Notes under the pieces: generated by a model
Databases searched by the model: none
Seen by the model: only the letters and a program-made list of their open reading frames with translations
What the model was told of the DNA's origin: nothing
Shown here: positions 1 through 64,000 of the stretch, one piece after another
How positions within the stretch are numbered: the first letter of the stretch is position 1
How the letters are laid out: every line of letters begins with the position of its first letter
Translations under genes and position numbers: made by a program
Assembly (NCBI GenBank): GCA_018401745.1
Contig: JAGYJY010000008.1
Location: forward strand, 31,699 to 95,698
DNA length: 64,000 bases
DNA from: Pirellulales bacterium
GTDB taxonomy: Bacteria > Planctomycetota > Planctomycetia > Pirellulales > UBA1268
Direction: 5' to 3'

Positions 1-396
1 CAGCTCGCCTCAACCCTCGCGAGCCTCAGGCATCTCACCGGCCACGGCCGGCTCGTGGCAGCGGTCGATACCAACGTCGCCGACGCCCTCGAAGGTGGTG
101 GGCGTCGCTCGAGGTTTAGCTCGCGGCTGCTGCGATGGTGCGACGACTGCATCCTCATACCCCAGCAGCTGAGCCGAAAAGCCACCGACGACAGCACCCG
201 TTTTCTTGCCGGCTTCGACCGTGCGCTCTCGCAGTTGGGTCGCGGAGACTGCCTGGTGGTCGTTGGCCACCACGACTGGGGATCCGATCCCGTCGATCCC
301 TCAGGCGAACGGATGTCGGCTCAGATGCTCACCGAAGGCTGGTTTCGGGTGGCCTGCCCGCCGGAATGGACCACCGACTGGCGACGGGCAGCCTGA
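1..396 (+). CDS. 3' end of an unidentified protein-coding gene (partial, runs off the window start)
   Basis: Frame +1 is open from base 1 to TGA at 394-396. Its third positions are strongly G/C-biased, unlike the overlapping minus ORF 10..273. It lies just upstream of murB, so a cell-wall gene is possible, but I recognised no motifs. Confidence 0.4.
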   Translation, partial: QLASTLASLRHLTGHGRLVAAVDTNVADALEGGGRRSRFSSRLLRWCDDCILIPQQLSRKATDDSTRFLAGFDRALSQLGRGDCLVVVGHHDWGSDPVDPSGERMSAQMLTEGWFRVACPPEWTTDWRRAA

Positions 397-523
397 CGAG
401 TGGAGTGGACGCAACCGCCCTGCGTCCGCACAATCATGCCAACCGCTCTCCAGCAGCATCCCCGCCCTGGGAGCGGATCGCAGACGGGAGCCCCTTGCGG
501 CAGACGACTCGGAAAGTGCCTCG

Positions 524-1459
524 ATGACAGACCCCACTTCACAGCATGGCGACGCCTCGCCAGACTCCTCCCCGGCTCTCCCGGGTTGTTTTGACGATCT
601 GGGATTGGCCGTGTCGACCGACGAACCGCTGGCCTGCCACACCTGGCTCGGGATCGGCGGAGCGGCCCGGTTTTTTTGTGAGCCTGTCGACGTGGGGGCA
701 CTCACGAAGATCGTTCGCCGCTGTCACCAACTCAGCATGCCGCTGCGGGTGATTGGCGGAGGCTCCAATGTGCTGATCGATTCGGCTGGCTTCGACGGGA
801 TGGTGGTGCGGCTGACCGGCCCAGAGTTTTGTGAGATCCGTGTTGACGGGTCTGCGATTCTGGCGGGCGGCGGTGCGAAACTCGTCCATGTTGTGACCGC
901 GGCTGTGCAGGCCGGCCTCACCGGGCTGGAGACGCTTGTCGGCATCCCCGGCACAATCGGCGGCGCCCTCGTCGGCAACGCGGGGGGCCGAGCCGGTGAT
1001 ATCAGTCAGCATGTCCGGGAAGTGACCGTGCTCACCCGCACAGGCGAGCTGGACGTTCGCAGCGGCAGCGACCTGAGCTTTGCGTCGCGATGGAGCAACC
1101 TCGACGACACGATCATCCTCAGCTGCCGGCTAGAACTGGAAGAGGAGCCGGCCGAAACGCTGACCAAACGAATGCAGAAGCAGTGGATCATGGAGCGGGC
1201 CGACCAGCCCTCCGGTGTCCGCACCGTGGCGATGATGTTTAAAGATCCACCGGGCAGTACCGCCGAGTCGCTGATCAGCCAGGCTGCCGCCAAGGAATGC
1301 GCTGTTGGCAACGCCGCCGTGGTCTCGTCGCACGCCAACTTTGTCGTCACGAAGCCGCAGTGCTCAAGCGATGACGTTCGCAGCCTGCTCGAACAGGTCC
1401 GCAGTCGGGTGCGAGACCGCCTCAGCGTGGACCTCGAGCCCCAGATCGAGGTCTGGTAA
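524..1459 (+). CDS. murB: UDP-N-acetylenolpyruvoylglucosamine reductase
   Basis: MurB-like sequence: LGIGGAARFF, RVIGGGSNVLI, GIPGTIGGALVGNAG. ATG at 524 chosen because the 106 upstream codons of ORF 206..1459 are R/P-rich and not protein-like. Confidence 0.9.
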   Translation: MTDPTSQHGDASPDSSPALPGCFDDLGLAVSTDEPLACHTWLGIGGAARFFCEPVDVGALTKIVRRCHQLSMPLRVIGGGSNVLIDSAGFDGMVVRLTGPEFCEIRVDGSAILAGGGAKLVHVVTAAVQAGLTGLETLVGIPGTIGGALVGNAGGRAGDISQHVREVTVLTRTGELDVRSGSDLSFASRWSNLDDTIILSCRLELEEEPAETLTKRMQKQWIMERADQPSGVRTVAMMFKDPPGSTAESLISQAAAKECAVGNAAVVSSHANFVVTKPQCSSDDVRSLLEQVRSRVRDRLSVDLEPQIEVW

Positions 1460-1461
1460 CG

Positions 1462-2391
1462 ATGCGACAGGCAGGTCGCCGACAGCCTGAGGCGGCAACC
1501 GAGCCCGCTGGCGGAGTGGGCTCCTTCGTCGTAGAGCGTCGCTCAGGCTTGGGTGTGCTCGCGGTGGCAATCGCTGCGATTGTCGCCGGAGGGTTTGCTT
1601 GGCAGCGGTTCGGCCCCGACGTGCGGCAGCAGCCGGAGTTTCTCCTGCGGCCTGAAAACGTGATCCTCACGGGGCAGCCCGACTGGGTGAACGTGGATAT
1701 CGCTGCCGAAGCCCTGCGAGACGCCAGCCTCGATGCCAGCCTTCCGCTGGATGACCCGGAGCTCGCCCGACGGCTCGCACGAGCGTTTGATGTGCATCCG
1801 TGGGTCCGCTCAGTGGATCGGGTGGAAGTGAAGAGTCCGGCCGCGGCGTTTGTCACGATCACCTGCCGGGAGCCTGTGGCGATGGTCCGCGTTCCGGGCG
1901 GCCTCCTGCCCGTCGACGGTGAGGGAGTCGTCCTGCCCAGCGATGGCTTCACGCCGGAGGAGGCTGCCAGTTATCCGGTCGTGGCTGGGGTCAGCTCACT
2001 CCCCCAAGGACCAGCGGGAGCGGCCTGGGGTGATCCCGTGGTCGAGCAGGCGGTGGCTGTTGTGGCCGTGACCCGTCCGGAGTGGCAGCCGCTGGACCTG
2101 GTGGAGTGCCGGCTGGTGACAGCGGGGCAGCATGGCAGCTGGGAGCTGGTCAATGCGAGCGGGATGGCCATCGCCTTCGGCAGTGCTCCGGGCCAGGAGC
2201 GTCGCGACGAGCAGGGCATGGCTGAAAAGATTGCCACGCTCAAGCAGCTCGCAACCGCTGGGCCAGTCTCCGAGCCCGTCGATCTCCGCGAGGTTTCGCC
2301 GCACCGCGAGGCGGCTGCCGCCCCGCCAAACGCAGCGGAGGCACCGGCCGACTCCGCAACAGCCGAGGAGCCGGGTCTCACCCTCCCGTGA
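1462..2391 (+). CDS. ftsQ: FtsQ-type POTRA domain cell-division protein
   Basis: N-terminal TM helix (GLGVLAVAIAAIVAGGFAW) followed by an FtsQ-like pattern (VILTGQP...VDIAAEAL...FDVHPWVRSVDRVEVKSPAAAFVTITCREPVAMV). ATG lies 3 nt after the murB stop. Confidence 0.6.
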   Translation: MRQAGRRQPEAATEPAGGVGSFVVERRSGLGVLAVAIAAIVAGGFAWQRFGPDVRQQPEFLLRPENVILTGQPDWVNVDIAAEALRDASLDASLPLDDPELARRLARAFDVHPWVRSVDRVEVKSPAAAFVTITCREPVAMVRVPGGLLPVDGEGVVLPSDGFTPEEAASYPVVAGVSSLPQGPAGAAWGDPVVEQAVAVVAVTRPEWQPLDLVECRLVTAGQHGSWELVNASGMAIAFGSAPGQERRDEQGMAEKIATLKQLATAGPVSEPVDLREVSPHREAAAAPPNAAEAPADSATAEEPGLTLP

Positions 2392-2953
2392 TCAGGCCGC
2401 GGACCTCGCGAAACCGCTCGTGGTCGGCACCGCGGCACCACTCAAAGAGCAGCGCCTCGCTGGTGGTGACCACCGCTCCGGAACACTCCAGGCGTCGGAG
2501 GGCGGTCTCATGGTCGATGGCACACCGACTGGCCACTGCATCGACCACCACAAACACCACAAGCCCCCGGGCCAGCAGGTCGAGGGCTGTCTGCAGAATG
2601 CAGACGTGCGTCTCAAGCCCGGCAAGAACGACCGACTCGATGCCGCCTCCCGGCTCGACCGCCAGGCATCCGCACCCAGCAGCGCTAAAGGCCAGCTTCT
2701 CTTCCGCAGGTGGCATGCAGGCGGCCACGCTCGGCAGCGAAGGGCCGAGCCCTTTGGGATACTGCTCCGTCAGCACGCGACGAACGCCAAGCATCTCAGC
2801 AGCCCGCGCCAGGCGAACGGTCCGCTCGACAACGGCCTCACATCCGGGCACCACCCTGGCGAGCCGTTCCTGGATGTCGATCACCGCCAGCAGTGTGGAT
2901 TCAGGCTGACTTCGCACGCGCCGCCTCCTTGGCAAACTCCGGCAGCGAGGCAC
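2378..2953 (-). CDS. Isochorismatase-family cysteine hydrolase
   Basis: TLLAVIDIQERL start motif, GLETHVCILQTALDL catalytic-Cys region, about 190 aa as typical for the family. Confidence 0.8.
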   Translation of the reverse strand: MPRCRSLPRRRRVRSQPESTLLAVIDIQERLARVVPGCEAVVERTVRLARAAEMLGVRRVLTEQYPKGLGPSLPSVAACMPPAEEKLAFSAAGCGCLAVEPGGGIESVVLAGLETHVCILQTALDLLARGLVVFVVVDAVASRCAIDHETALRRLECSGAVVTTSEALLFEWCRGADHERFREVRGLITGG

Positions 2954-3072
2954 ACCGCCCGCCGACCGGCCGCCAGGAGTCTACCTGCCCACGGCGAGAC
3001 TGCCCCAGCCGGGGCCACTCTGGCCTGTTTTCCCCATTGCCGCAGAGGCGTTTGGCTGGGTACACACATGCC

Positions 3073-3852
3073 ATGTCTCGCTCCCCAGATCGCCTGAGCG
3101 TCTCCCGCCTCAACCGCCAGCGGCGGTTGGTCTGCGATGTGGTATCGGCGGCCCGACGCGTGCCGTTTTTTCCCGTGGAGCGGCTGATCGCCTTGCACGA
3201 GCTTGCTGCCGCCCGGGCTGCGGCCGCTTCGCGAATCGGCTGGGCCGCGATCTTCGTGAAGGCCTACGCCATCGTCGCCCGCGACATGCCGCCGCTCCGC
3301 AGCTGGTATGTGCCGGGCTTCTGGCCACGGCAAGCCACGAGCGGTGAGAGCGTGGCCACCCTCTCGATCAACCGTTCGATCGATGGAGCCGATCTGCTCT
3401 TCTGGGCCCAGCTTCCGTCGCCAGACCGGCAGCCACTCACGGAGCTGCAGGCGGCCATCGAGCACCGCACAACCGCCCCCGTAGACGAGGTCTTTCGCCG
3501 GCAGCAGGAGCTGGCCCGGCTGCCCGGCTGGCTGCGGCGAAGCGTGCTGTGGTGGAACCTGCACTCAACTTCTCGCAAGCGGCCCAAGCGGATGGGAACC
3601 TTCAGCGTGTCCACCCTCGCGAGCCACGCCGCCTTCAACCGGTTTCATCCAAGCCCCCTGACGACGAGCCTGACGTATGGGCCGCTCGACGACCAAGGCC
3701 GGAGCCTTGTCACGATCCTGGCCGACCACAGGCTGCTCGACGGTGTGCCCGTGGCCAAGGCGCTGGCACGGCTTGAGGAGGTGCTGCACACCGACATCGC
3801 CAGCGAGCTCGCGTCGGTCGCTGCGGCGAGGGTGGGCCGCACGGCAGCCTGA
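3073..3852 (+). CDS. Stand-alone acyltransferase with a 2-oxoacid dehydrogenase E2 catalytic-domain-like fold
   Basis: C-terminal DHRLLDG (DHRxxDG) active-site motif and AAIFVKAYA region; no lipoyl domain. ATG at 3073 chosen; the upstream part of ORF 2710..3852 is antisense to the isochorismatase gene. Confidence 0.6.
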   Translation: MSRSPDRLSVSRLNRQRRLVCDVVSAARRVPFFPVERLIALHELAAARAAAASRIGWAAIFVKAYAIVARDMPPLRSWYVPGFWPRQATSGESVATLSINRSIDGADLLFWAQLPSPDRQPLTELQAAIEHRTTAPVDEVFRRQQELARLPGWLRRSVLWWNLHSTSRKRPKRMGTFSVSTLASHAAFNRFHPSPLTTSLTYGPLDDQGRSLVTILADHRLLDGVPVAKALARLEEVLHTDIASELASVAAARVGRTAA

Positions 3853-3923
3853 ACGCACGGCTGCGGCGGCGGACGTGTGCCACAGTCTGCGAGCGGCCAG
3901 CAAGAAGCCGAGCCGTGTGGCCT

Positions 3924-4454
3924 TCAGCCGCTGCCCGCCGCAGCAGCCATTGCCGCCTGGTGGAGGGCGGGGCAGGTCGCCTCCAGATGGAGCCTCCGCG
4001 ATGAGATCCCGGTGATCTCGATCTGGATGCCGAGCCGTTCGTCAGGCAGGGCTGCAGCGATTCGCTCGGGCCACTCCACGGCCAGCCAGCCCTCGCCTGC
4101 CAGGATCTCTTCCCAACCGATCGTGGCCAGATCGTCGATACCTGTGAGGCGATACGCGTCGATATGGACCAGTCGTGATGGCTGCTGGCTGCCAACAGCC
4201 CCCGGCGGCACCTCGTGGACATGCACGAGGGTAAAGGTCGGGCTGGTCACATCTGATGGGTCGATCCCGACAGCTGCCGCGAGCTTCTTCACAAAGGTCG
4301 TCTTGCCAGCGCCCAGGTCGCCCTCGATGGCAAGCATCGCCCGCGGAGGCAGGGCCGCCGCCAGACGCATGGCAAACCTGGCGAGAGCTACCTCGTCAGC
4401 GCAGCTGACAACGGCGCTCGCGGGCCGCTCCCCCGTTGAGTCAGGTGAACGCAT
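3924..4454 (-). CDS. tsaE: tRNA threonylcarbamoyladenosine biosynthesis ATPase TsaE
   Basis: LAIEGDLGAGKTTFVK P-loop, SPTFTLVH, HIDAYRL motifs. Start at the internal ATG (4454) overlaps the thiL stop by 14 nt. Confidence 0.8.
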   Translation of the reverse strand: MRSPDSTGERPASAVVSCADEVALARFAMRLAAALPPRAMLAIEGDLGAGKTTFVKKLAAAVGIDPSDVTSPTFTLVHVHEVPPGAVGSQQPSRLVHIDAYRLTGIDDLATIGWEEILAGEGWLAVEWPERIAAALPDERLGIQIEITGISSRRLHLEATCPALHQAAMAAAAGSG

Positions 4455-5391
4455 GCTGATACCCGGAGGGAGGCAGGGGCGTGCGGCGGCCGTCTTCTGA
4501 AACGGCCACCAGGCCGCGATCGGCAACGACGCGTCCGATCGCCGTCAGGGGCGTGCCCGGCCAGCCTGCGAGACGCCCAGTTGCGATCGCACCCAGAAGC
4601 CGCTCCGCGTCGTCGGCAGCCAGACTGATCAACAGTTCGAAATCTTCGCCATCGCCCAGCGCCCGCATCAGGGGTGTGCCGCCGCTGGGATCGAGTTTCG
4701 CGGCTGTCACCGCATCGGCATGGATGGGCACCGCTGCCAGATCCACCTCGGCTCCACATCCACTGGCCTGCATCATCCTCGAGAGATCGAGGGCGAGGCC
4801 GTCGCTGATATCGATCGCCCCGTGCACAGCGACCGTGTCGGCGATCAGCCTGGCCTCGTTCACACGCGGCTCCACGGCGAGATGCCTGCCCGCCAGGCTC
4901 CCGCCCACCGCACCCGTGACGAGCACCACGTCCCCCACCCGACAGCCATCCCGCCTCCAGAGGCGGCCCGCCGCGACGCTCCCAAGCAACGCCACATTGA
5001 CCGCCAACGGCCCATCCCAGGAGGTGGTGTCGCCGCCGACGAGGGCGACGTCGAACCGCGTCGCGATTGCCAGCATCCCCTCCAAGAGCGCCTCTCCAAC
5101 GCTCTGCCCACCACTGCGTGGCAGCGAGACCGAGACCACGGCCGCTTCCGGACGACTGGCCATCGCCGCGAGATCGCTGAGGTTGACGGCGATCGCTTTG
5201 TGCCCCACCGCCCTCGGGTCGTAGTCGGGGGCTGACGGAAAGTGCACTCCCTCGCAGAGCATGTCGGTGCAGAACACGGTGCGTCGGCCCGCAGGCGGCC
5301 TAAGCACGGCCGCATCGTCGCCGTTGGGCACATCCAGCCGCGGGTCGGCAGCGAGCTTCGCCACCAGCCAGTCGATCAGCTGCTGCTCCAC
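4441..5391 (-). CDS. thiL: Thiamine-monophosphate kinase
   Basis: GDDAAVL, DMLCEGVHF and DISDGL motifs of the AIR-synthase-related ThiL family. GTG start at 5391. Confidence 0.85.
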   Translation of the reverse strand: MEQQLIDWLVAKLAADPRLDVPNGDDAAVLRPPAGRRTVFCTDMLCEGVHFPSAPDYDPRAVGHKAIAVNLSDLAAMASRPEAAVVSVSLPRSGGQSVGEALLEGMLAIATRFDVALVGGDTTSWDGPLAVNVALLGSVAAGRLWRRDGCRVGDVVLVTGAVGGSLAGRHLAVEPRVNEARLIADTVAVHGAIDISDGLALDLSRMMQASGCGAEVDLAAVPIHADAVTAAKLDPSGGTPLMRALGDGEDFELLISLAADDAERLLGAIATGRLAGWPGTPLTAIGRVVADRGLVAVSEDGRRTPLPPSGYQHAFT

Positions 5392-5442
5392 AAACCCTCC
5401 CGGCGTTGACCGTCTGCAACTGGTTAAACCGCAGCTGCAAAT

Positions 5443-6795
5443 CTACCGCCGGATGGTGTCCCATGTCAGGTGGCCGAAGAGGGTCTCGCGGCCTCGCAAG
5501 ACGTAGAACTTCAGCGGGCCAAACCGCTCCTGCTGCGCTCGATCGAGCACGTAGGTCACGTTTTCTGGCCGGATCGTCTCCCAGACATGCAGGCCCACCA
5601 GGATGTCTCCGGCCTGAATCCCCTGCTCATCGGCAGGCCCACCAGCCCGCACCTCAACAACCTCGAGCCCTCCCCGGTAGCGGTTCTGCAGCTGCCGAAC
5701 CCGCATCGCCGCCATCGCCTCAACCCGCAGGCCCAGCTCTCGCCAGCAGCGTTCATCAGGGGAGACGGCATCGGACCGCAGCTCCGCCAACGGCAGCTCG
5801 ATCTGCTCGTGGCCTTCGGCACGAACCACCTCCACGTTGACCCGCTCGCCAGCCTTACGGCCGAGCAGGGCCCGCTCAATGTCGAGCTGGCTAGCCACCA
5901 TCGCATTGCCGATCCTGACGATCCGGTCGCCAGCACGCACGCCAACCTGCTCCGCGGGGCTGGCCCGATGCACTGTGGTGACCACCGCGCCCCCCTGCAG
6001 GTCGCGGCGAGCCACGATGCCATGCCAGGTGTGGTCGAGCCGCTCCACCGAGAGCAGCTCCGAGACCACTTCCAGCACCTTGTCGACAGGGATCGCAAAG
6101 CCGATCCCCTGGGCTCCGGCCCGCACGGCCACATTGACGCCGATCATCTCCCCGTCAATGTTCAGCAGCGGTCCGCCAGAGTTGCCAGGATTGATGCTCG
6201 CGTCGGTCTGGATCAGATCGTCATACCGCTGCGTCCGGCTCACCTCGACCGATCGGTGCAGGGCCGAAATGATCCCCCTGGTCACCGTGTGCTCGTATCC
6301 GTAGGCATTGCCCAGCGCCAGCACGGTCTCCCCAATCATCAGATCGCTCGACGTGCCGATCCGAACGACCTGGAGCTGGTGCGGCGGACTGATTTTGATG
6401 ATGGCGAGGTCTGTGCGGAGGTCGTGCGAGATGAGGGTGGCGGAGGTGGTCGCCCCGCTCGCGAGCGTGACCTCAATCCGCTCCACGCCCTCGACGACGT
6501 GGTAGTTGGTGACGACATAGCCGCGGCTATCGATCACAGCGCCTGTGCCCATGCCGTTGACGCGTTTGGGCTCATCCCCTTCGCTTGAGATCAGTTTCTG
6601 GCCGTGGATGTTGACGACCGCATCCCGCTGCGACGCGATCGCATCCACGATCGCCGTGCGGCGGGATTCCGCGGCGACAGCCACCGGCTGCAGCACGCAG
6701 CACGCCAGGCCCAGGAGCATCGCGTTCACCATCGTGGCACGAACGCTCGCGACCCGACGGGCGAGTCGCGCAGGGAAGGGCTGACGTCGCGGCAT
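5443..6795 (-). CDS. HtrA/DegP-family periplasmic serine protease with PDZ domains
   Basis: Catalytic triad context: VVTNYHVV (His), DLAIIKI (Asp), TDASINPGNSGGPLLN (Ser). Two PDZ-like regions follow. Signal-like N-terminus from ATG 6795 (alternative upstream start at 6855). Confidence 0.85.
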   Translation of the reverse strand: MPRRQPFPARLARRVASVRATMVNAMLLGLACCVLQPVAVAAESRRTAIVDAIASQRDAVVNIHGQKLISSEGDEPKRVNGMGTGAVIDSRGYVVTNYHVVEGVERIEVTLASGATTSATLISHDLRTDLAIIKISPPHQLQVVRIGTSSDLMIGETVLALGNAYGYEHTVTRGIISALHRSVEVSRTQRYDDLIQTDASINPGNSGGPLLNIDGEMIGVNVAVRAGAQGIGFAIPVDKVLEVVSELLSVERLDHTWHGIVARRDLQGGAVVTTVHRASPAEQVGVRAGDRIVRIGNAMVASQLDIERALLGRKAGERVNVEVVRAEGHEQIELPLAELRSDAVSPDERCWRELGLRVEAMAAMRVRQLQNRYRGGLEVVEVRAGGPADEQGIQAGDILVGLHVWETIRPENVTYVLDRAQQERFGPLKFYVLRGRETLFGHLTWDTIRR

Positions 6796-6972
6796 GGCAG
6801 GCAGATTCTTTGTCGGGGAGCAGAGCCACGGGGCGACCCGTGGCCCCCAACACAAGAATCGGACCAGACGGCTGGCGATATCACCGGGGGGGACGCCGAG
6901 CGGGAGAAATTGCCCACTCCCCCCGACCCACCCGCCTTCCGGCCGGCACGCTGAAACGCCAGCTATTTTTTG

Positions 6973-8178
6973 TCAGCTCGGCCTCTGCACGAGCAGGGGA
7001 AGCAGCTGCAGCGCGAGGAAGCCAGTGAGGGCCGCCAGCACAACAAACGGCCAGACCGACATCAGCTGCTCACCCAAGGCCCAGCCAGCCTCGTGGGCGA
7101 TTCCTCCGATCACCGTGGCCACCACGAGGATCAGCAGCCCCACCAGCACAAGGCCGCAGCCGAACGACGCCATCGTGCCCTTGAAGGTTCCCATTTCGGA
7201 AAACTCTTCCTGATGCAGGTCGATGGCTCTGCCGCGGGCGAGGCTGCGGGGCACCGTCTCGGCGAGTTCGATCGCACGGGCGGCATCCGCCCAGGCAGCC
7301 GGGGGGGGCAGGGAAGCCTGCGATTTCACGGCAGCACCTCCGCAGGCCAGCCTCTCACAGAGGGTTTTGAGCATCACCTCACCGCCGTCAAAGGGCAGGG
7401 CCTCCTCCACGCCTTCCAGGTCCTGCCACGTCCAGACGGCGGGGCCCGCTGTGCTCTCGGGCATGGTCACGCGAATCTGGCCGGCTTCGCCGACGAGCGT
7501 CAGTTCTGCCGCTGGCATGTCGCCGCGAGCGACCTGCCAGCGAGCCGGAACCTGGGCCTCACCGCCAAACTCCACCGTCAGCGAGGCATAGGCGGCATCG
7601 GTGGAAACGCCGGCGAGCGTGGAGAGCCGCTGCGGGTCGCCGATCAGCAGCCGCACGAGGTCGGCATCACGAGCCAGCCAGGCAAGCACATGCTCCTTTG
7701 ACCGCAGCGGCAGCCGTCGCACAAGACCGATCGACTCCAGGCGGCCCAGCCCCCCCACGCCCACGAGCCCACCTTCAACGGCATCCACCAGTCTCTTCAT
7801 CAGCGGATGCTGACGGTCGGGCAAGAAGGGCACCAGCGGGCCGCCCACGTCGGCACGAATCATGTCGAGTTCGTAGGCAAGGAGCATCGACAGGGTCAGC
7901 GGCTGTGAAATCACCAGCGGACGTCCGGCCTGCACAAGGTGGCGGAGCCCTGCGGTGCGGGCATCGTCCCAGGCCTCAGCCCCGACGAGGATCGCATCAC
8001 AGGCCTGTTCGTCAACGAGCGCCTCCCACGAGTCCGCAGTTGCCACGGCTCCGCCACAGGCCTGAGCCCCACCGTCCGCGGGCAGAAAGCAGCCCGGACC
8101 GATCCGCATGCCCTCGCGGCAGGCCGCGCGAACGATCGCTTCCACCTGCGAATCCCAGCCATACACTCCAAGTTTCAT
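6973..8178 (-). CDS. Hypothetical membrane-anchored protein with a Gfo/Idh/MocA-like N-terminal region
   Basis: Starts MKLGVYGWDSQ, like oxidoreductase N-termini but without a clear GxGxxG. Two C-terminal hydrophobic helices (FGCGLVLVGLLILVVATVIGGI, VWPFVVLAALTGFLALQLLPLL). Confidence 0.55.
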   Translation of the reverse strand: MKLGVYGWDSQVEAIVRAACREGMRIGPGCFLPADGGAQACGGAVATADSWEALVDEQACDAILVGAEAWDDARTAGLRHLVQAGRPLVISQPLTLSMLLAYELDMIRADVGGPLVPFLPDRQHPLMKRLVDAVEGGLVGVGGLGRLESIGLVRRLPLRSKEHVLAWLARDADLVRLLIGDPQRLSTLAGVSTDAAYASLTVEFGGEAQVPARWQVARGDMPAAELTLVGEAGQIRVTMPESTAGPAVWTWQDLEGVEEALPFDGGEVMLKTLCERLACGGAAVKSQASLPPPAAWADAARAIELAETVPRSLARGRAIDLHQEEFSEMGTFKGTMASFGCGLVLVGLLILVVATVIGGIAHEAGWALGEQLMSVWPFVVLAALTGFLALQLLPLLVQRPS

Positions 8179-8346
8179 GGTGGCATTGTCTGCCGATGCA
8201 GACAGCATGACCAGTAGCGAAAGAGACAGGGGGGCAGCAGCCACGGCTCCATCCCCCGCCGCCGAGGCCACGGCTCCACCGGAGGCCTTCGCCGGCTATG
8301 GTAGAGCGAACGAGGGGATCAGCGAGGCACGCGGGAGACACACGGC

Positions 8347-9549
8347 ATGAAGGCCGAAATCATCGCCATTGGTGACGAACTGACAACCGGCCAGCGGCTT
8401 GATACCAACAGCCGCTGGCTCTCCCGCGAGCTGGGACTGCTCGGCATGCGGGTGACGGGCCACACAACGGTGCCCGATACCATCGAGGATGGCGTGCGGG
8501 CCTTCCGAGAGGCGCGGATGCGAGCCGATGTGGTGGTGGCAACCGGTGGCCTCGGGCCGACCGCCGACGACCTCACCCGTGAGGTGCTCGCCCAGGTGGC
8601 CGACGAGCCCCTGGAACTCGTGCCCGAGGCGCTCGCAGCGATCGAAGCGATGTTTGCTTCCCGCGGCCGCCCGATGGCCGACAGCAACCGGCTGCAGGCC
8701 ATGCTGCCCCACACGGCGTCGATGATCCCCAATCCGACCGGCACTGCGCCCGGTATCGATCTGCCGGCATCGCCTGGGCCGGCGTCGCTGGGCCGGGTGT
8801 TCGCCCTTCCTGGTGTTCCGTCCGAGATGTACCGCATGTGGGACGACACGGTTCGGTCGGCCATCCTGGCCATGGCTCCGCAGGGCGGCACCATGCGATT
8901 CCGCGTGCTGAAGTGCTTCGGTGCGGGGGAGAGTGCCATCGAAGCGATGCTCCCCGACCTGGTTCGCCGCGGTCGCGATCCTCTTGTTGGTATCACCGCC
9001 CACGAGGCCACGATCACCCTGCGGATCGCCGCCCATGGCCCGAACGAGGCCGCCTGCCTGGCAGCGATCGCCCCAGTCGAAGCCACCATCCGTGCGTGCC
9101 TTGGCGACCTCGTGTTTGGCGAGGAAGAGGACGAACTTGAGGATGCCGCCGCACGGGCCTGCCAGACTCGCGATCTGCGGGTGGCCGTCTGCGAGGGTGG
9201 CACCGTCGGCCGCGTGGCGATGCTGCTTGCCGACGCGGACCATCGCCAGCAGGCCAGGGTGTTTCGCGGCTCACGCCTGCTCGGCACCGGTGATGCCGGG
9301 ATCGATGTTGTGGAGATGGCCGAAGCCTGCCGCCGCGAGCTGCAGGCCACCGCCGCGGTGGCTGTGGGACACGTGCGGAGCGATGCCGAGGGCCGCGAGT
9401 GGCTGCCGATGGCGGTCGTCGGACCCCACGACACCTGCCGGCATGACCATCTGCTGGGTGGCGGAGGATCGCTGCGGCACTCGCGAGCGGCCAAAACAGC
9501 GCTCGACCTGCTCAGGCGACTGGCCGCCGGGCTGCCTCCGGTCGACTGA
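8347..9549 (+). CDS. cinA: CinA-family competence/damage-inducible protein (MoCF-binding domain plus PncC-like domain)
   Basis: MKAEIIAIGDELTTGQRLDTNSRWLS is the canonical CinA N-terminus. The C-terminal half matches the nicotinamide-nucleotide amidase domain layout. Confidence 0.85.
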   Translation: MKAEIIAIGDELTTGQRLDTNSRWLSRELGLLGMRVTGHTTVPDTIEDGVRAFREARMRADVVVATGGLGPTADDLTREVLAQVADEPLELVPEALAAIEAMFASRGRPMADSNRLQAMLPHTASMIPNPTGTAPGIDLPASPGPASLGRVFALPGVPSEMYRMWDDTVRSAILAMAPQGGTMRFRVLKCFGAGESAIEAMLPDLVRRGRDPLVGITAHEATITLRIAAHGPNEAACLAAIAPVEATIRACLGDLVFGEEEDELEDAAARACQTRDLRVAVCEGGTVGRVAMLLADADHRQQARVFRGSRLLGTGDAGIDVVEMAEACRRELQATAAVAVGHVRSDAEGREWLPMAVVGPHDTCRHDHLLGGGGSLRHSRAAKTALDLLRRLAAGLPPVD

Positions 9550-10251
9550 CGTTCGCCTCAGCCTCAGCGGCCCGGCCGACGCCAGCGCGAGCAGCGTGGC
9601 AGGCCAGCAGTCTGGCCCCGTCACTGCAAAGGCCAGCATGCGGCGGAAGTCGTCGCGATCGACCTCCAGCACCCCAAACTGGGCGAGATGGTCTGTGGCA
9701 ACCTGAACGTCAAAGAGCATGCAGCCCGACGCATGCAACGCCTGCACGAGACGAACAAGGGCCACTTTGGAGGCATCCCTCTCCAGGGAAAACATCGACT
9801 CGCCAGCAAACATTCCGCCCAGGCAGACGCCGTAGAGGCCTCCCACCAGCCACCCCTCCCGCCAGACCTCCACGCTGTGCGCGACGCCGCGGTGGTGCAG
9901 GTGCAAATACGCATCACAGATCTGAGGCGTGATCCAGGTGGCTTCCTGTCGGTCGCCAACCGTGGCGCAGGCCTCCATCACTTTTTCAAAGCAGCTGTCG
10001 GCGGTGACCACAAACCGCCCGCTGGCGAGCGTGCGAGCAAGCCGCCGGGGGATGTGCAGGCTCGCTGGCAGCAGGATGGCCCGCGGGTCGGGCGACCACC
10101 AGAGGAGTCCCTGGGGGCTCTCGTCAACAGGCCAGGGGAAAACGCCCCGGCGGTAGGCCTCGCTGAGCCGATCGGGCGTGAGCGGCCCGCCAACGGCCAC
10201 GAGCCCGTCTGGGGCCCATCGCGACGGCGGGGGAAAACTGTTCGATGGCAT
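9271..10251 (-). CDS. aat: Leucyl/phenylalanyl-tRNA--protein transferase, with an unusually long 3' tail as sequenced
   Basis: GLVAVGG, AYRRGVFPW, WWSPDPR, GESMFS, DASKVAL, FDVQ motifs. ATG at 10251. The conserved domain ends near RRMLAFAV, but the frame stays open for about 110 more codons into cinA. Confidence 0.8.
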   Translation of the reverse strand: MPSNSFPPPSRWAPDGLVAVGGPLTPDRLSEAYRRGVFPWPVDESPQGLLWWSPDPRAILLPASLHIPRRLARTLASGRFVVTADSCFEKVMEACATVGDRQEATWITPQICDAYLHLHHRGVAHSVEVWREGWLVGGLYGVCLGGMFAGESMFSLERDASKVALVRLVQALHASGCMLFDVQVATDHLAQFGVLEVDRDDFRRMLAFAVTGPDCWPATLLALASAGPLRLRRTSVDRRQPGGQSPEQVERCFGRSRVPQRSSATQQMVMPAGVVGSDDRHRQPLAALGIAPHVSHSHRGGGLQLAAAGFGHLHNIDPGITGAEQA

Positions 10252-10556
10252 CACACGAACCCGCGGTGCGGACTTCAAAACCTCGTTCCGAGTTCTGTTC
10301 CTTTCTCCCACTGTACGACGTTGACATCGCGTCGTGCCCACCGTTCGCCGGGCAGAGCAGAGGTGCCATTTGCTTTTGACGCGATTTCGCCTATGTTTTG
10401 CCGTGTCGGTTGTTGACGAAGCTCCTTGACGCATGGCTGGCGTACGCTCTGCCTCTTCTTTTTGCTCGCCTTCACCCTCTGGCGAGCTGCCATCTCTGGC
10501 TCTTTCGATGTGGCCCCGAAAGTGAATCGGGCCATCCTCAATGGAAATGGTGTTTC

Positions 10557-10865
10557 ATGGGTAAGAAACTTTATGTCGGGAATCTTGCATACAGCGTGAC
10601 GAGCGAATCGCTTGAGCAGATGTTTCTCGAGTTTGGTAGCGTGGTGAGCGCACAGGTGATTCAGGACCGCGATACCGGCCGCAGCAAGGGTTTCGGCTTT
10701 GTCGAAATGCAGTCTGAAGACGCAGCGCAGCAGGCGATCAGCGGCATGCACGAGCGCGAGGTTGATGGCCGGTCGCTGACCGTCAACGAAGCAAAGCCCC
10801 GCGAAGGTGGTGGCGGTGGTGGTGGTGGTGGACGCGGAGGGTTCGGTGGCGGACGTCGCTATTAG
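10557..10865 (+). CDS. RRM-type RNA-binding protein with a Gly-rich tail
   Basis: RNP2 KLYVGNL and RNP1 KGFGFVEM motifs; C-terminal GGGGGGGGGRGGFGGGRRY. ATG at 10557. Confidence 0.85.
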   Translation: MGKKLYVGNLAYSVTSESLEQMFLEFGSVVSAQVIQDRDTGRSKGFGFVEMQSEDAAQQAISGMHEREVDGRSLTVNEAKPREGGGGGGGGGRGGFGGGRRY

Positions 10866-10887
10866 GAACACCCAGCGGCCTGCCCCG

Positions 10888-12417
10888 ATGCCTCAGGCTG
10901 TCGTGCCCCGGGAGGATCCAGTGAGTTCCCCTGCTGTCAGCGGATCGTTTGCGTCGCTTGGCCTTTCGCCAGCGGTGCTCAAAGCGGTCGACCGCATGGG
11001 ATTTACGGACATGTCGCCGATTCAGGCGGCATCGATCCCGCTGATCCTCGCCGGGCACGACGTCGTCGGCCAGTCCGAGACCGGCTCGGGGAAGACCGCC
11101 GCTTTCTGCATCCCGGCGATCGAGCAGGTCAACTCGGCCGAACGCTCGACCCAGGTACTTGTGCTCGCGCCCACACGCGAACTCGCTACGCAGATCACCG
11201 ATGAGGTTGGCAAGCTGACCGCCTTCGACAAGACGCTGCGGTCGGTAGCAATCTACGGTGGAGCCAGCTACGAGCGGCAGTTTGCCGAACTCAAGCGGGG
11301 TGCGCACGTGGTCGTGGGCACACCCGGGCGGCTGATGGACCATCTGGCCCGTGGCACGCTCGACCTCTCGTCGGTCAGAATCCTGATCCTCGACGAGGCC
11401 GACAGGATGCTCGACATGGGCTTCCGGGAAGATGTGGAGACGCTGCTCGCCGCCGCACCGGAAGGACGCCAGACGGTCTTTTTCTCGGCGACGATTTCGC
11501 CTCCTGTGAAGGCGCTCGTGCGGCAGCATTCCCGCGAACCGCAGACGGTGACGATCGCCAAAAAGGTGGCCACCGGACCTGCTCTGGTTGAGCAGGTTTG
11601 CTACGAGGTCCGCCACCATCAGAAGCTGGCCGCTCTGTCGCGGCTGATCGAGTTTCACGACGTTCGCAGCGGCATCATCTTCTGCAACACGCAGCGGATG
11701 GTGGAAGAACTCGCAGACTCCCTGACGGCCCGAGGCTGCTCCACCGAACCGCTCCACGGCGGCATGGCCCAGGCCCAGCGGACTCGCGTGATGGACAACT
11801 TCAAGAAGGCCGCCTTCCGCTTTCTTGTAGCGACCGACGTGGCCGGGCGGGGCATCGACGTCACAGACCTGGAGCTGGTGGTCAACTACGACCTACCCTT
11901 CGATGCCGAAGACTACGTCCATCGCATTGGCCGAACAGGGCGTGCAGGCCGCGGCGGCAGGGCAGTGACGCTCGTCTCCGGCGGAGGCATCCACAAGCTG
12001 CGAGCGATTGAGCGGTTTACCAAGACGACCATCCGCCGTGAGCAGATTCCAACCGCCGATGCTGTAGCAGCGCGGCGGGATGATGCCCTCCTGGCTCGCC
12101 TCCGCGAGACACTCGCTGCCGGCCCGTTCCCGGCCAAGTCCCGGCTTGCGGAGCGGCTTGTTGCCGAGGGACATCCACCGGCGGAAGTCGCTGCGGCGAT
12201 CCTGCAGCACTTCGCCCCCGCACCGGCAGCTGACACGGTCGACGAGTTCAGCGGGCGGCCCCAGGGTCGCAGCCACGGTCGCCCACCGCAGCGTCCGAGC
12301 CGCTTTCCCTCAGCTCACGGGGCGGGGCACCGCTCAGGCGGCCGAGGAGGCCCGGCCGTCGGCAAGCCGCGGAAGAAGGGCCAGGCCTATCACAAAAAGT
12401 CCCGCGGGACGCGATAA
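10888..12417 (+). CDS. DEAD-box ATP-dependent RNA helicase with a basic C-terminal tail
   Basis: Q-motif (FTDMSPIQ), Walker A SETGSGKTAAF, DEADRMLDMGF, SAT, ATDVAGRGIDV, HRIGRTGRAG. ATG at 10888, 22 nt after the RRM gene. Confidence 0.9.
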   Translation: MPQAVVPREDPVSSPAVSGSFASLGLSPAVLKAVDRMGFTDMSPIQAASIPLILAGHDVVGQSETGSGKTAAFCIPAIEQVNSAERSTQVLVLAPTRELATQITDEVGKLTAFDKTLRSVAIYGGASYERQFAELKRGAHVVVGTPGRLMDHLARGTLDLSSVRILILDEADRMLDMGFREDVETLLAAAPEGRQTVFFSATISPPVKALVRQHSREPQTVTIAKKVATGPALVEQVCYEVRHHQKLAALSRLIEFHDVRSGIIFCNTQRMVEELADSLTARGCSTEPLHGGMAQAQRTRVMDNFKKAAFRFLVATDVAGRGIDVTDLELVVNYDLPFDAEDYVHRIGRTGRAGRGGRAVTLVSGGGIHKLRAIERFTKTTIRREQIPTADAVAARRDDALLARLRETLAAGPFPAKSRLAERLVAEGHPPAEVAAAILQHFAPAPAADTVDEFSGRPQGRSHGRPPQRPSRFPSAHGAGHRSGGRGGPAVGKPRKKGQAYHKKSRGTR

Positions 12418-12509
12418 CGGCGGCGCCCCTCTCGGCGAGCGACCATGGTACGCTCAGCACTCAGTGTGGCGTGGCAGCCAGCTGAGAATCGATCGCGAAG
12501 AGAGCGACT

Positions 12510-13637
12510 ATGCCGTCACAGCCCGCCAGCCCATCGCCTTGGCAGCCCACCAGCCGCACTGCCATCCTCGCCGTGGGCCTGGCGATCCTGGTTGCCCTGC
12601 TCGTTTGGCCGTCGTTCGTCGGCCGCATCCAGTATGCCCGCACACGGGCCGAGCTGGCGGCGATTCGCGATGCGGCTGGCCAGGCCGAGCTGGCGGCAGT
12701 GGGCAAACTTTTCACGACGCTCGTGCGGGTCGTGGGGCCGGCGGTGGTGCAGGTGGAAGCCACCCGCCGAATCCGCACGCTCGCCGACGAGATCAACGCC
12801 CTCCGCGGCGTCGATTCGTCGTCGTCCACGGATGAAACGCTTGCTTCCGGGGTGATTGTCGACGCTTCTGGCGTGATCGTGACCAACTACCACGTGGTGG
12901 CCCAGGCAGACGCCATCCGGGTGAATCTGGCCGACGGACGGGAGCTCGATGCCGAGCTCGTGGGCTCGGACGCAGCCAGCGACCTGGCCGTGCTGAGGAT
13001 CGACGCTGACAACCTCGTCGCCGCGGAGTGGGGCGACAGCAGCGGTCTGGAAGTGGGCGAAATGGTCTGGGCGATCGGCAACCCGTTTGGCCTCGACCGC
13101 ACGGTGACCTACGGCATCGTCAGCGGCACTGGTCGTCGCGGTGTGCTGGAGAATCCCTTCCAGGAGTTTCTGCAGACCGACGCCGCGGTCAATCCTGGCA
13201 ACTCGGGCGGCCCGCTCGTCGACGTGCATGGATCGATCGTCGGCATCACCACGGCCATCGTGGGCCGCGATTTTCGTGGCATTGGCTTTGCGATCCCGAG
13301 CGCAACTGCCCGCAAGGTCTCCGCAGAGATTCTCGCCCGCGGGCATGTGGAGCGTGGCTACATCGGGATCGCCCTCCGGGGGCTTCCTCAGGGCCTCGAC
13401 ACGCCAGCCGGTGCGGTCGTGCTTCGGGTTGAGCCCGGCTCGCCAGCAGCACGCTCCGGGCTTGCCGAAGGCGACATCGTTGTGGGCTTCGATGGCCGGC
13501 TCATCGCGGAGCCTGCGGTGCTCGTGCTTCTGCTCACGCGAGCTCCGATCGACACGGTCGTGCAGCTCGACGTGATCCGCGATGGCAGCCCGCTGACGAT
13601 CCCCATCCGTATCGGCAGACGGCCCAGCGACGACTAG
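12510..13637 (+). CDS. HtrA-family serine protease with one PDZ domain
   Basis: N-terminal TM/signal anchor (AILAVGLAILVALLVW); VTNYHVV, DLAVLRI, TDAAVNPGNSGGPLVD; C-terminal PDZ-like region. Confidence 0.85.
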   Translation: MPSQPASPSPWQPTSRTAILAVGLAILVALLVWPSFVGRIQYARTRAELAAIRDAAGQAELAAVGKLFTTLVRVVGPAVVQVEATRRIRTLADEINALRGVDSSSSTDETLASGVIVDASGVIVTNYHVVAQADAIRVNLADGRELDAELVGSDAASDLAVLRIDADNLVAAEWGDSSGLEVGEMVWAIGNPFGLDRTVTYGIVSGTGRRGVLENPFQEFLQTDAAVNPGNSGGPLVDVHGSIVGITTAIVGRDFRGIGFAIPSATARKVSAEILARGHVERGYIGIALRGLPQGLDTPAGAVVLRVEPGSPAARSGLAEGDIVVGFDGRLIAEPAVLVLLLTRAPIDTVVQLDVIRDGSPLTIPIRIGRRPSDD

Positions 13638-13725
13638 CAGACGACGACTCGCAGGCGGTGGAACACGTCTGCTGCCGCAGGATGCGGCGACCGGCGACCC
13701 CCGAAAACCTCGGCTTTGGGGGCGG

Positions 13726-16700
13726 TCAGCTGCTGCCATCGGCGGCGGGCTTGTCGCGCTCGCGCGTGTCTGCTGGAGGCGGGCTCTCCAGCGGCGGCGG
13801 GTCGTCAAGAAACGACGTGAAGTTAAACGACTCGCCGTCGTCAGCGGCCGGCTTGGCAGCCGGCCTGGGCGGAGGAGGAGGCGGGTCGTCGACAGGTGTG
13901 CCCTGCGGCCGAGCCCGCATCGCCTCGGTAACGCCAGCAAGCCACTCTCCTTGCGGAAAAGCGTAGGGCCGGAACTTCTCCAGCGTGCCGGTCTCCTCGT
14001 GGATGAACAGCGCCCGCTGAGGACCAAGCTTGCTGGCAATCGGCGTTTCCACCAGCTGGCTCGAATCACTGCCGCTCATCTGAAACAAGACGCGGAGCTC
14101 GAACTCCTTGAGCGTTCCGCGTTCGAAGGTCCGCATCAGGTTGGTCAGCGAGTCGCACCAGACGATCGTGTGGACGCCCACGGTGGGGCCATCCTTGAGG
14201 ATGTTGATGAAGTGCTGGGCAGGCCCCAGCTTTTGCTCACTCCCGAAGGAGAAGCCGAAGTCGCCCTCGCTCTTGCGGAACTCCCGGAACCGAGCAAGGT
14301 CGCGAACGACCACGAAGATCGAATCGCCATCGAGCACCTGCTCGTCGAGCCGCCGCTGCACTTCCCCAGCAATCCGCTCGATCGCATCGCCAACACCGAG
14401 GCGACCAACACATTCCATGCGGTGCGGCAGCAGATCCGCGAACTGGGCGAGCATCGTCTCTGGATGCTCCTCAGCAATCGCTGGCTCAAACAGCACAAAG
14501 CGGGCCGGCCGGCCGAGGCCACCGCCAGGGAAGGGATCGTGGCCCGCCGCCAGACCCACCATCGCCATCGCCAGCAGGCTCGTCGCCAGATCCTGACGCT
14601 GGCCGACAATCAGCAGGTTGGAGCCACCCTGCCTGCGGAAGGGAGCGGCGGTCGGATCCTTGATCGCGATCGCATCCCCCAGCCAGGCCATGGCCACAGC
14701 GAGTTCCTTGGCATCGAGCAGGCCGCTTTCGGCCGTGCCTTTGCTGAGAAGGTCGCCTAGGAGGCTGTTGCCCGCTGGATCGGCAGCCTGGTTTCCATCG
14801 AACACAATCCGCGATAGCGGCTCGATATCAGGCCGCCTCGCCGCGAGCTGCTGCAACGCTCCCAGGTATTTCTCCCGCCGCTCGTCGCCAAGCCACACCA
14901 CCTGAAACGGATTGTTGCCCTCGACCATGCCGTTGGCGTCGTTGTAGATCGCTTCACCGGGCCGAGTGAGCAGCCGAGCCGCTGAGTTGTCTTCGCTGAG
15001 AATCAGCGAGCTGTCGGCCTCGTTGCACTGCAGAGCGATCCGCACGGCCATCTGGCCCATCGTGCTCCTGGGCAGGCTGTAGGAGCCGCCGAGCGTCTGT
15101 GAGCCGAGCAGCACGTGCATGCCGAAAGCACGCCCCTGCCGCACCAAGCGGTCGAGCACCAGCGAGGCATCCTGAGCGAGCTTGTCGTCTTCAATGAAGA
15201 TCTCCTGAAACTCGTCGATAATCAGCAGGATGCGAGGCATCGGCTCGGGGTGGCCCGAAGCCCGATACCCAGCCAGGTTTTGCACAGCGAGATCGCGAAA
15301 GAGGTCGCCGCGTCGCTTCAGCTCGCTGTCGAGCTGCTGCAGCACCGAGAGGCCAAACTCGCGTTCGCTTTCGATCGCGATCACGCGGGCATGTGGAAGC
15401 TTGTAGTGGTCGTAAACCTTAAACTCCACGCCCTTCTTAAAGTCGATGAGATAGAACTGCACTTCGTCGGGGCTGTAGGTCAACGCGAGGTTGGTAATCA
15501 ACGCATGCATCATCGTTGACTTACCAGAACCTGTCTTGCCGGCAATCAACACATGCTGGCTCGTGCCCTTGCCAAGTTTCATGTGCTGCATCTTCTTTGC
15601 GCCAGCAGGGCCCAGCGGCACATCAATCTGGTCGCCGCTATCCCCAGTCCACCAGTCGCCCTCTTCCGGCGCTACGCGCTCAAACGGCACCTCCACCCGC
15701 TTGGCGGCCTTCGCCAACCGGCCGGCGTTGTGGACAATCTTCGTCATCACGTCGTCGCCAGGCGACTGCTCAACCGCAAGCGGCCAGTTGGAAAACTCAG
15801 GGTCGCTCCAGCGGAAGCGGCCATCCTGCAGATCGAGGACGGTGGCGTATTTGGCCAGCTCGTCGATGCTGAAGTTGGCCGGCAGCTGCTGCTTCGTGTC
15901 GACCGAGATGATCGTGGAAACGCCGCAGCGGGCTCCGGAGGAGGCAATGCTGATCAGGCGGCGGGCGGAGGTTTCGGTGAAGTTGGCCGGGAAGTTGGCC
16001 ACCACGACAAAGCGATACGGCTCCGGCACCTCCGCATCCTGGTTGTAGGTACCGATTGATGCATACTCGTTGCGGAGATACTTCTGAATCACAAGCTCCA
16101 TCTGCTCTGTGATGTCGGCGAGCCGCTGCTCGATCTGCGTGGGCTCAGTCCAGATGCGACTGTTCACCAGCAGCTCGTCGTAGTCAGCCAGATGCATGAA
16201 ACCAGCGAAGTGTTTGCCGAGACCGACTGGATCGATGATCGTAAACCTGGTCTGGCCGGCAGGGATGCCTGTGGCGATTCGCAGCATCATCGCCTGCATC
16301 ATCTCAGACGCCACGTCGGCTTGGCCGGCTGATGTCTTGATCAGAAGCGAGGCTGCATCGGGAAACGGGGTCATCGACGGCTGTTGCCAGGCCGTCGGAC
16401 CGTAGGCGTTGAGCTCCGCATGGGGCGAGACACCGCCCTTGATCTTCTCAAGCGCGACCGCCAGCTGCCCAAACCGGAGGCCCACCGGCGCGTCGGCGGG
16501 GAAGGCCGCATCGTCTGTGGCCAGACGGTCCCAATCGGCAAAGGCCGCCGCGTCGTATTCGGCAGCCTGCCGCACTATTTCCGTGGCCGACTCCCGGGCC
16601 ACCTTCCAGCGGTCCACCATGTCCTGCCAACGGCTCGCCCGCCGGCTCTCGAGTTCGGCCAACCGATGATCCCGCTTGGTCTCGATGGTGGCCATTCGCT

Positions 16701-17145
16701 CGGCCCGCTGCCCTTCGAGCTTTTCAATCGCAGGCGGATAGGTGCCGCCAGCCTGCTCGAGCAGCTCTCTGCGTTTGGCTGCTGCCGACTCCACCGCTGC
16801 CGCCGCTTTGGCCTCCAGCGCGGCGAGTTCGGCATCCCGCTTGGCGGTCAACGTCTCGATGTCTGCCGCGAGCTTCTTCTGCCGCCGTGCAACCTCCTCC
16901 TTGTAGGTCTTTTCCAGCGACGCCTGCTGCTGATCGCGGCGGGCAGCGACAAAGGCAGCCGCTGCCGCCAGCGCCTTGCCTGCACGCTGAAAGTCTCGCT
17001 CCAGCTCGGCGAAGGCCGCCTGCGACGCTTCCTGCAGGAGCTTTGTCCTGCCAAAGACGTTGAGCATCCCAGCACCCGCCTTGGCTGCCGTCAGGCCCGC
17101 CAGGTTCTTCACCGCGTCAACCACCGCCTGATGGAGCTCTTTCAC
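13726..17145 (-). CDS. FtsK/SpoIIIE-family multi-domain ATPase (EssC/EccC-like) with an N-terminal coiled coil and no obvious TM segment
   Basis: One canonical P-loop (LIAGKTGSGKST) with Walker B (ILLIIDEFQ). It is flanked by two degenerate FtsK-like modules (TRFTIIDPVGLGKHF...RFVVVANF; NLLIVGQRQDLAT...IFVVVRDL). Pro-rich acidic C-terminal tail. I place the start at GTG 17145, which overlaps the upstream TGA as GTGA; the first 36 codons from the ORF-track ATG at 17253 are out-of-frame junk. Confidence 0.8.
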   Translation of the reverse strand: MKELHQAVVDAVKNLAGLTAAKAGAGMLNVFGRTKLLQEASQAAFAELERDFQRAGKALAAAAAFVAARRDQQQASLEKTYKEEVARRQKKLAADIETLTAKRDAELAALEAKAAAAVESAAAKRRELLEQAGGTYPPAIEKLEGQRAERMATIETKRDHRLAELESRRASRWQDMVDRWKVARESATEIVRQAAEYDAAAFADWDRLATDDAAFPADAPVGLRFGQLAVALEKIKGGVSPHAELNAYGPTAWQQPSMTPFPDAASLLIKTSAGQADVASEMMQAMMLRIATGIPAGQTRFTIIDPVGLGKHFAGFMHLADYDELLVNSRIWTEPTQIEQRLADITEQMELVIQKYLRNEYASIGTYNQDAEVPEPYRFVVVANFPANFTETSARRLISIASSGARCGVSTIISVDTKQQLPANFSIDELAKYATVLDLQDGRFRWSDPEFSNWPLAVEQSPGDDVMTKIVHNAGRLAKAAKRVEVPFERVAPEEGDWWTGDSGDQIDVPLGPAGAKKMQHMKLGKGTSQHVLIAGKTGSGKSTMMHALITNLALTYSPDEVQFYLIDFKKGVEFKVYDHYKLPHARVIAIESEREFGLSVLQQLDSELKRRGDLFRDLAVQNLAGYRASGHPEPMPRILLIIDEFQEIFIEDDKLAQDASLVLDRLVRQGRAFGMHVLLGSQTLGGSYSLPRSTMGQMAVRIALQCNEADSSLILSEDNSAARLLTRPGEAIYNDANGMVEGNNPFQVVWLGDERREKYLGALQQLAARRPDIEPLSRIVFDGNQAADPAGNSLLGDLLSKGTAESGLLDAKELAVAMAWLGDAIAIKDPTAAPFRRQGGSNLLIVGQRQDLATSLLAMAMVGLAAGHDPFPGGGLGRPARFVLFEPAIAEEHPETMLAQFADLLPHRMECVGRLGVGDAIERIAGEVQRRLDEQVLDGDSIFVVVRDLARFREFRKSEGDFGFSFGSEQKLGPAQHFINILKDGPTVGVHTIVWCDSLTNLMRTFERGTLKEFELRVLFQMSGSDSSQLVETPIASKLGPQRALFIHEETGTLEKFRPYAFPQGEWLAGVTEAMRARPQGTPVDDPPPPPPRPAAKPAADDGESFNFTSFLDDPPPLESPPPADTRERDKPAADGSS

Positions 17146-17774
17146 ATGGGCGAGGATCTCGCCGCCGGAGGGCAGGGAGTTTCCTGCTCGGCTGCAGCTG
17201 GCGGAGCTGACTCGGCTCCATCGATTTTCCGCTCGGCAAGAATCTTCAAACACTTCTCACGGAGTTTGGCAAAGTCCTGCGTGTAGGTCTCGAGGTGCTG
17301 TGAGTCTCGAGCAAAGAGTTTGCCCGGATCGCGTCGCCGCTCCTTGAACGACTCGGCCTCCGTGCTCTCCGCAAAATGCTCGTCTTCCTTCAGCTGCTCT
17401 TTTTTTTGTTCAGCCTGTCGCGTGATCTCGGCAGCCTTCGCATCACGCTGCCGCCCGACCGAGACCTCAGAGTCGCGATACTGCTTTTCAATCCGCTGCT
17501 GCAGTTCCTCAAACTCGCGTTTGGTGCTGGCAATCTTGTCGTCGTAGCGATCGATGGTTTCCTGAATGAGCCGATCCGCCTCCTGCTTCGTCGCCTCACA
17601 GCCGTTCTCGAAGTCGGCCACGATGGTCCGTTCGAGGCTTGCCCGGGTGGCCGCCTCTTCCCGCAGCGACGCGATCACGGCCCGCATCGCGTCGGGCGTG
17701 TAGCTGGAGGCACCAGCCACCTCAGCCAAAGCAGTGGTGGTCGAAGTCGTCGTTTCGTCCATCGAATCGGCCAT
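17142..17774 (-). CDS. Coiled-coil protein of unknown function (type VII-like cluster)
   Basis: 210-aa charged heptad-rich sequence (EFEELQQRIEKQYRD, KKEQLKEDEHFAEST). Same strand as, and stop/start-coupled with, the downstream ATPase. Confidence 0.6.
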   Translation of the reverse strand: MADSMDETTTSTTTALAEVAGASSYTPDAMRAVIASLREEAATRASLERTIVADFENGCEATKQEADRLIQETIDRYDDKIASTKREFEELQQRIEKQYRDSEVSVGRQRDAKAAEITRQAEQKKEQLKEDEHFAESTEAESFKERRRDPGKLFARDSQHLETYTQDFAKLREKCLKILAERKIDGAESAPPAAAEQETPCPPAARSSPM

Positions 17775-17920
17775 CGGCTCTCCTCTGTCGTCGGTCTCGC
17801 GCGTCGCTCGGCACAGTGTGCTGCCTTCGCGGACGATGCTTCTCTCCCGGCTGCTGACTGCAGCCCCGCATTCACCACTGAGCCGGACGTTCCGACGCAG
17901 CAGGGCTCACGGCAGCGGTG

Positions 17921-18157
17921 TCATTCCCCTCCGTATTCACTCACATCACGTGACGCACGGGAGAGCACCTCGGCCAGCCGGCCGAGCGCTTCAAGCGTTT
18001 CTTTGACTTTGGGTGTCAGCGGCTCGATGCAGTCTTTATGAAACTGCTTGGCCGTCTGATCGCGCCAGGTATCTTCGGCTGCCTGCCACTTGATATCGAG
18101 TTGCTTGACGGCCAGCGCGAGCTTCGACGCGCCACTGGCGAGATTGCCCGCCTTCAT
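17921..18157 (-). CDS. Small helical WXG100-like protein (78 aa)
   Basis: Two predicted helices around a central TWRDQTAKQF turn, which aligns with STWRDQEHQKF in the 90-aa paralog. ATG overlaps the upstream stop as ATGA. Confidence 0.6.
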   Translation of the reverse strand: MKAGNLASGASKLALAVKQLDIKWQAAEDTWRDQTAKQFHKDCIEPLTPKVKETLEALGRLAEVLSRASRDVSEYGGE

Positions 18158-18776
18158 GCTTCGCCTCCCGCCGTGTTGGCTTGCTCAGCTGGGGCACCTG
18201 ACGCCCTCTCAGCGGCCTTGGTGTCTTCGTCGAGCGAGCGACGCATGCTGCCCTCGCCGGATGTCTCCCCGGCAGCAGTTCCACCGGAAGGGCCCGACAT
18301 CTCACGGTAGGCCTCGAGGGCCTTGAGCATCCGTTCGACCAGTGCCATCGCCTTGGGCACATCGACATCGAGCACCTCGCGGAAGTGCACGAGCCGCACA
18401 CCCGTCTCGCGAAACTGCTGCTGCACGATCGGCGTCCAATGACGGACGGCCTCCGCCTTTTCCTCGGCCACCTGCAGCCGGCGGCGGGCCTTTTCCAGGT
18501 TCTTTTCTCTTCGGTGCAGGCCGGTGGGCCGTCGCCAGTGCTCTTGAAGGTGCGGCACTTCTCGAGGTCTTTCATCGCCTCGTTGACCTTCTCGCCGCGC
18601 CGCCGCACTTCGGCCTTCCAGTAGCCGGCCTGATCGACGGTGATCCACTCCACGCCGCGGCGGCCCTCCAGCTCGACCTCCGACAAGGCCTGACCGCACT
18701 CATACGCAAAGGTGGCCAGCGCCGCCTTGACGAAAGAAAGCGTGTCGATCGAACGGACTTCGGCCTGGCCTGCCAT
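18154..18776 (-). pseudogene. Helical protein of unknown function (about 208 aa if repaired); frame broken once near an A-run
   Basis: ORF 18036..18776 is protein-like only to ...KSTGDGPPACTEEK. ORF 18154..18699 is protein-like only from NLEKARRRLQVAEEKAEAV onward. Adding one A to the run at plus-strand 18503-18506 joins them. Confidence 0.6.
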
Positions 18777-18825
18777 GGAGGCAATCTCCTGCTGAGTATG
18801 AAGCGGAGCAGCTGCGGCGTTTCAC

Positions 18826-19098
18826 TCAACGCTGCTGCATGTATTCCTCAACACGCTCCGCTTTGCGGAGCAGGTAGGGGACATATTCGCCCGTCGACTC
18901 CACGAAACGCCCGAAGGTGGCAAGCTGCTGCTCAAACTCCTCGGAAAACTTCTGGTGCTCCTGGTCGCGCCAGGTCGAGCCGAGATGCTGGAGCTGCCGC
19001 TGCACGGTCTGCATGTGCGTCATCACCTCGCCGCTGAAATGCTTGAGACGCGCCGCGAATCGGCGAAGTTCATCCGGATCGACGATGGCCTGTCCCAT
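18826..19098 (-). CDS. Small helical WXG100-like protein (90 aa)
   Basis: MGQAIVDPDELRRFAARL... follows the ESAT-6/WXG100 layout: an N-terminal 'I.VDP..L..fA' helix, a central W43-R-D45 turn where WXG normally sits, then F..EF and a second helix. Confidence 0.65.
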   Translation of the reverse strand: MGQAIVDPDELRRFAARLKHFSGEVMTHMQTVQRQLQHLGSTWRDQEHQKFSEEFEQQLATFGRFVESTGEYVPYLLRKAERVEEYMQQR

Positions 19099-19275
19099 CT
19101 GCTGCTCCTGTGTCGCTGGCGTTTACCGGTGCTGCGCTTGCCCCATTGGGCCCCATCGGGCACTGTACCCGAGGGCACTGTGCCCGGAACGTTCCCTGGG
19201 CAACCCCTGCCGTCATGATATCGTGGTCAGTGACATCCTTGATACCCCGTGCGTCTCCTCCAGGAGTGTTCTGCC

Positions 19276-20175
19276 ATGGCCACCGCCGACACATCGCCGT
19301 CGCGGCCCGCGACCCCACCAGCCGAAGCCCGAGGCCACGCCCATGGCCATGCTCCTGCGACCGCAAGCGAGGTGTCGCTGGAACCGTCGCATGGCTGGCA
19401 TGTCAGCCACTTCTTCTACCGTTTCGACCGCGACAAACTCGCGGCGATGCCCGAAGCGGCCCGTCGCGCTGGCGGTGAGGCCTTCGTGGCGGCCCTTGCC
19501 AACGAAGGCGACACGGCAGTGCGTCGGCTGCAGACCTGGATCGTGCCGGGCCACAAGGCTGATTTTGCCGTCATGCTGATGGACCCCTCGCCGCTGCGTG
19601 TGGAGGCGGTGCACCAGCGGTTGATGGCAGGGCCGCTGGGACCGGCGATGACGCCCTCGTGGTCGTTTATTGGCCTGACCGAGGTCAGCGAGTATCTGCC
19701 GAATGCCGAGCAGTATGGCGAGCGGCTGATCGAAGAAGGGGAAACCCGCGACAGCCCAACCTTCAAGGCGAAGGTGCAGGGCTACGCGGCTCGTGAGGCC
19801 GGCATGCGGAAGGCCCGCATCGAGCCCGATCTGCCCTCATGGCCAAACGCCTGCTTCTACCCGATGAACAAAAAGCGGAAGGTCGGGGAGAACTGGTTTT
19901 CGCTCCCGCTCGAAGAGCGAACCCGACTGATGGCCGAACATGGCCGCAGCGGGATGAAGTTTGGTGGCCGCGTCTCCCAGCTGATCACCGTCAGCGTCGG
20001 CCTCGACGACTGGGAATGGGGTGTCACCCTCTGGGCCAGCCGGCCCGATTATCTCAAAGAGATCGTCTACACGATGCGGTTTGACGAGGCGAGCGCCCGC
20101 TACGCTGAGTTCGGACCTTTTTACACCGGCTACGTGGCAAGCCCAGCGGAGATTCTGGCCCACTGCAGTGTGTGA
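19276..20175 (+). CDS. Chlorite dismutase-family protein (HemQ/ChdC-like)
   Basis: HGWHVSHFFYRFD, FAVMLMDPS, FYPMNKKR, GLDDWEWGVTLWA are characteristic of the Cld/HemQ family. ATG at 19276. Confidence 0.8.
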   Translation: MATADTSPSRPATPPAEARGHAHGHAPATASEVSLEPSHGWHVSHFFYRFDRDKLAAMPEAARRAGGEAFVAALANEGDTAVRRLQTWIVPGHKADFAVMLMDPSPLRVEAVHQRLMAGPLGPAMTPSWSFIGLTEVSEYLPNAEQYGERLIEEGETRDSPTFKAKVQGYAAREAGMRKARIEPDLPSWPNACFYPMNKKRKVGENWFSLPLEERTRLMAEHGRSGMKFGGRVSQLITVSVGLDDWEWGVTLWASRPDYLKEIVYTMRFDEASARYAEFGPFYTGYVASPAEILAHCSV

Positions 20176-20200
20176 AGCACATCGCAGCGAGCACCGCAGC

Positions 20201-21001
20201 TCAACGACCATCCGCCGTGACGGCCGAGAAGACCAGCTCCACTGGCGTGCCGCGGGGCGGGACGCGGCTGTCGAAGACCTCAAAGAGCAACGCTTCGTTG
20301 GACTGCGAGCTGGCGATGGGCAGGTCGAGCATCGCGGTCGGGAAGTTCGACACGCAGACCAGGTCGCCACCATCGGCCTGATAATATTCCTCGCCCGTGG
20401 CCTCGTCTCGCCAAAACAAACTGCCCGCAAAGACCCAGTCGGTCTCCAGCGGCTTGCCTGTGCGGGTGTTGCGGACCCAGTCCTTGGCATCCCGCTTCTG
20501 AGGCTTGCCTTCGGCATCGGTCCACCGCACCTCAACACGCACCTGCGGGCCTCGCGCGGCACGATACTCCGGTGCGAACTGCACCGGCTCTCCGGGCTGC
20601 ATGCCGATCGCCAACAGACCGGTGTGCACCAGCCGCGCAGACGCATCGACCACCACCACCGATTCGTGCTCTTTCGTACGCCGCGGACAGGCAAAAAACT
20701 CAATCTGGCCCCGCTGCAGCGCCACCTCACCGCCGACCACCACCTGCCCGGCGTCACGATCCAGCCAGACCTTTTCCGTCGGCGAAAGCCGGCTCATCTC
20801 GGGATGCGGATCAGGAGCCGCGGTCGCTTCCGCTGAGGCCTCGTCGTCCGCGTGGGCCAGAGCAGGGCAGAGGATCAGGCCGCTCATCACAGCGACCACT
20901 GCCGCTCCACGCATCAGCGATCGCCACCAGAACACCACGGTTCTCGCGGCTGGCCGGCCCCTCAAAGCGTGCTTGGTGTGACGTCGCAGTCGCACAGTCA
21001 T
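20201..21001 (-). CDS. Secreted YdjY-domain-like protein
   Basis: Signal peptide (AAVVAVMSGLILCPALAHA), then a conserved-looking body (IEFFACPRRTKEHESVV, HTGLLAIGMQPG, ADGGDLVCVSNFPTAMLD). Start uncertain: 21001, 21019 or 20914. Confidence 0.6.
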   Translation of the reverse strand: MTVRLRRHTKHALRGRPAARTVVFWWRSLMRGAAVVAVMSGLILCPALAHADDEASAEATAAPDPHPEMSRLSPTEKVWLDRDAGQVVVGGEVALQRGQIEFFACPRRTKEHESVVVVDASARLVHTGLLAIGMQPGEPVQFAPEYRAARGPQVRVEVRWTDAEGKPQKRDAKDWVRNTRTGKPLETDWVFAGSLFWRDEATGEEYYQADGGDLVCVSNFPTAMLDLPIASSQSNEALLFEVFDSRVPPRGTPVELVFSAVTADGR

Positions 21002-21109
21002 CGTGGTGTTTCCGTCCATGCCGACCGCACCTCCAGGCCTCGCTGTCCCCTTGCCACCGGCTGCCGTGTTGTACCATACGTCGCGACTGCCCCCGCGAGG
21101 AGAGAAGCG

Positions 21110-22871
21110 ATGCCATCCGGCACGACCGAAGCACCCGAAGCCGCCCACCCCACAGCAGACGAAGCAGAGCCAGCGGCGGAGGCCACGGCACAGCCACGCA
21201 CAGCCCGGCAGTGGCGTCCTGGCAAGTCGCTGGTGAGTCGCCGGCTTGAGGCTCTGGCTCTGCGGGCAACGGTGCCGGCACATCGGCAGCAGTGTGCCAA
21301 GCTCGCTCGGCGACTCCAGGCCACGGCTGGCTCAGCGAAGCGGGCAGGGCGGATCGACGCGGCCGTTGCAGCCCTGCTGGCCGACGCTGACACGGGCTCG
21401 GCCGATGGCCTGCTGCTGCTCGAAGCAGCCACCTGGGTCGTTGCCTGGCGGCAGGGCTCCAAGCATGCCGGCAGCACCGCTTCGCTGGAAGCCACGCTGC
21501 TCGCCGAGGCCGACGAGGCAGAGGCCCGCCTGAGTGATGGCGACACCGCCGGCGGTGCATTCGTGCTCGCGGCGAGCCGCCTGCTGCAGGTGAGAACCGG
21601 CAAGCAACGCAGCCTGGCGGAGGCGAGTGTCTGGACCGCCTGCGAGGCGGAGATTATGAGACTCGTCACCTCCTCAGGCGTCGTGTCGCTCGACGACTCA
21701 GCGGCTGTCGTCAGCCGTGTTGCCCGCTGGACCCACATCCGAGATACCGCTGCAGCCGCCGCCAAGGGGGCCAAGGCAAAGCAGGCGTTTGCCCGCAAGG
21801 CTGAGCAACGCTGGAAGAAAGCGATCGCTGCCGCGTTGCGGCTGCTGGGCCCTGGCGGAAAGCCAGTCCCGACAAGCGACACGGCACGGCTCCCGGCCGT
21901 GTTCGGTGATGCGATCGTCCAGGCCGCCGCCCGCCACGGCGGCAAAGCAGTCCGCAAGGCGGCGTCGCTGCTTCGGCTCCCATCGCAAAAGCGGCCCAAG
22001 CGTGAAGCTGGGGCGGTCGACCTCAACCTCGATGATCGCCAGGCAGCAGTCATCGTGCTTCGCAGCAGCTGGCAGGGGCGGCCGATGCGGGTCTTGCTCG
22101 ACTATCGCAGCGAGCAGCCACACCTCGAGGTGGCAGCTGGCAGCCGGATGCTTCTGCACGGCCCATGGCAGTGGCAGGTGCATTCCGGACGTGAACGCCT
22201 CTCCGCCGAGGGACCCTGGACCGTCAGCCACCACGAGGAAGACGACGACGTCACCCTTCTGGTGATTGCCGCGATGCTCACCGGCGGCCTGCGGCTTGAG
22301 CGGCATCTGCTGCTTGGCCGAGCGGATCGCGTGATGCTGCTGGCCGATGCGGTGGTCGACGCTGGCGGCGACCAGGCTCCCACGGGCCTGTCCTACCGAG
22401 GCAGCCTGCCGGTCGCGGCTGGCTGCGACGTAACAGCCGCCGCCGAGACCCGCGAGCTGACCATCGCCGATACCAAGCCCCAGGCGATGCTGATGCCGCT
22501 GGCCTTGCCGGAGTGGAACTGCGGACACACAGAACACACCTGGGGCTGGCAGGCGAGCAGCCGAGCGATCCAGCTCGAACAGCGGTCGCCCGTGCGACGG
22601 CTCTTCGCGCCGGTCTGGGTCGACCTGGAAGCCCGCCGCTTTCGCACCCAGGTCACCTGGCGGCAGCTGACGGTCGCCGACACCCGCGTGATTCTGCGGC
22701 CCGAGCAGGCGGCCGGCTTCCGCATCCAGGCTGCACTCACCCAGTGGCTGCTCTACCGGTCGCTCGACGAACCCCGCAACCGTACCTTCCTCGGCTGCAA
22801 CCTTTCCAGCTTCTTTCGGCTGGGCAAAGCTGGGCGACGACGGACTCGTTTCACAGATGGCCGAATGGTAG
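21110..22871 (+). pseudogene. Large hypothetical protein (possibly heparinase II/III-like C-terminal region); 3' end probably frame-shifted into yggS
   Basis: ATG 21110 is preceded by GAGGAGAG. The sequence is protein-like throughout. As sequenced it reads in frame into yggS. Removing one T from the run at 22814-22816 gives ...SSFFGWAKLGDDGLVSQMAEW and a TAG at 22869-22871. Confidence 0.5.
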
Positions 22872-23635
22872 ACGCTTTTTCTCAAGCCCCTGCCGAAGCG
22901 GCTGACCCCCGCACCGCCCGACTGCGAGCAAACCTCGCTGCGGTTCGCGGTCGCGTGGCCGATGCCTGCGGCAGGGCGGGCAGAAATCCAGACGATGTGC
23001 GTATTGTCGGCGTGAGCAAATACGTGTCTGCCGACGACACTGCCCGCCTCGTCGACTGCGGCCTTCGTGATCTCGGCGAAAGCCGCCCGCAGCTGCTCTG
23101 GGAAAAAGCAGAGGCTCTCGCCAGCCATCCACAAACTCCGCGGTGGCACATGATCGGCCACCTGCAGCGAAACAAACTTCGCCGCACCCTGCCGCTGCTC
23201 TCGCTGCTGCATTCACTCGACAGCCATCGGTTGGCGACGGCGATCTCGGAGGAGGCCGCCAAATCGGGCACGTCTTGCAACGTGCTGATCGAGGTCAATC
23301 TCACCAGTGATCCCGGCCGAACGGGCGTCAGCTTTGCCGAGCTTGAGCCACTCGCCGAGGCTGTCGCTGCCAGCAGTGCGATGCAGCTGTGCGGCTTGAT
23401 GGGGATGGCTGACAGGCCTGACCGGCCGGGCGACTCACCGCGAACACAGTTTGCCCGGCTTCGTGAGGCTCGCGACCGGCTGCAGAGCCTGTTTGCTCCA
23501 CCCACCACTCCCGGTCATGTACGTGGCGAACTCTCGCTCGGCATGAGCGGCGACTTTGAAGAGGCCATCCTCGAGGGGTCGACGATGGTGCGGATCGGCT
23601 CCGTGCTCTGGGAAGGGTTGCTGCCCGAAAGCTGA
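22865..23635 (+). CDS. yggS: YggS-family pyridoxal-phosphate homeostasis protein
   Basis: VRIVGVSKYV (PLP Lys), DLGESRPQ, WHMIGHLQRNK, SLGMSGDFEEAI, VRIGSVLW. Confidence 0.85.
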   Translation: MVDAFSQAPAEAADPRTARLRANLAAVRGRVADACGRAGRNPDDVRIVGVSKYVSADDTARLVDCGLRDLGESRPQLLWEKAEALASHPQTPRWHMIGHLQRNKLRRTLPLLSLLHSLDSHRLATAISEEAAKSGTSCNVLIEVNLTSDPGRTGVSFAELEPLAEAVAASSAMQLCGLMGMADRPDRPGDSPRTQFARLREARDRLQSLFAPPTTPGHVRGELSLGMSGDFEEAILEGSTMVRIGSVLWEGLLPES

Positions 23636-23649
23636 GAGGTGCGGCCGCT

Positions 23650-24130
23650 TCATTCGTCGAATCGCACTTCGAGGATCTCAAAACGGCTCGTGCCAGCCGG
23701 CACCTCGATCTCGACGGTCTCTCCAATTTTTCGACCGAGGAGGCCCTTGGGCGAGCGGGCTCGCCACGTTGATCTTCCCGGCGTCGTAGTCTTCCTCGCC
23801 AGCTCCTACGAGGACAAACTCTTCGTTGTCGCCAAAGTCGAGATCCTTCACGACCACCGTCGCGCCGAAGACCACTTCGCCTGTCGCCTCCTTGGGCCGC
23901 TCCACGAGCACCGCCCGGGCGAGCTTGTCGCGGAGCACGTTGATCTTGGCCTGCAGCATGCCCTGACTCTCGCGAGCCCCGTGGTATTCGGCGTTTTCGC
24001 TGAGGTCACCCTCACTCCGGGCATCGGCGATTCGCTTGGCAACCACGGGCATTTCCACGGTCTCAAGGTGATCGACCTCAGCCTTCAGCTTGTCGTAGCC
24101 GTTTTTGGTCATGGGAATGCGATCAGACAT
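23650..24130 (-). pseudogene. greA: Transcription elongation factor GreA, frame broken by one extra base
   Basis: N-terminus MTKNGYDKLKAEVDHL...GDLSENAEYH is canonical. After SPLAQG the frame yields junk, but deleting one C of the CCC at 23744-23746 restores LLGRKIGETVEIEVPAGTSRFEILEVRFDE and a stop at 23650-23652. Confidence 0.85.
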
Positions 24131-24229
24131 CTCTCTCTCCTCAGTGCGCTCTCACACGAGAGCGTAAATCTCAACAGTGCTATCGCGAGAACCCGCACCA
24201 GCCGTGCGTCGCGACAAAGGAGACGCGAT

Positions 24230-24961
24230 CTACGCGTCTTCCGCAGACGATCGTGTGTCGCCCGAATACAACAGCCTGCCACAACTGCGGCAGGCAACAA
24301 GTCGGCCGAGGATCAGTTCTGAGAGCATGTTTCCGGTGATCTTCTGGAAGCACCCTCCACAGCTCTCTCCCTCAACGGCAGCCAAACCGTCAGCTCCCTT
24401 GCCCCGCACCACGCGGTCGTAGGTGCTGCGGACGTCTGCTGCCAACTCGCCTTCGGCCTCCGCCAGACTGGCCCCGACGCGGGTCAGCTCTCCTTCGATC
24501 TCAGACTTCTCCTGCGACACCACGGCTTCCTTGCCGGAGAGCCGCTCGCGGGCAGCAGAGACGAGCTGTTCGGCCGCAGGGGCCTCCGCCTTGGCCGCAT
24601 CTGCTCGCTCAAGCAGTTCCAGGATCTCATCCTCAAGCACCCGGCTCGCCATCTGATCGGCGGCGATCTGCTCTTCAAGGGTTTGATACTCGCGATTCGT
24701 CTTGCAGGCGTTTCGCTTTCCCTCAAGGTCGACGATCTTCTGTTCAGCCGATCGCAGCTGCAGCTGTTTCTGGTCAGCCTGCATCCGCAGCCCTTTGGCA
24801 CGCTGCAGAATCTCCGCCAGGCTCGCCTCAGCCGTGGCCAGCTGCAGTTTGCACGCCTTCACCTGACGGGGCCCTGCCTCCAGCCGACCATGCAAATCAG
24901 ACAGCTGCTGATGATGGCGGTGGAGTGTGCGGAGTGTGTTGGTGACCGAAGTCGTGGCCAT
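24230..24961 (-). CDS. Coiled-coil protein with a C-terminal C4 zinc ribbon (COG1579-like)
   Basis: Long coiled coil, a TNREYQTLEEQI motif, and a terminal CGGC...CRSCGRLL zinc ribbon. ATG at 24961. Confidence 0.75.
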   Translation of the reverse strand: MATTSVTNTLRTLHRHHQQLSDLHGRLEAGPRQVKACKLQLATAEASLAEILQRAKGLRMQADQKQLQLRSAEQKIVDLEGKRNACKTNREYQTLEEQIAADQMASRVLEDEILELLERADAAKAEAPAAEQLVSAARERLSGKEAVVSQEKSEIEGELTRVGASLAEAEGELAADVRSTYDRVVRGKGADGLAAVEGESCGGCFQKITGNMLSELILGRLVACRSCGRLLYSGDTRSSAEDA

Positions 24962-25174
24962 GGCAGGATTCCCCAGGAAAAAGGAGACCCGCGAGCCTCC
25001 GCTGGGCAAATCCTACCAGATCGATGACACCGCTCCCATCACCTGCCGACGGGGATCGCGGAGACGCAGCCGCCATACGCCTCGCGGCCAGAACTGGCAC
25101 CATCACATGCCGGCGTCGCCTCCGGCCCGGCAGCCTCTCCATGCTGAAGAGGCTGCCGCACCGACAAGGCGTGG

Positions 25175-26890
25175 TCAGCCGACACCCGACGCCAAGAAGT
25201 TTTCCAGCTGCTTCGAGCGAACAGGGTGCTGCAGCTTCTTGACGGCCTTGGCCTCAATCTGCCGCACCCGCTCGCGAGTGACGCGGAAGATCCGCCCAAC
25301 TTCCTCGAGCGTGTAGGTGTAGCCATCGCCGAGGCCATACCGCAGCCGAATGATCTCACGCTCGCGATAGGTGAGCGTCTTTAGCAAGGATTCAATGCGA
25401 TCCTTCAGGAGCCCATGGGTTGCCGAGAACACCGGGGTGGGCGTGGCCTCATCCTGAACAAACTCACTGAAGCTCGCGTCTTCACTCTCGCCGATCGGGC
25501 GATCGAGACTCATCGGCTGCCGGCCCATGTCGAGCACGCGGCGAGCTTCCTCAAGAGGCACATCAGCTGCCTGCGAGATCTCTTCGTAGGTCGGCTCCCT
25601 GCCGAGATCGTGCAGCAGTTTCTTGGCTGTCGACCGCAGCTTTGAGAGCACATCGATCATGTGCACCGGGATGCGGATCGTCCGCGCCTGATCGGCGATG
25701 GCCCTGGTGATCGCCTGCCGAATCCACCAGGTGGCATACGTCGAGAACTTGAAGCCGCGGCGATACTCATACTTGTCGACCGCCCGCATCAGGCCGGTGT
25801 TGCCCTCTTGGATGAGGTCGAGAAACGACAGCCCACGATTGCGGTATTTCTTCGCAATCGACACAACGAGCCGCAGATTGGCGGCGGAGAGATTCCGCTT
25901 GGCCGCCTCAAAATCCTTCTGCAGCTGCTCAAGCGAAGCCACGCGGGCCCTCAGCGACCGCGGGCTCTCGAGCGTCAGCAGCATCAGGTCGCGGAGTTCT
26001 TTCCGCATGTCGGCAATATCGTCTCGTGACGCAGCGGAAGCCTCGTCGTCAGCAGCGCGGATCGTCCGCAGATCCTGCTGGAGCCGATCCATCTGCCCGC
26101 TCATCCCGCGAAGCAGCCGCACCAGCGGCTGAACGCGTCGCATTCGCAGGCTCAGCTCTTCCACAAGCTGCAGCGACTTGCCACGACGCCGACGGAAACG
26201 CCGACGTGCCAATGCGGCCTCGTCCTTGGACGTCTTGGTGCTGATCAGCTGGCGGAAGTCGGCTTTGCTCTCCTGCATCAGCCGATCGAGCGTGGCCAGA
26301 TTGTGCGGCATCCGCGACTGGATCTGCTCTTTTGTCAGCCGCTCGGTGAGCGACACCTTGATGGTACGGTCAAACGGCAGCTTGCCTTCGTGGACCTTGT
26401 GGAGAGTGTCAACCGTGGTCTGCAGGCTGTAGGCACATCCCAGGATCGCCCGCCGGAACCGCTTCCTCGTCACTTCGATCCGCTTCGCGAGGGCGATCTC
26501 TTCGTCTCTCGAGAGCAGCGGGATCTCCGCCATCTGCGAGAGATACATGCGGATCGGGTCGTTGCCCGCATTGGAAGGCGGCGTGGTGATCGCCTCATCC
26601 CGCTTGGACTTCGCCTTGGGCTTGGGCTTTTCGGAAACGGGCTTCGCAGCGGAGAGGACCGCCTCAGCAGGCGGTTCCGCGCGAACGGCTTCCGGGGGCG
26701 GGGTGTCGACGAGGTCGATGCCTCGCTCTTCGAGCGCCACGAGCAGAGCATCGATCTTCTCAGGATCAACAGCCTCGTCTGGGAGGTAGGTGTTGACCTG
26801 ATCGTACGTGAGATACCCCTGGGCCGTGCCGGTCGCGATCAACGCCTGCAGATCATGGTCGCTGCAGCTTGTTGAAGGGTCGTGACTCAT
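25175..26890 (-). CDS. rpoD: Primary RNA polymerase sigma factor (sigma-70)
   Basis: Regions 1.2 through 4 are recognisable ([77 protein letters not shown]). ATG 26890 is preceded by AAGGAG. Confidence 0.9.
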
Positions 26891-26974
26891 CGGCGTGTTC
26901 TCCTTCGCCATCATACCGTCACCCACGCTTTTGCCATCCCAATCGAAATGGCATCGGCCTGGGCCGGGCATCCT

Positions 26975-28942
26975 TCACCCCTCCTTGGGATCGGACATGC
27001 CCTGAGCAAGCCGCCGCTGGGCGACGATCTGCTCGAGTAGTGCTGCCTCGGCGTCTGCGTCGAGGCTCTGTGTTTTCAGGATCCGGCTGGTTCGCTCGGT
27101 GTCGCGGCGAACGCTGCGAAGCCGGAGTGCTTCGCTCAGCTGTTTGAGTCGCTCGGGCGGCGCGATGCCCCGGTGGGCCGCTGCCGACTCGTCGACGTCC
27201 ACGAGCAGACTCTGCATCTCCGGATCAGGCAAGAGATCAAAAAGGCCTGCCAGCTCCACCCGACCGCACTCGTGGAAAAGCTGCCGGGCCGCCTCCAGCA
27301 CGGTCCTGCCAAACTGGGAGCCCAGGTCGTCGGCGGGCACCTCGCGGATCACGAGGCCAGCCCCCTCTGGCACGCTGACCAGCACCTCGAGCACCTCGCG
27401 ATCCCAAGGCGGGAGGGACTCGCGTTTGACAGGCCGCCGCTGCCGAGAGGCTTCGTCGCTTCCGCCGCTCCTGCGGCCGCTGGACTCGGCGAGATCCCGA
27501 ATGCGGGCCCGCAAGACGCCGCGGTCGAGGCCAAATCGACGCACGAGTCGGGCCACCACCTGATCTTCACGAACACGAAACTGCGAGACATCTCCACCGT
27601 GGCGTTTGACCGCCGAGGATGCCCGCGCGACCGCCATCAACACGCTCTCCACCGCCGTCAGGCAGGCGGTGTCGGAGGCGCCAACAGGAAGCTGATCGAC
27701 CGCCTCATCGAGCCGGTAATCGAGCGGATCCACGGCGGAGTCGACCACCGCCCGGAAGGCTTCGGCACCTTCGCCGGTGAGGAGATCGCAGGGATCCATG
27801 CCGGCGGGCAGACGAGCGATCCGCAGATCCACCGGCTCGGCGAGCAGCAGATCGAGGACCTCGTTGGCCCGGCGTCGGCCGGCCGCATCGCCATCGAGCA
27901 CCACCACCACGCGGTCGGCGTAGCGACGCAGCAGCTGCGCATGCCGCGGTCCGAGTGCCGTGCCCAGCACAGCCACCGTTTCCCTGACCCCCGCCTGCCA
28001 GGCAGCCAGGCAGTCGGTGTAGCCCTCCACGACGATCGCCCGACGCGACTCGGAGATCGCCTGGCGAGCCACGTCCATTCCGTAGAGCGTGTTGCTCTTG
28101 GAGAAGAGAGGCGTTTCCGGAGAGTTGATGTATTTGGCAGGCGGATCCCGCTGCGGGTTTTGGGTCGCCGAGGGGAGCACGCGTCCGCCAAACGCGATGC
28201 AGCGGCCCATCACGTCACTGATCGGAAAGATCACTCGCCCTCGAAATCGGTCGTAGTAGCCGCGACCGTCGGACCGCTCCACGACAAGACCGGCCCGCAG
28301 CAGGTCCTGCGGCCCGAGGCCAGTCTTGGCCGCCTGGGAAATCAGCCAGTCCCACCGCTCCGGAGCGAATCCAAGCTGAGCCGCCTGGATCGTTTCTTGC
28401 GAGAGTTCGCGGCCAGCAAGATACGCCCGGGCGTCGGCGGCCTCCTGCGACGACTCCAGGCAGCGGCGAAAGCAGTCGGCCGCAAACGTGAGCGTCCGCT
28501 GCATGCGGCCCCGCTCCGAGGCCTGGCCGCCGCGTTGCGACCGCAGCTCGATGCCCGCTCTGGCGGCGAGCTGCTCAAGAGCCTCGGGAAACTCGAGCCG
28601 CTCCATCCGCATCAGAAAGCTGAAGACATCGCCGCCGATGTTGCAGACCCAGCAGCGAAACGTCTGCCGCTGGGCATTGACCTGCAGACTCGGCCGGGAG
28701 TCTTCGTGCCATGGGCAAATCCCCACGAGGTTGCGGCCCTGGCGGCGGAGCGACACATAGCTGCCGACGAGGTCAGCGATGTCGGTCGCCTCGCGAATCT
28801 GCTCCTTCTGGTCATCACGAAAGTGAGGGCCTTCACCAGCAGGGGTCCGCGGCATCGGGCTGCCGCCAGCGCCCTCGGAACTGCCGCGATGAGAGGCCAG
28901 CGACGCTGCCGTATCGATCAGAGATCTGTCGGCGGAAGACAT
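26975..28942 (-). CDS. dnaG: DNA primase
   Basis: Zinc-binding CPWHEDSRPSLQV...FRCWVCNIGGDVFSF and a Toprim region (IVVEGYTDCLA...VLDGDAAGRRRA). Start uncertain: 28942, 28855 or 29002. Confidence 0.9.
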   Translation of the reverse strand: MSSADRSLIDTAASLASHRGSSEGAGGSPMPRTPAGEGPHFRDDQKEQIREATDIADLVGSYVSLRRQGRNLVGICPWHEDSRPSLQVNAQRQTFRCWVCNIGGDVFSFLMRMERLEFPEALEQLAARAGIELRSQRGGQASERGRMQRTLTFAADCFRRCLESSQEAADARAYLAGRELSQETIQAAQLGFAPERWDWLISQAAKTGLGPQDLLRAGLVVERSDGRGYYDRFRGRVIFPISDVMGRCIAFGGRVLPSATQNPQRDPPAKYINSPETPLFSKSNTLYGMDVARQAISESRRAIVVEGYTDCLAAWQAGVRETVAVLGTALGPRHAQLLRRYADRVVVVLDGDAAGRRRANEVLDLLLAEPVDLRIARLPAGMDPCDLLTGEGAEAFRAVVDSAVDPLDYRLDEAVDQLPVGASDTACLTAVESVLMAVARASSAVKRHGGDVSQFRVREDQVVARLVRRFGLDRGVLRARIRDLAESSGRRSGGSDEASRQRRPVKRESLPPWDREVLEVLVSVPEGAGLVIREVPADDLGSQFGRTVLEAARQLFHECGRVELAGLFDLLPDPEMQSLLVDVDESAAAHRGIAPPERLKQLSEALRLRSVRRDTERTSRILKTQSLDADAEAALLEQIVAQRRLAQGMSDPKEG

Positions 28943-29142
28943 GAGGCCTCGATCACCTGCACGCGAGCACACGAACATCGAGGCCCCACACTGCGGCCCC
29001 ACCTGCGTGGCGTCGAAATCTATGACCGTTGGGAAAACGGGTCAATCGCAGGATTCCGACGGACTCGCCGCCGCCTCCCCAGGCACCCGCAGCTCACCCA
29101 GGCTCTGCATTTTCTCGCCAAAACTGTCCGCCGTGAAGCGTC

Positions 29143-29682
29143 TCAGTTGGCCAGCAACCGATCCACGCTCTCCAGCAGACGGTCCATCGCAAAGGGCTTG
29201 CGGATGTAGTCATCAACGCCAAGCATCTCGGCATAGGCCTTGTGGCGGCTCCCCTCGTTGGCCGTGATCATGATCACCCGCACCGGCACCGGCCGGCTGC
29301 GACGCAGCTTCTCCAACACGAGAAACCCGCTGCGTTTCGGCATCATCATGTCGAGCACGACCAGATCGGGGTCTTCGCTTTCGGCCATTGCCAGGCCCTG
29401 ATTGCCATCACGGGCCACGAGAATCTCGTATCCCCTCGATTCCAGCACCGTTCGCATCGACTCCACGATCTCCGCATCGTCGTCGACCAGCAAAACCCGC
29501 TTGGACACCGCGGCAGTTCCCTCAGTTGACGACGGCAGCGGTTCGCTGGCGATCGGTTCGCTCTCGTCGCTGGCCTGCTCGGCTCTTGTTTGCTCCCCGG
29601 CATCAGCTGCAGCGGCCTTTGCCGACGTTTTCTTTGCGGCCGCACGCTTGCCGGTGGCCGTGGAACGCTTGGCTGTGGGCAT
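29143..29682 (-). CDS. Receiver-only response regulator with a Lys/Ala-rich N-terminal tail
   Basis: REC domain (VLLVDDDAEIV, DLVVLDMMMP with the phospho-Asp, ITANEG, KPF). No output domain. N-terminus PTAKRSTATGKRAAAKKTSAKAAAA. Confidence 0.8.
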   Translation of the reverse strand: MPTAKRSTATGKRAAAKKTSAKAAAADAGEQTRAEQASDESEPIASEPLPSSTEGTAAVSKRVLLVDDDAEIVESMRTVLESRGYEILVARDGNQGLAMAESEDPDLVVLDMMMPKRSGFLVLEKLRRSRPVPVRVIMITANEGSRHKAYAEMLGVDDYIRKPFAMDRLLESVDRLLAN

Positions 29683-29789
29683 GATGTCCTCTCGGGTCCT
29701 GAAGGCGACTGCCGTCGCCCGAATCCATCTCTGCCCAGAGTAGCACACGGCGGTGGCCCGCAAGAATCCTCCGCGGCCCAAATCCCCGC

Positions 29790-30527
29790 TTACGCAGACT
29801 CGCTGCCGAGGGCTGTCGGCTGAGGGCCCGCGGCCCGGGGGGACACCATTCCGGCGCAGGCCGCAGCCACGGCCACCCCGAGCGCGGCACCGCAGGCCAC
29901 GTCACTGGGGTAGTGGGCGGACGCGGCGATCCGCTGAAAGCAGGCCGTCGCCCCCACGCCGGCAAACAGCCAGCGAGCCCGGGGGTGCAGCATCGCCAGC
30001 GTGCAGCCCAAGCCCGCAGCCACCGCCGAATGTCCTGAGGGAAAGCTGTGGAGATCAGAGCCCCCGATGCCCTCGGGGGTGGCAAACGTTCCCAGGGCTG
30101 TCTGCACAGCCGAAAAGTCGAGGGCCCTCGGCCGCACGCGATCGACCATCAGTTTGATCAGATCGGTGACCAGCCCACCCCCAAACGCACCGAGCACCAC
30201 ACCAGTGAGGCGGCGGCGGCCCTGGCCTCCGTGGAGCCGCTCATCGAGCAGCCACACCGTGAGCAGAATCACCCCCGCTCCCACACCGTGGGCAAAGACC
30301 TCCGAGAGCATCACCGCCTTGCCGAGGTCGCCGGGCAGCCGCGACGTGCGAAACCAGGCGGCAACGGTCAGGTCGAAGGGAGCGACCAGCACTCCAGCCA
30401 CCAGCAAGCCGGCGGCGAGCCCCAGCAAGGGCCGCGTCCAGCGGTCGGATTGCGAACCGCGGCTCCGACCGTCAACAATCGCTGGTGCATCACCGGGTGT
30501 GGCTGAGATGTCGCTCACGGCACTCAT
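29790..30527 (-). CDS. PAP2-family membrane phosphatase
   Basis: KxxxxxxRP-like (KLMVDRVRP), FPSGHS and HYPSDV motifs; multiple TM helices. Confidence 0.75.
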   Translation of the reverse strand: MSAVSDISATPGDAPAIVDGRSRGSQSDRWTRPLLGLAAGLLVAGVLVAPFDLTVAAWFRTSRLPGDLGKAVMLSEVFAHGVGAGVILLTVWLLDERLHGGQGRRRLTGVVLGAFGGGLVTDLIKLMVDRVRPRALDFSAVQTALGTFATPEGIGGSDLHSFPSGHSAVAAGLGCTLAMLHPRARWLFAGVGATACFQRIAASAHYPSDVACGAALGVAVAAACAGMVSPRAAGPQPTALGSESA

Positions 30528-30615
30528 CGCATGTGGATCGTTAGGCCGAGGCCTCCTCGACACAGGGCGATCCTTGCATGCGAGCCCTGCTGACGCCAAG
30601 TCCAGCCCCACGCCG

Positions 30616-32247
30616 TCAGCCCCACAACGAGCGATCGAGCAGCCTGTAGTTGATCGCCTCGCTCACATGGCCGGGGCCGATGAGATCATCGCTGCCTGCG
30701 GTCGCCGGCTGATCGAGGTCGGCGATCGTCCGCGCCACGCGGAGGATGCGGTCGTGGGCCCGGGCTGAGAGCCCAAGGTCGCTGACAGCTGCCCGCAGCA
30801 GCTCACGTGCCGCCGGATCAAGGCGACAAAACTGCCGAATTTGCCGGGCATTCATGCGAGCGTTGCACCGCACCGGCAGGCTCCCCACGAGACCGGACAC
30901 CGGTATGGCAGATCCGGTGCTGACAGAGCCGTCGCCAGACCGCTCGAAATCGGTCGTGCCAAACCGCATGGCCTGACGAGCCCGGGCCGCCAGCACCACC
31001 TCGCGCATCGTCGCGCTCGACGTTCCAGCCCGGCTGGCCGCCAGATCGCGATAGGAAACGGCGGGCACTTCCAGCTGGATGTCGATCCGGTCAAGCAGAG
31101 GGCCCGAAATCTTGCCCATGTATTTTTCCACCTGCGGCGGCGAGCATTGGCAGTCGCGCCGCGGATCGCCTCGATAGCCACACGGGCAGGGATTGAAGGC
31201 TGCCACCAGCATGAAGTCGGCCGGAAACCGGCTGCTCGCCTGGGCCCGGCAGATGGTCACGGCCCCCTCCTCAAGCGGCTGCCGCAGCACTTCGAGCGTG
31301 CGGCGGTTGAACTCCGGAAGCTCATCGAGAAACAACACGCCGTTGTGCGCAAGGCTGATCTCACCGGGCATGGGAATCGAACGGCCTCCCACCAGACCGG
31401 GCTCGCTGATCGTGTGATGGGGAGCGCGAAACGGCCGCGTGGCCAGCAGCGGCTGGCCGGCCGAGAGCAGGCCCACCGCGCTGTAGATCCTGGTCGTCTC
31501 CACCGACTCACTCGGTGAGAGCGGCGGCAGAATCGTAGGCAGCCGCCGCGCAAGCATGGTTTTCCCGCCACCAGGAGGCCCCACCATCGCCACGTTGTGC
31601 CCGCCGGCGGCGGCGACGAGCAGGGCACGCTTCGCCGCTTCCTGCCCGCGGACGTCGGCAAAGTCGACGTCGTAGTGGGCAAAGCGGTCGAACCACTCGT
31701 CGAGCCGGGGAGGCGTGGGGGCGAGCGGCAGGTCGCCCGAAAAGAAGCCCACGGCCTCCGCCAGCGAGGCCACCGCAATCACCTCAACGCCCTCCACAAC
31801 CGCCGCTTCGACCGCGCTCGACGCCGGCACGACCACACCACGGAGCTGCTTTCTGCGGGCCGCAGCGATCGCCATCGAAAGAGCGCCACGAGCCGGCCGC
31901 GTGGTGCCCTCAAGCGAGAGCTCCCCTACGACTGCGTAGTCGTCGAAGCGTTTCGCCTCAAACTGCCCGCTCCCGGCAAGAATCCCCAGCGTGATCGGCA
32001 GGTCGAAGGTGGCTGCCTGCTTGGGCAACTCGGCCGGAGCGAGGTTGACGACAATGCGATCCTGCGGCCGCTGAAAGCCGGAGTTGATCATCGCCCGGGC
32101 CACCCGATGGGTGCTTTCCCGAATCGCCGCATCGGGAAGGCCGACAAGCACGGTTGCAGGCAGGGCCCCGTGTGAGACGTCGACTTCGACATCGACGGGG
32201 ACTGCCTCAATGCCGAGCATCGAAAAGGTTTGAAGCTTCGCAAGCAT
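30616..32247 (-). CDS. comM: YifB/ComM-family Mg-chelatase-like ATPase
   Basis: MLAKLQTFSMLGIEAVPVDVEVDVS N-terminus, Walker A VGPPGGGKTMLA, VLFLDELPEF, and a C-terminal ChlI-like region. ATG 32247 is preceded by GGGAGA. Confidence 0.85.
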   Translation of the reverse strand: MLAKLQTFSMLGIEAVPVDVEVDVSHGALPATVLVGLPDAAIRESTHRVARAMINSGFQRPQDRIVVNLAPAELPKQAATFDLPITLGILAGSGQFEAKRFDDYAVVGELSLEGTTRPARGALSMAIAAARRKQLRGVVVPASSAVEAAVVEGVEVIAVASLAEAVGFFSGDLPLAPTPPRLDEWFDRFAHYDVDFADVRGQEAAKRALLVAAAGGHNVAMVGPPGGGKTMLARRLPTILPPLSPSESVETTRIYSAVGLLSAGQPLLATRPFRAPHHTISEPGLVGGRSIPMPGEISLAHNGVLFLDELPEFNRRTLEVLRQPLEEGAVTICRAQASSRFPADFMLVAAFNPCPCGYRGDPRRDCQCSPPQVEKYMGKISGPLLDRIDIQLEVPAVSYRDLAASRAGTSSATMREVVLAARARQAMRFGTTDFERSGDGSVSTGSAIPVSGLVGSLPVRCNARMNARQIRQFCRLDPAARELLRAAVSDLGLSARAHDRILRVARTIADLDQPATAGSDDLIGPGHVSEAINYRLLDRSLWG

Positions 32248-32366
32248 GATCATTCTCCCTGGCACAACAGCGGCGGCGAGATGGGCTACATTGCCCCTCG
32301 GCTGGACCTTCCGCAGACGGAGACATTCCGTCGCACAATCGCCACCACGCCACAGAAAGTGTACGC

Positions 32367-34687
32367 ATGTTCATTCTTCATGCAAGCAGCCGGTCTGCCA
32401 ACTCGTTTCACGGTCTCGCGAGCCTGCGACGGGTGCTGACTGTGGCCCTGCTGGCACTCGGGAGTTCCCCTGCCGTGGCAGCCGCAGCCGACACCGCTTC
32501 CACTGGAGAGACGCCGATGCCCGCCACAAACCAGACCACCAGTGACGATCCGCACCTCTGGCTTGAAGAGGTGCTCGGCGACGACGCCCTGGCCTGGGTG
32601 CGGCAACGCAACGAGCAGACACTCGAGCAGCTGGCGAAACGCCCGATGTTCTCCAGCCTTGAGGCGACGCTGCAGACGATTCTCGACGACGACCAGCGGA
32701 TTCCCGCGGTCACGAAGCGGGGCGATTTTTTCTACAACTTCTGGCGAGACAAGACTCATCCGCGAGGCCTCTGGCGCCGGACGACGCTGGCGGAATACCG
32801 TCGCCACGCCCCTGCCTGGGAGGTGCTGCTCGACCTTGATGCCCTCGGTCAGCAGGAAGATGAAAACTGGGTCTGGGCCGGCGCCAAGGTGCTCAGGCCT
32901 GCCTGCAGCCGCGCCCTCGTGCAGCTCTCCAGAGGCGGTGCCGACGCCAGGGTGGTCCGCGAGTTCGACCTGACGACGAAGCAGTTTGTCGATGATGGCT
33001 TTGAGGTGCCCGAGGCGAAGGGCTCGGTCAGCTGGATCGACGACAACCACATCTTCGTGGCCTCCGACTTCGGTCCCGGCTCGATGACCGACTCCGGCTA
33101 CCCACGCACCGTTCGCCTGTGGCAGCGGGGCACACCGCTGGCCGATGCGACCGTGGTCTTTGAGGGCAGCCCTCAGGACATGTCGGTGTCGGCCTTCCAC
33201 GACGATTCCCCTGGCTACGAGCGGGACTACGTGCGGAGGACCCCGTCCTTCTACGCCGACGAGATGTTTGTGCGGGAGGCCGATAGCCGCCTGCGGAAGA
33301 TTGAGGTGCCCGACTCCGCATCCAAGGGCATCTTCCGCGGCCTCCTCACGGTGGAGCTCCGCGAGCCCTGGCAGCATGGCGGCACCACCTATCAGGCCGG
33401 CACGCTGCTGCTGGCAGACCTGGAGTCGTTTCTGGCGGCCGAAAGTGGCACGGTCCCGCCTGAGCAGCGTCCGCTGGCTGTGGCCTTCGAACCCGATGCG
33501 CGGCAGGCCCTGGCCGCAGCGACCTTCACCAAAAACGCGCTGGCGCTGACGATCCTGGCGGACGTGAAGAACCGGGTGGAGGTGATCGACCTCAGCGGCT
33601 GCGACACGGGGTCGCCCGCCGAACGCATCGCTCTGATCCGCCAGACGGTGTCAGACCACCGCATCCTTCGCCGCAGGTCCGGAGATCGGCACCGTCAGCC
33701 TCGGTGCCGTCGACGCCGACGAGTCCGATGAGGTCTTCGTGACCACCACTGGCTTCCTCGAGCCGACCGCACTCGCGCTGGGCTCGCTGGCCTCTCCCGA
33801 AGCCCTGACGGAGCCCCTCAAGGAGCTGCCGAGCTTCTTCGAAACCGCAGGGCTCAGCGTGCAGCAGCACTTCGCCACGAGCGATGACGGCACCCGCGTT
33901 CCCTACTTCCTGATCGGCCCGGCCGAGAAGCTCGCAGGCGCAGGGGCGGGCGACGCAGCCGTGCCATCCGGCAGTCCCACGGTGCTCTATGCCTACGGTG
34001 GCTTCGAGATCTCCCTCCTGCCGCGCTACGACCCTCTTGTTGGCAAGGCCTGGCTGGAGAAGGGCGGGGTGTATGCCATCGCCAACATCCGCGGTGGGGG
34101 CGAGTATGGCCCTCGCTGGCACCAGGCCGCGCTCAAAGCCAACCGGCTGCGGGCCTACGAGGACTGCGCGGCGGTCGCCCGCGACCTCATTGAGCGGGAC
34201 ATCACCACGCCAGCGCAGCTGGCCGTCAAGGGTGGCTCCAACGGTGGCCTGCTGGTGGGCAACATGCTCACCAGCTATCCGCAGCTCTTCGCTGCAACCG
34301 TCTGCCAGGTGCCGCTGCTCGACATGCAGCGGTATAGCCAGCTGCTCGCGGGGGCGTCGTGGATGCAGGAATACGGCAATCCCGACAAGCCAGAGGAGTG
34401 GGCGTTTCTCAAAAACTTCTCCCCCTACCACAAGGTCGAGGAGCGGGGCCTCGCGAGGCCGGCCTATCCGATCACGCTGCTGCTGACCTCCACTCGTGAT
34501 GACCGCGTGCATCCTGGGCACGCCCGCAAGATGATGGCCAAGCTGGAAGCAGCTGGGGCATCCGGCCCTCTACTACGAAAACATCGAGGGAGGCCATGGA
34601 GGCGCAGCGACCAACAAGCAGCAGGCCTTCATGCAGTCGCTGGCCTGGACATTTCTTGCCGAGCAGCTGGGCCTGACGAGCGACTGA
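32367..34687 (+). pseudogene. Prolyl oligopeptidase (S9) family serine peptidase, reading frame broken twice
   Basis: Signal peptide and propeller half in ORF 32367..33731; catalytic half (GGSNGGLLVG nucleophile region, DDRVHP) in ORF 33739... The first break lies within 33637-33690. Removing one G from the GGGG at 34555-34558 restores ...EAAGHPALYYENIEGGHGGAATNKQQAFMQSLAWTFLAEQLGLTSD with a stop at 34685-34687. Confidence 0.8.
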
Positions 34688-34746
34688 GTCGGTCTCGGTC
34701 GCCAGCATGCGACGGACCGCTGCGACGGACCACTGCACAGTGGCGG

Positions 34747-35430
34747 TCAGCCTTCGGGCGGCCGGCCATCCAAGGCGGCTTTGACTGCCAGCCGTGCCTG
34801 CCGCCATCGCGTTTTGATCGTTCGCGTGGAGCAGCCGATCACGGCGGCCGCGGTCTCCTGGCTCGCGCCCATATACCAGACGAGATCAAACACCTCGCGG
34901 GCGTCGGGTGGAAGCTGCTCAACCGCTTCATGAAACGCCGACCATCGCTCCAGCGGCTCCTGGCGAGCCGGAGCCTGATCAACCGCGTGCTGCAGCCCGC
35001 CGGAATCATCCTCGCCGATCACGTTGGTGCCGTGATTGGCCTCATACGCCCCCTGGCTGGTGGAGCGGCGGGCCAGGTCGACGAGCTCACGATGCATCTG
35101 CGTGCCGGCCAGCGCGAGCAGGCCACGGGCCGATGTCGGCTGCGTGTCGGCAAGGGCGCGATGCAGCCGCATCGCCGCAGCCTGGAAGAGATCGTCGGTG
35201 TCGTTCCAGCGACGAACCCGCGGAAACCGGGAGAGCATGCGATGGGCGAGGAGGTGAAGCCGCTCGCTGCACAGCTCGATGACGCGGCCGCGAGCCTCGA
35301 GGTTGCCCAGCGCGATCTCTTCAAGGCAGCCGGCAATCTCATCCGCAAGCACGCCGGAATCTCGGCTGGCCGGCCGGTGAACGCTGCTCGTGCCCGACGT
35401 TCGGTCGTGCTGCTGCATCGGGAAATCCAT
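34747..35430 (-). CDS. ECF-type sigma-70 family sigma factor
   Basis: Region 2 (DTDDLFQAAAMRLHRAL) and region 4 HTH (EVFDLVWYMGASQETAAAVIGCSTRTIKTRWRQARL). Confidence 0.8.
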   Translation of the reverse strand: MDFPMQQHDRTSGTSSVHRPASRDSGVLADEIAGCLEEIALGNLEARGRVIELCSERLHLLAHRMLSRFPRVRRWNDTDDLFQAAAMRLHRALADTQPTSARGLLALAGTQMHRELVDLARRSTSQGAYEANHGTNVIGEDDSGGLQHAVDQAPARQEPLERWSAFHEAVEQLPPDAREVFDLVWYMGASQETAAAVIGCSTRTIKTRWRQARLAVKAALDGRPPEG

Positions 35431-35532
35431 CGGTTTGGTGAGGGAGCGATGGCATGCCCTTAAAAAAGTTGCCCCTCCCCGCCCTGATTCTCGCCTACGA
35501 AAGTAGGACGTGTCGACCGCAGGGTGGGGATT

Positions 35533-35991
35533 ATGAACATCAACGTTCGTTCGCGGCAGAGCTTAAGCGGGGGAATTCCAGCACTTGACGACCGGTTGGC
35601 AGCACGCCGGCGGCTTCCGGCAGAGCGATCAGCCAGCCCTCTTGACGGTCAGGAAAGCGGCGAAAAATCGCACGAGACCGGGCAGAAAGCCCTCATCGAC
35701 ATCGACGACGCTGCCCCCTGGAGGCGACGAGGGCGACTCGGGATCGACACGATGGAGCCGCCTCCTCGACAGTGGGGTGAGTTTGACGACGACGCCTCGC
35801 TGCTTGGGCTGGCCGGCTACGACCACGATGCGGTGAGAATCATCATGGCGGCTCAACTCCGGCTCGGCTTGCTGAGAATGAGGCGACAGACCGCCGAGGT
35901 TCGCGATCGCGCGCGACGCATCGCTCGAGCGAGAGACATGCTGCTGCGAACCGCCGTCCAGCTGCAGCACCCGCCGGCATCACCACGCTAA
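35533..35991 (+). CDS. Hypothetical Arg-rich protein (weak call)
   Basis: ATG at 35533, divergent from the ECF sigma gene. Third-position G/C bias is visibly weaker than in neighbouring genes. No recognisable motifs. Confidence 0.3.
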   Translation: MNINVRSRQSLSGGIPALDDRLAARRRLPAERSASPLDGQESGEKSHETGQKALIDIDDAAPWRRRGRLGIDTMEPPPRQWGEFDDDASLLGLAGYDHDAVRIIMAAQLRLGLLRMRRQTAEVRDRARRIARARDMLLRTAVQLQHPPASPR

Positions 35992-36240
35992 CTGCCCTCA
36001 AAGGCACCTTCCGCTCACCCTTCCCACATCGGCGGCCTGCAGCCAAAGTTCGCGGGGCCAGCACTCGCTGCATTCGTGGCCGGCAAATCCGGTTCTCAGG
36101 CGGCCAACCTCATCGGCGAGCGGTCTCGCGCCCCAAGGCCACGGACTGGACAGCCGCAGCGCTCCTCCGCGACACTCGTGGAGTTGAGCTGCAACGGTGG
36201 TAACGCCGTGGCCGGAACTATCGCACACGAGGGGGCTGAA

Positions 36241-37062
36241 ATGCGTGCAAACGTCTGTGGGCAGCAGAGGCGACGGGCCGCTGCCGTGAGGATCGCTGTT
36301 GAGTCGGGCCGCTGCCTCAGCGACTTCGCATGGCTGCCTACGAAACGGCTGTCTGCTGCGGCGTTGACAGCCGCTACCGCGGTGGCGATCACCACGCTGA
36401 GCATCGGCCCGACGCTCTGCCAGGCCGACGAGCCTTCCGCAGCCGGCAACGACCAGCCGGCGGCCGTTGCGGAAGCGACCGACAGCTGGCAGCCTCTCTT
36501 CGACGGGAAGACCCTCGCAGGCTGGAAATCGACGGCGTTTGGCGGCGAGGGAGAAGTCTCGGTGAAGGAAGGTGCGATTCGCATAGAACGCGGCTCAGAA
36601 CTCAGCGGCATCACCTGGCAGCAGGAGTTTCCCAAAGACGGCTACGCGATCACCCTCGAGGCGAGCCGCGTCGACGGCTACGACTTTTTCTGCGGGCTGA
36701 CCTTTCCTGTGGGTGAAGAGCCGTGCAGTTTCATCGTCGGCGGCTGGGGCGGAGGCGTGGTCGGTCTCTCCAGCATCGATGGAGCCGATGCGGCCCACAA
36801 CGACACCACCGAATGGAAGGAGTTTGAAACGGGCAAGTGGTATCGCATCACGATCGAAGTCGGAAAAGACGCGATCCGCTGCTGGATCGGCGATGAGCAG
36901 CTGGTCGATCAGCCGCGCGATGGCCATGAGTTTTCGATTCGCCCAGAGGTGTTTCTCTCCAAGCCTCTGGGCATCTCCTGCTACGGCACGGTGGCCGCCA
37001 TTCGTGACGTCCGCTACCGACTTCTCGATGCCAAAAGCGACACCGACCGCCCAAGTAAATGA
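36241..37062 (+). CDS. DUF1080 (3-keto-disaccharide hydrolase-like) secreted protein
   Basis: WQPLFDGKTLAGWK, a GAIRIE...G region, a WYRITIEV core and a terminal IRDVRYRLL. Signal-like N-terminus. ATG 36241 is preceded by GAGGGGG. Confidence 0.75.
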   Translation: MRANVCGQQRRRAAAVRIAVESGRCLSDFAWLPTKRLSAAALTAATAVAITTLSIGPTLCQADEPSAAGNDQPAAVAEATDSWQPLFDGKTLAGWKSTAFGGEGEVSVKEGAIRIERGSELSGITWQQEFPKDGYAITLEASRVDGYDFFCGLTFPVGEEPCSFIVGGWGGGVVGLSSIDGADAAHNDTTEWKEFETGKWYRITIEVGKDAIRCWIGDEQLVDQPRDGHEFSIRPEVFLSKPLGISCYGTVAAIRDVRYRLLDAKSDTDRPSK

Positions 37063-37081
37063 TTCGTGCGGCTAGCTGTCT

Positions 37082-37112
37082 GTGGAAAAAGCCATCCAAG
37101 GCCTTTTTCCAC
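37082..37112. terminator. Possible bidirectional hairpin between convergent genes
   Basis: GTGGAAAAAGCC-ATCCAA-GGCCTTTTTCCAC forms a 12-13 bp stem with one bulge between the DUF1080 stop and the mdh stop. No clean trailing U-run. Confidence 0.35.
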
Positions 37113-37291
37113 CTGGGCAACACCCGAAAACGCCGAGGGTTTTCAGGGTTGCCGATCGCCGCATCCTGCGGCGGCGGACTATTTCCACAGTCTGCTAGCG
37201 AGGACAAGCACCCGTGGACACGCACCGACGGCTTCATGAGCCGCGATGACGACCGCGACTGGTGCGCGGAGCCCGCATACCAGCTGGCGGC

Positions 37292-38224
37292 TCAGCCTCT
37301 CCCGAGGACCTGCCCGAGGGTTTCCATCAGCACGCTGCCGCTCCGCTTGAGCCCCTGGAGCTCTTTGGGCCAGAGGTCGATCTCGAGGCACCGCTCGGCT
37401 CCGCCACGGCCCACCACGGTGGGAACGGAGAGGGCGACGTCCCGCAGGCCGTAGCAGCCCCGTTGCACGGTCGAGACCGGCAGGATCCGCTTTGAGTCGA
37501 GTGCGATCGCGTGGATCACCTCGGCAATCGACACGCCGACGGCGAAGCCGGCACCGGTCTTCTTCTTGATCATCTCAGCACCCGACGTCTTGGCCCGCAG
37601 GAAGACCTCCTCGCCGAGCTTTGTCGTGAAGCCAGGAAACTTCTCCATTGGCAGGCCGCCGATGCTCGCGCTCGACCAGATCGGCACCATGCTGTCGCCA
37701 TGCTCGCCGAGGATCACGGCCGACACCTGCGTGGCAGGAGCCCCAAGCCGCATCGCCAGCAGGCTGCGGAAGCGGAGCGTGTCGAGCAGGGTGCCTAGGC
37801 CAACCACATGCCCCTGCGGCAGCGAGAGCTCTCGCTCGGCGAGCGCGGTGAGGATGTCGACGGGATTGCTGACCACCAGCACGATCGCGTCGCTCCGCAT
37901 GCCCGCTGAGGTCAGGCTGCCGAGGATCGTGCGGAAGAGCTCCACGTTGCGGTTGATCAAGGCAAGCCGGCTCTCGTCGGGCTTCCGCCGCAGGCCGGCA
38001 GTGATGCAGATCAGATCGGCATCGGCCAGGCTCTCGTAGCCGCCGGCATAGATCGCCTGATCGGCCACGGCTGCCGTGCCATGGAGCATGTCGAGCGCCT
38101 GGCCGTCTGCCAGATCGGCATTGGCGTCAACGATCACGATCTCATGAACAACGCCGCCAAGCTGCAGGGCAAAGCCTGCCGACGAACCAACGATCCCACC
38201 GCCTCCAATGATCCCGACCTTCAT
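37292..38224 (-). CDS. mdh: LDH/MDH-family dehydrogenase, probably malate dehydrogenase
   Basis: MKVGIIGGGGIVGSS Rossmann start and a GEHGDS motif. The substrate-specificity position reads ITAGLRRKP (Arg where L-LDH has Gln), which favours MDH. Confidence 0.85.
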   Translation of the reverse strand: MKVGIIGGGGIVGSSAGFALQLGGVVHEIVIVDANADLADGQALDMLHGTAAVADQAIYAGGYESLADADLICITAGLRRKPDESRLALINRNVELFRTILGSLTSAGMRSDAIVLVVSNPVDILTALAERELSLPQGHVVGLGTLLDTLRFRSLLAMRLGAPATQVSAVILGEHGDSMVPIWSSASIGGLPMEKFPGFTTKLGEEVFLRAKTSGAEMIKKKTGAGFAVGVSIAEVIHAIALDSKRILPVSTVQRGCYGLRDVALSVPTVVGRGGAERCLEIDLWPKELQGLKRSGSVLMETLGQVLGRG

Positions 38225-38304
38225 GGGCTCGATTCCTCTGTTTCAAAGTGCTCTGTGTTGTGTCTGTCGCTTTCGCTGCTGCCACCCGAAGGGCCGCTGC
38301 AGCC

Positions 38305-39195
38305 TTAGCTGCCGATGCCCAGCTGACGGCAGACTTCTTCGGTGACCGCCTTCACCAGGGCTTCCTTGTCGAGCCCTGCCGGAACAGCCGGCGCCGCAGC
38401 CGAGGCGGGCATGGCCGGTGGCGGCACAAAGGCCTTGCGGTCGACGCCGCTCTGGCCCCAGCTCGCGCGGAAGACGTCGTTGGCGCAGATGTCGCAGTCG
38501 GCGAGTTCGTCGGTGAGCCGAGGATCCTTGAAGCCCCACTGCTTCTTCAGGTCGAGCAGCTCCTGGGTTTCATTCTTGGAGAGGTAGGTGACGCGGCCGA
38601 GATCCTTGGCGAGCATCAGGATGCGGCAGTAGGCGTCGAGAATCTCGGTCCACCAGTAGGCCTTCTCCACGCTCTCGCCGAAGCTGACCGTGCCGTGGTT
38701 GGCCAGGATCACGACGCTGCTCTTCTGCACGAAGGGCTTCACCGTGTCGGCAAACTTCTGTCCGCCGGGCGTCTCGTAGCGGGTGATCGGCACATCCCCG
38801 AGGAAGACCTCGACCTCAGGCAGCACGCACTGCGGGATCGGCTCACGGGCCACCGCGAACGCCGTGGCATGCGGCGGGTGGCAGTGCACCACGCTCTTCA
38901 CGTCGGGCCGCTCCTTCATGATCGTCAGATGCAGCAGCACTTCGCTCGAACGCTTGCGATGGCCTGCGAGCTGCTTGCCCTCCATGTCGACAATGCAGAG
39001 GTCGGAGGGCTTCATGAAGCCCTTGCAGATCTGCGTCGGCGTGCAGAGCACCTCGTTGGGCCCGAGCCGAAATGAGATGTTGCCGTCGTTGCCGGCAGCA
39101 AAGCCCTTGTTGTAGATCCGGCGGCCGATGTCGCAGATTTCTTCCTTGAGCTTGGAAAGCGGCTTGTCGGTGGTGGGGCCGGCTGGCATTGCCAT
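38305..39195 (-). CDS. Class II aldolase (fuculose/rhamnulose-1-phosphate aldolase-like) with a C-terminal encapsulation peptide
   Basis: GNDGNISFR, HCHPPHATAF and ILANHGTVSFG motifs. The C-terminus is a Pro/Ala linker followed by the amphipathic LDKEALVKAVTEEVCRQL. Confidence 0.85.
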   Translation of the reverse strand: MAMPAGPTTDKPLSKLKEEICDIGRRIYNKGFAAGNDGNISFRLGPNEVLCTPTQICKGFMKPSDLCIVDMEGKQLAGHRKRSSEVLLHLTIMKERPDVKSVVHCHPPHATAFAVAREPIPQCVLPEVEVFLGDVPITRYETPGGQKFADTVKPFVQKSSVVILANHGTVSFGESVEKAYWWTEILDAYCRILMLAKDLGRVTYLSKNETQELLDLKKQWGFKDPRLTDELADCDICANDVFRASWGQSGVDRKAFVPPPAMPASAAAPAVPAGLDKEALVKAVTEEVCRQLGIGS

Positions 39196-39330
39196 GACTG
39201 CGATACTCCTTGTGGAATCTCTGGGGGGATCTGTTTGTGTTTGTTGGCTGGGTCGGCTCGTTGCCCAGCACTCAACTCTGCACGACTTTTTTGCTTGCGG
39301 TCTTTGTGGCGATCACGAAACGCAGACACA

Positions 39331-39639
39331 TCACTCCGCCTGCGCCGGTTCTGAGGGTTGAAGGGGCAGGTTGAGGCGGTCGATGATCGCCGCCACAAAG
39401 GCGTCCACCGGTCGCATCTCGGGCCGGAAGGGCTGAGCTGCCTCGCCCCCCTCAGAGAAGGCGACGAGCTGGCCAACGCCAGCCCCGAGGCAGTCCCAGG
39501 CGACCAGCGGCTCGGCTGGGCCATCGCCGGCTGCCAAGTCGTCGGCCGAGAGCGGCACCAGCATGCGGAGCATGCCTCCCCGCATCGCGGGGTGGGCCTG
39601 GGAGAGCGTGACCGATCCGATGACGCGGGCGAGTCTCAT
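39331..39639 (-). CDS. BMC-P (EutN/CcmL-family) pentameric vertex protein
   Basis: MRLARVIGSVTLSQ..., DCLGAGVGQLVAFSEGGEA, PVDAFVAAIID. ATG overlaps the upstream stop as ATGA. Confidence 0.8.
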   Translation of the reverse strand: MRLARVIGSVTLSQAHPAMRGGMLRMLVPLSADDLAAGDGPAEPLVAWDCLGAGVGQLVAFSEGGEAAQPFRPEMRPVDAFVAAIIDRLNLPLQPSEPAQAE

Positions 39640-40436
39640 GGCGTGGCCTCCTGGGCGGTGCTGCTGCAGCTGCAGGGGCGGCTGGCTGCAGCCAGATCGG
39701 CGGGCAGTGGCTGGTGCAGCTGTTTGGCAAACTCCACAGCCAGCCGCTGCAGACCTCCGGGGCCGAGCCGGCTCGGGTCGACCACCACGAGCGTGGCCCG
39801 ACACTCCTGGGCAAGCTGCAGCGCGTCGCGAACGCCCGTGGCCACCACCGCCCGGATCGTCCGCTTCCGGTTGGCGATCAAGGCGGCAGCCGCAGGCCGC
39901 GGAGAAAGCAGGAGGCCACGTGATCCGCTGCGGCTGGCGGCCTCGGCAAAGGCGTCGACAAGGCTGGCGATTCCCGCCGCTGGCAGCTGCTGGCCGTGCG
40001 GAACAGCGCGAGCCACGGCCGCCGCCTGGGCGACACAACGGCCAGGCAGATCGCAGGCGGCCACCAGGAAGGCTGGCGACCCAGCCTCCGCAGCCGCCGA
40101 GGTCGCTGCCTGAGCCATCCGCCGGAATGTGATCCGGCGGTCGGTGAGCCACTCGCGGGCCGAGGGCGTCAGCACGGCATCATGCCGCACGGTCACCTCG
40201 CGAAGGTCGCGAGGGAGTTTGGCCACGCTCGCAAGCACCACCACCTTCTCCGCCAGCATGGGAGCTGCAGCGGGGGGCTCAGCCGCCTGCATCGAGGCGG
40301 CTGCGGGGGCGGCGGGCGGCGAGGTTCCGTGCGATGCCGCACCGGCCGTCAGCCGGCGGACCACATCGGCTGCAATGCGGGCCACGAGCTGCTCCAGCTC
40401 GGTCGACGGCATGCGTGTGTTCGGTGCGGCAGGCAT
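39636..40436 (-). CDS. BMC-associated protein of unknown function with an N-terminal encapsulation-peptide-like helix
   Basis: N-terminal TELEQLVARIAADVVRRL followed by a Pro/Ala linker. The rest has no motif I recognise. It is embedded between two BMC-P genes. Confidence 0.6.
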   Translation of the reverse strand: MPAAPNTRMPSTELEQLVARIAADVVRRLTAGAASHGTSPPAAPAAASMQAAEPPAAAPMLAEKVVVLASVAKLPRDLREVTVRHDAVLTPSAREWLTDRRITFRRMAQAATSAAAEAGSPAFLVAACDLPGRCVAQAAAVARAVPHGQQLPAAGIASLVDAFAEAASRSGSRGLLLSPRPAAAALIANRKRTIRAVVATGVRDALQLAQECRATLVVVDPSRLGPGGLQRLAVEFAKQLHQPLPADLAAASRPCSCSSTAQEATP

Positions 40437-40442
40437 CAAGGA

Positions 40443-40724
40443 CTACATCTGTGAGGGAAGAGCAGGGGAGTCGACCAGGGCAATCGCACTCCATCGCGCT
40501 GGGGTGGTGTCGCTGCCAAGCAGCCCGCGGAGGGTGGCACCGTCGCTGGTGATCACCACCAGATCGCCCACCGCCGCCGCCACCGTATCGATCGCCAGCT
40601 GGGGGTCGCCGTCGGCCGTCGTGCGATCAGCCATGACCGGCTGCACCACCAGCAGCCGACGCCCCTCAAGGGACGCATGCTTCACGGTGGCGATCGCGGT
40701 GCCGAGAACGTGGGCGAGCTGCAT
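40443..40724 (-). CDS. BMC-P (EutN/CcmL-family) vertex protein
   Basis: MQLAHVLGTAIATVKH..GRRLLVVQP...AIDTVAAAVGDLVVITSDG...AIALVD. Confidence 0.8.
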   Translation of the reverse strand: MQLAHVLGTAIATVKHASLEGRRLLVVQPVMADRTTADGDPQLAIDTVAAAVGDLVVITSDGATLRGLLGSDTTPARWSAIALVDSPALPSQM

Positions 40725-40798
40725 GATGAAAAACGTGGGGAAGGGTGAGGTCTCAGGTCGTCAAACCGGGGCCGGGCCCATGGGGGCAGGCGGTGGAA

Positions 40799-42277
40799 TC
40801 AGGCAACCGCGTCGGGGCTGCCCAGGATGCGGAGGTCGTCGACCAGGGTGCACCGCCGCTGCCGGGTGAAGGTCAGCGGGGTGGTGACCCCTTCGCCGGT
40901 CGGCGTGGCGATGGAAAACGAGAGGTAGCCCTCGCCGCCGAGGCCCAGGCCTGCAACGCTCGGGCCGTTCTTCACAAACAGGGTGGTGTCGAGCAGGCGG
41001 CCCATCCGCGTCATCGTGCGGACGTTCGTCGAGTGGATGATCGCGGTGTGGCGGAAGCCGTGCTCGCTCTCGTGGGCCCGCTCAATCGCCTCGTCGACGG
41101 TGCGGCAGCGGACAAACGGCAGGAAGGGCATCATCTGCTCAGTGGGCACAAACGGGTTGTCGAGGTCGGTCTCACCAAAGACAAGCTCCAGCCGCTCGTC
41201 GGCCGTCGCACCAGCCGCCTTGGCCAGCAGGGCCGCATCCTTGCCGAGGAGATCCTTGCAGGGCACCGGGTGCCGATGCTCGCCTTCGCCCGCCATCACA
41301 ATCGCCCGCTTGGTGAGGGCATCGACCTGGGAGGCTGTCAGGCGAAGGCCACCGGCCCGCTCCATGGCGGCCATCATCGCGTCAAACACGCTCGCCACGA
41401 CGAAGACCTGTTTCTCACCGATGCAGAGCAGGTTGTTGTCGTAGGCAGCTCCCTGGATGATCGACCGAGCTGCCCGGTCGAGGTCGGCCGTCTCGTCGAC
41501 GACCACCGGCGGGTTGCCGGGGCCAGCCACGATCGCCCGCTTGGTCGACTGCAGGGCCGCCCGAGCCACCGCCGGGCCGCCGGTCACGCAGATCAGCTTC
41601 ACACCGCGATGGGCAAAGAGCTCGGAGGCCGATTCAAGGGTCGGTTCAGCCACAAGGGTGATCAGGTTGTCGACACCGAGGTCGCGATAGATCGCCTGGT
41701 TGAAGCGACGCACTCCCTCGGCGGCCACCTGACGGCCGCTGGGATGCGGATTGACCACCACCGTGTTGCCACCAGCAATCATGTTGACGGCGTTGCAGGC
41801 GATGGTCGGCAGCGAATGGGTCACCGGCGTGATCGCACCAATCACGCCGAAGGGAGCATGCTCGATCACGGCGAGGCCGTGGTCTCCACTGAAGACCTGG
41901 CTCTGAAGAAACTCCACCCCCGGCACCTTCTCACCGAGAACGCCCAGCTTTTCAATCTTATGGTCGAGCCGGCCGATCTTGGTCTCCGCAAACTCCATGC
42001 GGCCGAGCTCTTCGGCGTCTTCGATGGCGATGCGGCGGATGTGGGAGATCGCCCGCTTGCGGCCGTCGACACCGAGCCGCTCAAGCTGCTCAAAGGCATC
42101 GGTGGCGGCCCGCACGGCCTCATCAACGCTGGAGAAAACGCCGTTGGCACCGGCGAGTGACCCGCTGGCCACCGGCCCTGCGACCGGAGCAGCAGCAGCC
42201 GATGGCTGGCCGATTTCAGCGATCACCTGACGGACGATGCTGGCGATACTGTGGGGATCGATGGTGGCTGTAGACAT
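40799..42277 (-). CDS. CoA-acylating aldehyde dehydrogenase (PduP/EutE-like) with an N-terminal encapsulation peptide
   Basis: N-terminal helix [15 protein letters not shown] plus an Ala/Pro linker. ALDH core with the catalytic-Cys region ([15 protein letters not shown]). Confidence 0.85.
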
Positions 42278-42280
42278 GGG

Positions 42281-42607
42281 TTAGGCATTCCTTGAAAAGA
42301 CATCGTGGCCCTCGACCGTCACCGCATCGACGAGGCCGATCACCACCGCGTCGATCGGCAGCGTCTTGGTTTCGGGGGTCATGCGGGCGCTCGACCCTTG
42401 GGTCACCAGCACAAACTCACCTTCGCCCGCCCCCAGGGCGTCGACGGCAATGAAGGTGCGGCCGGTCGACACGAGCCGGTCGCGGCCCGCCCCGTTGGCC
42501 TTTGCCTCCGCGAGCCGGTAGGGCTCCACGATCAGCAGCTTGTGGCCGGTCATCGACGCCGCTTTCTGCGTGGCGATGATCGATCCGGTGACGCGTGCAA
42601 TGAACAT
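42281..42607 (-). CDS. BMC-P (EutN/CcmL-family) vertex protein
   Basis: MFIARVTGSIIATQK...GHKLLIVEP...AVDALGAGEGEFVLVTQGSSAR...PIDAVVIGLVD. Confidence 0.85.
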   Translation of the reverse strand: MFIARVTGSIIATQKAASMTGHKLLIVEPYRLAEAKANGAGRDRLVSTGRTFIAVDALGAGEGEFVLVTQGSSARMTPETKTLPIDAVVIGLVDAVTVEGHDVFSRNA

Positions 42608-42634
42608 CGGTGGCCTCGGGTGAGTAGGTTCGTT

Positions 42635-43849
42635 TCAGTTGGCTGCGAGCAGGTCGCGAGTCTGACGGGCGACGACGATCTCTTCGTTGGTGGGAATGAC
42701 CCAGATCGCCACGCGGCTGCCGGCCGCATGGATCGGCCGCTCGCCGCTGCCGGCGGTGTTGGCTTCGGCATCGAGCTGGATGCCAAGGTCTTCCAGGCCA
42801 CGGCAGACTTCCTCGCGAACCAGCGGGGAGTTCTCGCCGATCCCACCGGCAAAGCCGAGTCCATCGAGCCCGCCGAGTTCGACGAGGCCACCACCGAGCC
42901 AGTGGCGAATGGCAGCCACATAGACAGCAATCGCATCGGCCGCCCGCTGGCTTCCACCCTCGGCAGCAGCCTCGAGGTCCCGCATGTCGCCCGAGGTGCC
43001 CGACATGCCTGCCAGCCCGCTGTGCGACGAGAGCTCATTGAGCAGGTCGTCGAAGGAGCGGCCAGTGGCCTTTGCCATGTGCCGGAGCACGAAGGGGTCG
43101 ACATCACCGGCCCGGTTGTTTTGCGGCAGCCCAGACTGGGGGCTCATGCCCATCGAGGCTCCCACACTCTGCCCGTCCCGGAGCCAGCAGACGCTGCTTG
43201 AGCCACCGAGGTGGCAGGAGACCGCGCGGTGCGGGCGTCCTGCGGCCGCCGGCACACGCTGCTGCAGCCGACCGGCGACATAGCGATGGCTGGCCCCATG
43301 AAAGCCCCATCGCCTCACCAGGTGCTCCTCGACCCATGCGGTCGGAACCGCATAGAGCGCGTTGCGGGTGGGGATGGTGGCGTGGAAGCCCGTCTCAAAC
43401 GCTGCCACCAGCGGCACGCCGGGCAGCCTGGCGGCCACCGTTCGCATCGCGTTGACGTAGGGTGGATTGTGGGCTGGAGCGACTTCGGCCATTTCCTCCA
43501 TCGCTGCCAACACCTCGGGTGTCACGCGGGTGACACCCCCAGCCCTTCCGCCATGCACCGCCTTGAAGCCCACCGCGGCCACCTCAGCAACATCCCTGAG
43601 TGGACCGCCCGCCCCTGTGAGCTGCCCAAGAGCCGCCTCAAGGGCGACGCCATGGTCGGGCACGGGCTGAACCGCTTCGAGCACCGCCTCGCCCGCTGAG
43701 GCGTAGACACGGCTTTCCGCAGCCCCGATCCGCTCCACGCCGCCCCGTGCCAGCTCTGTTTCCGCCCCAGCCGACGTCGCAGCGTCGGGCAGGTCGAAAA
43801 GCCGGTACTTGAAGCTCGTGGAGCCGAGGTTGGCAACAAGGATCTTCAT
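42635..43849 (-). CDS. ackA: Acetate (short-chain acyl) kinase
   Basis: MKILVANLGSTSFKYRLFD N-terminus, GFHGASHRYV, GGIGENS. Confidence 0.9.
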   Translation of the reverse strand: MKILVANLGSTSFKYRLFDLPDAATSAGAETELARGGVERIGAAESRVYASAGEAVLEAVQPVPDHGVALEAALGQLTGAGGPLRDVAEVAAVGFKAVHGGRAGGVTRVTPEVLAAMEEMAEVAPAHNPPYVNAMRTVAARLPGVPLVAAFETGFHATIPTRNALYAVPTAWVEEHLVRRWGFHGASHRYVAGRLQQRVPAAAGRPHRAVSCHLGGSSSVCWLRDGQSVGASMGMSPQSGLPQNNRAGDVDPFVLRHMAKATGRSFDDLLNELSSHSGLAGMSGTSGDMRDLEAAAEGGSQRAADAIAVYVAAIRHWLGGGLVELGGLDGLGFAGGIGENSPLVREEVCRGLEDLGIQLDAEANTAGSGERPIHAAGSRVAIWVIPTNEEIVVARQTRDLLAAN

Positions 43850-43889
43850 CGACAGTCGTCTCCTCCGTGATGGCTCAGCGACAGGCGTC

Positions 43890-44159
43890 TCACGAAAAGA
43901 ACGCTGCCGTGAGGCTCTCCGCTGGACGAGGGATCACGTGGCTGGCGACCAGATCGCCCACCTGCGCCGCGGCATTGCTACCGGCTTCCACAGCCGCTCG
44001 CACGCTGCCCACATCTCCCTGCACCACGGTGGTCACAAACGCGCCGCCGATGCTGACCCGCTTGAGGACCTTCACGTTGGCCGCCTTGGCCATGGCGTCG
44101 GTCGCCTCAACGAGGCCCACCAGACCCTTGGTCTCAATCAATCCGATAGCCGTATTCAT
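43890..44159 (-). CDS. BMC-H hexameric shell protein
   Basis: AIGLIETKGLVGLVEATDAMAKAANVKV...GDVGSVRAAVEAG is a canonical BMC domain. ATG at 44159. Confidence 0.85.
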   Translation of the reverse strand: MNTAIGLIETKGLVGLVEATDAMAKAANVKVLKRVSIGGAFVTTVVQGDVGSVRAAVEAGSNAAAQVGDLVASHVIPRPAESLTAAFFS

Positions 44160-44213
44160 GAGTTGTTTCCTGAAGAAGAGAACATGAGATTTCAACACCA
44201 CCCAGGCAGGCGA

Positions 44214-44513
44214 TCAGTCGCTAGCGCCGGGCAACGAGACGGGCAGCACGACATGCAGATCATCGTGCGGACGTGGAATGACCTGCACACTGACCACATC
44301 GCCAATCCGGCCGGCTGCCGCTGCCCCGGCGTCGGTTGCTGCCTTCACGGCGGCCACATCGCCCGAGACAAATGCCGTCACGAGGGCACTGCCGATCTTG
44401 TCCCAACCGAGGAAGGTGACGTTGGCCGCCTTCATCATCGCGTCGACTGCCTCGACGAGCGTGACGAACCCCTTCGTCTCGATCATGCCGAGGGCTTCGA
44501 TGTTTTTTGCCAT
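44214..44513 (-). CDS. BMC-H hexameric shell protein
   Basis: [26 protein letters not shown]...[17 protein letters not shown]...VIPRPH. Confidence 0.9.
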
Positions 44514-44603
44514 CTGCTGCTCCTGAACTCCGCTCCACTCAAACCTCCGGGCGGGTGCCCGGCGGCCGTGCCGGCACGCGCCGGCAAGACGGCCATGAAT
44601 CGT

Positions 44604-45299
44604 TTACGTCTGCCGAATCAGCTCCACGCTCTCCGCATGGTCGAGGTCGGCAGCATTGCCTTCGTCGGTGTCGATGTGCACCTCAAGTTTGCTCGTCGCG
44701 TCGGCCCGCACGAGCAGGTCGCGAAACACGGTGCTGCAGCTGCCCTTGATCACAAGGCTCATGCGGTCGCCGTCACGGACACCAAAAAACTCGGCGTCGG
44801 CGTGGCTCATGTGGACATGCCGCTCGGCACGGATCACGCCCTCGGAAAGCTCAATCGCCCCAGCTGGCCCGACGAGCACGCAGCCTGGGGTGCCGGCGAT
44901 TTTGCCACTGGCGCGAACTGGGAGCGTGAGGCCGAGGGAGATCGCATCCGTGAAGGCGAGTTCCACCTGCGAGGCCTTCCGCGTAGGGCCGAGCACCCGC
45001 ACCGTCGGCAGCATTCGCCGCTTGGGCCCGACCACCATCACGGTTTCCTCGGCGGCATAAAAGCCGTCTTGGTAGAGGCTCTTCTGCGGCGTGAGCGTGC
45101 TGCCAGGGCCGAAGAGCTTCTCAACGTGCGCATCAGTTAGATGACAGTGCCGGGCGGAGATGCTGACCACGAGCTTCGGCTCGCCGGCGGGCTGCTGCGA
45201 TGGCGGCGGCTCGTGCGAGCGGAGCACGATCTCACGAACGATCCGTTCGACCTGGGAGCGATCGAGGCCCGCGGCCATGGTGGGCAGGGAAAGACTCAT
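44604..45299 (-). CDS. pduL: PduL-type phosphotransacylase with an N-terminal encapsulation peptide
   Basis: Two PduL repeats (ISARHCHL..., RAERHVHMS...). N-terminal helix [14 protein letters not shown] plus a Pro-rich linker. Confidence 0.85.
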
Positions 45300-46125
45300 G
45301 CGGCAGGCTCCTCACCGTGAGACGTGGAGAGAGTGGAGAGGTCAGCGTCGTCATCGCTGACCGGCGTGGTCACCAACCGCACACCGGCCTGGGCAACCTT
45401 CTTCCGCCATGGCGGTGCGAGGCCCTCGTCGACCACGAGGCAGTTGATATCGCTGAGCCCACAGACGAGCGTCAGGCTCCGACGTCCAAACTTGGAGCTG
45501 TCGGCCACAACAATCACGCGGCTGCCAGCCTTGAGCATTGCCTGCTCGGTTTCGGCCAGCAGCAGATGGGCGTTGAAGAGGCCTTCCTCGGCGATTCCGG
45601 CAGCGGAGAGCACGGTCGTGGAGACGTGCAGCCGGCCGAGCAGTTCGTTGGCGTAGGGGCCGAGGCAGACGCCTGTTTTGGGTGAGACGTAGCCCCCGAG
45701 CAGAACGAGATCAGTCCGCGACTCCGAGACGAACAGGTTTGCCACCGGCAGGCTGTTGGTGACCACCTGCAAAGGCCTGCCGACAAGCTGGCGGGCCACT
45801 TCGTAGGTGGTGGTGCCGCCATCGAGCAAAACGGTCTCGCCATCCTCGATTTCTTCGGCGGCGGTAGCCGCGATCGCCCGCTTGGCCGCCCAGTTGGCTG
45901 GCTGCCGCTGGTCAAACTCCTCGAGCTTCGGGCTCGGCCACCGCGATAGACGGCTCCACCATGCGTCCGCCGAGCGATGCCCTGCTCCTCGAGGAAGTCG
46001 AGATCGCGACGAATGGTCGATTCTGAAACCGCCAGCTCGCGGACAAGTTCGTCCAGCGACGCAAAGCCGCGGACGCGGATCAGGTCGGTGAGGCGGTGCC
46101 GCCGTTGCTGGGAGTGTGCTGGCAT
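45296..46125 (-). pseudogene. DeoR-family transcriptional regulator of the BMC locus, frame broken once
   Basis: The HTH half (SLDELVRELAVSESTIRRDLDFLEEQGIARRTHGGAVY) is in ORF 45514..46209. The sugar-phosphate-binding half (KRAIAATAAEEIEDGETVLLDGGTTT...) is in ORF 45296..46174. One missing base near 45935-45940 joins them. The stop overlaps the pduL ATG as ATGA. Confidence 0.8.
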
Positions 46126-46367
46126 GGTGAAACCCCGAATGCCACCAGCATGACTCAACGCGATCATTTTGCAACCGTTTTCAATCGCGTCCCGCATGGT
46201 TTCAATCAAAAACTCACAAACGACTGCCAGGAAGCAACAAAAACGTGGCTCGCCACCACACTGCGCACTCTGCGCAAACCCTGCGGCCTCCCGTCGCCCC
46301 CAAATCTAGCCCACAAAAACCCGCAAGAAAGAAAACCACCAAAAAAGGCCACAATCAGACCGCTTCC
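46126..46367 (-). promoter_or_regulatory. Comparatively AT-rich upstream region of the deoR/BMC operon (candidate promoter/operator)
   Basis: A local drop in GC directly 5' of deoR. Contains a direct repeat of GTTTCAAT(C) (CCGTTTTCAATCG / TGGTTTCAATCA). No consensus promoter identified. Confidence 0.3.
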
Positions 46368-46775
46368 CGGGACGGGCCCGCGGGTGCCGCCCGCCGTGAA
46401 CGGGACGGGTCCGCGGGTACCGCGCCGTGAACGGGACGGGTCCGCGGGTACCGCGCCGTGAACGGGACGGGTCCGCGGGCCGCGAAGCGGCCGCGGCACA
46501 GCCGAGGTGCCTGCGGCACCCGTGGACCCGTCCCGCTTGCGTAGAGGCTGACCGGCCGCTGGCCGCCGCGTCCGCGAGCGGACAGGCCCGGCCTGCAAAG
46601 CGCTTCAGCGAGCGGGTGAGCCCGGGACCTGACCCGCCGGCGTACAGGAGCCGAGCGACGCCCGGAGGGCCAAAGCGCAAGCGGATATCCGAGCCGAGCC
46701 GCAGGCCGCCTGCGAGGGCCCGCAGCGAGCGTCCGGAGGGGCAGCCCCGGGCTCACCCCGAGCGGCCCACCCACC
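46368..46775. repeat. Composite GC-rich repeat element, copy A
   Basis: Three tandem units of about 31 nt (CGGGACGGGTCCGCGGGTACCGCGCCGTGAA). Next comes a long imperfect hairpin (GGGACGGGTCCGCGGG...CCCGTGGACCCGTCCC). A 3' module is shared with copy B (GGGTGAGCCCGGG, CCCGGAGGGCNAAAGCG, GGGCTCACCCCGAGCGGCCCACCC). The element ends at the purN stop codon. Confidence 0.8.
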
Positions 46776-47407
46776 CTACCGAGCCACCGGCACACCAGGC
46801 GGCAGCGGCAGGGCGCCGTGGTCGCCGCGGACAATCGCCTGGATTGTTGTGGGAAGGAGCTGGCACTCGGCCGTGAAGACACGGGCGGCGAGGGTGTCGG
46901 GGGTGTCGCTCGCCTCAACCGGCACGACGTGCTGGGCGAGCACCCGCCCGTTGTCATAGACCTCGTCGACGAGGTGCACGGTGCAGCCGGAGACCGTGCA
47001 GCCGCGTTTGATCACGGCCCGGTGCACGGCAGCACCATGAAAACCCTTCCCGCCGAAAGCTGGCAGCAACGAGGGGTGGATGTTGACGACGCGGCCGATG
47101 TAGTCAGCAGGGATTGCCAGCAGCTGCAGGTAGCCGCCAAGCACGACGAGATCGACATGCTGCTCGCGACAGGCGGCGAAGGCCCGATCGCTGACATCGG
47201 CAGCACTGCTCTGGCGGGGGTCGAGCACCTGCGTGACGAGCCCCGCGTTGCGGGCGATTGCCGTGCCACGGATGTCCTCCCGGCTGGCGACCACGAGCAC
47301 GATCTCCGCGTCGAGCCGGCCGTCGGCGATCCAGGTGAGCAGGTTTTCAAGTGTGCGGCCGCTGCCAGACAGGAAGACGGCCAGCCGCAGCCTGGCGGCA
47401 GCTGGCA

Positions 47408-47411
<4 letters not shown>
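46776..47411 (-). CDS. purN: Phosphoribosylglycinamide formyltransferase
   Basis: LAVFLSGSGRTLENL, NIHPSLLPAFGG, GCTVHLVDEVYDNG. Start is either GTG 47411 (GTGA overlap with the ileS stop) or ATG 47408. Confidence 0.85.
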
Positions 47412-50901
<3,490 letters not shown>

Positions 50902-50906
50902 GCGTC

Positions 50907-51742
50907 CTATAGTTCCGCCGCACCTGCATCACGAACAATCGCCGTGATGACCGCTCTCAGCTTTGGCTCCGCCGACCGGGCGACTGCGAGAATCTTCTCC
51001 ACGCTCGCCTCCTCGAGGGCATCCGGCAGGCACATGTCGGTGACCACCGAGAGGCCGAGCACCTTCAGCCCGGCATGCACCGCGACGATGACTTCAGGCA
51101 CCGTCGACATGCCCACCACATCGGCTCCAATCGTCCGCAGGAAGCGGTATTCCGCCCGCGTCTCAGGTTCGGCCCCGTGACCGCCACGTAGACACCCCGG
51201 TGGGCAACAAAGTTTTCCTGCCGGGCGATCTCCAGCGCTCGATCGATAAACTCCGGCGTGTAGGGGGCCGACATGTCGGGGAAGCGGGGCCCGAGGCGAT
51301 CGTCGTTGATCCCAATCAACGGGTTGCCGTTCATCAGGTTGATGTGGTCATCGATCACCATGATGTCGCCAGCACTGTAGTGCGGATTCATGCCGCCGCA
51401 GGCGTTGGTGACGATCAGCGTCTCCCCGCCAAGCCGCTTGAGCACACGCACCGGCAGGGTGATCTGGTCGAGCGGGTAGCCCTCGTAGGCATGCATGCGG
51501 CCCTCAAGCACGACCACCGGCACGCCTTCCAGCAGACCACAGACCAGCTGCCCGGCATGGCCATGGGCGGTCGATTTGGCGTAGTGAGGGATCTCCTCAT
51601 AAGGAATCACCACCCGCTCGGTCACCTGCTCGGCAACGCTGCCAAGGCCGCTGCCGAGAATGATGCCGACAGCGGGCTGGAGGGCCCAGCGGCTGGAAAT
51701 CGCCTGAGAGGCTTCTTCAATCTGGTCGTGGAGATGCAGCAT
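50907..51742 (-). pseudogene. Purine nucleoside phosphorylase (PunA-type), frame broken once
   Basis: GIILGSGLG, GRMHAYEGY and VTNACGG are in ORF 51065..51742. [19 protein letters not shown] follows in ORF 50907..51119. Adding one G near 51163-51166 restores [20 protein letters not shown]. Confidence 0.85.
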
Positions 51743-51814
51743 GTTGGTCCATCGGCTCGCGGAACGGCCGACCGGCAGTCGACCACGGGTGATCCAGCAA
51801 CAGAGACGCGGCCC

Positions 51815-52105
51815 CTACTTCTTTTTCCCAGGCGGCATCTCCGGCGTCTCTTCGTCGGGATGATCCCAGTCTGGATCGTCGGGCTCATCCTCGAAATCGT
51901 CGTCGAAATCGTCATCAAAATCGTCGAAGTCGCTCTCGTCGTCTTCGAGAGGATCGTCGATCGTGCCCTCATCGACACTGTCGTCGTCGTCATCCCCCGA
52001 GGAGCTCGCGACGGGCACAAGCGGCCCAGCGGCCCACCGCGAAAGCAGGCTCACGTCACTCCACCGATCGCGTCGCCGGGGAAAAAACACTGTTGTGCAA
52101 AGCAT
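51815..52105 (-). CDS. Hypothetical small poly-acidic protein (weak call)
   Basis: 96-codon ORF ending ...DDDDDSVDEGTIDDPLEDDESDFDDFDDDFDDDFEDEPDDPDWDHPDEETPEMPPGKKK. No Shine-Dalgarno sequence; start uncertain. Confidence 0.35.
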   Translation of the reverse strand: MLCTTVFFPRRRDRWSDVSLLSRWAAGPLVPVASSSGDDDDDSVDEGTIDDPLEDDESDFDDFDDDFDDDFEDEPDDPDWDHPDEETPEMPPGKKK

Positions 52106-52391
52106 GTGCGGATTCTCATAACAAGCCACCCGCAGGCTCAAAGCCCGCCGGACGTAAGAGAGTGAAGAGAAGCATTCTACCGATTCCTCGTCAACCCGCT
52201 GCCGCAGGCAAACCCGCTTTCCACCGCCTGTCCCTGCCGCAGCGATGCATTTCCTGCCAACGACGTGAGCGGGAAGACCGCGCGCGGGTGGTCCGGCTCG
52301 GCAGGCGGCAAAAGTCGCGTCGCTGGGCCAGGATAGGCCAAACGCTCCTCGAGCGTTCGCCGACCCGCCGAGCCTCCACTTTCCTGTCAAT

Positions 52392-53049
52392 GACGGGAAC
52401 GGGACGGTCCTGGGCCGCAAAGCGGATACACACGCAAGCGGGACGGGTCCTCGGCCGCGAAGCGGATACACGCAGCGGGACGGGTCCTCGGCCGCAAAGC
52501 GGCTCGCTGCCGAGTGCCTCCGGCACCCGAAGACCCGTCCCGTTCAATCCGCCTCCGGCACCCGAAGACCGTCCCGTTCAACCGCCTCCGGCACCCGAAG
52601 ACCCGTCCCGCTCGACCGCCCGCCGCACCGCACGCCGCCGACCCCACTCGGCCCTGTCCACCCACTCCCGGCCGCAGGCCGCCCTGCAGCGGACAGAACG
52701 AACGGGACGGGTCCTCGGGCCGCGAAGCGGCCTCGGCGAAGCCGAGGTGCCTCGCGGCACCCGAAGACCCGTCCCGCTTGCACGCCCCACCCCGCCCAGC
52801 CCCGCCTTCCCCGGCCGCAGATCGCCGCGAAGCGGCGAACAGGCCGTCCCTAAACCGTAAGCGAGGGGTGAGCCCGGGCCGAATGAGCCGGCCTTGCAGT
52901 CGAGCGAAGCCCGGAGGGCGAAAGCGAGAATGCACGAGTGAGCGAAGCCAGGATGGCGAAGCGAACGCTCGGCGAATCGGCTTGGGCTCACCCCGAGCGA
53001 CCCCGAACGCTCGGCGAATCGGCCTGGGCTCACCCCGAGCGGCCCACCC
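52392..53049. repeat. Composite GC-rich repeat element, copy B
   Basis: Three direct CGGGACGG(G)TCCTCGGCCGC(G/A)AAGCGG units are followed by three inverted CTCCGGCACCCGAAGACC(C)GTCCCG units. A further complete hairpin sits at 52703-52776. The shared 3' module follows, with a 2 x 41-nt tandem duplication (52964-53045). The element ends at the argJ stop codon. Confidence 0.8.
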
Positions 53050-54273
53050 TCAGGTGTGATAATCCGCATTCAGATGCACGTATTCCGCCGTCAGGTCGCT
53101 GGAATAAAAGCGGATCGTGCCCGGGCCGTCACCCACCTCGAGCCGAATCTCGGTCTCGCGGTTGTCTCGAATCGACTGCGACACGGCGACCGCATCAAAG
53201 GCGACCGGAGCGCCGGCCGTGAAGAGCAGGGTGCCGTTGACGTGCAGGGTGAGCTGGTCGGCCGCGAAGGAAACTCCCGCATAGCCCGCGGCTGACACAA
53301 TGCGGCCCCAGTTGGGATCGGCGCCCGAGATCGCGGTTTTCACCAAAGGACTGTCGGCAACGGTGCGAGCGATCTGGCGGGCGGCATCGCGGCTGGCGGC
53401 GCCGGTGACGTCGATTCGGATCACATGCGTGGCCCCTTCGCCATCGTCGGCGATCTCACGGGCAAGCGTCCGGCAGGTCTCGGTGAGCAGCCGGCCAAAC
53501 TCGTCCAGGTCGTGGCCCTCGAGGCAGGAGCCGCCGGCCGCAGCGTTGGCCAGGAGGAGCACGGTGTCGTTCGTGCTGGTGTGGCCATCGACGCTGACGC
53601 AGTTGAACGTCTCCTCGCAGGCTTGGCGAAGCAACCGCTGGCCGTCGTCCACCGCCAGCGGGGCATCCGTGAGCACGATGCCGAGCATGGTCGCCATCCG
53701 CGGGCCCACCATCGCGGCCCCTTTGGCGACGCCTGTGATCGAAATCGAGCGATCGCCAGCGATGAAGGTTGAGCCGCAGAGTTTTGGACGGGTGTCGGTG
53801 GTCATCATGCCGCGGGCAGCCAACACCAGAGACCTCTGGTCGTCGCTCAGCAGCTCCGCCGCCTGACCGATCCCGGCCAGCAGCGTGGGCATGGGCAGAA
53901 ACTCGCCGATGATACCCGTGGAGAGCACGAGCACTTCCGAGGCTGCTGCTCCCACGCTGTGAGCAGCGGCTGCCGCCATCGCCTCGGCGTCGGCCAGGCC
54001 GCGGGGGCCCGTGCAGGCGTTGGCGTTGCCGGAGTTGACCACGATCACTCGAAAGCCCTCGCCCGGCGTCCGCTCGCGGTCGTAAGCGACAGGAGCGGCA
54101 TAGACGAGGTTCGTGGTGTAGACGCCCGCGGCCGTTGCTGGTCTGTCCGAGACAAACAGCGCGACATCCTCCCGGGTGGGATTGCGTTTGAGGCCCGCGT
54201 GAATACCAGCCGCTCGAAAGCCGGCAGGCAGGTCAGGAACGGGAAGCTGCAAGGGGGTCTCAGCGATCGGCAT
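53050..54273 (-). CDS. argJ: Bifunctional glutamate N-acetyltransferase / amino-acid acetyltransferase
   Basis: GFRAAGIHAGLK, the autoproteolytic region ATMLGIVLTDA, and TNDTVLLLAN. ATG at 54273. Confidence 0.9.
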   Translation of the reverse strand: MPIAETPLQLPVPDLPAGFRAAGIHAGLKRNPTREDVALFVSDRPATAAGVYTTNLVYAAPVAYDRERTPGEGFRVIVVNSGNANACTGPRGLADAEAMAAAAAHSVGAAASEVLVLSTGIIGEFLPMPTLLAGIGQAAELLSDDQRSLVLAARGMMTTDTRPKLCGSTFIAGDRSISITGVAKGAAMVGPRMATMLGIVLTDAPLAVDDGQRLLRQACEETFNCVSVDGHTSTNDTVLLLANAAAGGSCLEGHDLDEFGRLLTETCRTLAREIADDGEGATHVIRIDVTGAASRDAARQIARTVADSPLVKTAISGADPNWGRIVSAAGYAGVSFAADQLTLHVNGTLLFTAGAPVAFDAVAVSQSIRDNRETEIRLEVGDGPGTIRFYSSDLTAEYVHLNADYHT

Positions 54274-54356
54274 GGAAGCTGGCGGATCCGGGGGAGTGAG
54301 TGGAGGAGGGAGTTCGGGAGCCCGCGAAATGCACACACGATTGAGTGCAGCGGTCT

Positions 54357-55367
54357 CTAGAGCAAGCCTGCTGTTTCCGGCAGGCCAAACACGCAGTTGA
54401 AGTTTTGCACGGCAGCTCCTGCGGCCCCTTTGACGAGGTTGTCGAGGCAGCTGATCAGCAGGATGCGGCCCCGCACCACCCGCACGGTGATGTCGCAGAA
54501 GTTGGTGTCGACGGTGTCTTTCGTGGCTGGCAGGTGATCAACCACGCGGACAAACCGCTCGGCGTCGTAGGCCTGGTGGAGCACCGCCGCCACCTCCGCC
54601 TCGGTCACGGCTCGCGTGGGCCGGGCATAGATCGTGGAGAGGATGCCCCGGTCCATCGGGGCAAGCTGCGGCGTGAAGATCACCTCGGGCCGCGAGCCGG
54701 CATGCCGGGCAATGACCTGCTCGATCTCCGGAGTGTGGCGATGCCGGCCAACGTTGTAGGCCGACATGCTCTCGTTGCATTCAGGGAAATGGGTCATCAG
54801 TTTCGGCGACCGACCCGCTCCGCTGACGCCACTCTTGGAGTCGATGATGATGTCGTCACATTCGATCAGCCCCGCCTTCACCAGCGGGGCCAGCGGCAGG
54901 ATCGCCGAGGTTGAATAGCAGCCCGGATTGGCGACGAGCGCGGCATCCTTGAGCAACGGCCGAAAGAGTTCGGGCAGCCCATAGGCCACCTGCCCGAGCC
55001 GGGACGGGTCGACATGCTCGAGGCCATACCACTCGAGATACGTCGCCGCATCGTCAAGCCGGTAGTCGGCGCTGAAGTCAATCACGGTCGCGCCCGCGTC
55101 GAGCAGGGCGGGCACCACAGAGGCCGATGCGGTGTGCGGGAGGCAGCTAAACACGCACGACGCCCGCGCGACCACTTCCGCTGGCTCAAGATCTTCCAGT
55201 GGGATCTCCAGCCGCCCCACGAGCGACGGATGCACGGTGGAGATCGGCGGCTGGCCTTCCTGGCGGCTGGTGGCAACCGTGATCCGCACCTCGGGGTGCC
55301 GCAGGAGAATCTTCACCAGCTCAAGGGCCGTGTAGCCCGTCGCACCGAGCACCGCAACGTCGATCAT
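54357..55367 (-). CDS. argC: N-acetyl-gamma-glutamyl-phosphate reductase
   Basis: [22 protein letters not shown]; catalytic Cys context (ANPGCYSTS). Confidence 0.9.
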
Positions 55368-55534
55368 GTCGCTTCCAGGGATGGGGGTGTCAGGTCGGCA
55401 GCAGTCATACGGAGATGCTGCATTCCGCCGCTCCTGCGGGCATCGGCATCATACGATGCGACCGGCCAGTTTCGGCAGGGGGCTTTCCCGCCGCGGTTGC
55501 CGCCGTCTCGGGCCTGTTCTGCAGGCCAGCCCTC

Positions 55535-56188
55535 TCACACAGCGCGGTCGATCAGCCGCTGCTGAAAGAGCCTGATCAGCCGTCGGGCTACCTGCGTCTT
55601 TGTGCCCGCGGCTGTGGCCACCTCGCCCTCGGCATCGAGCACGCAGATCGCTGTGCGGGCTGCCTCGATCGCTGGAATATCGTTGACCACAATCAGATCG
55701 CACCGCTTGCGGCGGAGCTTGGCAATCGCTCGCTCGCGATCTCCGCCGACCTCCAGCGCAAAGGCGACGCACCAGGCCCGACGGCCCGACGGCTGCAGCT
55801 CACGCACCCGCTCGGCAAGGGTGGCCACGATGTCGACCGTCGGCACCAGCCGCAGCGTGAGGCCGCGGCCATGCCGTGGAATCTTGCCGAGCTGGCGGGC
55901 TGCCGGCTCAAAGTCGCAGGGGGCGGCTGCCGCGATCACACCGTCTACTTTTGGCAGCAGGGCGAGGCTCGCCTCGAGCATCTCGCGTGTTGTCGTGACC
56001 CGACTGACCCGCGCGGCCTGCGGATAATCCACCGCCACCGGTCCGCTGACGATGCTCACGCGGTGGCCTGCCTCGAGGGCCGCCGCCGCCAGCGCCTTCC
56101 CCATGCGGCCGCTTGAGCCGTTGCTCAGGTAGCGGACGTCGTCGAGGTAGGCCCGGGTGGGGCCGCTCGTTAGCAGAATGTGAGCCAT
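55535..56188 (-). CDS. coaB: Phosphopantothenate--cysteine ligase (CoaB domain)
   Basis: ILLTSGPTRAYLDDVRYLSNGSSGRMG is the CoaB signature. ATG lies 22 nt after the coaC stop, in a different frame. Confidence 0.8.
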   Translation of the reverse strand: MAHILLTSGPTRAYLDDVRYLSNGSSGRMGKALAAAALEAGHRVSIVSGPVAVDYPQAARVSRVTTTREMLEASLALLPKVDGVIAAAAPCDFEPAARQLGKIPRHGRGLTLRLVPTVDIVATLAERVRELQPSGRRAWCVAFALEVGGDRERAIAKLRRKRCDLIVVNDIPAIEAARTAICVLDAEGEVATAAGTKTQVARRLIRLFQQRLIDRAV

Positions 56189-56210
56189 GACGTGTTCCGC
56201 AGCTGATCGT

Positions 56211-56858
56211 TCACGACACGCCGGGCTTCGGCAGCTCACCACCGGCAAGCACCCGCGCGATCTCGCTGGCGATCGCCTCGGGCTCCGCCATGCGGCCAGC
56301 GCCCTCCCGTCGACAGGCCAGCCAGCCGCTGACTGGCTCGATGATGCCGAGGCCATCCTCCACGAGCTGCCGCACGTTCCGCTGCACGGCGGGCTTCGCC
56401 CACATCGCCGCGTTCATCGCGGGCGCGAGGATCACTGGGCACTCAGCCGCGAGCAGGAGCGTGGTCAGCAGGTCGTCAGCCACACCGTGAGCAGCTTTTG
56501 CCAGAAAATCGGCCGTGGCCGGTGCGACCACAACGAGATCTGCCCCTGCAGCCAGTTCGATGTGGCCGCCGAGCGGATGTCGCCCGGGGTCAAAGAGCCG
56601 GCTGGCCACAGGACGCGACGTCAGCGCGGCAAATGTTGCCTCCCCTACAAACGCGGTGGCAGCATCAGTCAGCACCGCAGTCACGCCAACAGACTGCTTC
56701 ACCAAGAGGCTCGCCAGCATGGCGGCCTTGTAGGCCGCCACGCCACCCGCCACTCCGAGGACGACCTCGCGGCCTGCAAGCGCGGGATACCCATCGGCAG
56801 GCGAAACCGCCTGCTTACGAGCGGCTTCGTCGCGGCCAAACTCAGAGGATGGAGGCAT
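56211..56858 (-). CDS. coaC: Phosphopantothenoylcysteine decarboxylase flavoprotein (CoaC domain)
   Basis: [45 protein letters not shown] 56858 overlaps the rpoZ 3' end by 17 nt. Confidence 0.8.
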
Positions 56859-57105
56859 CGAAGTCGAGCGGCCCACCCGCCTCGGGCGACTCGCCGGTGA
56901 TCCGCAGATTGCTCGACGTGTCGAGAAAAATCTTATCCTGCCGAATCTCCTCGATCACGATCTGCATCTTGTCGTCCGACTTGATGTCGACCAGCGGCCG
57001 CCCACCTGCATTGAGAGCCACCATCCGCTTCTGAATCAGCGTTGAGAGCTTGAATCGGCCGCCAACCTTGTTGACGATCTCTTCTTCACGCAACTCGTCA
57101 ATCAT
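56842..57105 (-). CDS. rpoZ: RNA polymerase omega subunit
   Basis: Small protein with [13 protein letters not shown]. It has the conserved position downstream of gmk. ATG 57105 is preceded by GGAG. Confidence 0.8.
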
Positions 57106-57210
57106 GCCTGTAAACTCCAAAACCAAAAATAACTTACACACGCTCTTCGAAAACAGCCCTCAGACTCCCTCTCCGAAACCACCCGCTGCCGGGGATGGCT
57201 CACCAGCCTG

Positions 57211-57900
57211 TCACGCCTGTGGCGACCGAGAGACCGCGCTGGCCGAAGCGGCTCGCTCCGAAACCTGGCCGGCTCGCGGCTCTCCACTCTTCATGTCCGC
57301 ACCACCGTCGTCCGCACCACAGGCCGTAGAGAGCCCTGCCTGACGCAGGATGCTCACGATCGTGCCAACCGCCTCATCGACGTTCTCATTGACCACCCGA
57401 TGGCGATAGAGATGCGCCTGCCCGAGTTCACTTCGGGCCACCTCCAGCCTTCGTTCAATCGCTTCGGGAGACTCGGTTCCACGACGCGTCAGCCGCTCGT
57501 CGAGTTGCTCAGGATGAGACGGCTCCACGAAGATGGTGACCGCCTCTGCATACTGCTCCAGCACTGAAAGTGTACCTTCCACATCGATCTCCAACACCAC
57601 CCAGCGGCCTGCTGCCAGCCGAGGAGCGACCTCATCGACGAGCGTGCCATACCAGGAGTCGCGGCCATACACCCGGCAACACTCGAGAAACTCACCATTC
57701 TCGCGACGACGGGCGAACTCATCGGAAGGGAGAAAGTGGTAGTCGATCCCGTCTTGCTCGCCAGCCCGCGGAGGCCTCGTGGTAGCCGACACGCTTGGGA
57801 TCAACTCCGGCAGCCGCTCCAGCAGCATCCTCAGAATCGTGGTCTTGCCCACGCCTGAGGGGCCGGAAATCACAACGAGCCTTCCTGGATGAATGGACAT
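57211..57900 (-). CDS. gmk: Guanylate kinase with a C-terminal extension
   Basis: VISGPSGVGKTT P-loop; SATTRPPRAGEQDGIDYHF. Confidence 0.85.
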   Translation of the reverse strand: MSIHPGRLVVISGPSGVGKTTILRMLLERLPELIPSVSATTRPPRAGEQDGIDYHFLPSDEFARRRENGEFLECCRVYGRDSWYGTLVDEVAPRLAAGRWVVLEIDVEGTLSVLEQYAEAVTIFVEPSHPEQLDERLTRRGTESPEAIERRLEVARSELGQAHLYRHRVVNENVDEAVGTIVSILRQAGLSTACGADDGGADMKSGEPRAGQVSERAASASAVSRSPQA

Positions 57901-57948
57901 CTGTTCCCTACCGTTTTTCCGGCGAGTATACACCGCAGTCCCGCAGTG

Positions 57949-58830
57949 TCACTCAATATTCTGCACGAGTTCCCGGATCTGCTCGACCGTCGACTTCAGA
58001 TCGACCGCCGTTTGTGAAATGGCGACGTCCGCCGATTTGGAGGCGATCGTGTTGACCTCCCGAGCCAGTTCCTGCGCGAGAAAGTCGAGCGATCGTCCAG
58101 GGCTCTCCTCGCCCAGAAGCCGCTCAACCTGGTCGACATGACTTTCCAGCCGGACCAGCTCTTCAGCGACATCCGTGCGGTCGGCGATGATCGCCATCTC
58201 GCGGGCAAGATCGACCGAAGAGACCGCCTCCGGGTGGCCATCGAGCACCCGCTCGAGCCGGTCGCGAAGCTTCTGCCGGTGGGCATCGAGCATCTCGGGA
58301 AGCCGCTGCCGAATGCCGCCCACCCGCTGGCGGATCTCGCCACACCAGCTGTGAATGGAGGCCGTCATCGCAGCCCCTCCGCAACCCGCATGCTCTGCAG
58401 GCTCTCCACTGCCTGCCGCAGGGTCTCCTCGATCAGCGGCCACTGCCGCTCCAGGCTGGAAGCATCTGCTCGCTGCTCCACCACGACTCCCGGCAGCGAG
58501 AGCAGGCTGGTCACCGTCGGCGGGATGTGCAGGCCCCGGCTTTCGGAAAACGCCATCAGATCGGAGAGATAGCTCTCGAGCTGATCGACATCGAGCTGGC
58601 GGCGGCCAGGGTGCGTTGCGGCCAGAGAAGTCGATCGACACATGCACGCTGCCGCGACGGATCGTCTCGCGGAGAACGGCCTCGATTCTGGCCTCAAACA
58701 TCGCGAGCCCTTCGCGGGACCGCGTGGTCAGTTTGAAGAAGCGGTTGTTGACAGCCCGCACCTCGGCCCGGCAGGTCGTGCCCTCGCGGGTGCACGTCGC
58801 CTCACCACAGCCGCTCATGCTCGTTGCCAT
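57949..58830 (-). pseudogene. yicC: YicC-family stress-induced protein, two compensating frame breaks
   Basis: The N-terminus (SMSGCGEA...VRAVNNRFFKL) and C-terminus (GRSLDFLAQELAREVNTIASKS...EQIRELVQNIE) are in the 293-aa frame. The middle is protein-like only in ORF 58365..58697 (QLDVDQLESYLSDL...RVAEG). The breaks lie at GGG 58609-58611 (one extra base) and CCCC 58373-58376 (one missing base). Confidence 0.8.
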
Positions 58831-58869
58831 CCGCCCCCTCTGATTCAGGCTGCCCGCGTGTCCCGGTCG

Positions 58870-59379
58870 TCATTCAGCTGACGGAGTCGTCTCTGCTGGA
58901 GCCTCAGCCGCTTCCGCTGCTGATCCGTCGGCAGCGGGCTCAGCCTGAGCCTCGGAGCCAGCATCCTCCCCTGAGGGATTTTCGGCAGGAGCCGCGGCGG
59001 CCTCTTCGGAAACGGTCTCGGCAGTGCCGGAGCCTGCGGCCTCGATGTCGCCCGCCGCCGCGCTGTCTGCATCGCCATCGAGAGACTCATCGACCGTGAT
59101 CGGCGCTGCTCCTCCGAGGTCTCCGCTGAGCAGCGACTGCTGTCGGCCGAGCACATTGACGGCCACGATGCACAGGAGAATCCAAAACGCCGCGACGCCG
59201 ATCGTGATCTTCGTAAACACGTCGCCAGCTTTCGCGCCGAAGGCACTCTGCCCCCCCATGCCACCAAGTGCACCGGCCAGCCCGCCTCCGCGGCCTCGCT
59301 GGATAAGCACCAGCAGGATCAGAAACAGAGCCGTGAAGACGAGCATAAAGCCCAGCAGAAAGCGGACGAAAATGATCAT
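58870..59379 (-). CDS. secG: Preprotein translocase subunit SecG with a long acidic C-terminal tail
   Basis: Two TM helices flank the Gly-rich loop [26 protein letters not shown]. An Ala/Glu/Asp-rich tail of about 90 aa follows. Confidence 0.8.
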
Positions 59380-59492
59380 GAGGGAAACCGTGGGGGGAGA
59401 GAATCCACGCCGGCTGCCGTCGCAGGGTCAGCCGTCGCGGGATCACGTGTGGTCGAAGCGTATCGAATCACGGCGGGAAGCGTCCACCGCGA

Positions 59493-60269
59493 TCACCGAA
59501 ATGCCGCTGCGATTGCCAGAAAGCCATCTGCCTCAAGGCTGGCACCGCCGACCAGAGCTCCGTCGATATCGGGCTGCGCGGCAAGATCGGCCGCGTTGCC
59601 CGGCTTGACGCTGCCGCCATATTGAATGCGAATGCCGTCGGCGATGCCCGGCGAGGCAAGCTCCGCCAGCAGCGAGCGAATCAGGGCATGCACGTCTTGG
59701 GCCTGCTCGGGCGTGGCCACCTTGCCGGTGCCGATGGCCCACACGGGCTCGTAGGCAATCACCACCTTCGCGAGGTCGTCTGCCGTGAGGCCCGCCAGCG
59801 ATCCCCGCACCTGGCGAGAGACCACCTCGTGGGTGCGATCCGCCTCCCGCTCAGCGAGCTGCTCACCGACGCAGACGATCGGGGTGAGCTCGGCAGCCAA
59901 GGCGGCCCGCACTTTGGAAGCGATCAGCTCGTCGGTCTCCGCGAGGAGCGTCCGCCGCTCGGAATGGCCCAGGATCACGTAGCGGCAGCCCATGTCGACG
60001 AGCATGCTTGCGGAGATTTCTCCGGTGAAGGCACCGGAGGGCTGATCCCACATGTTCTGCCCTCCCAGGCCAACGCCCGCAGGGCTCACGCCCGCGGAAA
60101 TCTCCAGGGCGTCACCAACTGCGGAGAGGTAGATGCTCGGCGGGCAGAGCACGACATCGACACCGCCTGCCTGTGCACGGCCTGCGGCCACGGCCTTCGC
60201 CAGGGCGATCGAGCCCGCTCGATCGAGGTTCATCTTCCAGTTTCCGGCGACGATCGACGTCCGCGACAT
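59493..60269 (-). CDS. tpiA: Triosephosphate isomerase
   Basis: VAGNWKMN, ILGHSERR, AYEPVWAIGTG, YGGSV. ATG 60269 is preceded by AGGAG. Confidence 0.9.
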   Translation of the reverse strand: MSRTSIVAGNWKMNLDRAGSIALAKAVAAGRAQAGGVDVVLCPPSIYLSAVGDALEISAGVSPAGVGLGGQNMWDQPSGAFTGEISASMLVDMGCRYVILGHSERRTLLAETDELIASKVRAALAAELTPIVCVGEQLAEREADRTHEVVSRQVRGSLAGLTADDLAKVVIAYEPVWAIGTGKVATPEQAQDVHALIRSLLAELASPGIADGIRIQYGGSVKPGNAADLAAQPDIDGALVGGASLEADGFLAIAAAFR

Positions 60270-60352
60270 GTGGGAGCTCCTAGGGGATTGAGCGACCATC
60301 CTAAAGTCGGCAGCGAAAAGCCGAAAGCCGTCCACGCTCACGGGCGGGGTGC

Positions 60353-61522
60353 TCAGCCAACAGCCGACGCCATCGCGTAGGAGCCGAGCACCACCACTTT
60401 GCGGCAGCGGCGTTCAAGCGACGCAATCGCCCGGCGAACGCGAGGGTCGGTGCGGTGGCCTTCGAGCTCCACAAAAAACACATAGCCTCGTTCCTCACCT
60501 GCCATCGGAAAGGATTCGATCCAGGTGAGGTTGAGTTTCTGCTTCTTCGGAACGGCGAGCGCATCAGCGAGACCACCTGGCTTATGCTCGATCTCAAACA
60601 TCAGCGACGTTTTGTCGCGGCCGGTGCGGCCCGAATCGGCATGGCCGATCACGGCAAAGCGGGTGGAGTTGCCGGCAATGTCCTCGATTTCTTCGGCGAG
60701 CAGATCGAGCCCGTGGTGCACCGCTGCCTGGCGACTGGCGATCGCCGCCGAGCGTGGCGTCGACGCGGCCATTTCAGCAGCGGCGCTGGTGCTCGTCACC
60801 TCCACAAGCCGAGCTGTGGGCAGATGCCGAGCAAGCCAGTTGCGGCACTGGGAGAGCGCCTGCGGCCGGCTGAAAACCTGCTCGATCTCCGTGCGATCAC
60901 AGGCGGCGAGGAGGTTGTGGTGGATGCGGAGCGGCACCTCTGCGCAGATCTTCACCGGCAGCCGGGCAAAGTTGTCGAGGGTGTCGGCGATGCGGCCATC
61001 GGTCGAGTTTTCCAGCGGGGCGACGCCGTAGTGGGAATGTCCGGAGTTCACCTCCTCAAACACCGCCGAGATGCTCGCCACCGGCACAAACTCCACCGAG
61101 GTGCCGAAGCGGTGGATCGCGGCGAGATGGCTGTACGTCCAGGCTGGCCCCAGATACGCCACCCGCAGGTGCTGCTCGATCGCCCGCGACCCGCTGATGA
61201 TCTCGCGAAACACCGCCTTCACGCTTTCGTCAGACAGCGGCCCCGCGTTGGCCTCCGCAACGCGGCCGAGCACCATCTCCTCCCGCGAGGGATCGTAGGT
61301 CTGCTGGTTGTGCGACTGCTTGATGTGACCGATTTCCCGCGCGCACTCCGCCCGCCTGTTCATCAGCCCGACGAGTTCGCGATCGAGCCCGTCGATCTCC
61401 TTCCGCAGGCCACCAAGCTCCTGCCGCAGGCCACCAAGCGGATCCTCGCTCGGCTTGTGCGGCTCTGACTTCTGCGGCAGTTTGGAACGCGAGACTGCCT
61501 TTTTTCGAGGTGTTTTTGCCAT
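60353..61522 (-). CDS. pheA: Bifunctional chorismate mutase / prephenate dehydratase (P-protein)
   Basis: CM region (LRKEIDGLDRELVGLMNRRAECAREIGHIK), PDT region (VAYLGPAWTYSHLAA) and a C-terminal ACT domain. ATG at 61522. Confidence 0.85.
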   Translation of the reverse strand: MAKTPRKKAVSRSKLPQKSEPHKPSEDPLGGLRQELGGLRKEIDGLDRELVGLMNRRAECAREIGHIKQSHNQQTYDPSREEMVLGRVAEANAGPLSDESVKAVFREIISGSRAIEQHLRVAYLGPAWTYSHLAAIHRFGTSVEFVPVASISAVFEEVNSGHSHYGVAPLENSTDGRIADTLDNFARLPVKICAEVPLRIHHNLLAACDRTEIEQVFSRPQALSQCRNWLARHLPTARLVEVTSTSAAAEMAASTPRSAAIASRQAAVHHGLDLLAEEIEDIAGNSTRFAVIGHADSGRTGRDKTSLMFEIEHKPGGLADALAVPKKQKLNLTWIESFPMAGEERGYVFFVELEGHRTDPRVRRAIASLERRCRKVVVLGSYAMASAVG

Positions 61523-61709
61523 CGAGCTGACGCTCCATCGCCATCGCCTCTTCTTCCCGGGACGGCCAAAATGGCAGTCGCAATGCGGGGCCCATGTCGG
61601 GGCAGCGGCAGGCCCCTCAACTGTAACTCGCCGCGGAAGCCCGTAAACACACGCTTTTGCGGCGGGTGTGGAATGTTTTCTGATCACAAATCCTGAAAAC
61701 ACCAGCCGC

Positions 61710-61725
61710 TGGCACGCCCTTTGCA
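61710..61725 (+). promoter_or_regulatory. Sigma-54-type -24/-12 promoter match upstream of dnaK
   Basis: TGGCACGCCCTTTGCA matches TGGCAC-N5-TTGCA exactly, with correct GG/GC spacing. It lies 88 nt upstream of the dnaK ATG on the sense strand. Confidence 0.4.
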
Positions 61726-61812
61726 CGTGAACTTCACTGCCCGAGCCGGCCACGCGACCGCAGGCTCAGCAGCCAACCGCAAACAGGACCCGAACCCACG
61801 AGGGAGCAGTTC

Positions 61813-63726
61813 ATGGCCAACCCCAAAGGCGAGAAGATTATCGGCATCGACTTGGGCACCACCAACTCGGTGGTGGCCGTCATGGAGGGCAGCGACCCCA
61901 AGGTGATCGCCAACAAAGACGGCGACCGTCTGACTCCGAGCGTTGTGGCGTTCAACGACAAAGGGGAAACGCTTGTCGGGGTGCAGGCCCGTCGTCAGGC
62001 GGTGACCAACCCGAAGCGGACGATCTCCTCGATCAAGCGATTCATGGGCCGCCGCCACAACGAGGTGGCCTCGGAAGAGAAGATCGTGCCCTATGAGGTC
62101 GTCGGCGGGCCGGAAGACTACGTCAAGGTCGAGGCGGGCGATCAAGAGTTCACGCCGCCAGAGATCTCGGCAAAGGTGCTGCGGGCGCTCAAAGAAGCCG
62201 CGGAAGCCTACCTCGGCCACAAGGTCAACAAGGCGGTGATCACGGTTCCGGCCTACTTCAACGATGCCCAGCGTCAGGCCACCAAAGATGCTGGCCAGAT
62301 CGCCGGCCTTGAGGTGTCGCGAATCGTCAATGAGCCGACGGCCGCAGCCCTCGCCTACGGTCTCGATAAGAAAAAGGACGAGCGGATCGTGGTCTTCGAC
62401 CTCGGCGGTGGCACCTTTGACGTGTCGGTCCTCGACGTCTCGAAGGATGGTGTGTTTCAGGTGGTCAGCACCAACGGCGACACGCATCTCGGTGGCGACG
62501 ACTTCGACCAGAAGCTGATCAACCACGTGGCCGATGCCTTCCAGAAGGAACAGGGCATTGATCTGCGAAAAGACACGATGGCCCTGCAGCGGCTCCAGGA
62601 AGCCTGCGAAAAGGCCAAGAAGGAACTCTCCAGCGCTCAGAGCACCGACATCAATCTGCCGTTCATCACGGCCGATGCCTCGGGGCCGAAGCATCTGCAG
62701 CAGGCGATCACCCGTGCCCAGTTTGAGCAGCTCACCGACGACCTGATCGAGCGGTGCCGCGGCCCGGTGATCAAGGCCCTGGAAGACGCGAAGCTGAGTC
62801 CATCGCAGATCGACGAGGTGGTGCTCGTCGGCGGCTCGACCCGCATCCCCAAGGTGCAGGAGCTCGTCAAGAAGATCTTCGGGAAAGAGGCCCACAAGGG
62901 CGTCAATCCCGATGAGGTCGTGGCCCTCGGTGCGGCGATCCAGGGCGGTGTGCTCGGCGGCGACGTGCAAGACGTGCTCCTGCTCGACGTGACCCCGCTC
63001 TCGCTCGGCATCGAGACCGAAGGCGGCATCTTCACCAAGCTCGTCGAACGAAACACCACGATTCCGACCGACAAGAAAAACGTCTTCAGCACCGCGGCCG
63101 ACAACCAGACGGCCGTTACCGTGAGCGTGTATCAGGGTGAGCGGCCGATGGCGAAAGACAACCGGCTGCTCGGCCAGTTCAATCTGGAAGGCATCCCGCC
63201 GGCTCCCCGCGGCACTCCGCAAGTTGAGGTCAAGTTTGACATCGATGCCAACGGCATCCTCAACGTGAGCGCCAAAGACCTCAGCAGCAACAAGGAGCAG
63301 ACAGTTCGCATCGAGCAGTCGAGCGGCCTCACCGAGGATGAGATCGAGCGGATGCAGAAAGATGCCGAGCAAAACGCCGAAGCAGACAAGCAGAAGCAGA
63401 AGCTGGCCGAGGCCAAGAACAAGGCTGAGAGTCTCTGCTTCCAGACCGAGAAGTTGATCAAGGAAAACGACGAAAAGCTCTCGGCCTCCGACAAGGCTCC
63501 GCTGGAGTCGGCAGTCACCAAGTGCCGCGAGCTGGCCAAGGGCGACGACGCCGACGCAATCATCTCGGCCCACGACGAGCTTGAGCAGGCCACGCATGCC
63601 CTCTCGAAGGTGCTCTACGAGGCGGCAGCGCAGCAGGGCAGCGAAGCCCCGCAGTCAGGCAGCGAGGCTGCAAAGCCGGCAGACGACGCGATCGACGCTG
63701 AGTTTGAGGTCAAGAAAGACGGGTAG
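61813..63726 (+). CDS. dnaK: Molecular chaperone DnaK (Hsp70)
   Basis: [36 protein letters not shown] and a full-length Hsp70 layout. Confidence 0.95.
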
Positions 63727-63743
63727 GTTTGAGGCCATTCCGA

Positions 63744-63789
63744 GCCGCCGTGTGCCGGAGCTGGCCTCCGTTCACGGCGGCTTTTTTTT
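63744..63789 (+). terminator. Rho-independent terminator of dnaK
   Basis: Stem GCCGCCGTG (63744-63752) pairs with CACGGCGGC (63773-63781), followed by T8 (63782-63789). Confidence 0.65.
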
Positions 63790-63824
63790 GGACTTTTCGT
63801 TTCAGCAACCGCTGGAGGTGAGCA

Positions 63825-64000
63825 ATGGCTTTCCGCTTTGACAAGTTCACGATCAAGGCCCAAGAGGCCGTTCAGCGTGCAGTCGACCTGGCCGCCGACC
63901 GGGGCAACCCGCAGGTCACCCCCGTGCATCTGCTGCAGGCGCTGCTCGCCGAGCACGAGGGGATTGTGCGACCGCTGCTGGAGAAGATCGGTGTCGACCG
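63825..64000 (+). CDS. clpB: ClpB disaggregase, N-terminal fragment (runs off the window end)
   Basis: MAFRFDKFTIKAQEAVQRAVDLAADRGNPQVTPVHLLQALL is the canonical Clp_N start. GGAGG lies upstream of the ATG. Confidence 0.85.
   Translation, partial: MAFRFDKFTIKAQEAVQRAVDLAADRGNPQVTPVHLLQALLAEHEGIVRPLLEKIGVD

Follow-up and report, generated by a model that had tools for sequence, protein, structure and literature searches.

A frameshift-split EccC/EssC-plan ATPase gene at the end of a phylum-wide WXG100 cassette in Planctomycetota

We analyzed a 64,000-nt stretch of a Pirellulales bacterium contig (the window) and consider it moderately probable that two of its minus-strand open reading frames (ORFs) are one gene, split by a frameshift that is probably an assembly error, and that this gene encodes an ATPase of the EccC/EssC plan, stands last in a phylum-wide WXG100 cassette and acts as a motor. 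The ORF called at 13726..17253 (1175 aa) has coding-type composition (GC3 0.78, GC2 0.45) and represents the 3' 85% of the ATPase gene, the remainder of which lies in the ORF at 17142-17774; a 1-nt deletion separates the two. In relatives at 84-99% identity, the upstream 210-aa ORF and the 1175-aa ORF form a single protein of 1333-1349 aa; P0002 and P0003 (both 1349 aa; 99% and 98% identity to the 1175-aa ORF), P0004 (88%) and P0007 (84%) are each one ORF across both window ORFs. When the window was compared by BLASTN with two independent assemblies, L001 (an NCBI MAG) and L002 (an ENA scaffold), it read 'AGGAAACT-CCCTGCCC' and both of these read 'AGGAAACTCCCCTGCCC'. Restoration of one base gave a 1349-aa ORF with 96.5% identity to P0003 across the whole length, and the junction peptide ...EQETPLPSGGEILAHV... 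was conserved in frame among relatives. The loss of one C from a CCCC run by sequencing or assembly error is the most likely cause of the split. The true start of the gene is the ATG at 17774. The sequence-only reading had correctly doubted a start at 17253, although the codon there is GTG rather than the ATG it named; its own candidate, a GTG at 17145, fell away because the ATG-TGA/GTG overlap results from the base missing in the C-run 17175-17177. The features are collected in table 1.

Table 1. Coordinates of the ATPase gene, its parts and the other cassette genes within the window.
Feature	Position	Strand	Remarks
Complete ATPase gene, frameshift repaired	13726..17774	minus	~1349 codons
Frameshift site	17175..17177	minus	CCC run; CCCC in two related assemblies
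90-aa WXG100 family gene, first in cassette	18826..19098	minus	Pfam PF06013
207-aa conserved helical protein, family without name	18154..18776	minus	Frameshifted in window
78-aa WXG100-like gene	17921..18157	minus	WRDQ hairpin motif; Pfam WXG100, NCBIfam
Helix 1, residues 27-181 of full protein	17232..17696	minus	One unbroken alpha-helix, 155 aa
Scar of deleted two-TM hairpin (VKNLAGLTAAKAGAGMLNVFGRTK)	17041..17112	minus	Alignment with TM-bearing relatives, e.g. P0009
Helix 2 (stalk into ATPase modules)	16543..17049	minus	Single helix, 169 residues
Module A, degenerate FtsK-like alpha/beta	15700..16482	minus	Position of EccC DUF domain
Module B, live D1-like ATPase (predicted)	14776..15627	minus	Pfam, NCBIfam, PDB matches
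Module C, degenerate FtsK-like	13915..14691	minus	AlphaFold, hhalign, family profile
Pro-rich acidic tail	13729..13893	minus	Predicted disordered
Conserved short motif FNFTSFLDDPP in tail	13786-13833	minus	

The only Pfam domain in the protein was FtsK_SpoIIIE (aa 541-720, E 1e-33); an FHA domain was not found, as the sequence-only reading had expected. It had also described an intact middle module between two degenerate ones, and this description was borne out. The Walker A (GKTGSGKST, 15514-15540) and Walker B (LLIIDEF, 15208-15228) motifs of module B are intact in 148/149 family representatives, and the module matched the EccCa and EssC D1 regions of NCBIfam (E 1e-33 and 9e-32, respectively) and the EccC D1 of PDB 4nh0 (E 1e-34). 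At the Walker A- and Walker B-equivalent positions, module A carries LLIKTSAGQADVAS (16297-16350) and FVVVANFP (15973-16017), and module C carries NLLIVGQRQDLAT (14572-14622) and FVVVRDL (14281-14325); GK[ST] and DE were absent there from the consensus and common variants of the 149 representatives. Despite these degenerate sites, both modules are highly conserved. They were modeled by AlphaFold with pLDDT of ~90 (A) and ~88 (C), and each aligned colinearly with module B in hhalign (E 0.004; 199 columns for module C). The string IIDPVGLGKHF, earlier taken for the degenerate P-loop of the first module, instead pairs with LIDFKKGVEF of module B, the strand after the P-loop helix, which we take to be the 'IDPK' strand of FtsK. 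The best match of the module C family profile, a weak one, was to EccC5 residues 869-1029 (E 1e-3), presumably D2. A single catalytically competent site, in module B, is predicted. The AlphaFold model consists of a long helix followed by three alpha/beta modules; with this model as query, the best Foldseek match was EccC D1-D3 of 4nh0 (E 2e-25, 982 columns), which supports the proposed likeness to EccC at the level of the model, and ESX-3 EccC3, YukB+DUF chains and FtsK motor domains were matched as well. EccC, EccC5 and YukB were among the matches in the PDB sequence search.

Because the gene runs to the ATG at 17774, the N-terminal helical part measures ~425 aa and not the 215 residues of coiled coil first described; it is helical, but the hydrophobic period of both helices is 11/3 (3.64-3.67) rather than the heptad 3.5. 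This periodicity was significant only in helix 1 (3.64, a power reached by 0/300 shuffles; pLDDT ~97 in model m8bb2c2f2448b) and not in helix 2 (best period 3.66; helix 33-201 in model m9e4703c13f04), and the family profile over the helix 2 stretch weakly matched apolipoprotein A-I (E 1e-4). The lengths of the helical parts are tightly fixed in the family (interquartile ranges 213-234 and 266-272 residues), with mirrored conservation gradients that peak where helix 1 begins and where helix 2 ends. No 19-residue Kyte-Doolittle window exceeded 1.38 in either the 1175-aa ORF or the 1349-aa protein obtained by repair, so the absence of a transmembrane (TM) segment was confirmed for the window protein; it is, however, not a family trait, as 212/233 full-length relatives (~91%) carry a two-TM hairpin at a fixed position. 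The window protein has a Gly/Ala-rich scar at exactly the position of the hairpin in TM-bearing relatives such as P0009 (78% identity), and model residues 20-33, which form part of the scar, are a low-pLDDT loop. Given that 212/233 members retain the hairpin, that the three deletions have differing boundaries, and that the ATPase part shares 86-92% identity with the closest TM-bearing relatives, we conclude from these alignments that the hairpin is ancestral and that at least three independent losses occurred.

The last 60 residues contain 28% Pro and 15% Asp, in keeping with the Pro-rich acidic tail reported before, and the C-terminal sequence quoted there was confirmed. The motif F.F..[FLY][LIM][DE][DE] was present in 80/120 close homologs, and in the nine wider-family representatives inspected, little sequence follows module C, one of them having a loosely similar acidic end; the tail with its FNFxxFLDD motif is, as judged from these homologs, a trait of the subfamily and not of the whole family.

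The cassette has the order WXG100, 207-aa helical protein, 78-aa WXG100-like protein and ATPase. The 90-aa WXG100 protein, in which W-R-D replaces W-x-G, matched PF06013 above the cut-off of 27.3 (36.7 bits, E 5e-9); its C-terminus is nearly invariant, and its gene occurred in 54/80 loci across the phylum at 49-94% identity. The frame of the 207-aa gene, which is conserved in 53/80 loci, breaks in the A-run 18502-18506 of the window (AAAA, with AAAAA in L001 and L002), and one restored base yielded the intact ORF; its product had no significant match in Pfam, NCBIfam or PADLOC. There is a 4-nt overlap between the 78-aa gene, which lies upstream of the ATPase in 58/80 loci, and the 207-aa gene's stop; the 78-aa product scored 22.8 bits against Pfam WXG100, under the cut-off of 27.3, and E 6e-4 against NCBIfam TIGR03930. 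The ATPase family was found in at least 578 Planctomycetota species genomes, almost always within the four-gene cassette among loci with enough upstream sequence, and appears from these genomes to be Planctomycetota-specific and uncharacterized. Chlorite-dismutase-like, YdjY, GreA, HtrA and CinA genes flank the cassette in a conserved housekeeping synteny, and none of the T7SS membrane components EccB/D/E, MycP, EsaA, EssA and EssB was among the genes called beside it.

The best reading of this architecture and context is that the ATPase may serve as motor to a minimal T7SS-like system not described before. On the model of T7SS ATPases, the protein would assemble as a ring in which module B alone hydrolyzes ATP. 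The degenerate modules could provide a scaffold, regulation and a receptor site for substrates, with module C as the candidate site at which the WXG100 protein's C-terminus is received; small helical-hairpin proteins would be engaged or translocated by the motor. The two long helices of TM-bearing relatives may form an antiparallel stalk of ~23 nm, a length estimated from 155-169 helical residues, that would keep the ATPase beneath a TM pore or anchor; the motor of the window lineage would be either soluble or in no more than peripheral contact with the membrane. Several observations sit uneasily with a T7SS-like motor. The window protein has no TM segment, and the repeated loss of the hairpin suggests that the ATPase can do without spanning the membrane. 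Planctomycetes are diderm, and no route across the outer membrane is evident. The WXG100 proteins carry W-x-D and not W-x-G, and no recognized T7SS membrane component is among the genes called beside the cassette. The NCBIfam EssC/EccC scores (110-116 bits) are far under the cut-offs of 346-778, and there are three modules versus four in EccC.

It is unlikely but credible that the cassette instead encodes a non-secretory housekeeping machine whose EssC-like ring ATPase would act on WXG100-type hairpin proteins by remodeling, assembling or unfolding them. Such a machine would be cytoplasmic or membrane-peripheral, and the TM hairpin of most members would be a dispensable tether. This explanation is consistent with the three clean, independent hairpin losses, after which the remaining protein and the cassette were kept and strongly conserved, with the housekeeping synteny, and with the lack of a membrane partner encoded nearby; the 11/3 amphipathic period and the apolipoprotein-like profile match are also compatible with helices lying on a membrane surface. 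In our judgment, the phylum-wide conservation of the WXG100 protein (49-94% identity) is more housekeeping-like than that of a typical secreted effector. Nevertheless, retention of the hairpin by 91% of the members, with fixed position and stalk lengths, suggests that membrane placement matters, and the nearest characterized ATPase relatives in sequence and fold are secretion motors. We know of no non-secretory WXG100/EssC-type system.

It is improbable that the frameshift is real, whether because the cassette is decaying in this strain, with the ATPase and 207-aa genes as pseudogenes, or because homopolymer slippage switches expression. The sole two gene-breaking frameshift indels in the 13 kb compared with relatives both fall in the operon and in homopolymers, and only a few codons separate a third 1-nt indel, at 9566, from a neighboring gene's end; however, the chance of two out of two falling in a 5.3-kb operon within those 13 kb is an estimated ~0.17. 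Assembly error is likely because the neighboring 207-aa gene and ileS are also frameshifted: ileS, an essential single-copy gene, is split elsewhere in the window (at profile position 344/349) and an S9 peptidase probably is too, which points to a general indel error rate. The coding-type composition of both halves and the identity of the repaired ORF to P0003 likewise argue against decay.

An FtsK/SpoIIIE-type DNA translocase, active in chromosome segregation or DNA transfer, is very improbable. The protein shares with FtsK/SpoIIIE the P-loop superfamily, the Pfam domain, the strand motif IDP... after the P-loop helix and GxH...SQ after Walker B; FtsK motor domains were among the Foldseek matches, and 'DNA translocase FtsK' and 'cell division protein FtsK' are among the names in source records. 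However, it scored 116 bits to EccCa and 110 to EssC versus 40 to FtsK, the Pfam search found neither the gamma domain nor the N-terminal domain of 4-5 TM segments, and the gene context is not DNA-related. Further points against a translocase are that one live module stands in tandem between degenerate ones, as in EccC, that the coupling to WXG100 genes is nearly constant, and that planctomycetes possess a canonical FtsK besides this protein, 750-900 aa long (D5SYV8 in P. limnophila; PMC6952346).

Two genes, a separate 210-aa coiled-coil protein as first proposed and an ATPase from GTG 17145 coupled via the ATGTGA overlap, are barely conceivable: the overlap is present in the window as read and GC3 is low in the ATPase frame from 17145 to 17253, but every full-length relative is fused, including those at 98-99% identity, the repaired ORF joins both parts in one gene, the junction peptide is conserved in frame, and the sole difference is a C missing from a homopolymer.

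The motor reading can be set against two known secretion ATPases. Like EssC/YukB (T7SSb, Firmicutes; PDB 4LYA, 5FV0, 9QKS), the planctomycete ATPase has tandem FtsK-like modules, D1 being the closest (TIGR03928 E 9e-32; 9qks E 2e-25), and associated WXG100 genes; EssC, too, can have nucleotide sites that are degenerate beyond D1. The planctomycete protein differs in having no FHA domains, one module less, long helices and a Pro-rich tail that carries a conserved motif, and in that EsaA, EssA, EssB and EsaB are not encoded nearby. EccC (T7SSa/ESX, Actinobacteria; T. curvata PDB 4NH0/4N1A, M. tuberculosis EccC5 PDB 7NP7) is the closest in sequence and fold. EccC has four P-loop-type modules (DUF plus D1-D3) compared with three here, and EccC D2 and D3 retain nucleotide-binding motifs, whereas module C has neither Walker motif; the 155-aa N-terminal helix and 169-aa stalk helix, the loss of the TM hairpin in the window lineage, the absence of EccB, EccD, EccE and MycP nearby and scores far under the TIGR03924 and TIGR03925 cut-offs are further differences. 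Nevertheless, both share the order of TM hairpin (in most family members), stalk helix, degenerate NTPase-like domain, D1 and FtsK-like domain(s), and both genes adjoin WXG100 genes. The sequence-only reading of an atypical EssC-like ATPase stands in its likeness to EssC and its one live P-loop, as indicated by HMM, profile-profile, AlphaFold and Foldseek comparisons, but the architecture is less atypical than claimed, because degenerate modules beside a live D1 are normal in EccC/EssC (the DUF domain, and D3 in some systems).

The ORF that had been flagged is in part an artefact; behind it lies a T7SS-like cassette that occurs across the phylum, is so far uncharacterised and has natural variants without TM segments. 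The ORF itself exists as described, with 1175 codons and a coding-type composition (GC3 0.78, GC2 0.45), although its first codon reads GTG and not the ATG reported at 17253. The sequence-only reading had preferred a GTG at 17145 as the start, overlapping a separate upstream coiled-coil gene; this gene model had to be abandoned, since relatives of 84-99% identity are single ORFs. Among 5.8 billion proteins searched, more than 3000 relatives of the ATPase were recovered, nearly always 1320-1430 aa long, and the closest homologs were P0002 and P0003 (99% and 98% identical; 1349 aa), P0004 (88%) and P0007 (84%). All four start with MADSMDE, the beginning of the supposed coiled-coil gene of 210 aa in the window, and continue uninterrupted via ...AAAEQETPLPSGGEILAHVKELHQ... 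into the flagged ORF. At the nucleotide level, two loci of 96% identity to the window, L001 (an NCBI MAG contig, GCA_027618575.1) and L002 (an ENA scaffold), read ACTCCCCTGCCC where the window reads ACTCCCTGCCC, one C being absent from the run at 17175-17177, and restoring one base gave an ORF of 1349 aa with 96.5% identity to P0003. On these sequence comparisons, the flagged ORF and the upstream ORF are one gene split by a frameshift, and the ATGTGA/GTG "overlap" is the point where the shifted frame meets a stop, not translational coupling. The only short homolog, P0001 (1174 aa), was considered as support for a short protein and rejected, its truncation being due to a 100-N scaffold gap. For annotation, the lesson is that a homopolymer indel can mimic translationally coupled genes convincingly but falsely.

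The ATPase gene is not the only broken gene in the window. The 207-aa gene of the same cassette has lost one base from a homopolymer run, and its repaired ORF agrees with the relatives at the junction. The isoleucyl-tRNA synthetase gene (ileS) is divided between two overlapping frames, with positions 5-344 of the TIGR00392 profile in 49498-50928 and positions 349 onward in 48252-49925, and the two S9 peptidase ORFs are probably another frameshift, a case with incomplete domain coverage and less clean than ileS. That the same kind of break affects ileS, an essential single-copy gene, speaks for indel errors of the assembly at homopolymers; the ATPase frameshift is very probably such an artefact, and a real lesion, in which the gene would be interrupted in the organism itself, is quite improbable. 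Separately, a one-base insertion relative to L002 was observed at about 9566, where the Leu/Phe-tRNA-protein transferase gene has only a few codons left; it is one more small indel difference of this assembly.

Coordinates of genes, motifs and modelled segments (window positions unless given as model residues).
Feature	Position	Strand	Remark
Flagged ORF	13726-17253	(-)	1175 aa from GTG
Upstream ORF	17142-17774	(-)	210 aa
Cassette: WXG100 gene	18826-19098	(-)	90 aa
Cassette: 207-aa gene	18154-18776	(-)	Broken; one A lost from AAAAA run 18502-18506; one added base restores the ORF
Cassette: 78-aa gene	17921-18157	(-)	
Cassette: ATPase gene	13726-17774	(-)	1349 aa after repair
Helix 1	17232-17696	(-)	
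Helix 2	16543-17049	(-)	
GKTGSGKST	15514-15540	(-)	Walker A, middle module
LLIIDEF	15208-15228	(-)	Walker B, middle module
FNFTSFLDDPP	13786-13833	(-)	Short motif, end of Pro-rich tail
Isoleucyl-tRNA synthetase	48252-50928	(-)	Two overlapping frames, junction about 49775-49809
S9 peptidase (prolyl-oligopeptidase)	32250-35463	(+)	Propeller and catalytic domains in two overlapping ORFs, different frames
Short helix	Model residues 2-20		AlphaFold
Loop	Model residues 20-33		pLDDT below 50
Single uninterrupted helix	Model residues 33-201		pLDDT about 70 over most of its length
Module A (alpha/beta)	Model residues 222-482		pLDDT about 90
Module B (alpha/beta)	Model residues 507-790		pLDDT 60-80, one poorly modelled insert
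Module C (alpha/beta)	Model residues 819-1077		pLDDT about 88
Disordered tail	Model residues 1095-1139		pLDDT below 50

We addressed the architecture of the ATPase by domain annotation, profile alignment and structure prediction. Pfam returned only one FtsK_SpoIIIE domain (aa 541-720, E 1e-33), together with the customary weak P-loop echoes, and the Walker motifs of the middle module (module B) are intact, as had been read from the sequence; its GK[ST] and DE were kept in 148 of 149 wider-family representatives (from clusters at 50% identity; 44-54% identity to the query), and in the same set both were absent from the consensus and the common variants of modules A and C. The preceding module, A, is degenerate as proposed, but IIDPVGLGKHF is not its P-loop: in the alignment it is paired with LIDFKKGVEF, the strand that follows the P-loop helix, and the Walker-A and Walker-B equivalents of module A are LLIKTSAGQADVAS and FVVVANFP. 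Module C, also correctly called degenerate, is without Walker motifs. In profile-profile alignments, modules A and C were each colinear with module B (E 0.004 both); in module C, NLLIVGQRQDLAT aligned to HVLIAGKTGSGKST and GPTVGVHTIVWCDSL to GRAFGMHVLLGSQTL, and IFVVVRDL, judged by eye, corresponds to ILLIIDEF of module B. The 1139 residues that follow the frameshift were modelled with AlphaFold from an alignment of 103 sequences (mean pLDDT 72), and the model was compared with the PDB by Foldseek. The top match was the cytoplasmic domain of T. curvata EccC (4nh0, D1-D3; E 2e-25, 982 columns), with whose three domains modules A, B and C aligned in order, followed by EccC and EssC D2-D3 fragments, FtsK motors, ESX-3 EccC3 chains and the B. 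subtilis YukB+DUF unit. The ATPase is a three-module EccC-like protein with one site predicted to be competent. Modules A and C rank among the best-conserved parts of the protein and, because they are highly conserved though degenerate, we regard them as functional. By position, module A would be the equivalent of the EccC DUF domain. The module C profile showed a weak preference (E 1e-3) for EccC5 residues 869-1029, which we take to be D2, too weak for a firm assignment of module C to D2 or D3.

The N-terminal region had been described as a coiled coil of about 215 residues. Long helices are indeed present, but the region comprises about 425 aa in the true protein and its periodicity is not that of heptads. 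Two single helices, 155 and 169 residues long, dominate it; the first lies in the upstream ORF, modelled as one continuous helix over residues 27-181 (pLDDT about 97). The hydrophobic period peaks at 3.64-3.67 residues in both, not at 3.5, a periodicity significant for helix 1 only (0 of 300 shuffles; helix 2, p = 0.12), and helices 1 and 2 are long amphipathic helices of hendecad rather than classical heptad type. The helix 2 family profile gave a weak match to apolipoprotein A-I (E 1e-4); the apolipoprotein-like match and the hendecad period might reflect membrane-surface binding in TM-less forms. Conservation peaks where helix 1 begins and where helix 2 ends, and is lowest beside the TM hairpin, the position between them that is hydrophobic in most relatives; this mirrored pattern would fit an antiparallel helix 1-helix 2 stalk, with which it is compatible without being proof. 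Both helical parts are nearly invariant in length, so that the correlation between their lengths (r = -0.08) carries no information.

In 19-residue Kyte-Doolittle windows, neither the ORF nor the repaired protein exceeded a KD19 of 1.38, in agreement with the earlier view that this protein has no hydrophobic segment. The absence is not a general trait of this type of ATPase, since 212 of 233 full-length relatives have, between the two helices, a block of strong hydrophobicity (KD19 up to 3.0), in most of them two segments that together span a median of 59 residues. A basic RxRxxAR stretch follows the block; therefore, both flanks of the hairpin must be cytoplasmic, as in EccC/EssC. The hairpin is preceded by 221 residues (IQR 213-234) and followed, up to the IDPxGxG motif, by 269 residues (IQR 266-272), both lengths varying very little. 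The window clade (P0002-P0007) shows a clean deletion of the hairpin, with AGAGMLNVFGRTK as the scar; a second TM-less clade (P0089 and 11 others) shows a deletion with other boundaries (TIFGG-LKK), and P0114 a third. The three TM-less groups stood apart from one another in a neighbour-joining tree built on the ATPase part, each nearest to TM-bearing sequences at 86-92% identity. Judged from the alignments and this tree, the TM absence is a real, derived and recurrent loss that took place at least three separate times. Such pairs of TM-bearing and TM-less variants offer a ready comparison for the need of membrane spanning. In the P0089 clade (loci L006-L008, 11190-15812), the ATPase gene and the HtrA gene that is its direct downstream neighbour in other lineages are separated by genes for, in order, a protein of about 715 aa that lacks annotation, a sigma-70-type factor and a Ser/Thr kinase.

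The Pro-rich acidic C-terminal tail is present in the sequence as it had been quoted. Of 120 close homologs, 80 conserve its FNFTSFLDDPP-type motif, whether or not they carry the TM hairpin; it is probably a docking motif for some partner. Tail and FNFxxFLDD motif are confined to a subfamily of at least 65% identity; in nine wider-family ends inspected, the protein stops soon after module C, one with a loosely similar acidic end and the others with none.

The ATPase gene belongs to a tightly conserved cassette. The gene order (WXG100 protein of 90-107 aa, 207-218-aa protein, 77-78-aa protein, ATPase) was the same in L001, L002 and contigs with a 65-68% identical ATPase, with all genes on one strand, separated by short gaps or joined by 4-nt overlaps, and flanked by housekeeping genes (chlorite-dismutase-like, YdjY, YggS-like, GreA, HtrA, CinA). 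In the window, the WXG100 gene lies 1.05 kb upstream of the ATPase gene in the same orientation. Its 90-aa product scored 36.7 bits with Pfam PF06013 (gathering threshold 27.3) and 33.8 bits with NCBIfam TIGR03930, under the cut-off of 44.85; its central motif is W-R-D, not W-x-G, in all displayed relatives, and in the window and at loci L009-L088 both the 90-aa and the 78-aa protein have W-x-D (WRDQ). The WXG100 match of the 78-aa protein was under threshold. With a nearly invariant C-terminal RKAERVEEYxQQR and 49-94% identity across the phylum, the 90-aa protein seems to us unusually conserved for a putative secreted substrate. In the 207-aa protein, some 165 aa of helical region, which include a conserved C-x12-C loop, are followed by a disordered tail; Pfam, NCBIfam and PADLOC gave nothing significant for it, and weak hhalign matches to the WXG100 and 78-aa families (E 0.04-0.09) suggest that it is possibly WXG-like. 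A scan of the operon region for promoters and terminators found nothing above chance. PADLOC gave domain-level matches of the live module only (SspH, mad8, HerA) and no match for the three small cassette proteins; a defence system was ruled out on core-genome synteny.

A scan with one genome per species identified no fewer than 578 loci; the ATPase family is represented in at least 578 Planctomycetota species genomes, of both Planctomycetia and Phycisphaerae. The 80 loci examined, all titled as Planctomycetota except three MAGs that are evidently mislabelled or without a name, span Pirellulales, Isosphaeraceae (including Singulisphaera sp. Ch08), Gemmataceae, Planctomycetaceae and Phycisphaerae, and the WXG100, 207-aa and 78-aa genes were found upstream at 54, 53 and 58 of them, the rest being mostly without upstream sequence. 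The ATPase is genetically coupled to WXG100-type proteins across the phylum. Public names for its relatives (P0020, P0028, P0030, P0067 and others) are inconsistent and misleading: 'cell division protein FtsK', 'DNA translocase FtsK', 'S-DNA-T family DNA segregation ATPase' and 'energy-coupling factor transporter ATP-binding protein EcfA2' are all in use. The case is of practical use for annotation, with relatives now labelled FtsK, DNA translocase or even EcfA2.

A mechanism may be proposed by analogy with the EccC structures 4NH0, 4N1A and 7NP7, reportedly those of Rosenberg et al. in 2015 and Bunduc et al. in 2021. The ATPase would form a hexamer whose cycle module B would drive, modules A and C would serve as coupling and receptor domains, and module C would likely bind the C-terminal end of the WXG100 protein. 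Where TM hairpins are present, they would either hold the ring to the membrane or build a pore on top of it. Without TM segments, the motor of this lineage must work either in the cytoplasm or on the surface of the membrane, and this confinement keeps alive a non-secretory role of the ATPase and its cassette, which we consider possible if doubtful. A bolder proposal, to which we give rather little credence, is that the two hendecad helices of about 160 residues per subunit form a stalk or conduit of an estimated 23 nm or so under a pore made by the protein's own TM hairpins, and that the core job of the WXG100/EssC-type machinery is cytoplasmic housekeeping. In that reading, it is the repeated deletion of the hairpin, at least three times, that points to housekeeping and not protein export as the core job; if true, this would change the view of T7SS origin.

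Planctomycetota are a diderm phylum with unusual cell biology, and a T7SS-like system from planctomycetes was not found described in the searchable literature. Sutcliffe is said to have listed, in 2011, WXG100 and FtsK/SpoIIIE genes for several Gram-negative phyla including Planctomycetes. In the reviews and surveys searched, T7SS and WXG100 proteins belong to Actinobacteria and Firmicutes and, further, to a few Chloroflexi (PMC3935865, PMC13492133). A role as DNA translocase is unlikely given the WXG100 coupling, the low FtsK score (NF007615, 39.9 bits versus a cut-off of 1566), the lack of a TM segment here, where FtsK has an N-terminal multi-TM domain, and of any FtsK gamma (KOPS-binding) family in Pfam scans of the ORF and P0003, and the separate canonical, essential FtsK that planctomycetes carry (PMC6952346, PMC10632474), to which the FtsK literature on P. 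limnophila and Gemmata refers. Compared with EssC (T7SSb, TIGR03928), the protein scored 109.7 bits against an equivalog cut-off of 778.4, matching only the D1 region (profile 437-667 of 1296), and compared with EccC (T7SSa) it scored 116.4 bits for EccCa (TIGR03924) and 100.4 bits for EccCb (TIGR03925) against cut-offs of 509 and 347, here too over the D1 regions alone. Where EssC has two N-terminal FHA domains, the AlphaFold model has one long helix, and Pfam scans, taken to E 0.1 for the window ORF and to E 1 for full-length P0003, found no FHA domain. EssC and EccC have two TM helices before the ATPase domains, as do most relatives but not this protein, and they combine a degenerate DUF domain with three FtsK-like P-loop domains, D1-D3, whereas here there are three modules only (degenerate, live, degenerate) and no fourth. 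Among genes within 6-7 kb on four related contigs, no Pfam families of EccB/EccD/EccE/MycP or EsaA/EssA/EssB were found; the cassette is distinct in architecture, without known membrane partners nearby and set among housekeeping genes. Operationally, a T7SS has been defined by an FtsK/SpoIIIE-family ATPase encoded together with a WXG100 protein (PMC4010439), and here a multi-domain FtsK/SpoIIIE ATPase adjoins a WXG100 gene. Taken together, the comparisons suggest an ATPase that would work like EccC/EssC yet falls outside both families by their defining features, and that belongs to the T7SS only in this minimal sense.

Follow-up and report, generated by a model that had tools for sequence, protein, structure and literature searches.

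A four-gene operon carried by a Pirellulales bacterium appears to function as a minimal module of the type VII secretion (ESX/Ess) kind, a reading to which we give a probability of about 0.6. It lies in a stretch of 64,000 nucleotides of contig JAGYJY010000008.1 (assembly GCA_018401745.1, positions 31,699 to 95,698), which was analysed at its full length and is referred to here as the window. All four genes are read from one strand, in the order 90-aa WXG100 protein, 209-aa hairpin protein, 78-aa WXG100-like protein and EccC/EssC-like ATPase. This order was kept in every sampled locus having flank for all four genes, the loci coming from 585 or more species genomes of Planctomycetota and ranging from Pirellulales through to Isosphaeraceae and Gemmataceae; across the phylum, the four are inherited together in this order. 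A minimal module composed of WXG100 proteins and an EssC-like motor is a conserved, strongly constrained feature of diderm Planctomycetia, to which two unannotated partner families are added here: a cryptic WXG100-like family, in which only the Trp and the Asp of the turn are invariant, and a long helical hairpin.

The first gene (18826..19098, minus strand) encodes a 90-aa protein of the EsxA/HP0062 kind, a WXG100 helix-turn-helix hairpin with W-R-D at the usual W-x-G turn. It scores 36.7 bits against Pfam PF06013, above the gathering score of 27.3, and 34.4 bits against TIGR03930, under the cut-off of 44.85. Its AlphaFold2 model (pLDDT 89) has the helix-turn-helix architecture of the ~100-aa WXG100 proteins, with helices at residues 8-42 and 47-89 and a loop at W43-Q46. 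When this model was searched with Foldseek, EsxB, EsxA, HP0062, GBS1074 and CFP-10/ESAT-6 were matched (TM 0.74-0.86), the top PDB fold matches being WXG100 proteins only (TM ~0.8). The W-A-G of B. anthracis EsxB aligns with the W-R-D of the 90-aa protein, encoded by the codons for W43-R44-D45 (18964..18972, minus strand). A previous description of this locus (hereafter, the sequence-only reading) had placed a T-W-R-D-Q block shared by the two small proteins at the WXG turn, between two helices, and for the 90-aa protein the model, the fold matches and the EsxB alignment bear this out. Both open reading frames were also found on the minus strand with the peptides exactly as quoted, W43-R-D45 and W31-R-D33 standing at the residues given for them.

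Searches for homologs of the 90-aa protein yielded 1066 sequences, several of them carrying the NCBI name WXG100, and precomputed PF06013 assignments are present on homologs. The gene is under very strong constraint, with a dN/dS of 0.005 against the relative L005 (dS ~0.9). The C-terminal tail, LLRKAERVEEYMQQR, is strongly conserved as well, the conserved positions being L76, K79, A80 and Y86 in a diverse alignment of the family.

With the canonical WXG100 proteins used for comparison (ESAT-6/CFP-10, EsxA of S. aureus and G. thermodenitrificans, EsxB of B. anthracis, and sagEsxA), the 90-aa protein has in common the PF06013 match, a helix-turn-helix of ~90-100 aa, the Trp at the turn and the linkage to an EccC/EssC-type ATPase. 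It differs from them in the motif itself, since the position of the Gly is occupied by an invariant Asp, in its diderm planctomycete host, and in the lack of recognised export patterns. A regular-expression search for YxxxD/E, HxxxD/ExxhxxxH (a pattern reportedly due to Poulsen and colleagues in 2014) and FxxxD found none of them in either small protein, in line with the earlier remark that no clean YxxxD/E was to be seen; the closest sequence then named, SEYGGE, does end the 78-aa protein.

The lack of W-x-G does not exclude the 90-aa protein from the WXG100 family, because HP0062, a member of this family from H. pylori, shows the same exception. HP0062 (PDB 3FX7, 2GTS) is the closest sequence relative of solved structure (E 7e-7). 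Like the 90-aa protein, it has W-R-D, at the aligned position, and then ..KF, and the acidic-Tyr motifs at the C-termini are alike (LEEDYL in HP0062, VEEYM in the 90-aa protein); the hairpins are of similar length and superimpose at a TM of ~0.8 to the 90-aa model, with an identity of only ~26%. The WRD of HP0062 was placed in the hairpin bend by a 2012 review, and the protein has been described in the literature next to an FtsK/SpoIIIE gene (FtsK/SpoIIIE protein HP0066). Unlike the operon of the window, the H. pylori locus has a DnaK homolog and an HNH nuclease grouped with it.

Conservation around the turn was followed in both families. WRD was unchanged in all 120 closest homologs of the 90-aa protein, and W-[R>Q,K,S,N]-D-[QR]-E is the form taken by nearly all of the retrieved distant cluster representatives; a diverse alignment with HP0062 among its members leaves six columns invariant, W43 and D45 being two of them. 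The invariance of W and D extends to the 78-aa family, where R, N, D, K, S, H, Q or A stands between them. The sequence-only reading had taken the whole TWRDQ block to be conserved. This holds for the W and the D, whereas TWRDQ itself is restricted, in the 78-aa family, to the nearest relatives. When the two proteins were shuffled, an exact 5-mer common to both was obtained in 979 of 200,000 shuffles (~0.5%). As judged from these alignments, the conserved signature is W-x-D and not TWRDQ, and it is clade-wide. The further proposal that the Asp defines a divergent WXG100 subfamily stands as regards the clade-wide signature and fails as regards novelty: the W-x-D proteins are not a new subfamily, nor is the turn a discovery, because HP0062 already shows it with the same WRD and planctomycetal proteins are already annotated as WXG100. 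The Asp, in place of the Gly, probably ends helix 1 or caps helix 2. As it stays unchanged while the rest of the sequence varies, a role as contact residue is likely too.

The third gene (17921..18157, minus strand), whose start and the stop codon of the 209-aa gene share bases in ATGA, encodes a 78-aa protein without annotation in public sources. The paralogy between the two small proteins, already claimed from the letters, is upheld by profile comparison, by which the 78-aa protein is a remote paralog of the 90-aa protein keeping only W and D invariant. When an HMM of the 90-aa family was run against the 918 open reading frames of the window, the only other match was the 78-aa protein (25.5 bits, E 5e-7), the best of 5,000 shuffled sequences reaching 12.2 bits. 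The alignment covers its full length, with W-R-D, F and a C-terminal EY in register. Scores against the family models are low, at 22.8 bits (E 1.1e-4) for PF06013, under the gathering score of 27.3, and 21.1 bits for TIGR03930, under the 44.85 cut-off. WXG100 was matched by 11 of 32 orthologs at E<=0.01, none of them above threshold, and no other Pfam family recurs. Among these 32 orthologs, whose identity falls to 27%, W31 and D33 are the sole invariant columns. The register with the 90-aa family and a crude helix-propensity and helix-breaker profile averaged over the alignment suggest that W31-D33 (codons W31-R32-D33 at 18059..18067, minus strand) may sit at a turn: the mid-protein minimum of the profile falls at residues 32-35, with amphipathic segments on either side, and a second dip is seen at P46-P49. 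The dN/dS of the gene, against L005 at the same dS of ~0.9, is 0.047.

The pairing of the two small proteins could be read otherwise. The 90-aa protein might act as a homodimer, as HP0062 and sagEsxA do, leaving the 78-aa protein as a separate accessory or chaperone, or as a helical protein of other descent whose W-x-D arose by convergence. A homodimer is what has been reported for HP0062 (PMC3397514), the 90-aa model finds its best fold matches in the homodimeric EsxA/EsxB types, and the 209-aa gene separates the two small genes, unlike the canonical bicistronic pairs that form heterodimers. The profile evidence for kinship also has its gaps: hhalign gave the two families a probability of 42%, placing W-x-D on W-x-D; the reverse search of window open reading frames with the 78-aa family did not recover the 90-aa one; and searches of PDB sequences with the 78-aa protein and its profiles gave only designed helical repeats and a weak T. 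curvata EsxA (E 0.64), an outcome that by itself favours neither reading. Set against this are the full-length register at a score that no shuffled sequence approached, the recurrence of WXG100 as the only Pfam family among the 78-aa orthologs and the conserved linkage of the two genes, and we consider a homodimer with an unrelated or merely accessory neighbour rather improbable.

Between the two paralogs, the second gene of the module (18154..18776, minus strand) encodes a protein of ~209 aa. It falls within the segment treated by the sequence-only reading, which did not mention it. Searches of Pfam (E<=0.1) and NCBIfam assigned this protein to no family, its profile found nothing among PDB sequences, and the named members of its 252 homologs are all "hypothetical" except for one stray JGI label. 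The AlphaFold2 model of the ortholog P0171 (pLDDT 79, helices >90) predicts a long two-helix hairpin, with helices at residues 2-77 and 88-161 (76 and 74 residues), whose loop is bracketed by the invariant C74 and C87; the tail of the protein is disordered, acidic and Pro-rich, of low complexity. A Foldseek search of this model returned generic antiparallel coiled coils only (SMC arms, chemoreceptors, SH3BP5). The 209-aa protein is not claimed to be WXG100-like, hhalign giving probabilities under 1% against both WXG-like families. One weak hhalign alignment put its W114 on the WXG Trp.

In the window, the 209-aa gene is split over two frames, and tblastn with the intact L005 ortholog locates the change near 18489-18528. 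The minus strand reads GAG AAA AGA ACC TGG where the orthologs encode E-K-K-N-L-E-K, and the apparent frameshift seems to be caused by one A missing from an A4 run (18503..18506, minus strand; A5 expected). The ATPase gene (13726..17774, minus strand) is likewise split over two frames, apparently through one C missing from a C3 run (17175..17177, minus strand; C4 expected), and the insertion of one C there gives an uninterrupted ATPase of ~1349 aa, collinear with those of L005 and L009. Each of the two is a deficit of one base in a homopolymer, and the small genes beside them are strongly constrained; a pseudogene reading of the two frameshifts is therefore disfavoured, and was rejected as the likeliest explanation.

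The ATPase encoded by the restored gene stands nearer to EccC, EssC and YukB than to FtsK, a DNA translocase. A single canonical FtsK/SpoIIIE domain is matched in Pfam (1.2e-33; 15094..15633, minus strand, residues 541-720 of a 1175-aa open reading frame), and the L005 ortholog has the Walker A motif GKTGSGKS and the Walker B motif ILLIIDE. The best NCBIfam matches are EccCa, EssC and EccCb, all of them far under their cut-offs (114 against 509 bits for EccCa), and the best PDB relatives are EccC of T. curvata (5.9e-34), EccC5 and YukB, with FtsK reaching only 2.8e-12. Three ATPase domains characterise EccC and EssC, whereas one is recognisable by sequence in the window: degenerate P-loop-like motifs can be seen by eye in the regions flanking the domain, and a search of these regions against the PDB gave no significant match. 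A long coiled coil at the N-terminus replaces the FHA or DUF domains of EccC, EssC and YukB. Both small-protein genes are linked to this FtsK/SpoIIIE ATPase of the EccC/EssC type.

In the majority of the orthologous ATPases, the ATPase domain is preceded by a transmembrane hairpin of two segments, like that of EssC. This hairpin is absent from the ATPases of the window, of L005 and L009 and of several further lineages, and comparison with the orthologs indicates that the window lineage deleted it. Moreover, neither EccB/D/E and MycP nor EssA/EssB/EsaA were found in the operon or consistently linked to it in the loci examined. A cytoplasmic, non-secretory module has therefore to be weighed, as the absence of the hairpin in lineages whose small proteins are still strongly constrained, and of any further linked membrane component, would favour it. 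The helical proteins would then be substrates of an FtsK-like motor, or its adaptors or regulators, and this motor, soluble or attached at the periphery, would serve a core cellular process, e.g., envelope or division-related remodelling, with no exported effectors. The wide distribution in Planctomycetota with kept gene order, which resembles vertical inheritance, and the housekeeping genes that neighbour the operon in this clade, such as dnaG, rpoD and greA, would also fit. However, most orthologous ATPases do keep the transmembrane hairpin, secretion ATPases and not FtsK are nearest to the motor, and W-x-D domains are found with C-terminal extensions fused to them, in the manner of exported polymorphic toxins. 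To our knowledge, every WXG100 protein characterised to date is a substrate or a co-factor of a T7SS. We regard the cytoplasmic explanation as unlikely, and the secretion-like reading as preferable. The lineages with a deleted hairpin offer natural experiments on the need for membrane insertion.

The genes neighbouring the operon belong to unrelated Pfam families, flanking genes are conserved among close relatives only, a promoter scan found nothing and terminator-like sites are at background level. Loci of this kind have been noted before: solo WXG genes accompanied by a distinct YueA-like ATPase were described in planctomycetes and in several more lineages of Gram-negative bacteria (Zhang et al. 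2012, PMC3482391). That description matches the operon in phylum and in type of locus, including a single active P-loop domain with degenerate flanks, and makes no mention of the W-x-D turn, the second cryptic paralog or the 209-aa hairpin. The loci were considered there "mobile versions of T7SS", whereas the module studied here looks vertically conserved and not mobile.

That proposal for the Gram-negative solo WXG/YueA-like ATPase loci would make of the operon a mobile system of inter-bacterial conflict, in which a minimal T7SS delivers polymorphic toxins. In H. pylori and other proteobacteria, WxG/FtsK genes do adjoin nucleases and TerY-P islands; some relatives have C-terminal extensions (P0366, P0400), and one short contig carries a WXG100 gene, a small open reading frame, a WXG-fusion gene and an overlapping small open reading frame. 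Nevertheless, neither a toxin gene nor an immunity gene lies in the operon of the window, Pfam matches nothing in the C-terminal extensions, and the module is syntenic across the phylum, the examined loci giving no hint of mobility. PADLOC gave only matches to a shared ATPase domain (SspH, mad8, HerA), and, as this domain is generic, assignment to a defence system was rejected. A role in conflict is thus very improbable for this module.

If the operon does work as a secretion-like module, its three small products may form one complex. The helix length of the 209-aa hairpin is about the sum of those of the two small proteins, if both are hairpins, and the two small hairpins could pack with the long one into an elongated helical bundle, with one small protein towards each end. 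Such a bundle would resemble the LXG-Lap tripartite complexes or the PE-PPE pairs, a likeness that the modelled helix lengths allow. An elongated tripartite bundle acting as a T7SS targeting signal has a precedent in LXG-Lap1-Lap2 of T7SSb (Klein et al. 2024, PMC10801868), where, as here, an elongated helical protein of ~200 aa and two small helical proteins (in the window, one modelled and one putative hairpin) are encoded upstream of an EssC-like ATPase. No sequence similarity was found between the 209-aa protein and LXG or between the small proteins and the Lap families, and, unlike LXG, the 209-aa protein has no toxin domain. The ATPase would recognise both W-x-D turns together with the conserved tail of the 90-aa protein (L76, K79, A80, Y86), and would then translocate or remodel the complex. 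A literature search for planctomycetes found no experimental export data.

Taken as a whole, the more specific picture, in which the three proteins form an LXG/Lap-like bundle, the W-x-D turns are what the EssC-like motor recognises, and the module is a relative of the T7SS that diderm Planctomycetia have inherited vertically and phylum-wide, is tentative and rather doubtful. Were it true, the lineages with an anchor-less motor, this one among them, would imply either that the motor docks on a new partner or that a WXG100 system works in the cytoplasm. The two partner families are concrete, testable candidates for recognition by the ATPase, and, should the turn motif serve for recognition and not just as a structural turn, it bears on how T7SS ATPases select their substrates.

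The contact between the first two proteins has some support from a natural in-frame fusion (P0392), in which a protein like the 90-aa one and a protein like the 209-aa one are joined by a GGGSG linker. This supports an interaction between the 90-aa and 209-aa proteins, and not the geometry of the bundle. On the 3' side of the fusion lie a gene for a 72-aa protein with W-H-D and then a coiled-coil open reading frame resembling the N-terminal part of the ATPase.

The stretch 17921-19098, in which the sequence-only reading had seen a pair of small WXG100-like genes, contains three minus-strand genes rather than two: the 90-aa ORF (18826-19098), the gene of a ~209-aa protein (18154-18776), split over two reading frames, and the 78-aa ORF (17921-18157), with its ATG overlapping the ~209-aa gene's stop codon. 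They are directly followed on the same strand by a gene encoding a large FtsK/SpoIIIE ATPase (13726-17774), also split over two reading frames. The peptides quoted in that reading match the ORFs exactly, the codons of W43-R-D45 lying at 18964-18972 (90-aa protein) and those of W31-R-D33 at 18059-18067 (78-aa protein), both on the minus strand. Against a related locus (L005) with ~80% identical DNA, dN/dS is 0.005 for the 90-aa gene and 0.047 for the 78-aa gene (dS ~0.9), and thus both are real genes under strong constraint.

The two frame breaks each correspond to a homopolymer that is one base short. In the 209-aa gene, extending the A4 run at 18503-18506 (minus strand) to A5 restores E-K-K-N-L-E-K, and in the ATPase gene, extending the C3 run at 17175-17177 (minus strand) to C4 restores an uninterrupted ATPase of 1349 aa, collinear with its orthologs. 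To judge from these runs, consensus sequencing errors are more probable than decay or pseudogenisation. The remaining genes of the window may carry similar single-base errors; the 927-aa ORF at 20852-23635 (plus strand) appears to fuse two genes which lie apart in frame, with an overlap, in related loci (L005 5411-7935), those of an unknown protein of 593-640 aa and of a ~249-aa YggS/Ala_racemase_N protein, and may be a further indel artefact.

The order 90-aa, 209-aa-like, 78-aa-like, ATPase is found in all sampled loci with enough flank for four genes, whereas the genes outside these four, one chlorite-dismutase-like and one for a trypsin-PDZ protease, are kept only in close relatives; the conserved unit is therefore a four-gene module. 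When one genome of each species was scanned, at least 585 genomes had a relative of the 90-aa protein, the nearest being a Pirellulales MAG. Nearly all of the 80 loci fetched come from genomes labelled as Planctomycetota (among them Pirellulales, Planctomycetaceae, Isosphaeraceae, Gemmataceae-type MAGs and Singulisphaera sp. Ch08), together with a few MAGs having another or no phylum label. The MAG JAKVCC01 holds two copies of the whole module (L084 and L086), either true paralogous loci or the product of a mixed bin.

The 90-aa protein matches the Pfam WXG100 family with 36.7 bits (gathering score 27.3), and many of its 1066 homologs in the protein collection, attributed to Planctomycetota, are named "WXG100 family type VII secretion target" or "YukE". 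Its AlphaFold2 model, built from 75 homologs (pLDDT 89), consists of helices 8-42 and 47-89 connected by a loop formed by W43-R44-D45-Q46, so the motif lies at the hairpin turn and not within a helix, as had been predicted. The nearest folds in the PDB belong without exception to WXG100 proteins (TM ~0.8): B. anthracis EsxB, S. aureus EsxA, H. pylori HP0062, G. thermodenitrificans EsxA, GBS1074 and CFP-10/ESAT-6. In the sequence alignment, W-R-D falls on the W-A-G of B. anthracis EsxB.

The 78-aa protein is more divergent. Its named public copies are all "hypothetical protein", none with an assigned Pfam domain, and its own WXG100 matches are sub-threshold (Pfam 22.8 bits, E 1.1e-4; NCBIfam 21.1 bits), although 11 of 32 orthologs match WXG100 at E<=0.01, the only family to recur among them. 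Among 918 window ORFs, it is the sole other match of an HMM of the diverse 90-aa family (25.5 bits, E 5e-7; maximum of 5,000 shuffles, 12.2 bits), the alignment being near full length with W-R-D, the next Phe and the terminal EY in register. An exact 5-mer common to both proteins is expected in ~0.5% of their shuffles. Profile-profile comparison of the two families is weaker (probability 42%, E 2.7e-4), and the 78-aa profile found no WXG100 structure in the PDB. The proposed paralogy is thus upheld with moderate confidence: the 78-aa protein would be a remote paralog whose N-terminus is shorter by about a dozen residues. In a crude alignment-averaged propensity profile of its family, the helix breaks mainly at residues 32-35 in mid-protein, and the profile dips again at the conserved P46-P49. 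Besides the Trp of W-x-D, the family keeps W24, seven residues ahead of this motif, and many divergent orthologs (L053-L087) end in R-[DE]-C-x, with a Cys near the terminus, where the window's clade has R-D-V-S.

With regard to the signature, the 120 closest homologs of the 90-aa protein all have WRD. Among 1.84 billion cluster representatives, a profile search gave 1459 relatives, and nearly all of those fetched have W-[R, sometimes Q/K/S/N]-D-[Q/R]-E. In a diverse alignment including HP0062, only F14, W43, D45, F51, L76 and Y86 are invariant. On these grounds, the clade signature read from the alignments is W-x-D, where x is preferably R, together with a conserved C-terminal tail of consensus LLRKAERIEEYLQQR. 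Orthologs of the 78-aa protein from divergent loci, down to 27% identity, share exactly two invariant residues, W31 and D33, the one between them varying freely. Hence, of the TWRDQ block suggested as a shared signature, W and D are kept in both families, but the full block in the 78-aa family is confined to the closest relatives.

Interpreting the pair as a divergent WXG100 subfamily was right, although such a subfamily was already known. Among proteins of solved structure, HP0062 (3FX7, 2GTS; E 7e-7) is the nearest to the 90-aa protein in sequence; it has the same WRD at its hairpin bend, its sequence reads ...SWRDARRDKFSE... and its 2009 crystal structure is referred to in PMC3397514. HP0062 and the FtsK/SpoIIIE protein HP0066 have been termed a minimal type VII set (PMC4978471), and solo WXG genes with a YueA-like ATPase have been described in planctomycetes (Zhang et al. 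2012, PMC3482391). Therefore, the observation is confirmed and its interpretation supported, and both are essentially already described; the modest additions are some unannotated partner proteins and a lineage-specific loss of the ATPase membrane anchor.

Among these partners, the 209-aa protein has no relative by Pfam, NCBIfam or PDB sequence search. The AlphaFold2 model of an intact ortholog is one long hairpin (helices 2-77 and 88-161, pLDDT >90) with a disordered tail, and its fold matches are generic antiparallel coiled coils. Invariant C74 and C87 bracket the loop (C-R-T-F-K-K-x-G-D-x-x-P-x-C in the family alignment, both cysteines included), suggesting a disulfide or metal clasp. In one lineage, a single 262-aa protein (P0392, locus L088 2816-3604), which lacks these cysteines, carries a 90-aa-like W-Q-D WXG100 domain and, in frame behind a GGGSG linker, a hairpin domain like that of the 209-aa protein; such a natural fusion speaks for an interaction between the WXG100 protein and the long hairpin. 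Next come the ORF of a 72-aa W-H-D protein (3624-3842) and a coiled-coil ORF (4147-4698) that resembles the N-terminal part of the ATPase. The helix lengths, ~75 residues in the long hairpin against ~40 plus 30-38 in the small ones, would fit one small hairpin at each end of the long one. Such an arrangement has been solved for LXG-LapA3-LapA4 (PMC10801868), and is predicted here from the helix lengths.

The ATPase has one canonical FtsK/SpoIIIE domain (Walker A GKTGSGKS and Walker B ILLIIDE in the L005 ortholog), and single-sequence search recognised nothing in the flanking regions. It is most similar to T. curvata EccC (5.9e-34), EccC5 and B. subtilis YukB, with FtsK far behind (2.8e-12), and its scores are far under equivalog cut-offs. 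Taken together, we favour, with a probability of about 0.6, that the four genes form a minimal T7SS-like module. The small helical proteins would be substrates or co-factors of an EssC-like motor, and the two W-x-D turns, like the tail conserved in the 90-aa protein, would be surfaces for recognition. A plausible role of the Asp, which stands where Gly is canonical, is to cap helix 2 or to end helix 1, and its invariance where all else drifts suggests that it may also be a contact residue. As the sequence-only reading had reported for YxxxD/E, neither this pattern nor HxxxD/ExxhxxxH is present in the 90-aa or 78-aa protein, and the sampled loci show no further T7SS membrane component linked to the module.

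Alternatively, the module could be, at least in the window's lineage, cytoplasmic or docked to an unknown partner, the main argument being that the ATPases of the window, L005 and L009 have the transmembrane hairpin cleanly deleted, and that no hydrophobic hairpin was found in the related loci L011, L012, L015, L045, L048, L050 and L051 either. However, most orthologs (e.g., L001 11300-15526; L013 8119-12291) keep this hairpin, whose two segments, both strongly hydrophobic, precede the ATPase region at residues ~220-290, as in EssC and EccC.

Variant architectures also occur among relatives of the 90-aa protein. P0376 (186 aa) has two W-R-D domains in tandem, and in P0366 (227 aa) and P0400 (349 aa) a W-x-D domain is extended at the C-terminus by a region that matches no Pfam family. 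The contig of P0366 (L089 223-1849) contains, in this order, a WXG100 gene, a 117-aa ORF, the WXG-fusion gene and an overlapping small ORF, a layout reminiscent of toxin-immunity arrangements.

Follow-up and report, generated by a model that had tools for sequence, protein, structure and literature searches.

Long-read assemblies are well known to contain consensus indels that turn genes into apparent pseudogenes (Kastor, PMC12007338; an evaluation of R10.4, PMC9262707). Such nanopore and PacBio CLR assembly errors resemble what is seen in the Pirellulales (Planctomycetota) DNA analysed here (the whole 64-kb stretch, hereafter the window), where small indels private to one assembly split, fuse and scramble conserved genes. 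The resemblance extends to a concentration of deletions in homopolymers at normal substitution accuracy, to a contig whose length stands out against that of the species' short-read contigs, and to lesions that were found and mended by comparison with close references.

Homopolymer deletions are said to dominate nanopore assemblies, whereas a large share of the events in the window are context-free insertions, a pattern that PacBio CLR-type or low-coverage consensus error fits better. Two further systems invite comparison. Flow-based chemistry rarely yields insertions without an adjacent identical base; the window resembles 454/Ion Torrent homopolymer miscalls in that under-called runs of 4–6 identical bases lead to frameshifts, but differs from them in that 8 of its 13 insertions lack an identical adjacent base. 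Mycobacterium leprae and recent host-restricted pathogens are examples of decaying genomes with true pseudogenes, and the window recalls them in its high density of frameshifted housekeeping genes. Unlike in those genomes, selection here is unrelaxed, nonsense mutations are absent, no event is common to relatives, and four of the hits fall in one essential gene, that of an aminoacyl-tRNA synthetase.

Frame breaks and their distribution

Intact proteins of same-species contigs were compared with the window by tblastn, and lesions were placed by nucleotide alignment and site-by-site inspection. The comparison set consisted of 22 same-species contigs (L001–L021 and L102) with 93–98.7% identity to the window, mostly MEGAHIT/SPAdes-style short-read contigs, which derive from different samples, Baltic and marine metagenomes among them, and from different assemblers, represent at least three lineages and cover each site 2–10 times. 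The closest relatives are 1.3–6% diverged from the window and are other strains; when an IleS fragment was compared with one genome per species, the matches listed were all relatives at no more than 80% amino-acid identity (Pirellulales MAGs). A tally of private indels from a multiple alignment was set aside, its group B count being inflated by structurally divergent contigs. The comparison covered 45 window genes and 42.7 kb of coding DNA, while in the ~12 kb of the window that has no relatives (1–8.7 kb and 29–32.3 kb) no gross frameshift was found by Pfam coverage.

Fifteen frame-changing indels were identified in the compared coding DNA (Table 1), a rate of about one event per 2.9 kb, affecting 10 of the 45 genes (22%). 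The same gene-level test flagged one of ~271 gene instances in the relatives (Fisher P = 1.3e-8), and this sole case, in L016, proved to be a run of N in a gapped scaffold, leaving no genuine frameshift among the relatives. The earlier note on this DNA had called for a comparison with closely related genomes; in it, all 15 coding indels are missing from every same-species contig that covers the site, each site being intact in those contigs. The events are somewhat clustered, nine of them lying within 45.9–51.8 kb and no coding event falling in 24–33 kb or 35–45 kb. Private single-base indels also occur between genes, where a part of them may reflect true variation between strains. A collection of ~15 billion proteins has a single instance of each truncated product (PNP, GreA and IleS), all on one 122,819-bp NCBI contig, while the intact forms are present on tens of contigs.

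Table 1. Indels of the window relative to same-species contigs
Feature	Difference in the window	Position	Strand	Relatives differing from the window	Effect or remark
aat (Leu/Phe-tRNA protein transferase)	extra base (A on + strand)	9566	-	9/9	near 3' end
eccC (EccC/FtsK-SpoIIIE ATPase)	GGG vs GGGG, 1-bp deletion	17175-17177	-	9/9	
hyp207 (207-aa type VII secretion (T7SS)-associated gene)	TTTT vs TTTTT, 1-bp deletion	18503-18506	-	10/10	two-frame tblastn match
hyp586 (586-aa hypothetical gene upstream of yggS)	extra G outside homopolymer	22829	+	10/10	11 codons before gene end
greA	TT vs T, 1-bp insertion	23747-23748	-	9/9	~30 last residues of 159 off frame
S9 prolyl-oligopeptidase-family gene	extra C outside homopolymer	33646	+	7/7	
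S9 peptidase, second frameshift	extra A outside homopolymer	34551	+	7/7	4 nt ahead of GGGG 34555-34558
Between aldehyde dehydrogenase and EutN genes	extra T	40781	.	10/10	intergenic example
DeoR-family regulator, microcompartment locus	extra TT, 2-bp insertion	45927-45928	-	10/10	
ileS	CC vs C, 1-bp insertion	48259-48260	-	L002, L004, L102	C-terminal 283 residues in third frame
ileS	extra A outside homopolymer	49793	-	L002, L004, L102	N-terminal ~368 residues parted from middle 511
ileS, compensated pair	extra G	49917	-	L002, L004, L102	paired with 49952-49956
ileS, compensated pair	GGGGG vs GGGGGG	49952-49956	-	L002, L004, L102	paired with 49917
Purine-nucleoside phosphorylase (PNP)	one base lost	between 51164 and 51165	-	L002, L004, L102	~86 last residues of 278 off frame
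yicC	CCCC vs CCCCC, 1-bp deletion	58374-58377	-	L001, L102	regains frame lost at 58609
yicC	GGG vs GG, 1-bp insertion	58609-58611	-	L001, L102	
Other intergenic sites	private 1-bp indels	~35467, 38269, 46244, 46365, 51794, 51812, 52407, 57124			

All 11 frame breaks listed in the earlier note are real: each appears as a two-frame tblastn split (for YicC, through repair) and corresponds to an indel of 1–2 bp against the relatives, 0–15 nt from the coordinate given there. That list was incomplete, as it lacked four coding events, namely those in eccC and aat and the two members of the compensated pair in ileS.

Consequences for individual genes

Four separate indels fall within 1.7 kb of ileS. 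Residues 880–1162 of the relatives' protein match in frame −1, downstream of the insertion at 48259, and the first IleS tblastn match owes its lower identity to the compensated pair, between whose members about 11 codons are scrambled. In the relatives IleS is an uninterrupted protein of 1162 aa containing tRNA-synt_1, Anticodon_1 and DUF5915, and a tblastn search of the 64-kb window found no second ileS. Other conserved genes are split more simply: PNP matches at residues 1–193 in frame −1 and at 190–278 in frame −3; GreA at residues 1–129 in frame −1 and at 128–159 in frame −2; and the DeoR-family regulator at residues 1–90 in frame −2 and at 90–299 in frame −1. EccC, 1349 aa in relatives, is divided into pieces of ~200 aa and 1149 aa (residues 1–202 in frame −3, 201–1349 in frame −2), and the adjacent hyp207, which lies between the WXG100 gene and eccC, is the "T7-like gene" of the earlier note. 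Against a 620-aa reference, the S9 peptidase passes from frame +3 to +1 at residue 274 and from +1 to +2 at residue 577, with its true stop near 34684.

The two indels in yicC leave an ORF of normal length (293 aa) in which residues 75–152 are scrambled between 58609 and 58374; repair of both sites raises its identity to a relative from 218/293 as written to 290/293. The earlier note had named the CCCC run, but the interval given for it, 58373–58376, is off by one.

Frame breaks near gene ends have created longer ORFs. The insertion at 22829 deletes the hyp586 stop codon and fuses this gene in frame to yggS as a 927-aa ORF (20852–23635), in which hyp586 residues 1–575 and YggS residues 1–256 both match in frame +2; the relatives' copies of these genes are in different frames and share 7 nt. 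The gene caller's choice of start, and no lesion, explains the short yggS calls in L012, L019 and L020. The insertion at 9566 replaces the last 2 residues of Aat, which matches over residues 1–237 and is off frame thereafter, and extends the ORF from the 239 aa of relatives to 335 aa with a tail running antisense through cinA. The hyp586-yggS fusion and the long aat tail are thus by-products of indel errors, and the distrust expressed earlier toward the N-terminal extension of yggS and the aat tail was warranted. A similar warning about coaC/coaB was unnecessary: four independent assemblies (L001, L102, L103 and L104) likewise have them as two genes, and the split is genuine.

Indel spectrum and selection

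Deletions and insertions differ in context. Six of the 10 private 1-bp deletions lie in runs of at least 4 identical bases, a class of sequence that accounts for 3.6% of bases (P = 4e-7), while insertions match a neighbouring base in 5 of 13 cases, about the chance level. Homopolymer runs at the sites are no longer than 6 nt, and inspection by eye revealed no common sequence motif at insertion sites, such as would accompany a methylation-motif error. About half of the insertions have no association with homopolymers, and nanopore or pyrosequencing error less typically takes this form.

The earlier description of the breaks as single-base homopolymer indels therefore holds for the deletions but fails for most insertions and for deoR, where two bases were gained. 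Among the 11 listed lesions, three are in pre-existing runs (T5 to T4 at 18503–18506, C5 to C4 at 58374–58377 and GG to GGG at 58609–58611), two are single-base duplications (23747 and 48259), and the PNP deletion shortens a run that had no more than 1–2 bases. At the remaining sites (22829, 33646, 34551, 45927–45928 and 49793; 5 of the 11) bases unlike either neighbour were inserted, and the homopolymers named for them are convenient repair points and not the lesions.

The strain behind the window is a real and separate one, ~2–4% diverged from other assemblies of its species. Contig L014, of comparable divergence, has 298 private codon changes against 277 in the window, with a private nonsynonymous/synonymous ratio of 0.30 against 0.33, and carries no coding frameshift; the window itself has no private nonsense codon. 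The defect is thereby shown to be confined to indels, without an excess of substitution errors. When the sequence past the breaks is taken in its ancestral frame, the count is 144 synonymous to 44 nonsynonymous changes, a ratio similar to the 227:64 of intact genes (P = 0.74) and far from the neutral expectation of ~72% nonsynonymous (P = 3e-43). As judged from these codon counts, the affected genes are shown to be under normal purifying selection, with no relaxation past the breaks.

Origin of the frame breaks

The frame breaks are very probably consensus indel errors of one Pirellulales assembly and not features of the organism, a reading drawn from sequence comparison. The breaks in ileS, greA, PNP and the other genes are attributed to the assembly because about twenty independent same-species assemblies have every gene intact. 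According to this model, the genes of the strain itself are intact, a base would have been dropped from some homopolymer runs of 4–6 during sequencing or consensus calling, and single bases, once two bases, would have been inserted at essentially arbitrary positions. Each error would shift the frame, with four kinds of outcome: (i) split genes (ileS, eccC, S9 peptidase, PNP, deoR, greA and hyp207); (ii) a fusion (hyp586-yggS); (iii) a false C-terminal extension (aat); and (iv) scrambled sequence within an otherwise open frame, over residues 75–152 of yicC and over the 11-codon patch in ileS. The indel-only profile, the combination of homopolymer deletions with context-free insertions, and the long 122.8-kb contig suggest an insufficiently polished long-read assembly.

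The significance of these consensus errors is practical and not biological. Gene calls of this assembly are unreliable, with a frame error in roughly every 3 kb of coding DNA and about one-fifth of compared genes affected, and ORFs that are split, fused, extended or oddly divergent (hyp586-yggS, the aat tail, the yicC core) should not be taken for biology or entered into protein databases as novel variants. Strain-level substitutions can be trusted. So can the coaC/coaB split and the microcompartment locus, both backed by independent assemblies, and same-species contigs allow a confident repair of the window.

In principle, any of the indels could have arisen very recently as a true mutation on the branch that leads to the window. 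Genuine pseudogenisation of very recent date, in a mismatch-repair-deficient hypermutator or at the onset of genome decay, with essential functions supplied by paralogues or co-occurring cells, would account for indels confined to a lineage whose branch is genuinely distinct; mismatch-repair loss likewise gives homopolymer deletions, and relatives hold occasional real nonsense alleles, in aldolase (L007, L009), eccC (L017) and chlorite dismutase (L018). We nevertheless regard it as highly improbable, since the codon ratio past the breaks matches that of intact genes, neither nonsense mutations nor a nonsynonymous excess accompany the indels, most insertions lie away from repeats, unlike slippage mutations, and none of the events is common to any of the 22 related contigs. 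Such a lineage would also have been hit in 22% of the compared genes, greA and PNP among these, and four times in ileS, a gene of single-copy type. In its most literal form, this proposal would have a Pirellulales lineage in nature, possibly a hypermutator defective in mismatch repair and caught within a few generations, carry ~15 new frameshifts in 43 kb of coding DNA, four of them in ileS, and survive by paralogues, recoding or cross-feeding, which we hold to be less probable still. The preference of the earlier note for sequence error over true pseudogenes is borne out by the privacy of the indels against up to 10 assemblies per site, the unrelaxed selection, the lack of nonsense codons and the fourfold hit on ileS.

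Restoration of frame by programmed ribosomal frameshifting or transcriptional slippage, as in prfB, dnaX and endosymbiont poly(A) tracts, has in its favour only that full-length products could be had by shifting the frame by +1 or −1 at the individual sites. It is exceedingly improbable and is effectively refuted by non-conservation, as relatives 96–98.7% identical have single-frame genes at every site. Moreover, the sites have neither a common motif nor a long slippery run, most insertions being outside runs, and the directions of shift are mixed and include a 2-bp insertion. An Rfam scan of the window found no frameshift element and no other RNA family, and the tRNA scan was likewise empty, so that no recoding element or RNA gene accounts for any site.

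The converse, a correct window set against short-read metagenome assemblies with errors or chimeras at these sites, has next to no probability: strain collapse can occur in metagenome assemblies, and a few relatives have N-gaps or nonsense alleles, but up to 10 independent assemblies, from different assemblers and samples and from three diverged lineages, agree against the window at all sites, and their versions are uninterrupted proteins with full Pfam architectures, as in IleS.

Frame-changing indels and the contigs of relatives

The window has a G+C content of ~66% and a planctomycete-type gene set comprising dnaG-rpoD, ileS, argCJ, dnaK, a WXG100-EccC cluster and a microcompartment locus (BMC shell proteins, EutN, aldehyde dehydrogenase, PTAC, acetate kinase, class II aldolase and a DeoR regulator). 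The closest genomes among the matches listed in a one-per-species collection, all Pirellulales MAGs, show at most 80% IleS identity. Exact-sequence look-ups with intact ArgC, an EutN, WXG100 and then RpoZ retrieved 25 contigs of relatives (L001-L021 and L102-L105) from ENA metagenome assemblies, two NCBI MAGs and Logan assemblies. Identity to the window is 93-98.7% for 24 of these and 87% for the 585-bp L105, and jointly they span 8.8-29.0 kb and 32.5-64.0 kb. Contig names (k141_, NODE_..._cov_) point to short-read assembly with MEGAHIT and SPAdes.

In the relatives' contigs, each of the genes concerned forms one uninterrupted ORF whose Pfam architecture is as expected (IleS, 1162 aa; PNP, 278 aa; DeoR, 299-326 aa; S9 peptidase, ~770 aa; GreA, 159 aa; YggS, 256 aa; YicC, 293 aa; EccC, ~1350 aa). 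In the window, three-frame translation showed ileS (minus strand) traversing three frames, and a codon-usage frame plot revealed same-strand frame switches at all positions where an earlier note had proposed breaks. Lesions were mapped by tblastn of 45 intact proteins of relatives against the window, together with base-level alignments and coordinate checks. All 11 proposed breaks correspond to real frame-changing indels, 0-15 nt from where they had been placed. Four additional events were found, in eccC, in aat and as a compensated pair in ileS, giving 15 per 42.7 kb of compared coding DNA.

Frame-changing indels in the window relative to the contigs of relatives
Gene	Position	Change
aat tail	9566	+1
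eccC	17175-17177	G4 -> G3
207-aa T7SS-associated gene	18503-18506	T5 -> T4
586-aa gene upstream of yggS	22829	+1
greA	23747-23748	T -> TT
S9 peptidase	33646	+1
S9 peptidase	34551	+1
deoR	45927-45928	+2
ileS	48259-48260	C -> CC
ileS	49793	+1
ileS	49917	+1
ileS	49952-49956	G6 -> G5
PNP	51164/51165	-1
yicC	58374-58377	C5 -> C4
yicC	58609-58611	GG -> GGG

Nine events fall within 45.9-51.8 kb, while in the ~12 kb without a close relative (1-8.7 and 29.0-32.5 kb) Pfam coverage showed full-length domains and no gross frameshift, which suggests that the errors are somewhat clustered. Intergenic DNA holds ~10 more private 1-2 bp indels (found in the window alone among same-species contigs), part of which are probably true strain differences, since relatives vary there too. 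A +1/-1 pair 5 nt apart at 35864-35869 (GCAAGCCGAG versus GCAGCCGCAG in 9/9 relatives) alters two codons of a putative 149-aa hypothetical ORF (35542-35991, plus strand) and may be a further compensated consensus error.

Selection, frequency and error spectrum

Private codon changes of the window, scored in the ancestral frame across the 8.8-29 kb block, comprise 208 synonymous and 69 nonsynonymous changes and no nonsense mutations. The ratio is on par with that of L014, a matched lineage of similar divergence (298 private codon changes versus 277 in the window), so substitution errors are not in excess. The window represents a real strain in its own right. L014 carries four private indels, all intergenic or in-frame. 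Relative to the other contigs, segments downstream of the frameshifts show 144 synonymous to 44 nonsynonymous changes in the ancestral frame, as against 227:64 in intact genes (P = 0.74), and the neutral expectation (~72% nonsynonymous) is rejected (P = 3e-43). These segments are conserved like intact genes, which means that the ancestral frame was the one translated during practically the entire period of divergence; the frameshifts are thus either artefacts or mere generations old.

Disruption affects 10 of 45 window genes versus 1 of ~271 non-self gene instances in relatives (Fisher P = 1.3e-8), and that sole 'frameshift' is an N stretch within a scaffold. Of the ~15 billion proteins catalogued, the truncated PNP, GreA and IleS forms account for exactly one entry apiece; all three lie on one 122,819-bp NCBI contig and lack a protein accession. 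Their intact counterparts are found on tens of contigs. It is very improbable that the indels are real mutations of very recent date: 15 independent brand-new frameshifts would be needed, four of them in ileS, with no older frameshift, without nonsense changes and without any counterpart in 22 related contigs, a natural history that is not credible. The lack of a decay signal downstream, the lack of nonsense changes and the absence of the indels from those 22 contigs support the earlier note's preference for sequence error over true pseudogenes, and on this comparison of sequences the frame breaks are almost certainly a sequencing or assembly artefact rather than a biological phenomenon.

The deletions are homopolymer under-calls in runs of 4-6; six of the ten private 1-bp deletions lie in runs of at least 4, which make up 3.6% of bases (P = 4e-7). 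The 13 insertions look context-free: two lengthen an existing run, three double a single base and the other eight, including a 2-bp one, are unlike either neighbour. The homopolymer label previously applied to all breaks thus holds for the deletions only; elsewhere the named runs are just spots at which a second, opposite change brings the frame back. Gene-fragmenting indels of poorly polished long-read consensus are a well-described error class (PMC12007338, PMC9262707). A spectrum confined to indels, found on a contig of unusual length, resembles this class, and from these two features we infer insufficiently polished long-read consensus as the source.

The same frame test detected four internal stops in the relatives' short-read assemblies: in the microcompartment class II aldolase of L007 and L009 (two samples; ~7566-8456), in eccC of L017 (~11943; GAG->TAG, ~20 nt away from where the window has its eccC indel) and in a chlorite-dismutase-family gene of L018 (~9156). 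These may be real population-level nonsense alleles.

Consequences for individual ORFs

The yicC ORF is of normal length, yet residues 75-152 are nonsense in the window, and identity to a relative rises from 218/293 as written to 290/293 with both sites mended. The suspected N-terminal extension of YggS is false: ORF 20852-23635 (927 aa) joins the 586-aa gene to yggS through the insertion at 22829, and in relatives the two occupy separate frames with a 7-nt overlap. The doubtful aat tail (335 aa versus 239) likewise results from the insertion listed for that gene. Distrust of the coaC/coaB split was misplaced. Adjacent, separate coaC (215 aa, flavoprotein decarboxylase) and coaB (217 aa, DFP ligase domain) occupy 55538-56858, in place of the usual fused coaBC; the split is genuine, because the genes are apart in four independent assemblies (L001, L102, L103, L104) and the window has no indel against them there.

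Other features of the region

A type VII secretion-like cluster (13726-19098, minus strand), kept in all same-species contigs of this planctomycete, encodes WXG100 (90 aa), 207-aa and 78-aa proteins and an EccC/FtsK-SpoIIIE ATPase (~1350 aa); the 207-aa and 78-aa genes have no Pfam matches on record. In relatives, a 238-aa hypothetical gene (717 nt) lies between ldh and a 270-aa 3-keto-disaccharide-hydrolase-like gene; tblastn gave no match to it at window 37045-37290, where only ~250 nt are present, which reflects either loss or replacement in this strain or else a stretch left out of the assembly. An in-frame 12-nt insertion relative to L001 in the secG C-terminal region (58975-58986) and 3- or 6-nt in-frame variation between strains in the GGT-repeat (glycine-rich) tail of an RRM RNA-binding protein (10808-10822) look like genuine polymorphisms.

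A REP-like palindromic repeat family (core CGGGACGGGTCC, complement GGACCCGTCCCG; 13 matches in the window versus 3.4 expected) occupies two intergenic regions, 46359-46535 and 52397-52791, as tandem 31-37-nt units and inverted pairs. Two relatives' short-read contigs stop inside the 52.4-kb block. In L102, ~140 bp stand in place of ~780 bp of the window.

Follow-up and report, generated by a model that had tools for sequence, protein, structure and literature searches.

A PVM-type bacterial microcompartment locus in an uncultured planctomycete

Gene content and extent of the locus

The minus strand of the window (the whole 64-kb stretch of DNA that was analysed) carries a DeoR-family regulator followed by pvmB-D-E-G-H-J-K-L-M-N-O (Table 1). 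This order was the same in all 60 related planctomycete contigs examined, as far as each of them reaches, with one exception that has no pvmL. It is shared by 19 loci of GTDB species representatives, contigs fetched from ENA/NCBI and 36 metagenome loci. The related loci come from planctomycete MAGs; among named relatives, Pirellulales/Planctomycetia MAGs are the closest. Every component but PvmL matched its expected HMM, with PF00936, PF03319, PF06130 and PF00596 each matched by the expected gene. The names and Pfam families of PvmD/E, PvmH/K/M, PvmB, PvmG, PvmJ, PvmN and PvmO agree with the published PVM table.

Table 1. Features of the PVM locus, with positions in the window
Feature	Product	Position	Strand	Basis
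pvmO	LDH/MDH-family NAD-dependent dehydrogenase (310 aa)	37292-38224	-	Ldh_1_N 2e-32, Ldh_1_C 4e-29
pvmN	Class II aldolase, signature enzyme (296 aa)	38305-39195	-	PF00596, 1e-49, residues 18-193
pvmM	BMC-P paralogue 3 (102 aa)	39331-39639	-	PF03319, 4e-20
pvmL	PvmL (266 aa from its ATG)	39636-40436	-	Position between pvmK and pvmM
pvmK	BMC-P paralogue 2 (93 aa)	40443-40724	-	PF03319, 2e-20; position that of PvmK
pvmJ	CoA-acylating aldehyde dehydrogenase (492 aa)	40799-42277	-	PF00171, 6e-33, from residue 49
pvmH	BMC-P paralogue 1, standard type (108 aa)	42281-42607	-	PF03319, 4e-27; position that of PvmH
pvmG	Acetate/propionate-family kinase (404 aa)	42635-43849	-	PF00871, 5e-99, residues 2-395
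pvmE	BMC-H hexamer (89 aa)	43890-44159	-	PF00936, 2e-25
pvmD	BMC-H hexamer (99 aa)	44214-44513	-	PF00936, 1e-26; 97% identity to orthologue
pvmB	PduL-type phosphotransacylase (231 aa)	44604-45299	-	PF06130, 2e-71, from residue 45
Regulator	DeoR family	45296-46125	-	HTH_DeoR 1e-16 and DeoRC 5e-45, in different frames
Candidate promoter (weak)	Upstream of the regulator	46147-46174	-	TTGCAA, 16 nt, CATGCT

The preliminary description of this DNA had given the same minus-strand order, with all the genes that it named at these positions or a few bases off. It had called the locus complete, and the full PVM gene order is indeed present. However, its interval began at 38305, and pvmO lies 80 nt downstream of pvmN, beyond that limit. 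In related loci of sufficient reach, pvmO comes directly after pvmN where it was detected. Since pvmO belongs to the locus, the boundary is at 37292, not at 38305.

The shell would consist of two BMC-H hexamers (PvmD and PvmE) and three paralogous BMC-P pentamers (PvmH, PvmK and PvmM). Pfam matches and a tblastn search confirmed this set, which had been described together with an aldolase as the signature enzyme; neither BMC-T nor further shell genes were found in the window by tblastn. The start of pvmM overlaps the stop of pvmL by 4 nt. Its position is that of PvmM, and the 102-aa gene is also called in identical Logan contigs. PvmE shares 99% identity with an orthologue of 89 aa, and judging from the orthologues of this length, its start is the ATG at 44159 rather than the ORF start at 44201.

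Encapsulation peptides and the PvmL domain

Four encapsulation peptides had been recognized in the sequence, and the alignments supported all of them: each consists of a conserved amphipathic helix joined to a hypervariable Pro/Ala linker, positioned exactly as in the literature. In PvmN, a conserved extension of ~60 aa with a CDxC motif follows the aldolase core. The variable Pro/Ala linker then leads to the C-terminal helix, located at aa ~275-292 (nt ~38320-38373), in which D(K/Q)E.LV..VTE.V...LG is conserved. The literature likewise places the encapsulation peptide of BMC aldolases at the C-terminus. In PvmJ, the N-terminal helix (aa ~8-23) is conserved and the Pro/Ala/Gly linker (aa ~24-48) is hypervariable. 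The N-terminal helix of PvmB (aa ~13-28) is also conserved, and its PPPSQ linker varies among loci. PvmN may be targeted via its C-terminal helix, and PvmJ and PvmB via the N-terminal ones. The kinase PvmG showed no N-terminal encapsulation extension in the alignment.

The fourth peptide belongs to PvmL, which the preliminary description had called an unknown protein. The window protein indeed has no Pfam or NCBIfam match of its own, but its identity is known: it is PvmL, a conserved PVM component that always lies between pvmK and pvmM in the related loci that have it. The family comprises 2,080 cluster representatives. At the N-terminus are an amphipathic helix (aa 11-34) and a disordered Pro/Ala linker (35-56). 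Next come a small β-α-β unit, which contains the motif AVLTPSAREWL, and the RpiB/LacAB-like α/β domain, which spans aa ~120-240; the C-terminus bears a PCxC motif. The AlphaFold2 model has a mean pLDDT of 76.8, with values of ~90 within the domain. In a Foldseek search of the PDB, the top 42 matches all belonged to the RpiB/LacAB sugar-isomerase superfamily (best E 6e-5). Profile comparisons gave the same picture across the family, with PF02502 matched by 35 of 47 diverse members (best 2.5e-10), and the family profile matching 21 RpiB/LacB PDB sequences (best 5e-6). The catalytic Cys66 of RpiB is replaced by Ser/Thr, His99 is not conserved, and the M. tuberculosis-type Glu75 is replaced by Ala. 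As modeled, the domain is a divergent, catalytically degenerate RpiB/LacAB fold. The published catalogue enters PvmL under PF02441 Flavoprotein. The C-terminal domain of PvmL has a predicted fold in common with the RpiB/LacAB sugar-phosphate isomerases (PF02502), the signature enzyme of SPU microcompartments, and the profile similarity is significant across the PvmL family. PvmL differs from them in the additional encapsulation-peptide-like helix, linker and β-α-β unit, and the window protein falls under all Pfam thresholds. Most likely, PvmL would be a non-enzymatic component of the lumen or of assembly.

Proposed pathway and the possible role of PvmO

It is very probable that the locus is a canonical, ordinary and complete PVM (Planctomycetes/Verrucomicrobia) bacterial microcompartment operon of an uncultured planctomycete, in which sugar phosphates derived from fucose or rhamnose are broken down via lactaldehyde. 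We propose its mechanism by homology with the characterized Planctopirus limnophila organelle. In the published PVM scheme, L-fuculose-1-phosphate yields DHAP and lactaldehyde; the latter is either converted to 1,2-propanediol or passes through lactyl-CoA and lactyl-phosphate to lactate. Accordingly with this scheme, PvmN would split L-fuculose-1-phosphate or L-rhamnulose-1-phosphate into DHAP and L-lactaldehyde inside the shell. PvmJ would convert lactaldehyde to lactyl-CoA, making NADH. It scored 615 bits against NCBIfam PRK15398 (cut-off 403), and it carries NNLLCIGEK, which we take to be the active-site Cys motif. PvmB would turn lactyl-CoA into lactyl-phosphate and recycle CoA; among public contigs, 93 indexed blocks contain the identical protein. 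PvmG (320 bits against TIGR00016, cut-off 293) would produce lactate and ATP; it has no encapsulation peptide and is probably a cytosolic enzyme.

The preliminary description saw no alcohol dehydrogenase for the recycling of NAD+ in the locus, which was not borne out, as pvmO follows in every related locus that reaches far enough. It also remarked that the adjacent enzyme looks like an MDH. This holds for the Arg at LDH position 102, but PvmO is nearer to L-LDHs overall: its best solved relative is the T. maritima L-LDH 1a5z (225 bits), against 184 bits for the best MDH. It stayed under the cut-off of all NCBIfam LDH and MDH models. The carboxylate-binding Arg171, together with Asp168, His195 and Arg109 of the 2-oxo-acid dehydrogenases, is retained. 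The loop AGLRRKPDESRL does not vary among 14 loci, and locus L034, at 64% identity, has it too. Alignment revealed neither a terminal extension nor an encapsulation peptide.

The literature predicts PvmO to be the core alcohol dehydrogenase that recycles NAD+, as the locus has no further dehydrogenase besides PvmJ. As the sole candidate, it may reduce lactaldehyde to 1,2-propanediol, as has been proposed. However, Arg171 and Arg102 would suit a 2-oxo-acid substrate better than lactaldehyde. PvmO might instead be a 2-oxo-acid reductase or 2-hydroxy-acid dehydrogenase, either of the malate/oxaloacetate type or a lactate oxidizer downstream of the organelle, and might act outside the shell. Arg102 is the classical MDH determinant, and this reading is also consistent with the four retained residues, with the LRRKPDESRL loop being invariant in loci down to 64% identity, and with the missing encapsulation peptide. 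The last point is weakened by the alcohol dehydrogenases of other BMCs, which also lack such peptides and supposedly enter the shell by piggybacking, and the published role speaks against the reading as a whole. We regard it as a possibility to be taken seriously, though we do not favor it over lactaldehyde reduction.

Regulator, substrate and relation to known systems

The DeoR-family regulator would control the operon. Its stop overlaps the start of pvmB (ATGA), suggesting translational coupling. The sequence as supplied does contain the frame break noted earlier in this gene, at ~45928; it is a 2-nt insertion (...CCCG[AA]GCT...). It does not seem to reflect the biology of the regulator. In an alignment with three loci of ~97% nucleotide identity (L026, L029 and L030), the gene was intact and the AA absent. 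The insertion was absent from eleven contigs of 96-98% identity; L035 showed the insertion as well. Frameshifts also occur in the window in IleRS, a nucleoside phosphorylase and an S9 peptidase. Because near-identical contigs have no insertion and these other genes are frameshifted too, the AA most likely arose through an error in sequencing or assembly. Alternatively, the regulator could be a genuine pseudogene in this strain, leaving the operon constitutive if it is a repressor or silent if it is an activator. The insertion is the only 2-nt coding indel, the non-triplet coding indels all lie outside pvmB-pvmO, and there is no indel in these 8 kb. However, the essential IleRS has uncompensated frameshifts, the phosphorylase has one and the peptidase changes frame twice, which argues for assembly error. 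With the gene intact in the eleven contigs, we consider a pseudogene improbable.

Upstream of the regulator, the candidate promoter was not called by the consensus scan. Among nine aligned upstream regions, the TTG of its first hexamer never varies, and the second shows partial conservation (in at least 70% of sequences). The assignment is weak.

PvmN scored below the cut-off of every NCBIfam aldolase equivalog; therefore, the assignment of its substrate rests on type-level homology. The same architecture could serve another substrate, for instance a different 6-deoxy- or 5-deoxy-ketose-1-phosphate or a compound of the tetronate type, the aldehyde then not being lactaldehyde; this would fit the best model being 3-oxo-tetronate-4-phosphate decarboxylase (144 bits, against 112 for the best FucA model), the described promiscuity of class II aldolases, and the finding of no fucose/rhamnose isomerase, kinase, transporter or fucosidase genes within the 64-kb window, but it is highly improbable given the gene-for-gene synteny with the PVM type, which has been linked experimentally to fucose and rhamnose, and the identity of PvmN to its best 120 database matches (68-100%, the named ones planctomycete) and to the aldolases of syntenic loci (79-94%).

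The pvm operon of Planctopirus (Planctomyces) limnophila is reportedly that of Erbilgin et al. 2014. By published description, the present locus has the same component set and a planctomycete host: DeoR, PduL-type phosphotransacylase, two BMC-H, acetate kinase, BMC-P triplet, acylating aldehyde dehydrogenase, PvmL, class II aldolase with C-terminal encapsulation peptide, and LDH/MDH-family PvmO. There is no structural difference, except that the regulator here is frameshifted as sequenced, probably through error. Novelty is low, and only two points are mildly new: PvmL has an RpiB-like fold, and the Arg-Arg specificity loop does not vary in PvmO.

The PVM type corresponds to cluster 4.1 of Axen 2014 and to type 'PVM' of Sutter 2021, with 285 loci. 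The earlier label "PVM-like" was right about an aldolase metabolosome of this kind, but it denotes a distinct class (cluster 4.2/4.3 of Axen 2014, from Firmicutes, Solibacter and Melioribacter), and the locus is PVM proper. The PVM-like loci share the class II aldolase as signature enzyme and often the DeoR regulator; the present locus differs in its three BMC-P and two BMC-H, its PVM gene order and its planctomycete host. The PDU and EUT systems (PduP/EutE, PduL, PduW, PduQ/EutG) are similar in the route from aldehyde through acyl-CoA and acyl-phosphate to acid and ATP, in the internal recycling of CoA and NAD+, and in the encapsulation peptides on their cargo. In contrast to them, an aldolase takes the place of the B12 enzyme as signature enzyme, the putative NAD+ recycler belongs to the LDH/MDH family instead of being an Fe-ADH, and the BMC-P proteins form a triplet.

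Gene content and type of the locus

The ORF listing and HMM scans revealed eleven genes running in the same direction on the minus strand between 38305 and 46125. All genes named in the preliminary description were found there with the domains ascribed to them, including two matches to PF00936, three to PF03319, and those to PF06130 and PF00596. The shell set counted in that description (three BMC-P, two BMC-H and no BMC-T) was also correct, and tblastn with the shell proteins found no further BMC-H, BMC-P or BMC-T genes in the 64-kb window. The gaps between the genes were short, and 4-nt overlaps occurred at the DeoR-pvmB and pvmL-pvmM junctions, in each case between the stop of the first gene and the start of the second. 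The short gaps and the two overlaps fit a single operon. The claim that the locus encodes no alcohol dehydrogenase did not hold in context. The adjacent gene, 80 nt downstream of pvmN, is pvmO, the predicted NAD+ recycler, which followed pvmN in all close-family loci reaching far enough and in many distant loci. The locus therefore spans 37292 to 46125 and comprises 12 genes in 8.8 kb.

Genes of the locus and nearby genes with disrupted reading frames (positions in the window)
Feature	Position	Strand	Evidence or remark
DeoR regulator	45296-46125	-	HTH_DeoR and DeoRC, in separate frames
PduL-type phosphotransacylase (pvmB)	44604-45299	-	PF06130, 2e-71
BMC-H (pvmD)	44214-44513	-	PF00936
BMC-H (pvmE)	43890-44159	-	PF00936
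Acetate kinase (pvmG)	42635-43849	-	PF00871, 5e-99
BMC-P (pvmH)	42281-42607	-	PF03319
Acylating aldehyde dehydrogenase (pvmJ)	40799-42277	-	PF00171; NCBIfam PRK15398, 615 bits (cut-off 403)
BMC-P (pvmK)	40443-40724	-	PF03319
PvmL, 266 aa	39636-40436	-	No Pfam or NCBIfam match
BMC-P (pvmM)	39331-39639	-	PF03319
Class II aldolase (pvmN)	38305-39195	-	PF00596, 1e-49
LDH/MDH-family dehydrogenase (pvmO)	37292-38224	-	Ldh_1_N and Ldh_1_C
IleRS, frameshifts	47408-50700		Indels near 48260, 49793, 49917 and 49956
PNP_UDP_1 gene (nucleoside phosphorylase)	~51164		1-nt deletion
S9 peptidase	32517-34675		Two frame changes

The locus had been labelled PVM-like. The PVM organelle type behind that label stands, but PVM-like is a separate class, and the three BMC-P against two BMC-H, the PVM gene order and the planctomycete relatives place the locus in PVM proper. 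The signature PF00596 aldolase carried a predicted C-terminal encapsulation peptide and was accompanied by the acylating aldehyde dehydrogenase (PF00171) and the phosphotransacylase (PF06130), with the DeoR regulator and acetate kinase as ancillary genes. A dehydrogenase of the LDH/MDH Pfam families, PvmO, lay within the locus. The nearest relatives were MAGs of Pirellulales, Planctomycetia and Planctomycetota, and an ECF sigma factor of the planctomycete type (PF07638) adjoined the locus. The name table of the Sutter 2021 catalogue has a place for each gene: PvmD/E for BMC-H, the PvmH/K/M triplet for BMC-P, PvmB for the phosphotransacylase, PvmG for acetate kinase, PvmJ for the aldehyde dehydrogenase, PvmL, PvmN for the aldolase, and PvmO under Ldh_1_C.

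The same arrangement was widespread. Four ENA contigs, with PvmL 62% identical, had the identical twelve genes in identical order. The flanks were shared too: IleRS and PurN preceded the locus, and it was followed by a 3-keto-disaccharide-hydrolase-domain gene, an ECF sigma factor and an S9 peptidase. The gene order was kept in 19 loci of GTDB species representatives, all planctomycete MAGs, spanning Pirellulales and Planctomycetia and including one assigned to Planctomicrobium piriforme; PvmL of the best representative was 62% identical. Another 36 loci from metagenomes, each 6 kb or longer and retrieved via distant PvmL homologues with a 12-sequence alignment as query, had the same order. 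Identity to the proteins of syntenic planctomycete loci reached 80-95% for the aldehyde dehydrogenase and 79-94% for the aldolase, for which database searches gave over 6,700 homologues at E <1e-30. The locus proteins are already public at 97-100% identity, with a 100% identical aldolase entry in NCBI, JGI, Logan and ENA.

The locus is thus a real, complete and wholly typical PVM operon of an uncultured planctomycete. Sutter et al. counted 285 PVM loci. PVM compartments have been characterised experimentally, are catalogued in hundreds of genomes and are abundant in metagenomes, so that the discovery value of another is low, ecologically important as the fucose- and rhamnose-degrading organelle is. 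What the analysis adds is modest: a corrected boundary that includes PvmO, the assignment of PvmL as a putative RpiB-like pseudo-enzyme, and a regulator frame break that is probably an artefact.

Predicted cargo enzymes, encapsulation peptides and NAD+ recycling

Encapsulation peptides had been proposed at the C-terminus of PvmN and at the N-termini of PvmJ, PvmB and PvmL. Alignments supported all four, each as a short, conserved amphipathic helix that a variable linker connects with the catalytic domain. The helix of PvmN follows the pattern D(K/Q)E.LV..VTE.V...LG, the conserved helix segments of PvmJ and PvmB span 11 and 15 residues, and that of PvmL is ELEQLVARIAADVVRRL. All four linkers varied in length and sequence and consisted to 67-89% of Pro, Ala, Ser, Gly, Thr and Gln, and the Pfam domains of the cargo proteins started or stopped well inside the chain. 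The hydrophobic moment of the helix ranked first within PvmL and within PvmB. It was moderate for PvmJ and PvmN, giving weak support, so the helices of these two rest more on their conservation pattern. The positions match those in a published survey of 1,065 encapsulation peptides. No such extension was seen in the alignments of PvmG and PvmO. The locus, in which all four peptides are visible, makes a clean reference.

In PvmN, a stretch of some 60 residues, CDxCxND.FR..W...G..R.AF, separates the aldolase core from the linker and was invariant in 12 of 12 diverse PVM aldolases. The linker region is usually described as unconserved. The CDxC segment lies at residues ~200-260 (window 38420-38600). 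With the conserved C-terminal PCxC of PvmL, the operon has two Cys motifs, for which a metal site or a disulfide would be a candidate relation.

The P. limnophila PVM system is the characterised model, and the proposed steps follow published summaries of it. By analogy, PvmD/E hexamers and PvmH/K/M pentamers would build the shell, inside which PvmN would cleave L-fuculose-1-phosphate or L-rhamnulose-1-phosphate to DHAP and L-lactaldehyde. PvmJ would convert lactaldehyde to lactyl-CoA and NADH, PvmB would form lactyl-phosphate and recycle CoA, and PvmG would yield lactate and ATP. PvmO would recycle NAD+, via 1,2-propanediol in the published scheme. Domain identities and synteny were read directly from the sequences; we infer substrates, encapsulation and the roles of PvmO and PvmL. 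Organelle formation and a requirement for growth on L-fucose or L-rhamnose would be predicted for the type.

The dehydrogenase had been said to look like an MDH. This is correct for one residue, the MDH-type Arg102, but not for the overall similarity, which was greater to L-LDH. The best solved relative was T. maritima L-LDH (1a5z, 225 bits), while the top MDH reached 184 bits. Among the NCBIfam LDH/MDH models none reached its cut-off with PvmO; TIGR01771 scored 269 (cut-off 304) and the MDH model PRK06223 scored 250 (cut-off 283). The substrate loop of PvmO is AGLRRKPDESRL, in which the second Arg aligns with LDH Gln102 and is preceded by Arg101. We take Gln at position 102 to mark the LDH type and Arg the MDH type. 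PvmO keeps Arg109, Asp168, Arg171 and His195, and the loop was invariant in 14 loci and in one further locus whose PvmO was only 64% identical.

PvmO is predicted in the literature to be the PVM NAD+ recycler. Its residues suggest a different substrate from that of the published pathway. The Arg101-Arg102 loop and the carboxylate-binding Arg171 would suit a 2-oxo-acid better than lactaldehyde, and we put forward the hypothesis that PvmO may regenerate NAD+ by reduction of a 2-oxo-acid, for example oxaloacetate, and not of lactaldehyde. The published route through 1,2-propanediol speaks against this. If true, the use of a 2-oxo-acid would give the PVM pathway a stoichiometry other than the accepted one. 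No terminal extension was seen on PvmO in the alignment. In the literature, the alcohol dehydrogenases of other metabolosomes also have no encapsulation peptide, and are proposed to enter the shell by piggybacking.

PvmL and its predicted RpiB/LacAB fold

The product of the gene between pvmK and pvmM had been called an unknown protein. This is true of its sequence, which matched no Pfam or NCBIfam model, but by position it is the known PVM component PvmL. Its close homologues were all unnamed planctomycete proteins. The N-terminal amphipathic helix, (I/V)(E/D)xIVREV(L/V)RRL in the wider family, was conserved, and the alignment showed a hypervariable Pro/Ala stretch after it. Further conserved motifs were AV(L/V/I)TP(S/A)AR(E/D), RPAAAALIANR..IRAV and EC(R/A)A(T/N)L(V/L)VVDP. 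PvmL was also the fastest-evolving gene of the operon, with 38-62% identity against 66-99% for the rest.

An AlphaFold2 model based on 23 sequences reached a mean pLDDT of 76.8, rising to ~90 over residues 120-240. In the model, a helix (11-34) and a disordered segment (35-56) precede a beta-alpha-beta unit and a five-stranded alpha/beta domain. Foldseek searches of the PDB gave RpiB/LacAB superfamily members for all of the best 42 matches (RpiB chains, two LacAB and two KduI). The best E was 6e-5, the probability was 1.0 for the best 36 and 0.97-1.0 overall, and the target-normalised TM-score ranged from 0.41 to 0.79. The domain is thus predicted to take the RpiB/LacAB alpha/beta fold.

Sequence similarity to this superfamily was weak within the close family. 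PvmL of the window had no PF02502 match at the Pfam threshold, similarity to RpiB/LacAB stayed at E 0.04-0.1 with weak PF02502 matches in 7 of 23 members, and hhalign matched the profile of the close family to E. coli RpiB, taken as one sequence, over only 32 columns at a probability of 2.7%. An exhaustive profile search extended the family to 2,080 cluster representatives, 1,210 of them with E <=1e-10. Among 47 diverse members, 35 matched PF02502 LacAB_rpiB (best 2.5e-10), and the family profile matched 21 RpiB/LacB PDB sequences (best 5e-6). The relation became significant only with this broader profile. PvmL has been filed under PF02441 'Flavoprotein' (Sutter 2021, Supplementary Data 6). 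None of 70 member scans matched that model at E up to 1-10, and the family matches PF02502 by HMM, profile and predicted fold.

The catalytic base of RpiB is presumably Cys66 in E. coli or Glu75 in M. tuberculosis, and we take His99 to act in ring-opening. In the alignment, using an E. coli RpiB sequence confirmed against 1nn4, PvmL Ser178 falls on Cys66, a position that is Thr or Ser in the family. Glu211 falls on His99 and is variable in the family, and Ala occupies the M. tuberculosis-type Glu75 position. Neither the catalytic base nor the ring-opening His99 was found in PvmL of the window, and neither was conserved in the aligned family. A distant locus, L034 (ERZ25039592 contig_27, a 7.08-Mb contig, 9355-9973), had no pvmL, and the pvmK-pvmM gap was only 52 nt. 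In all else the PVM locus was identical, down to its upstream neighbours IleRS and PurN, implying that PvmL is dispensable or lineage-specific.

The chances seem about even that PvmL is a non-catalytic lumen or assembly protein with an encapsulation peptide. The fuller combination is rather unlikely to hold as a whole, namely that PvmL would be a dead RpiB/LacAB-fold scaffold or sugar-phosphate-binding adaptor, dispensable in some lineages, and PvmO a reducer of 2-oxo-acids. The PvmL fold and the PvmO loop could nonetheless steer biochemistry on the two least understood parts of the fucose/rhamnose organelle. A link to PduM through the V.TP.ARD motif of PvmL is a lead only. hhalign aligned exactly this motif with the PduM C-terminus, but at a probability of 1.7%, without statistical support, and a weak PF15953 match occurred in one PvmL family member (E 0.03).

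The regulator frame break and the surroundings of the locus

The frame break noted in the DeoR regulator is present in the sequence as given, but was absent from near-identical contigs. In all 11 contigs with an identical PvmB the regulator was intact, called at 299 aa or more depending on the start codon. Alignment of the regulator region with four of them (96-98% nucleotide identity) located a 2-nt insertion in the window, ...GGCCGAGCCCG[AA]GCTCGAGG..., near 45928. The more distant loci L003 and L005 also did not have these 2 nt. The insertion was not the only such difference. Compared with L035, a 97-98% identical locus with intact genes, the window had one non-triplet indel in the nucleoside phosphorylase and four in IleRS, including a mutually compensating pair. 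By tblastn, IleRS and the S9 peptidase of the window each changed frame twice. These housekeeping genes were intact in the near-identical contigs. An essential aminoacyl-tRNA synthetase cannot tolerate such frameshifts, so indel error in the assembly is the parsimonious explanation, and the DeoR break is most likely an artefact of the same kind. Two points temper this reading, in that no non-triplet indel lay within pvmB-pvmO and the DeoR indel was the sole one of 2 nt. Because the assembly carries indel errors, its apparent pseudogenes should not be read biologically.

Scans of the locus for Rfam families, tRNAs, consensus promoters and terminators returned nothing meaningful. A partly conserved element, TTGCAA, 16 nt, CATGCT, precedes the regulator ATG by about 20 nt. 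The IleRS-PurN-DeoR-pvm order was kept even in the distant L034. The PurN-DeoR gap contains a 31-nt tandem repeat, CGGGACGGGTCCGCGGGTACCGCGCCGTGAA, in 3.5 copies with 95% match (46368-46479). The window has this repeat at no other place, and indels distinguish the relatives in this region. On the other side of the locus, pvmO and the 3-keto-disaccharide-hydrolase-domain gene of L003 and L035 flank an opposite-strand gene for a hypothetical protein of 226-238 aa. In the window this place has only ~240 nt (37043-37282), and tblastn gave no match to the hypothetical gene there.

The remaining genes of the window are of the housekeeping type, with MurB, FtsQ, HtrA-like proteases, DEAD-box helicase, FtsK, RpoD, DnaG, ArgJ, ArgC, PheA, IleRS and PurN. 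An isomerase, kinase, transporter or glycosidase for fucose or rhamnose was not found in the 64 kb. Two 637-aa ORFs overlap on opposite strands at 61684-63597 (minus) and 61813-63726 (plus), and the minus-strand ORF matches PF10712 (NAD-GH) at 3e-154.
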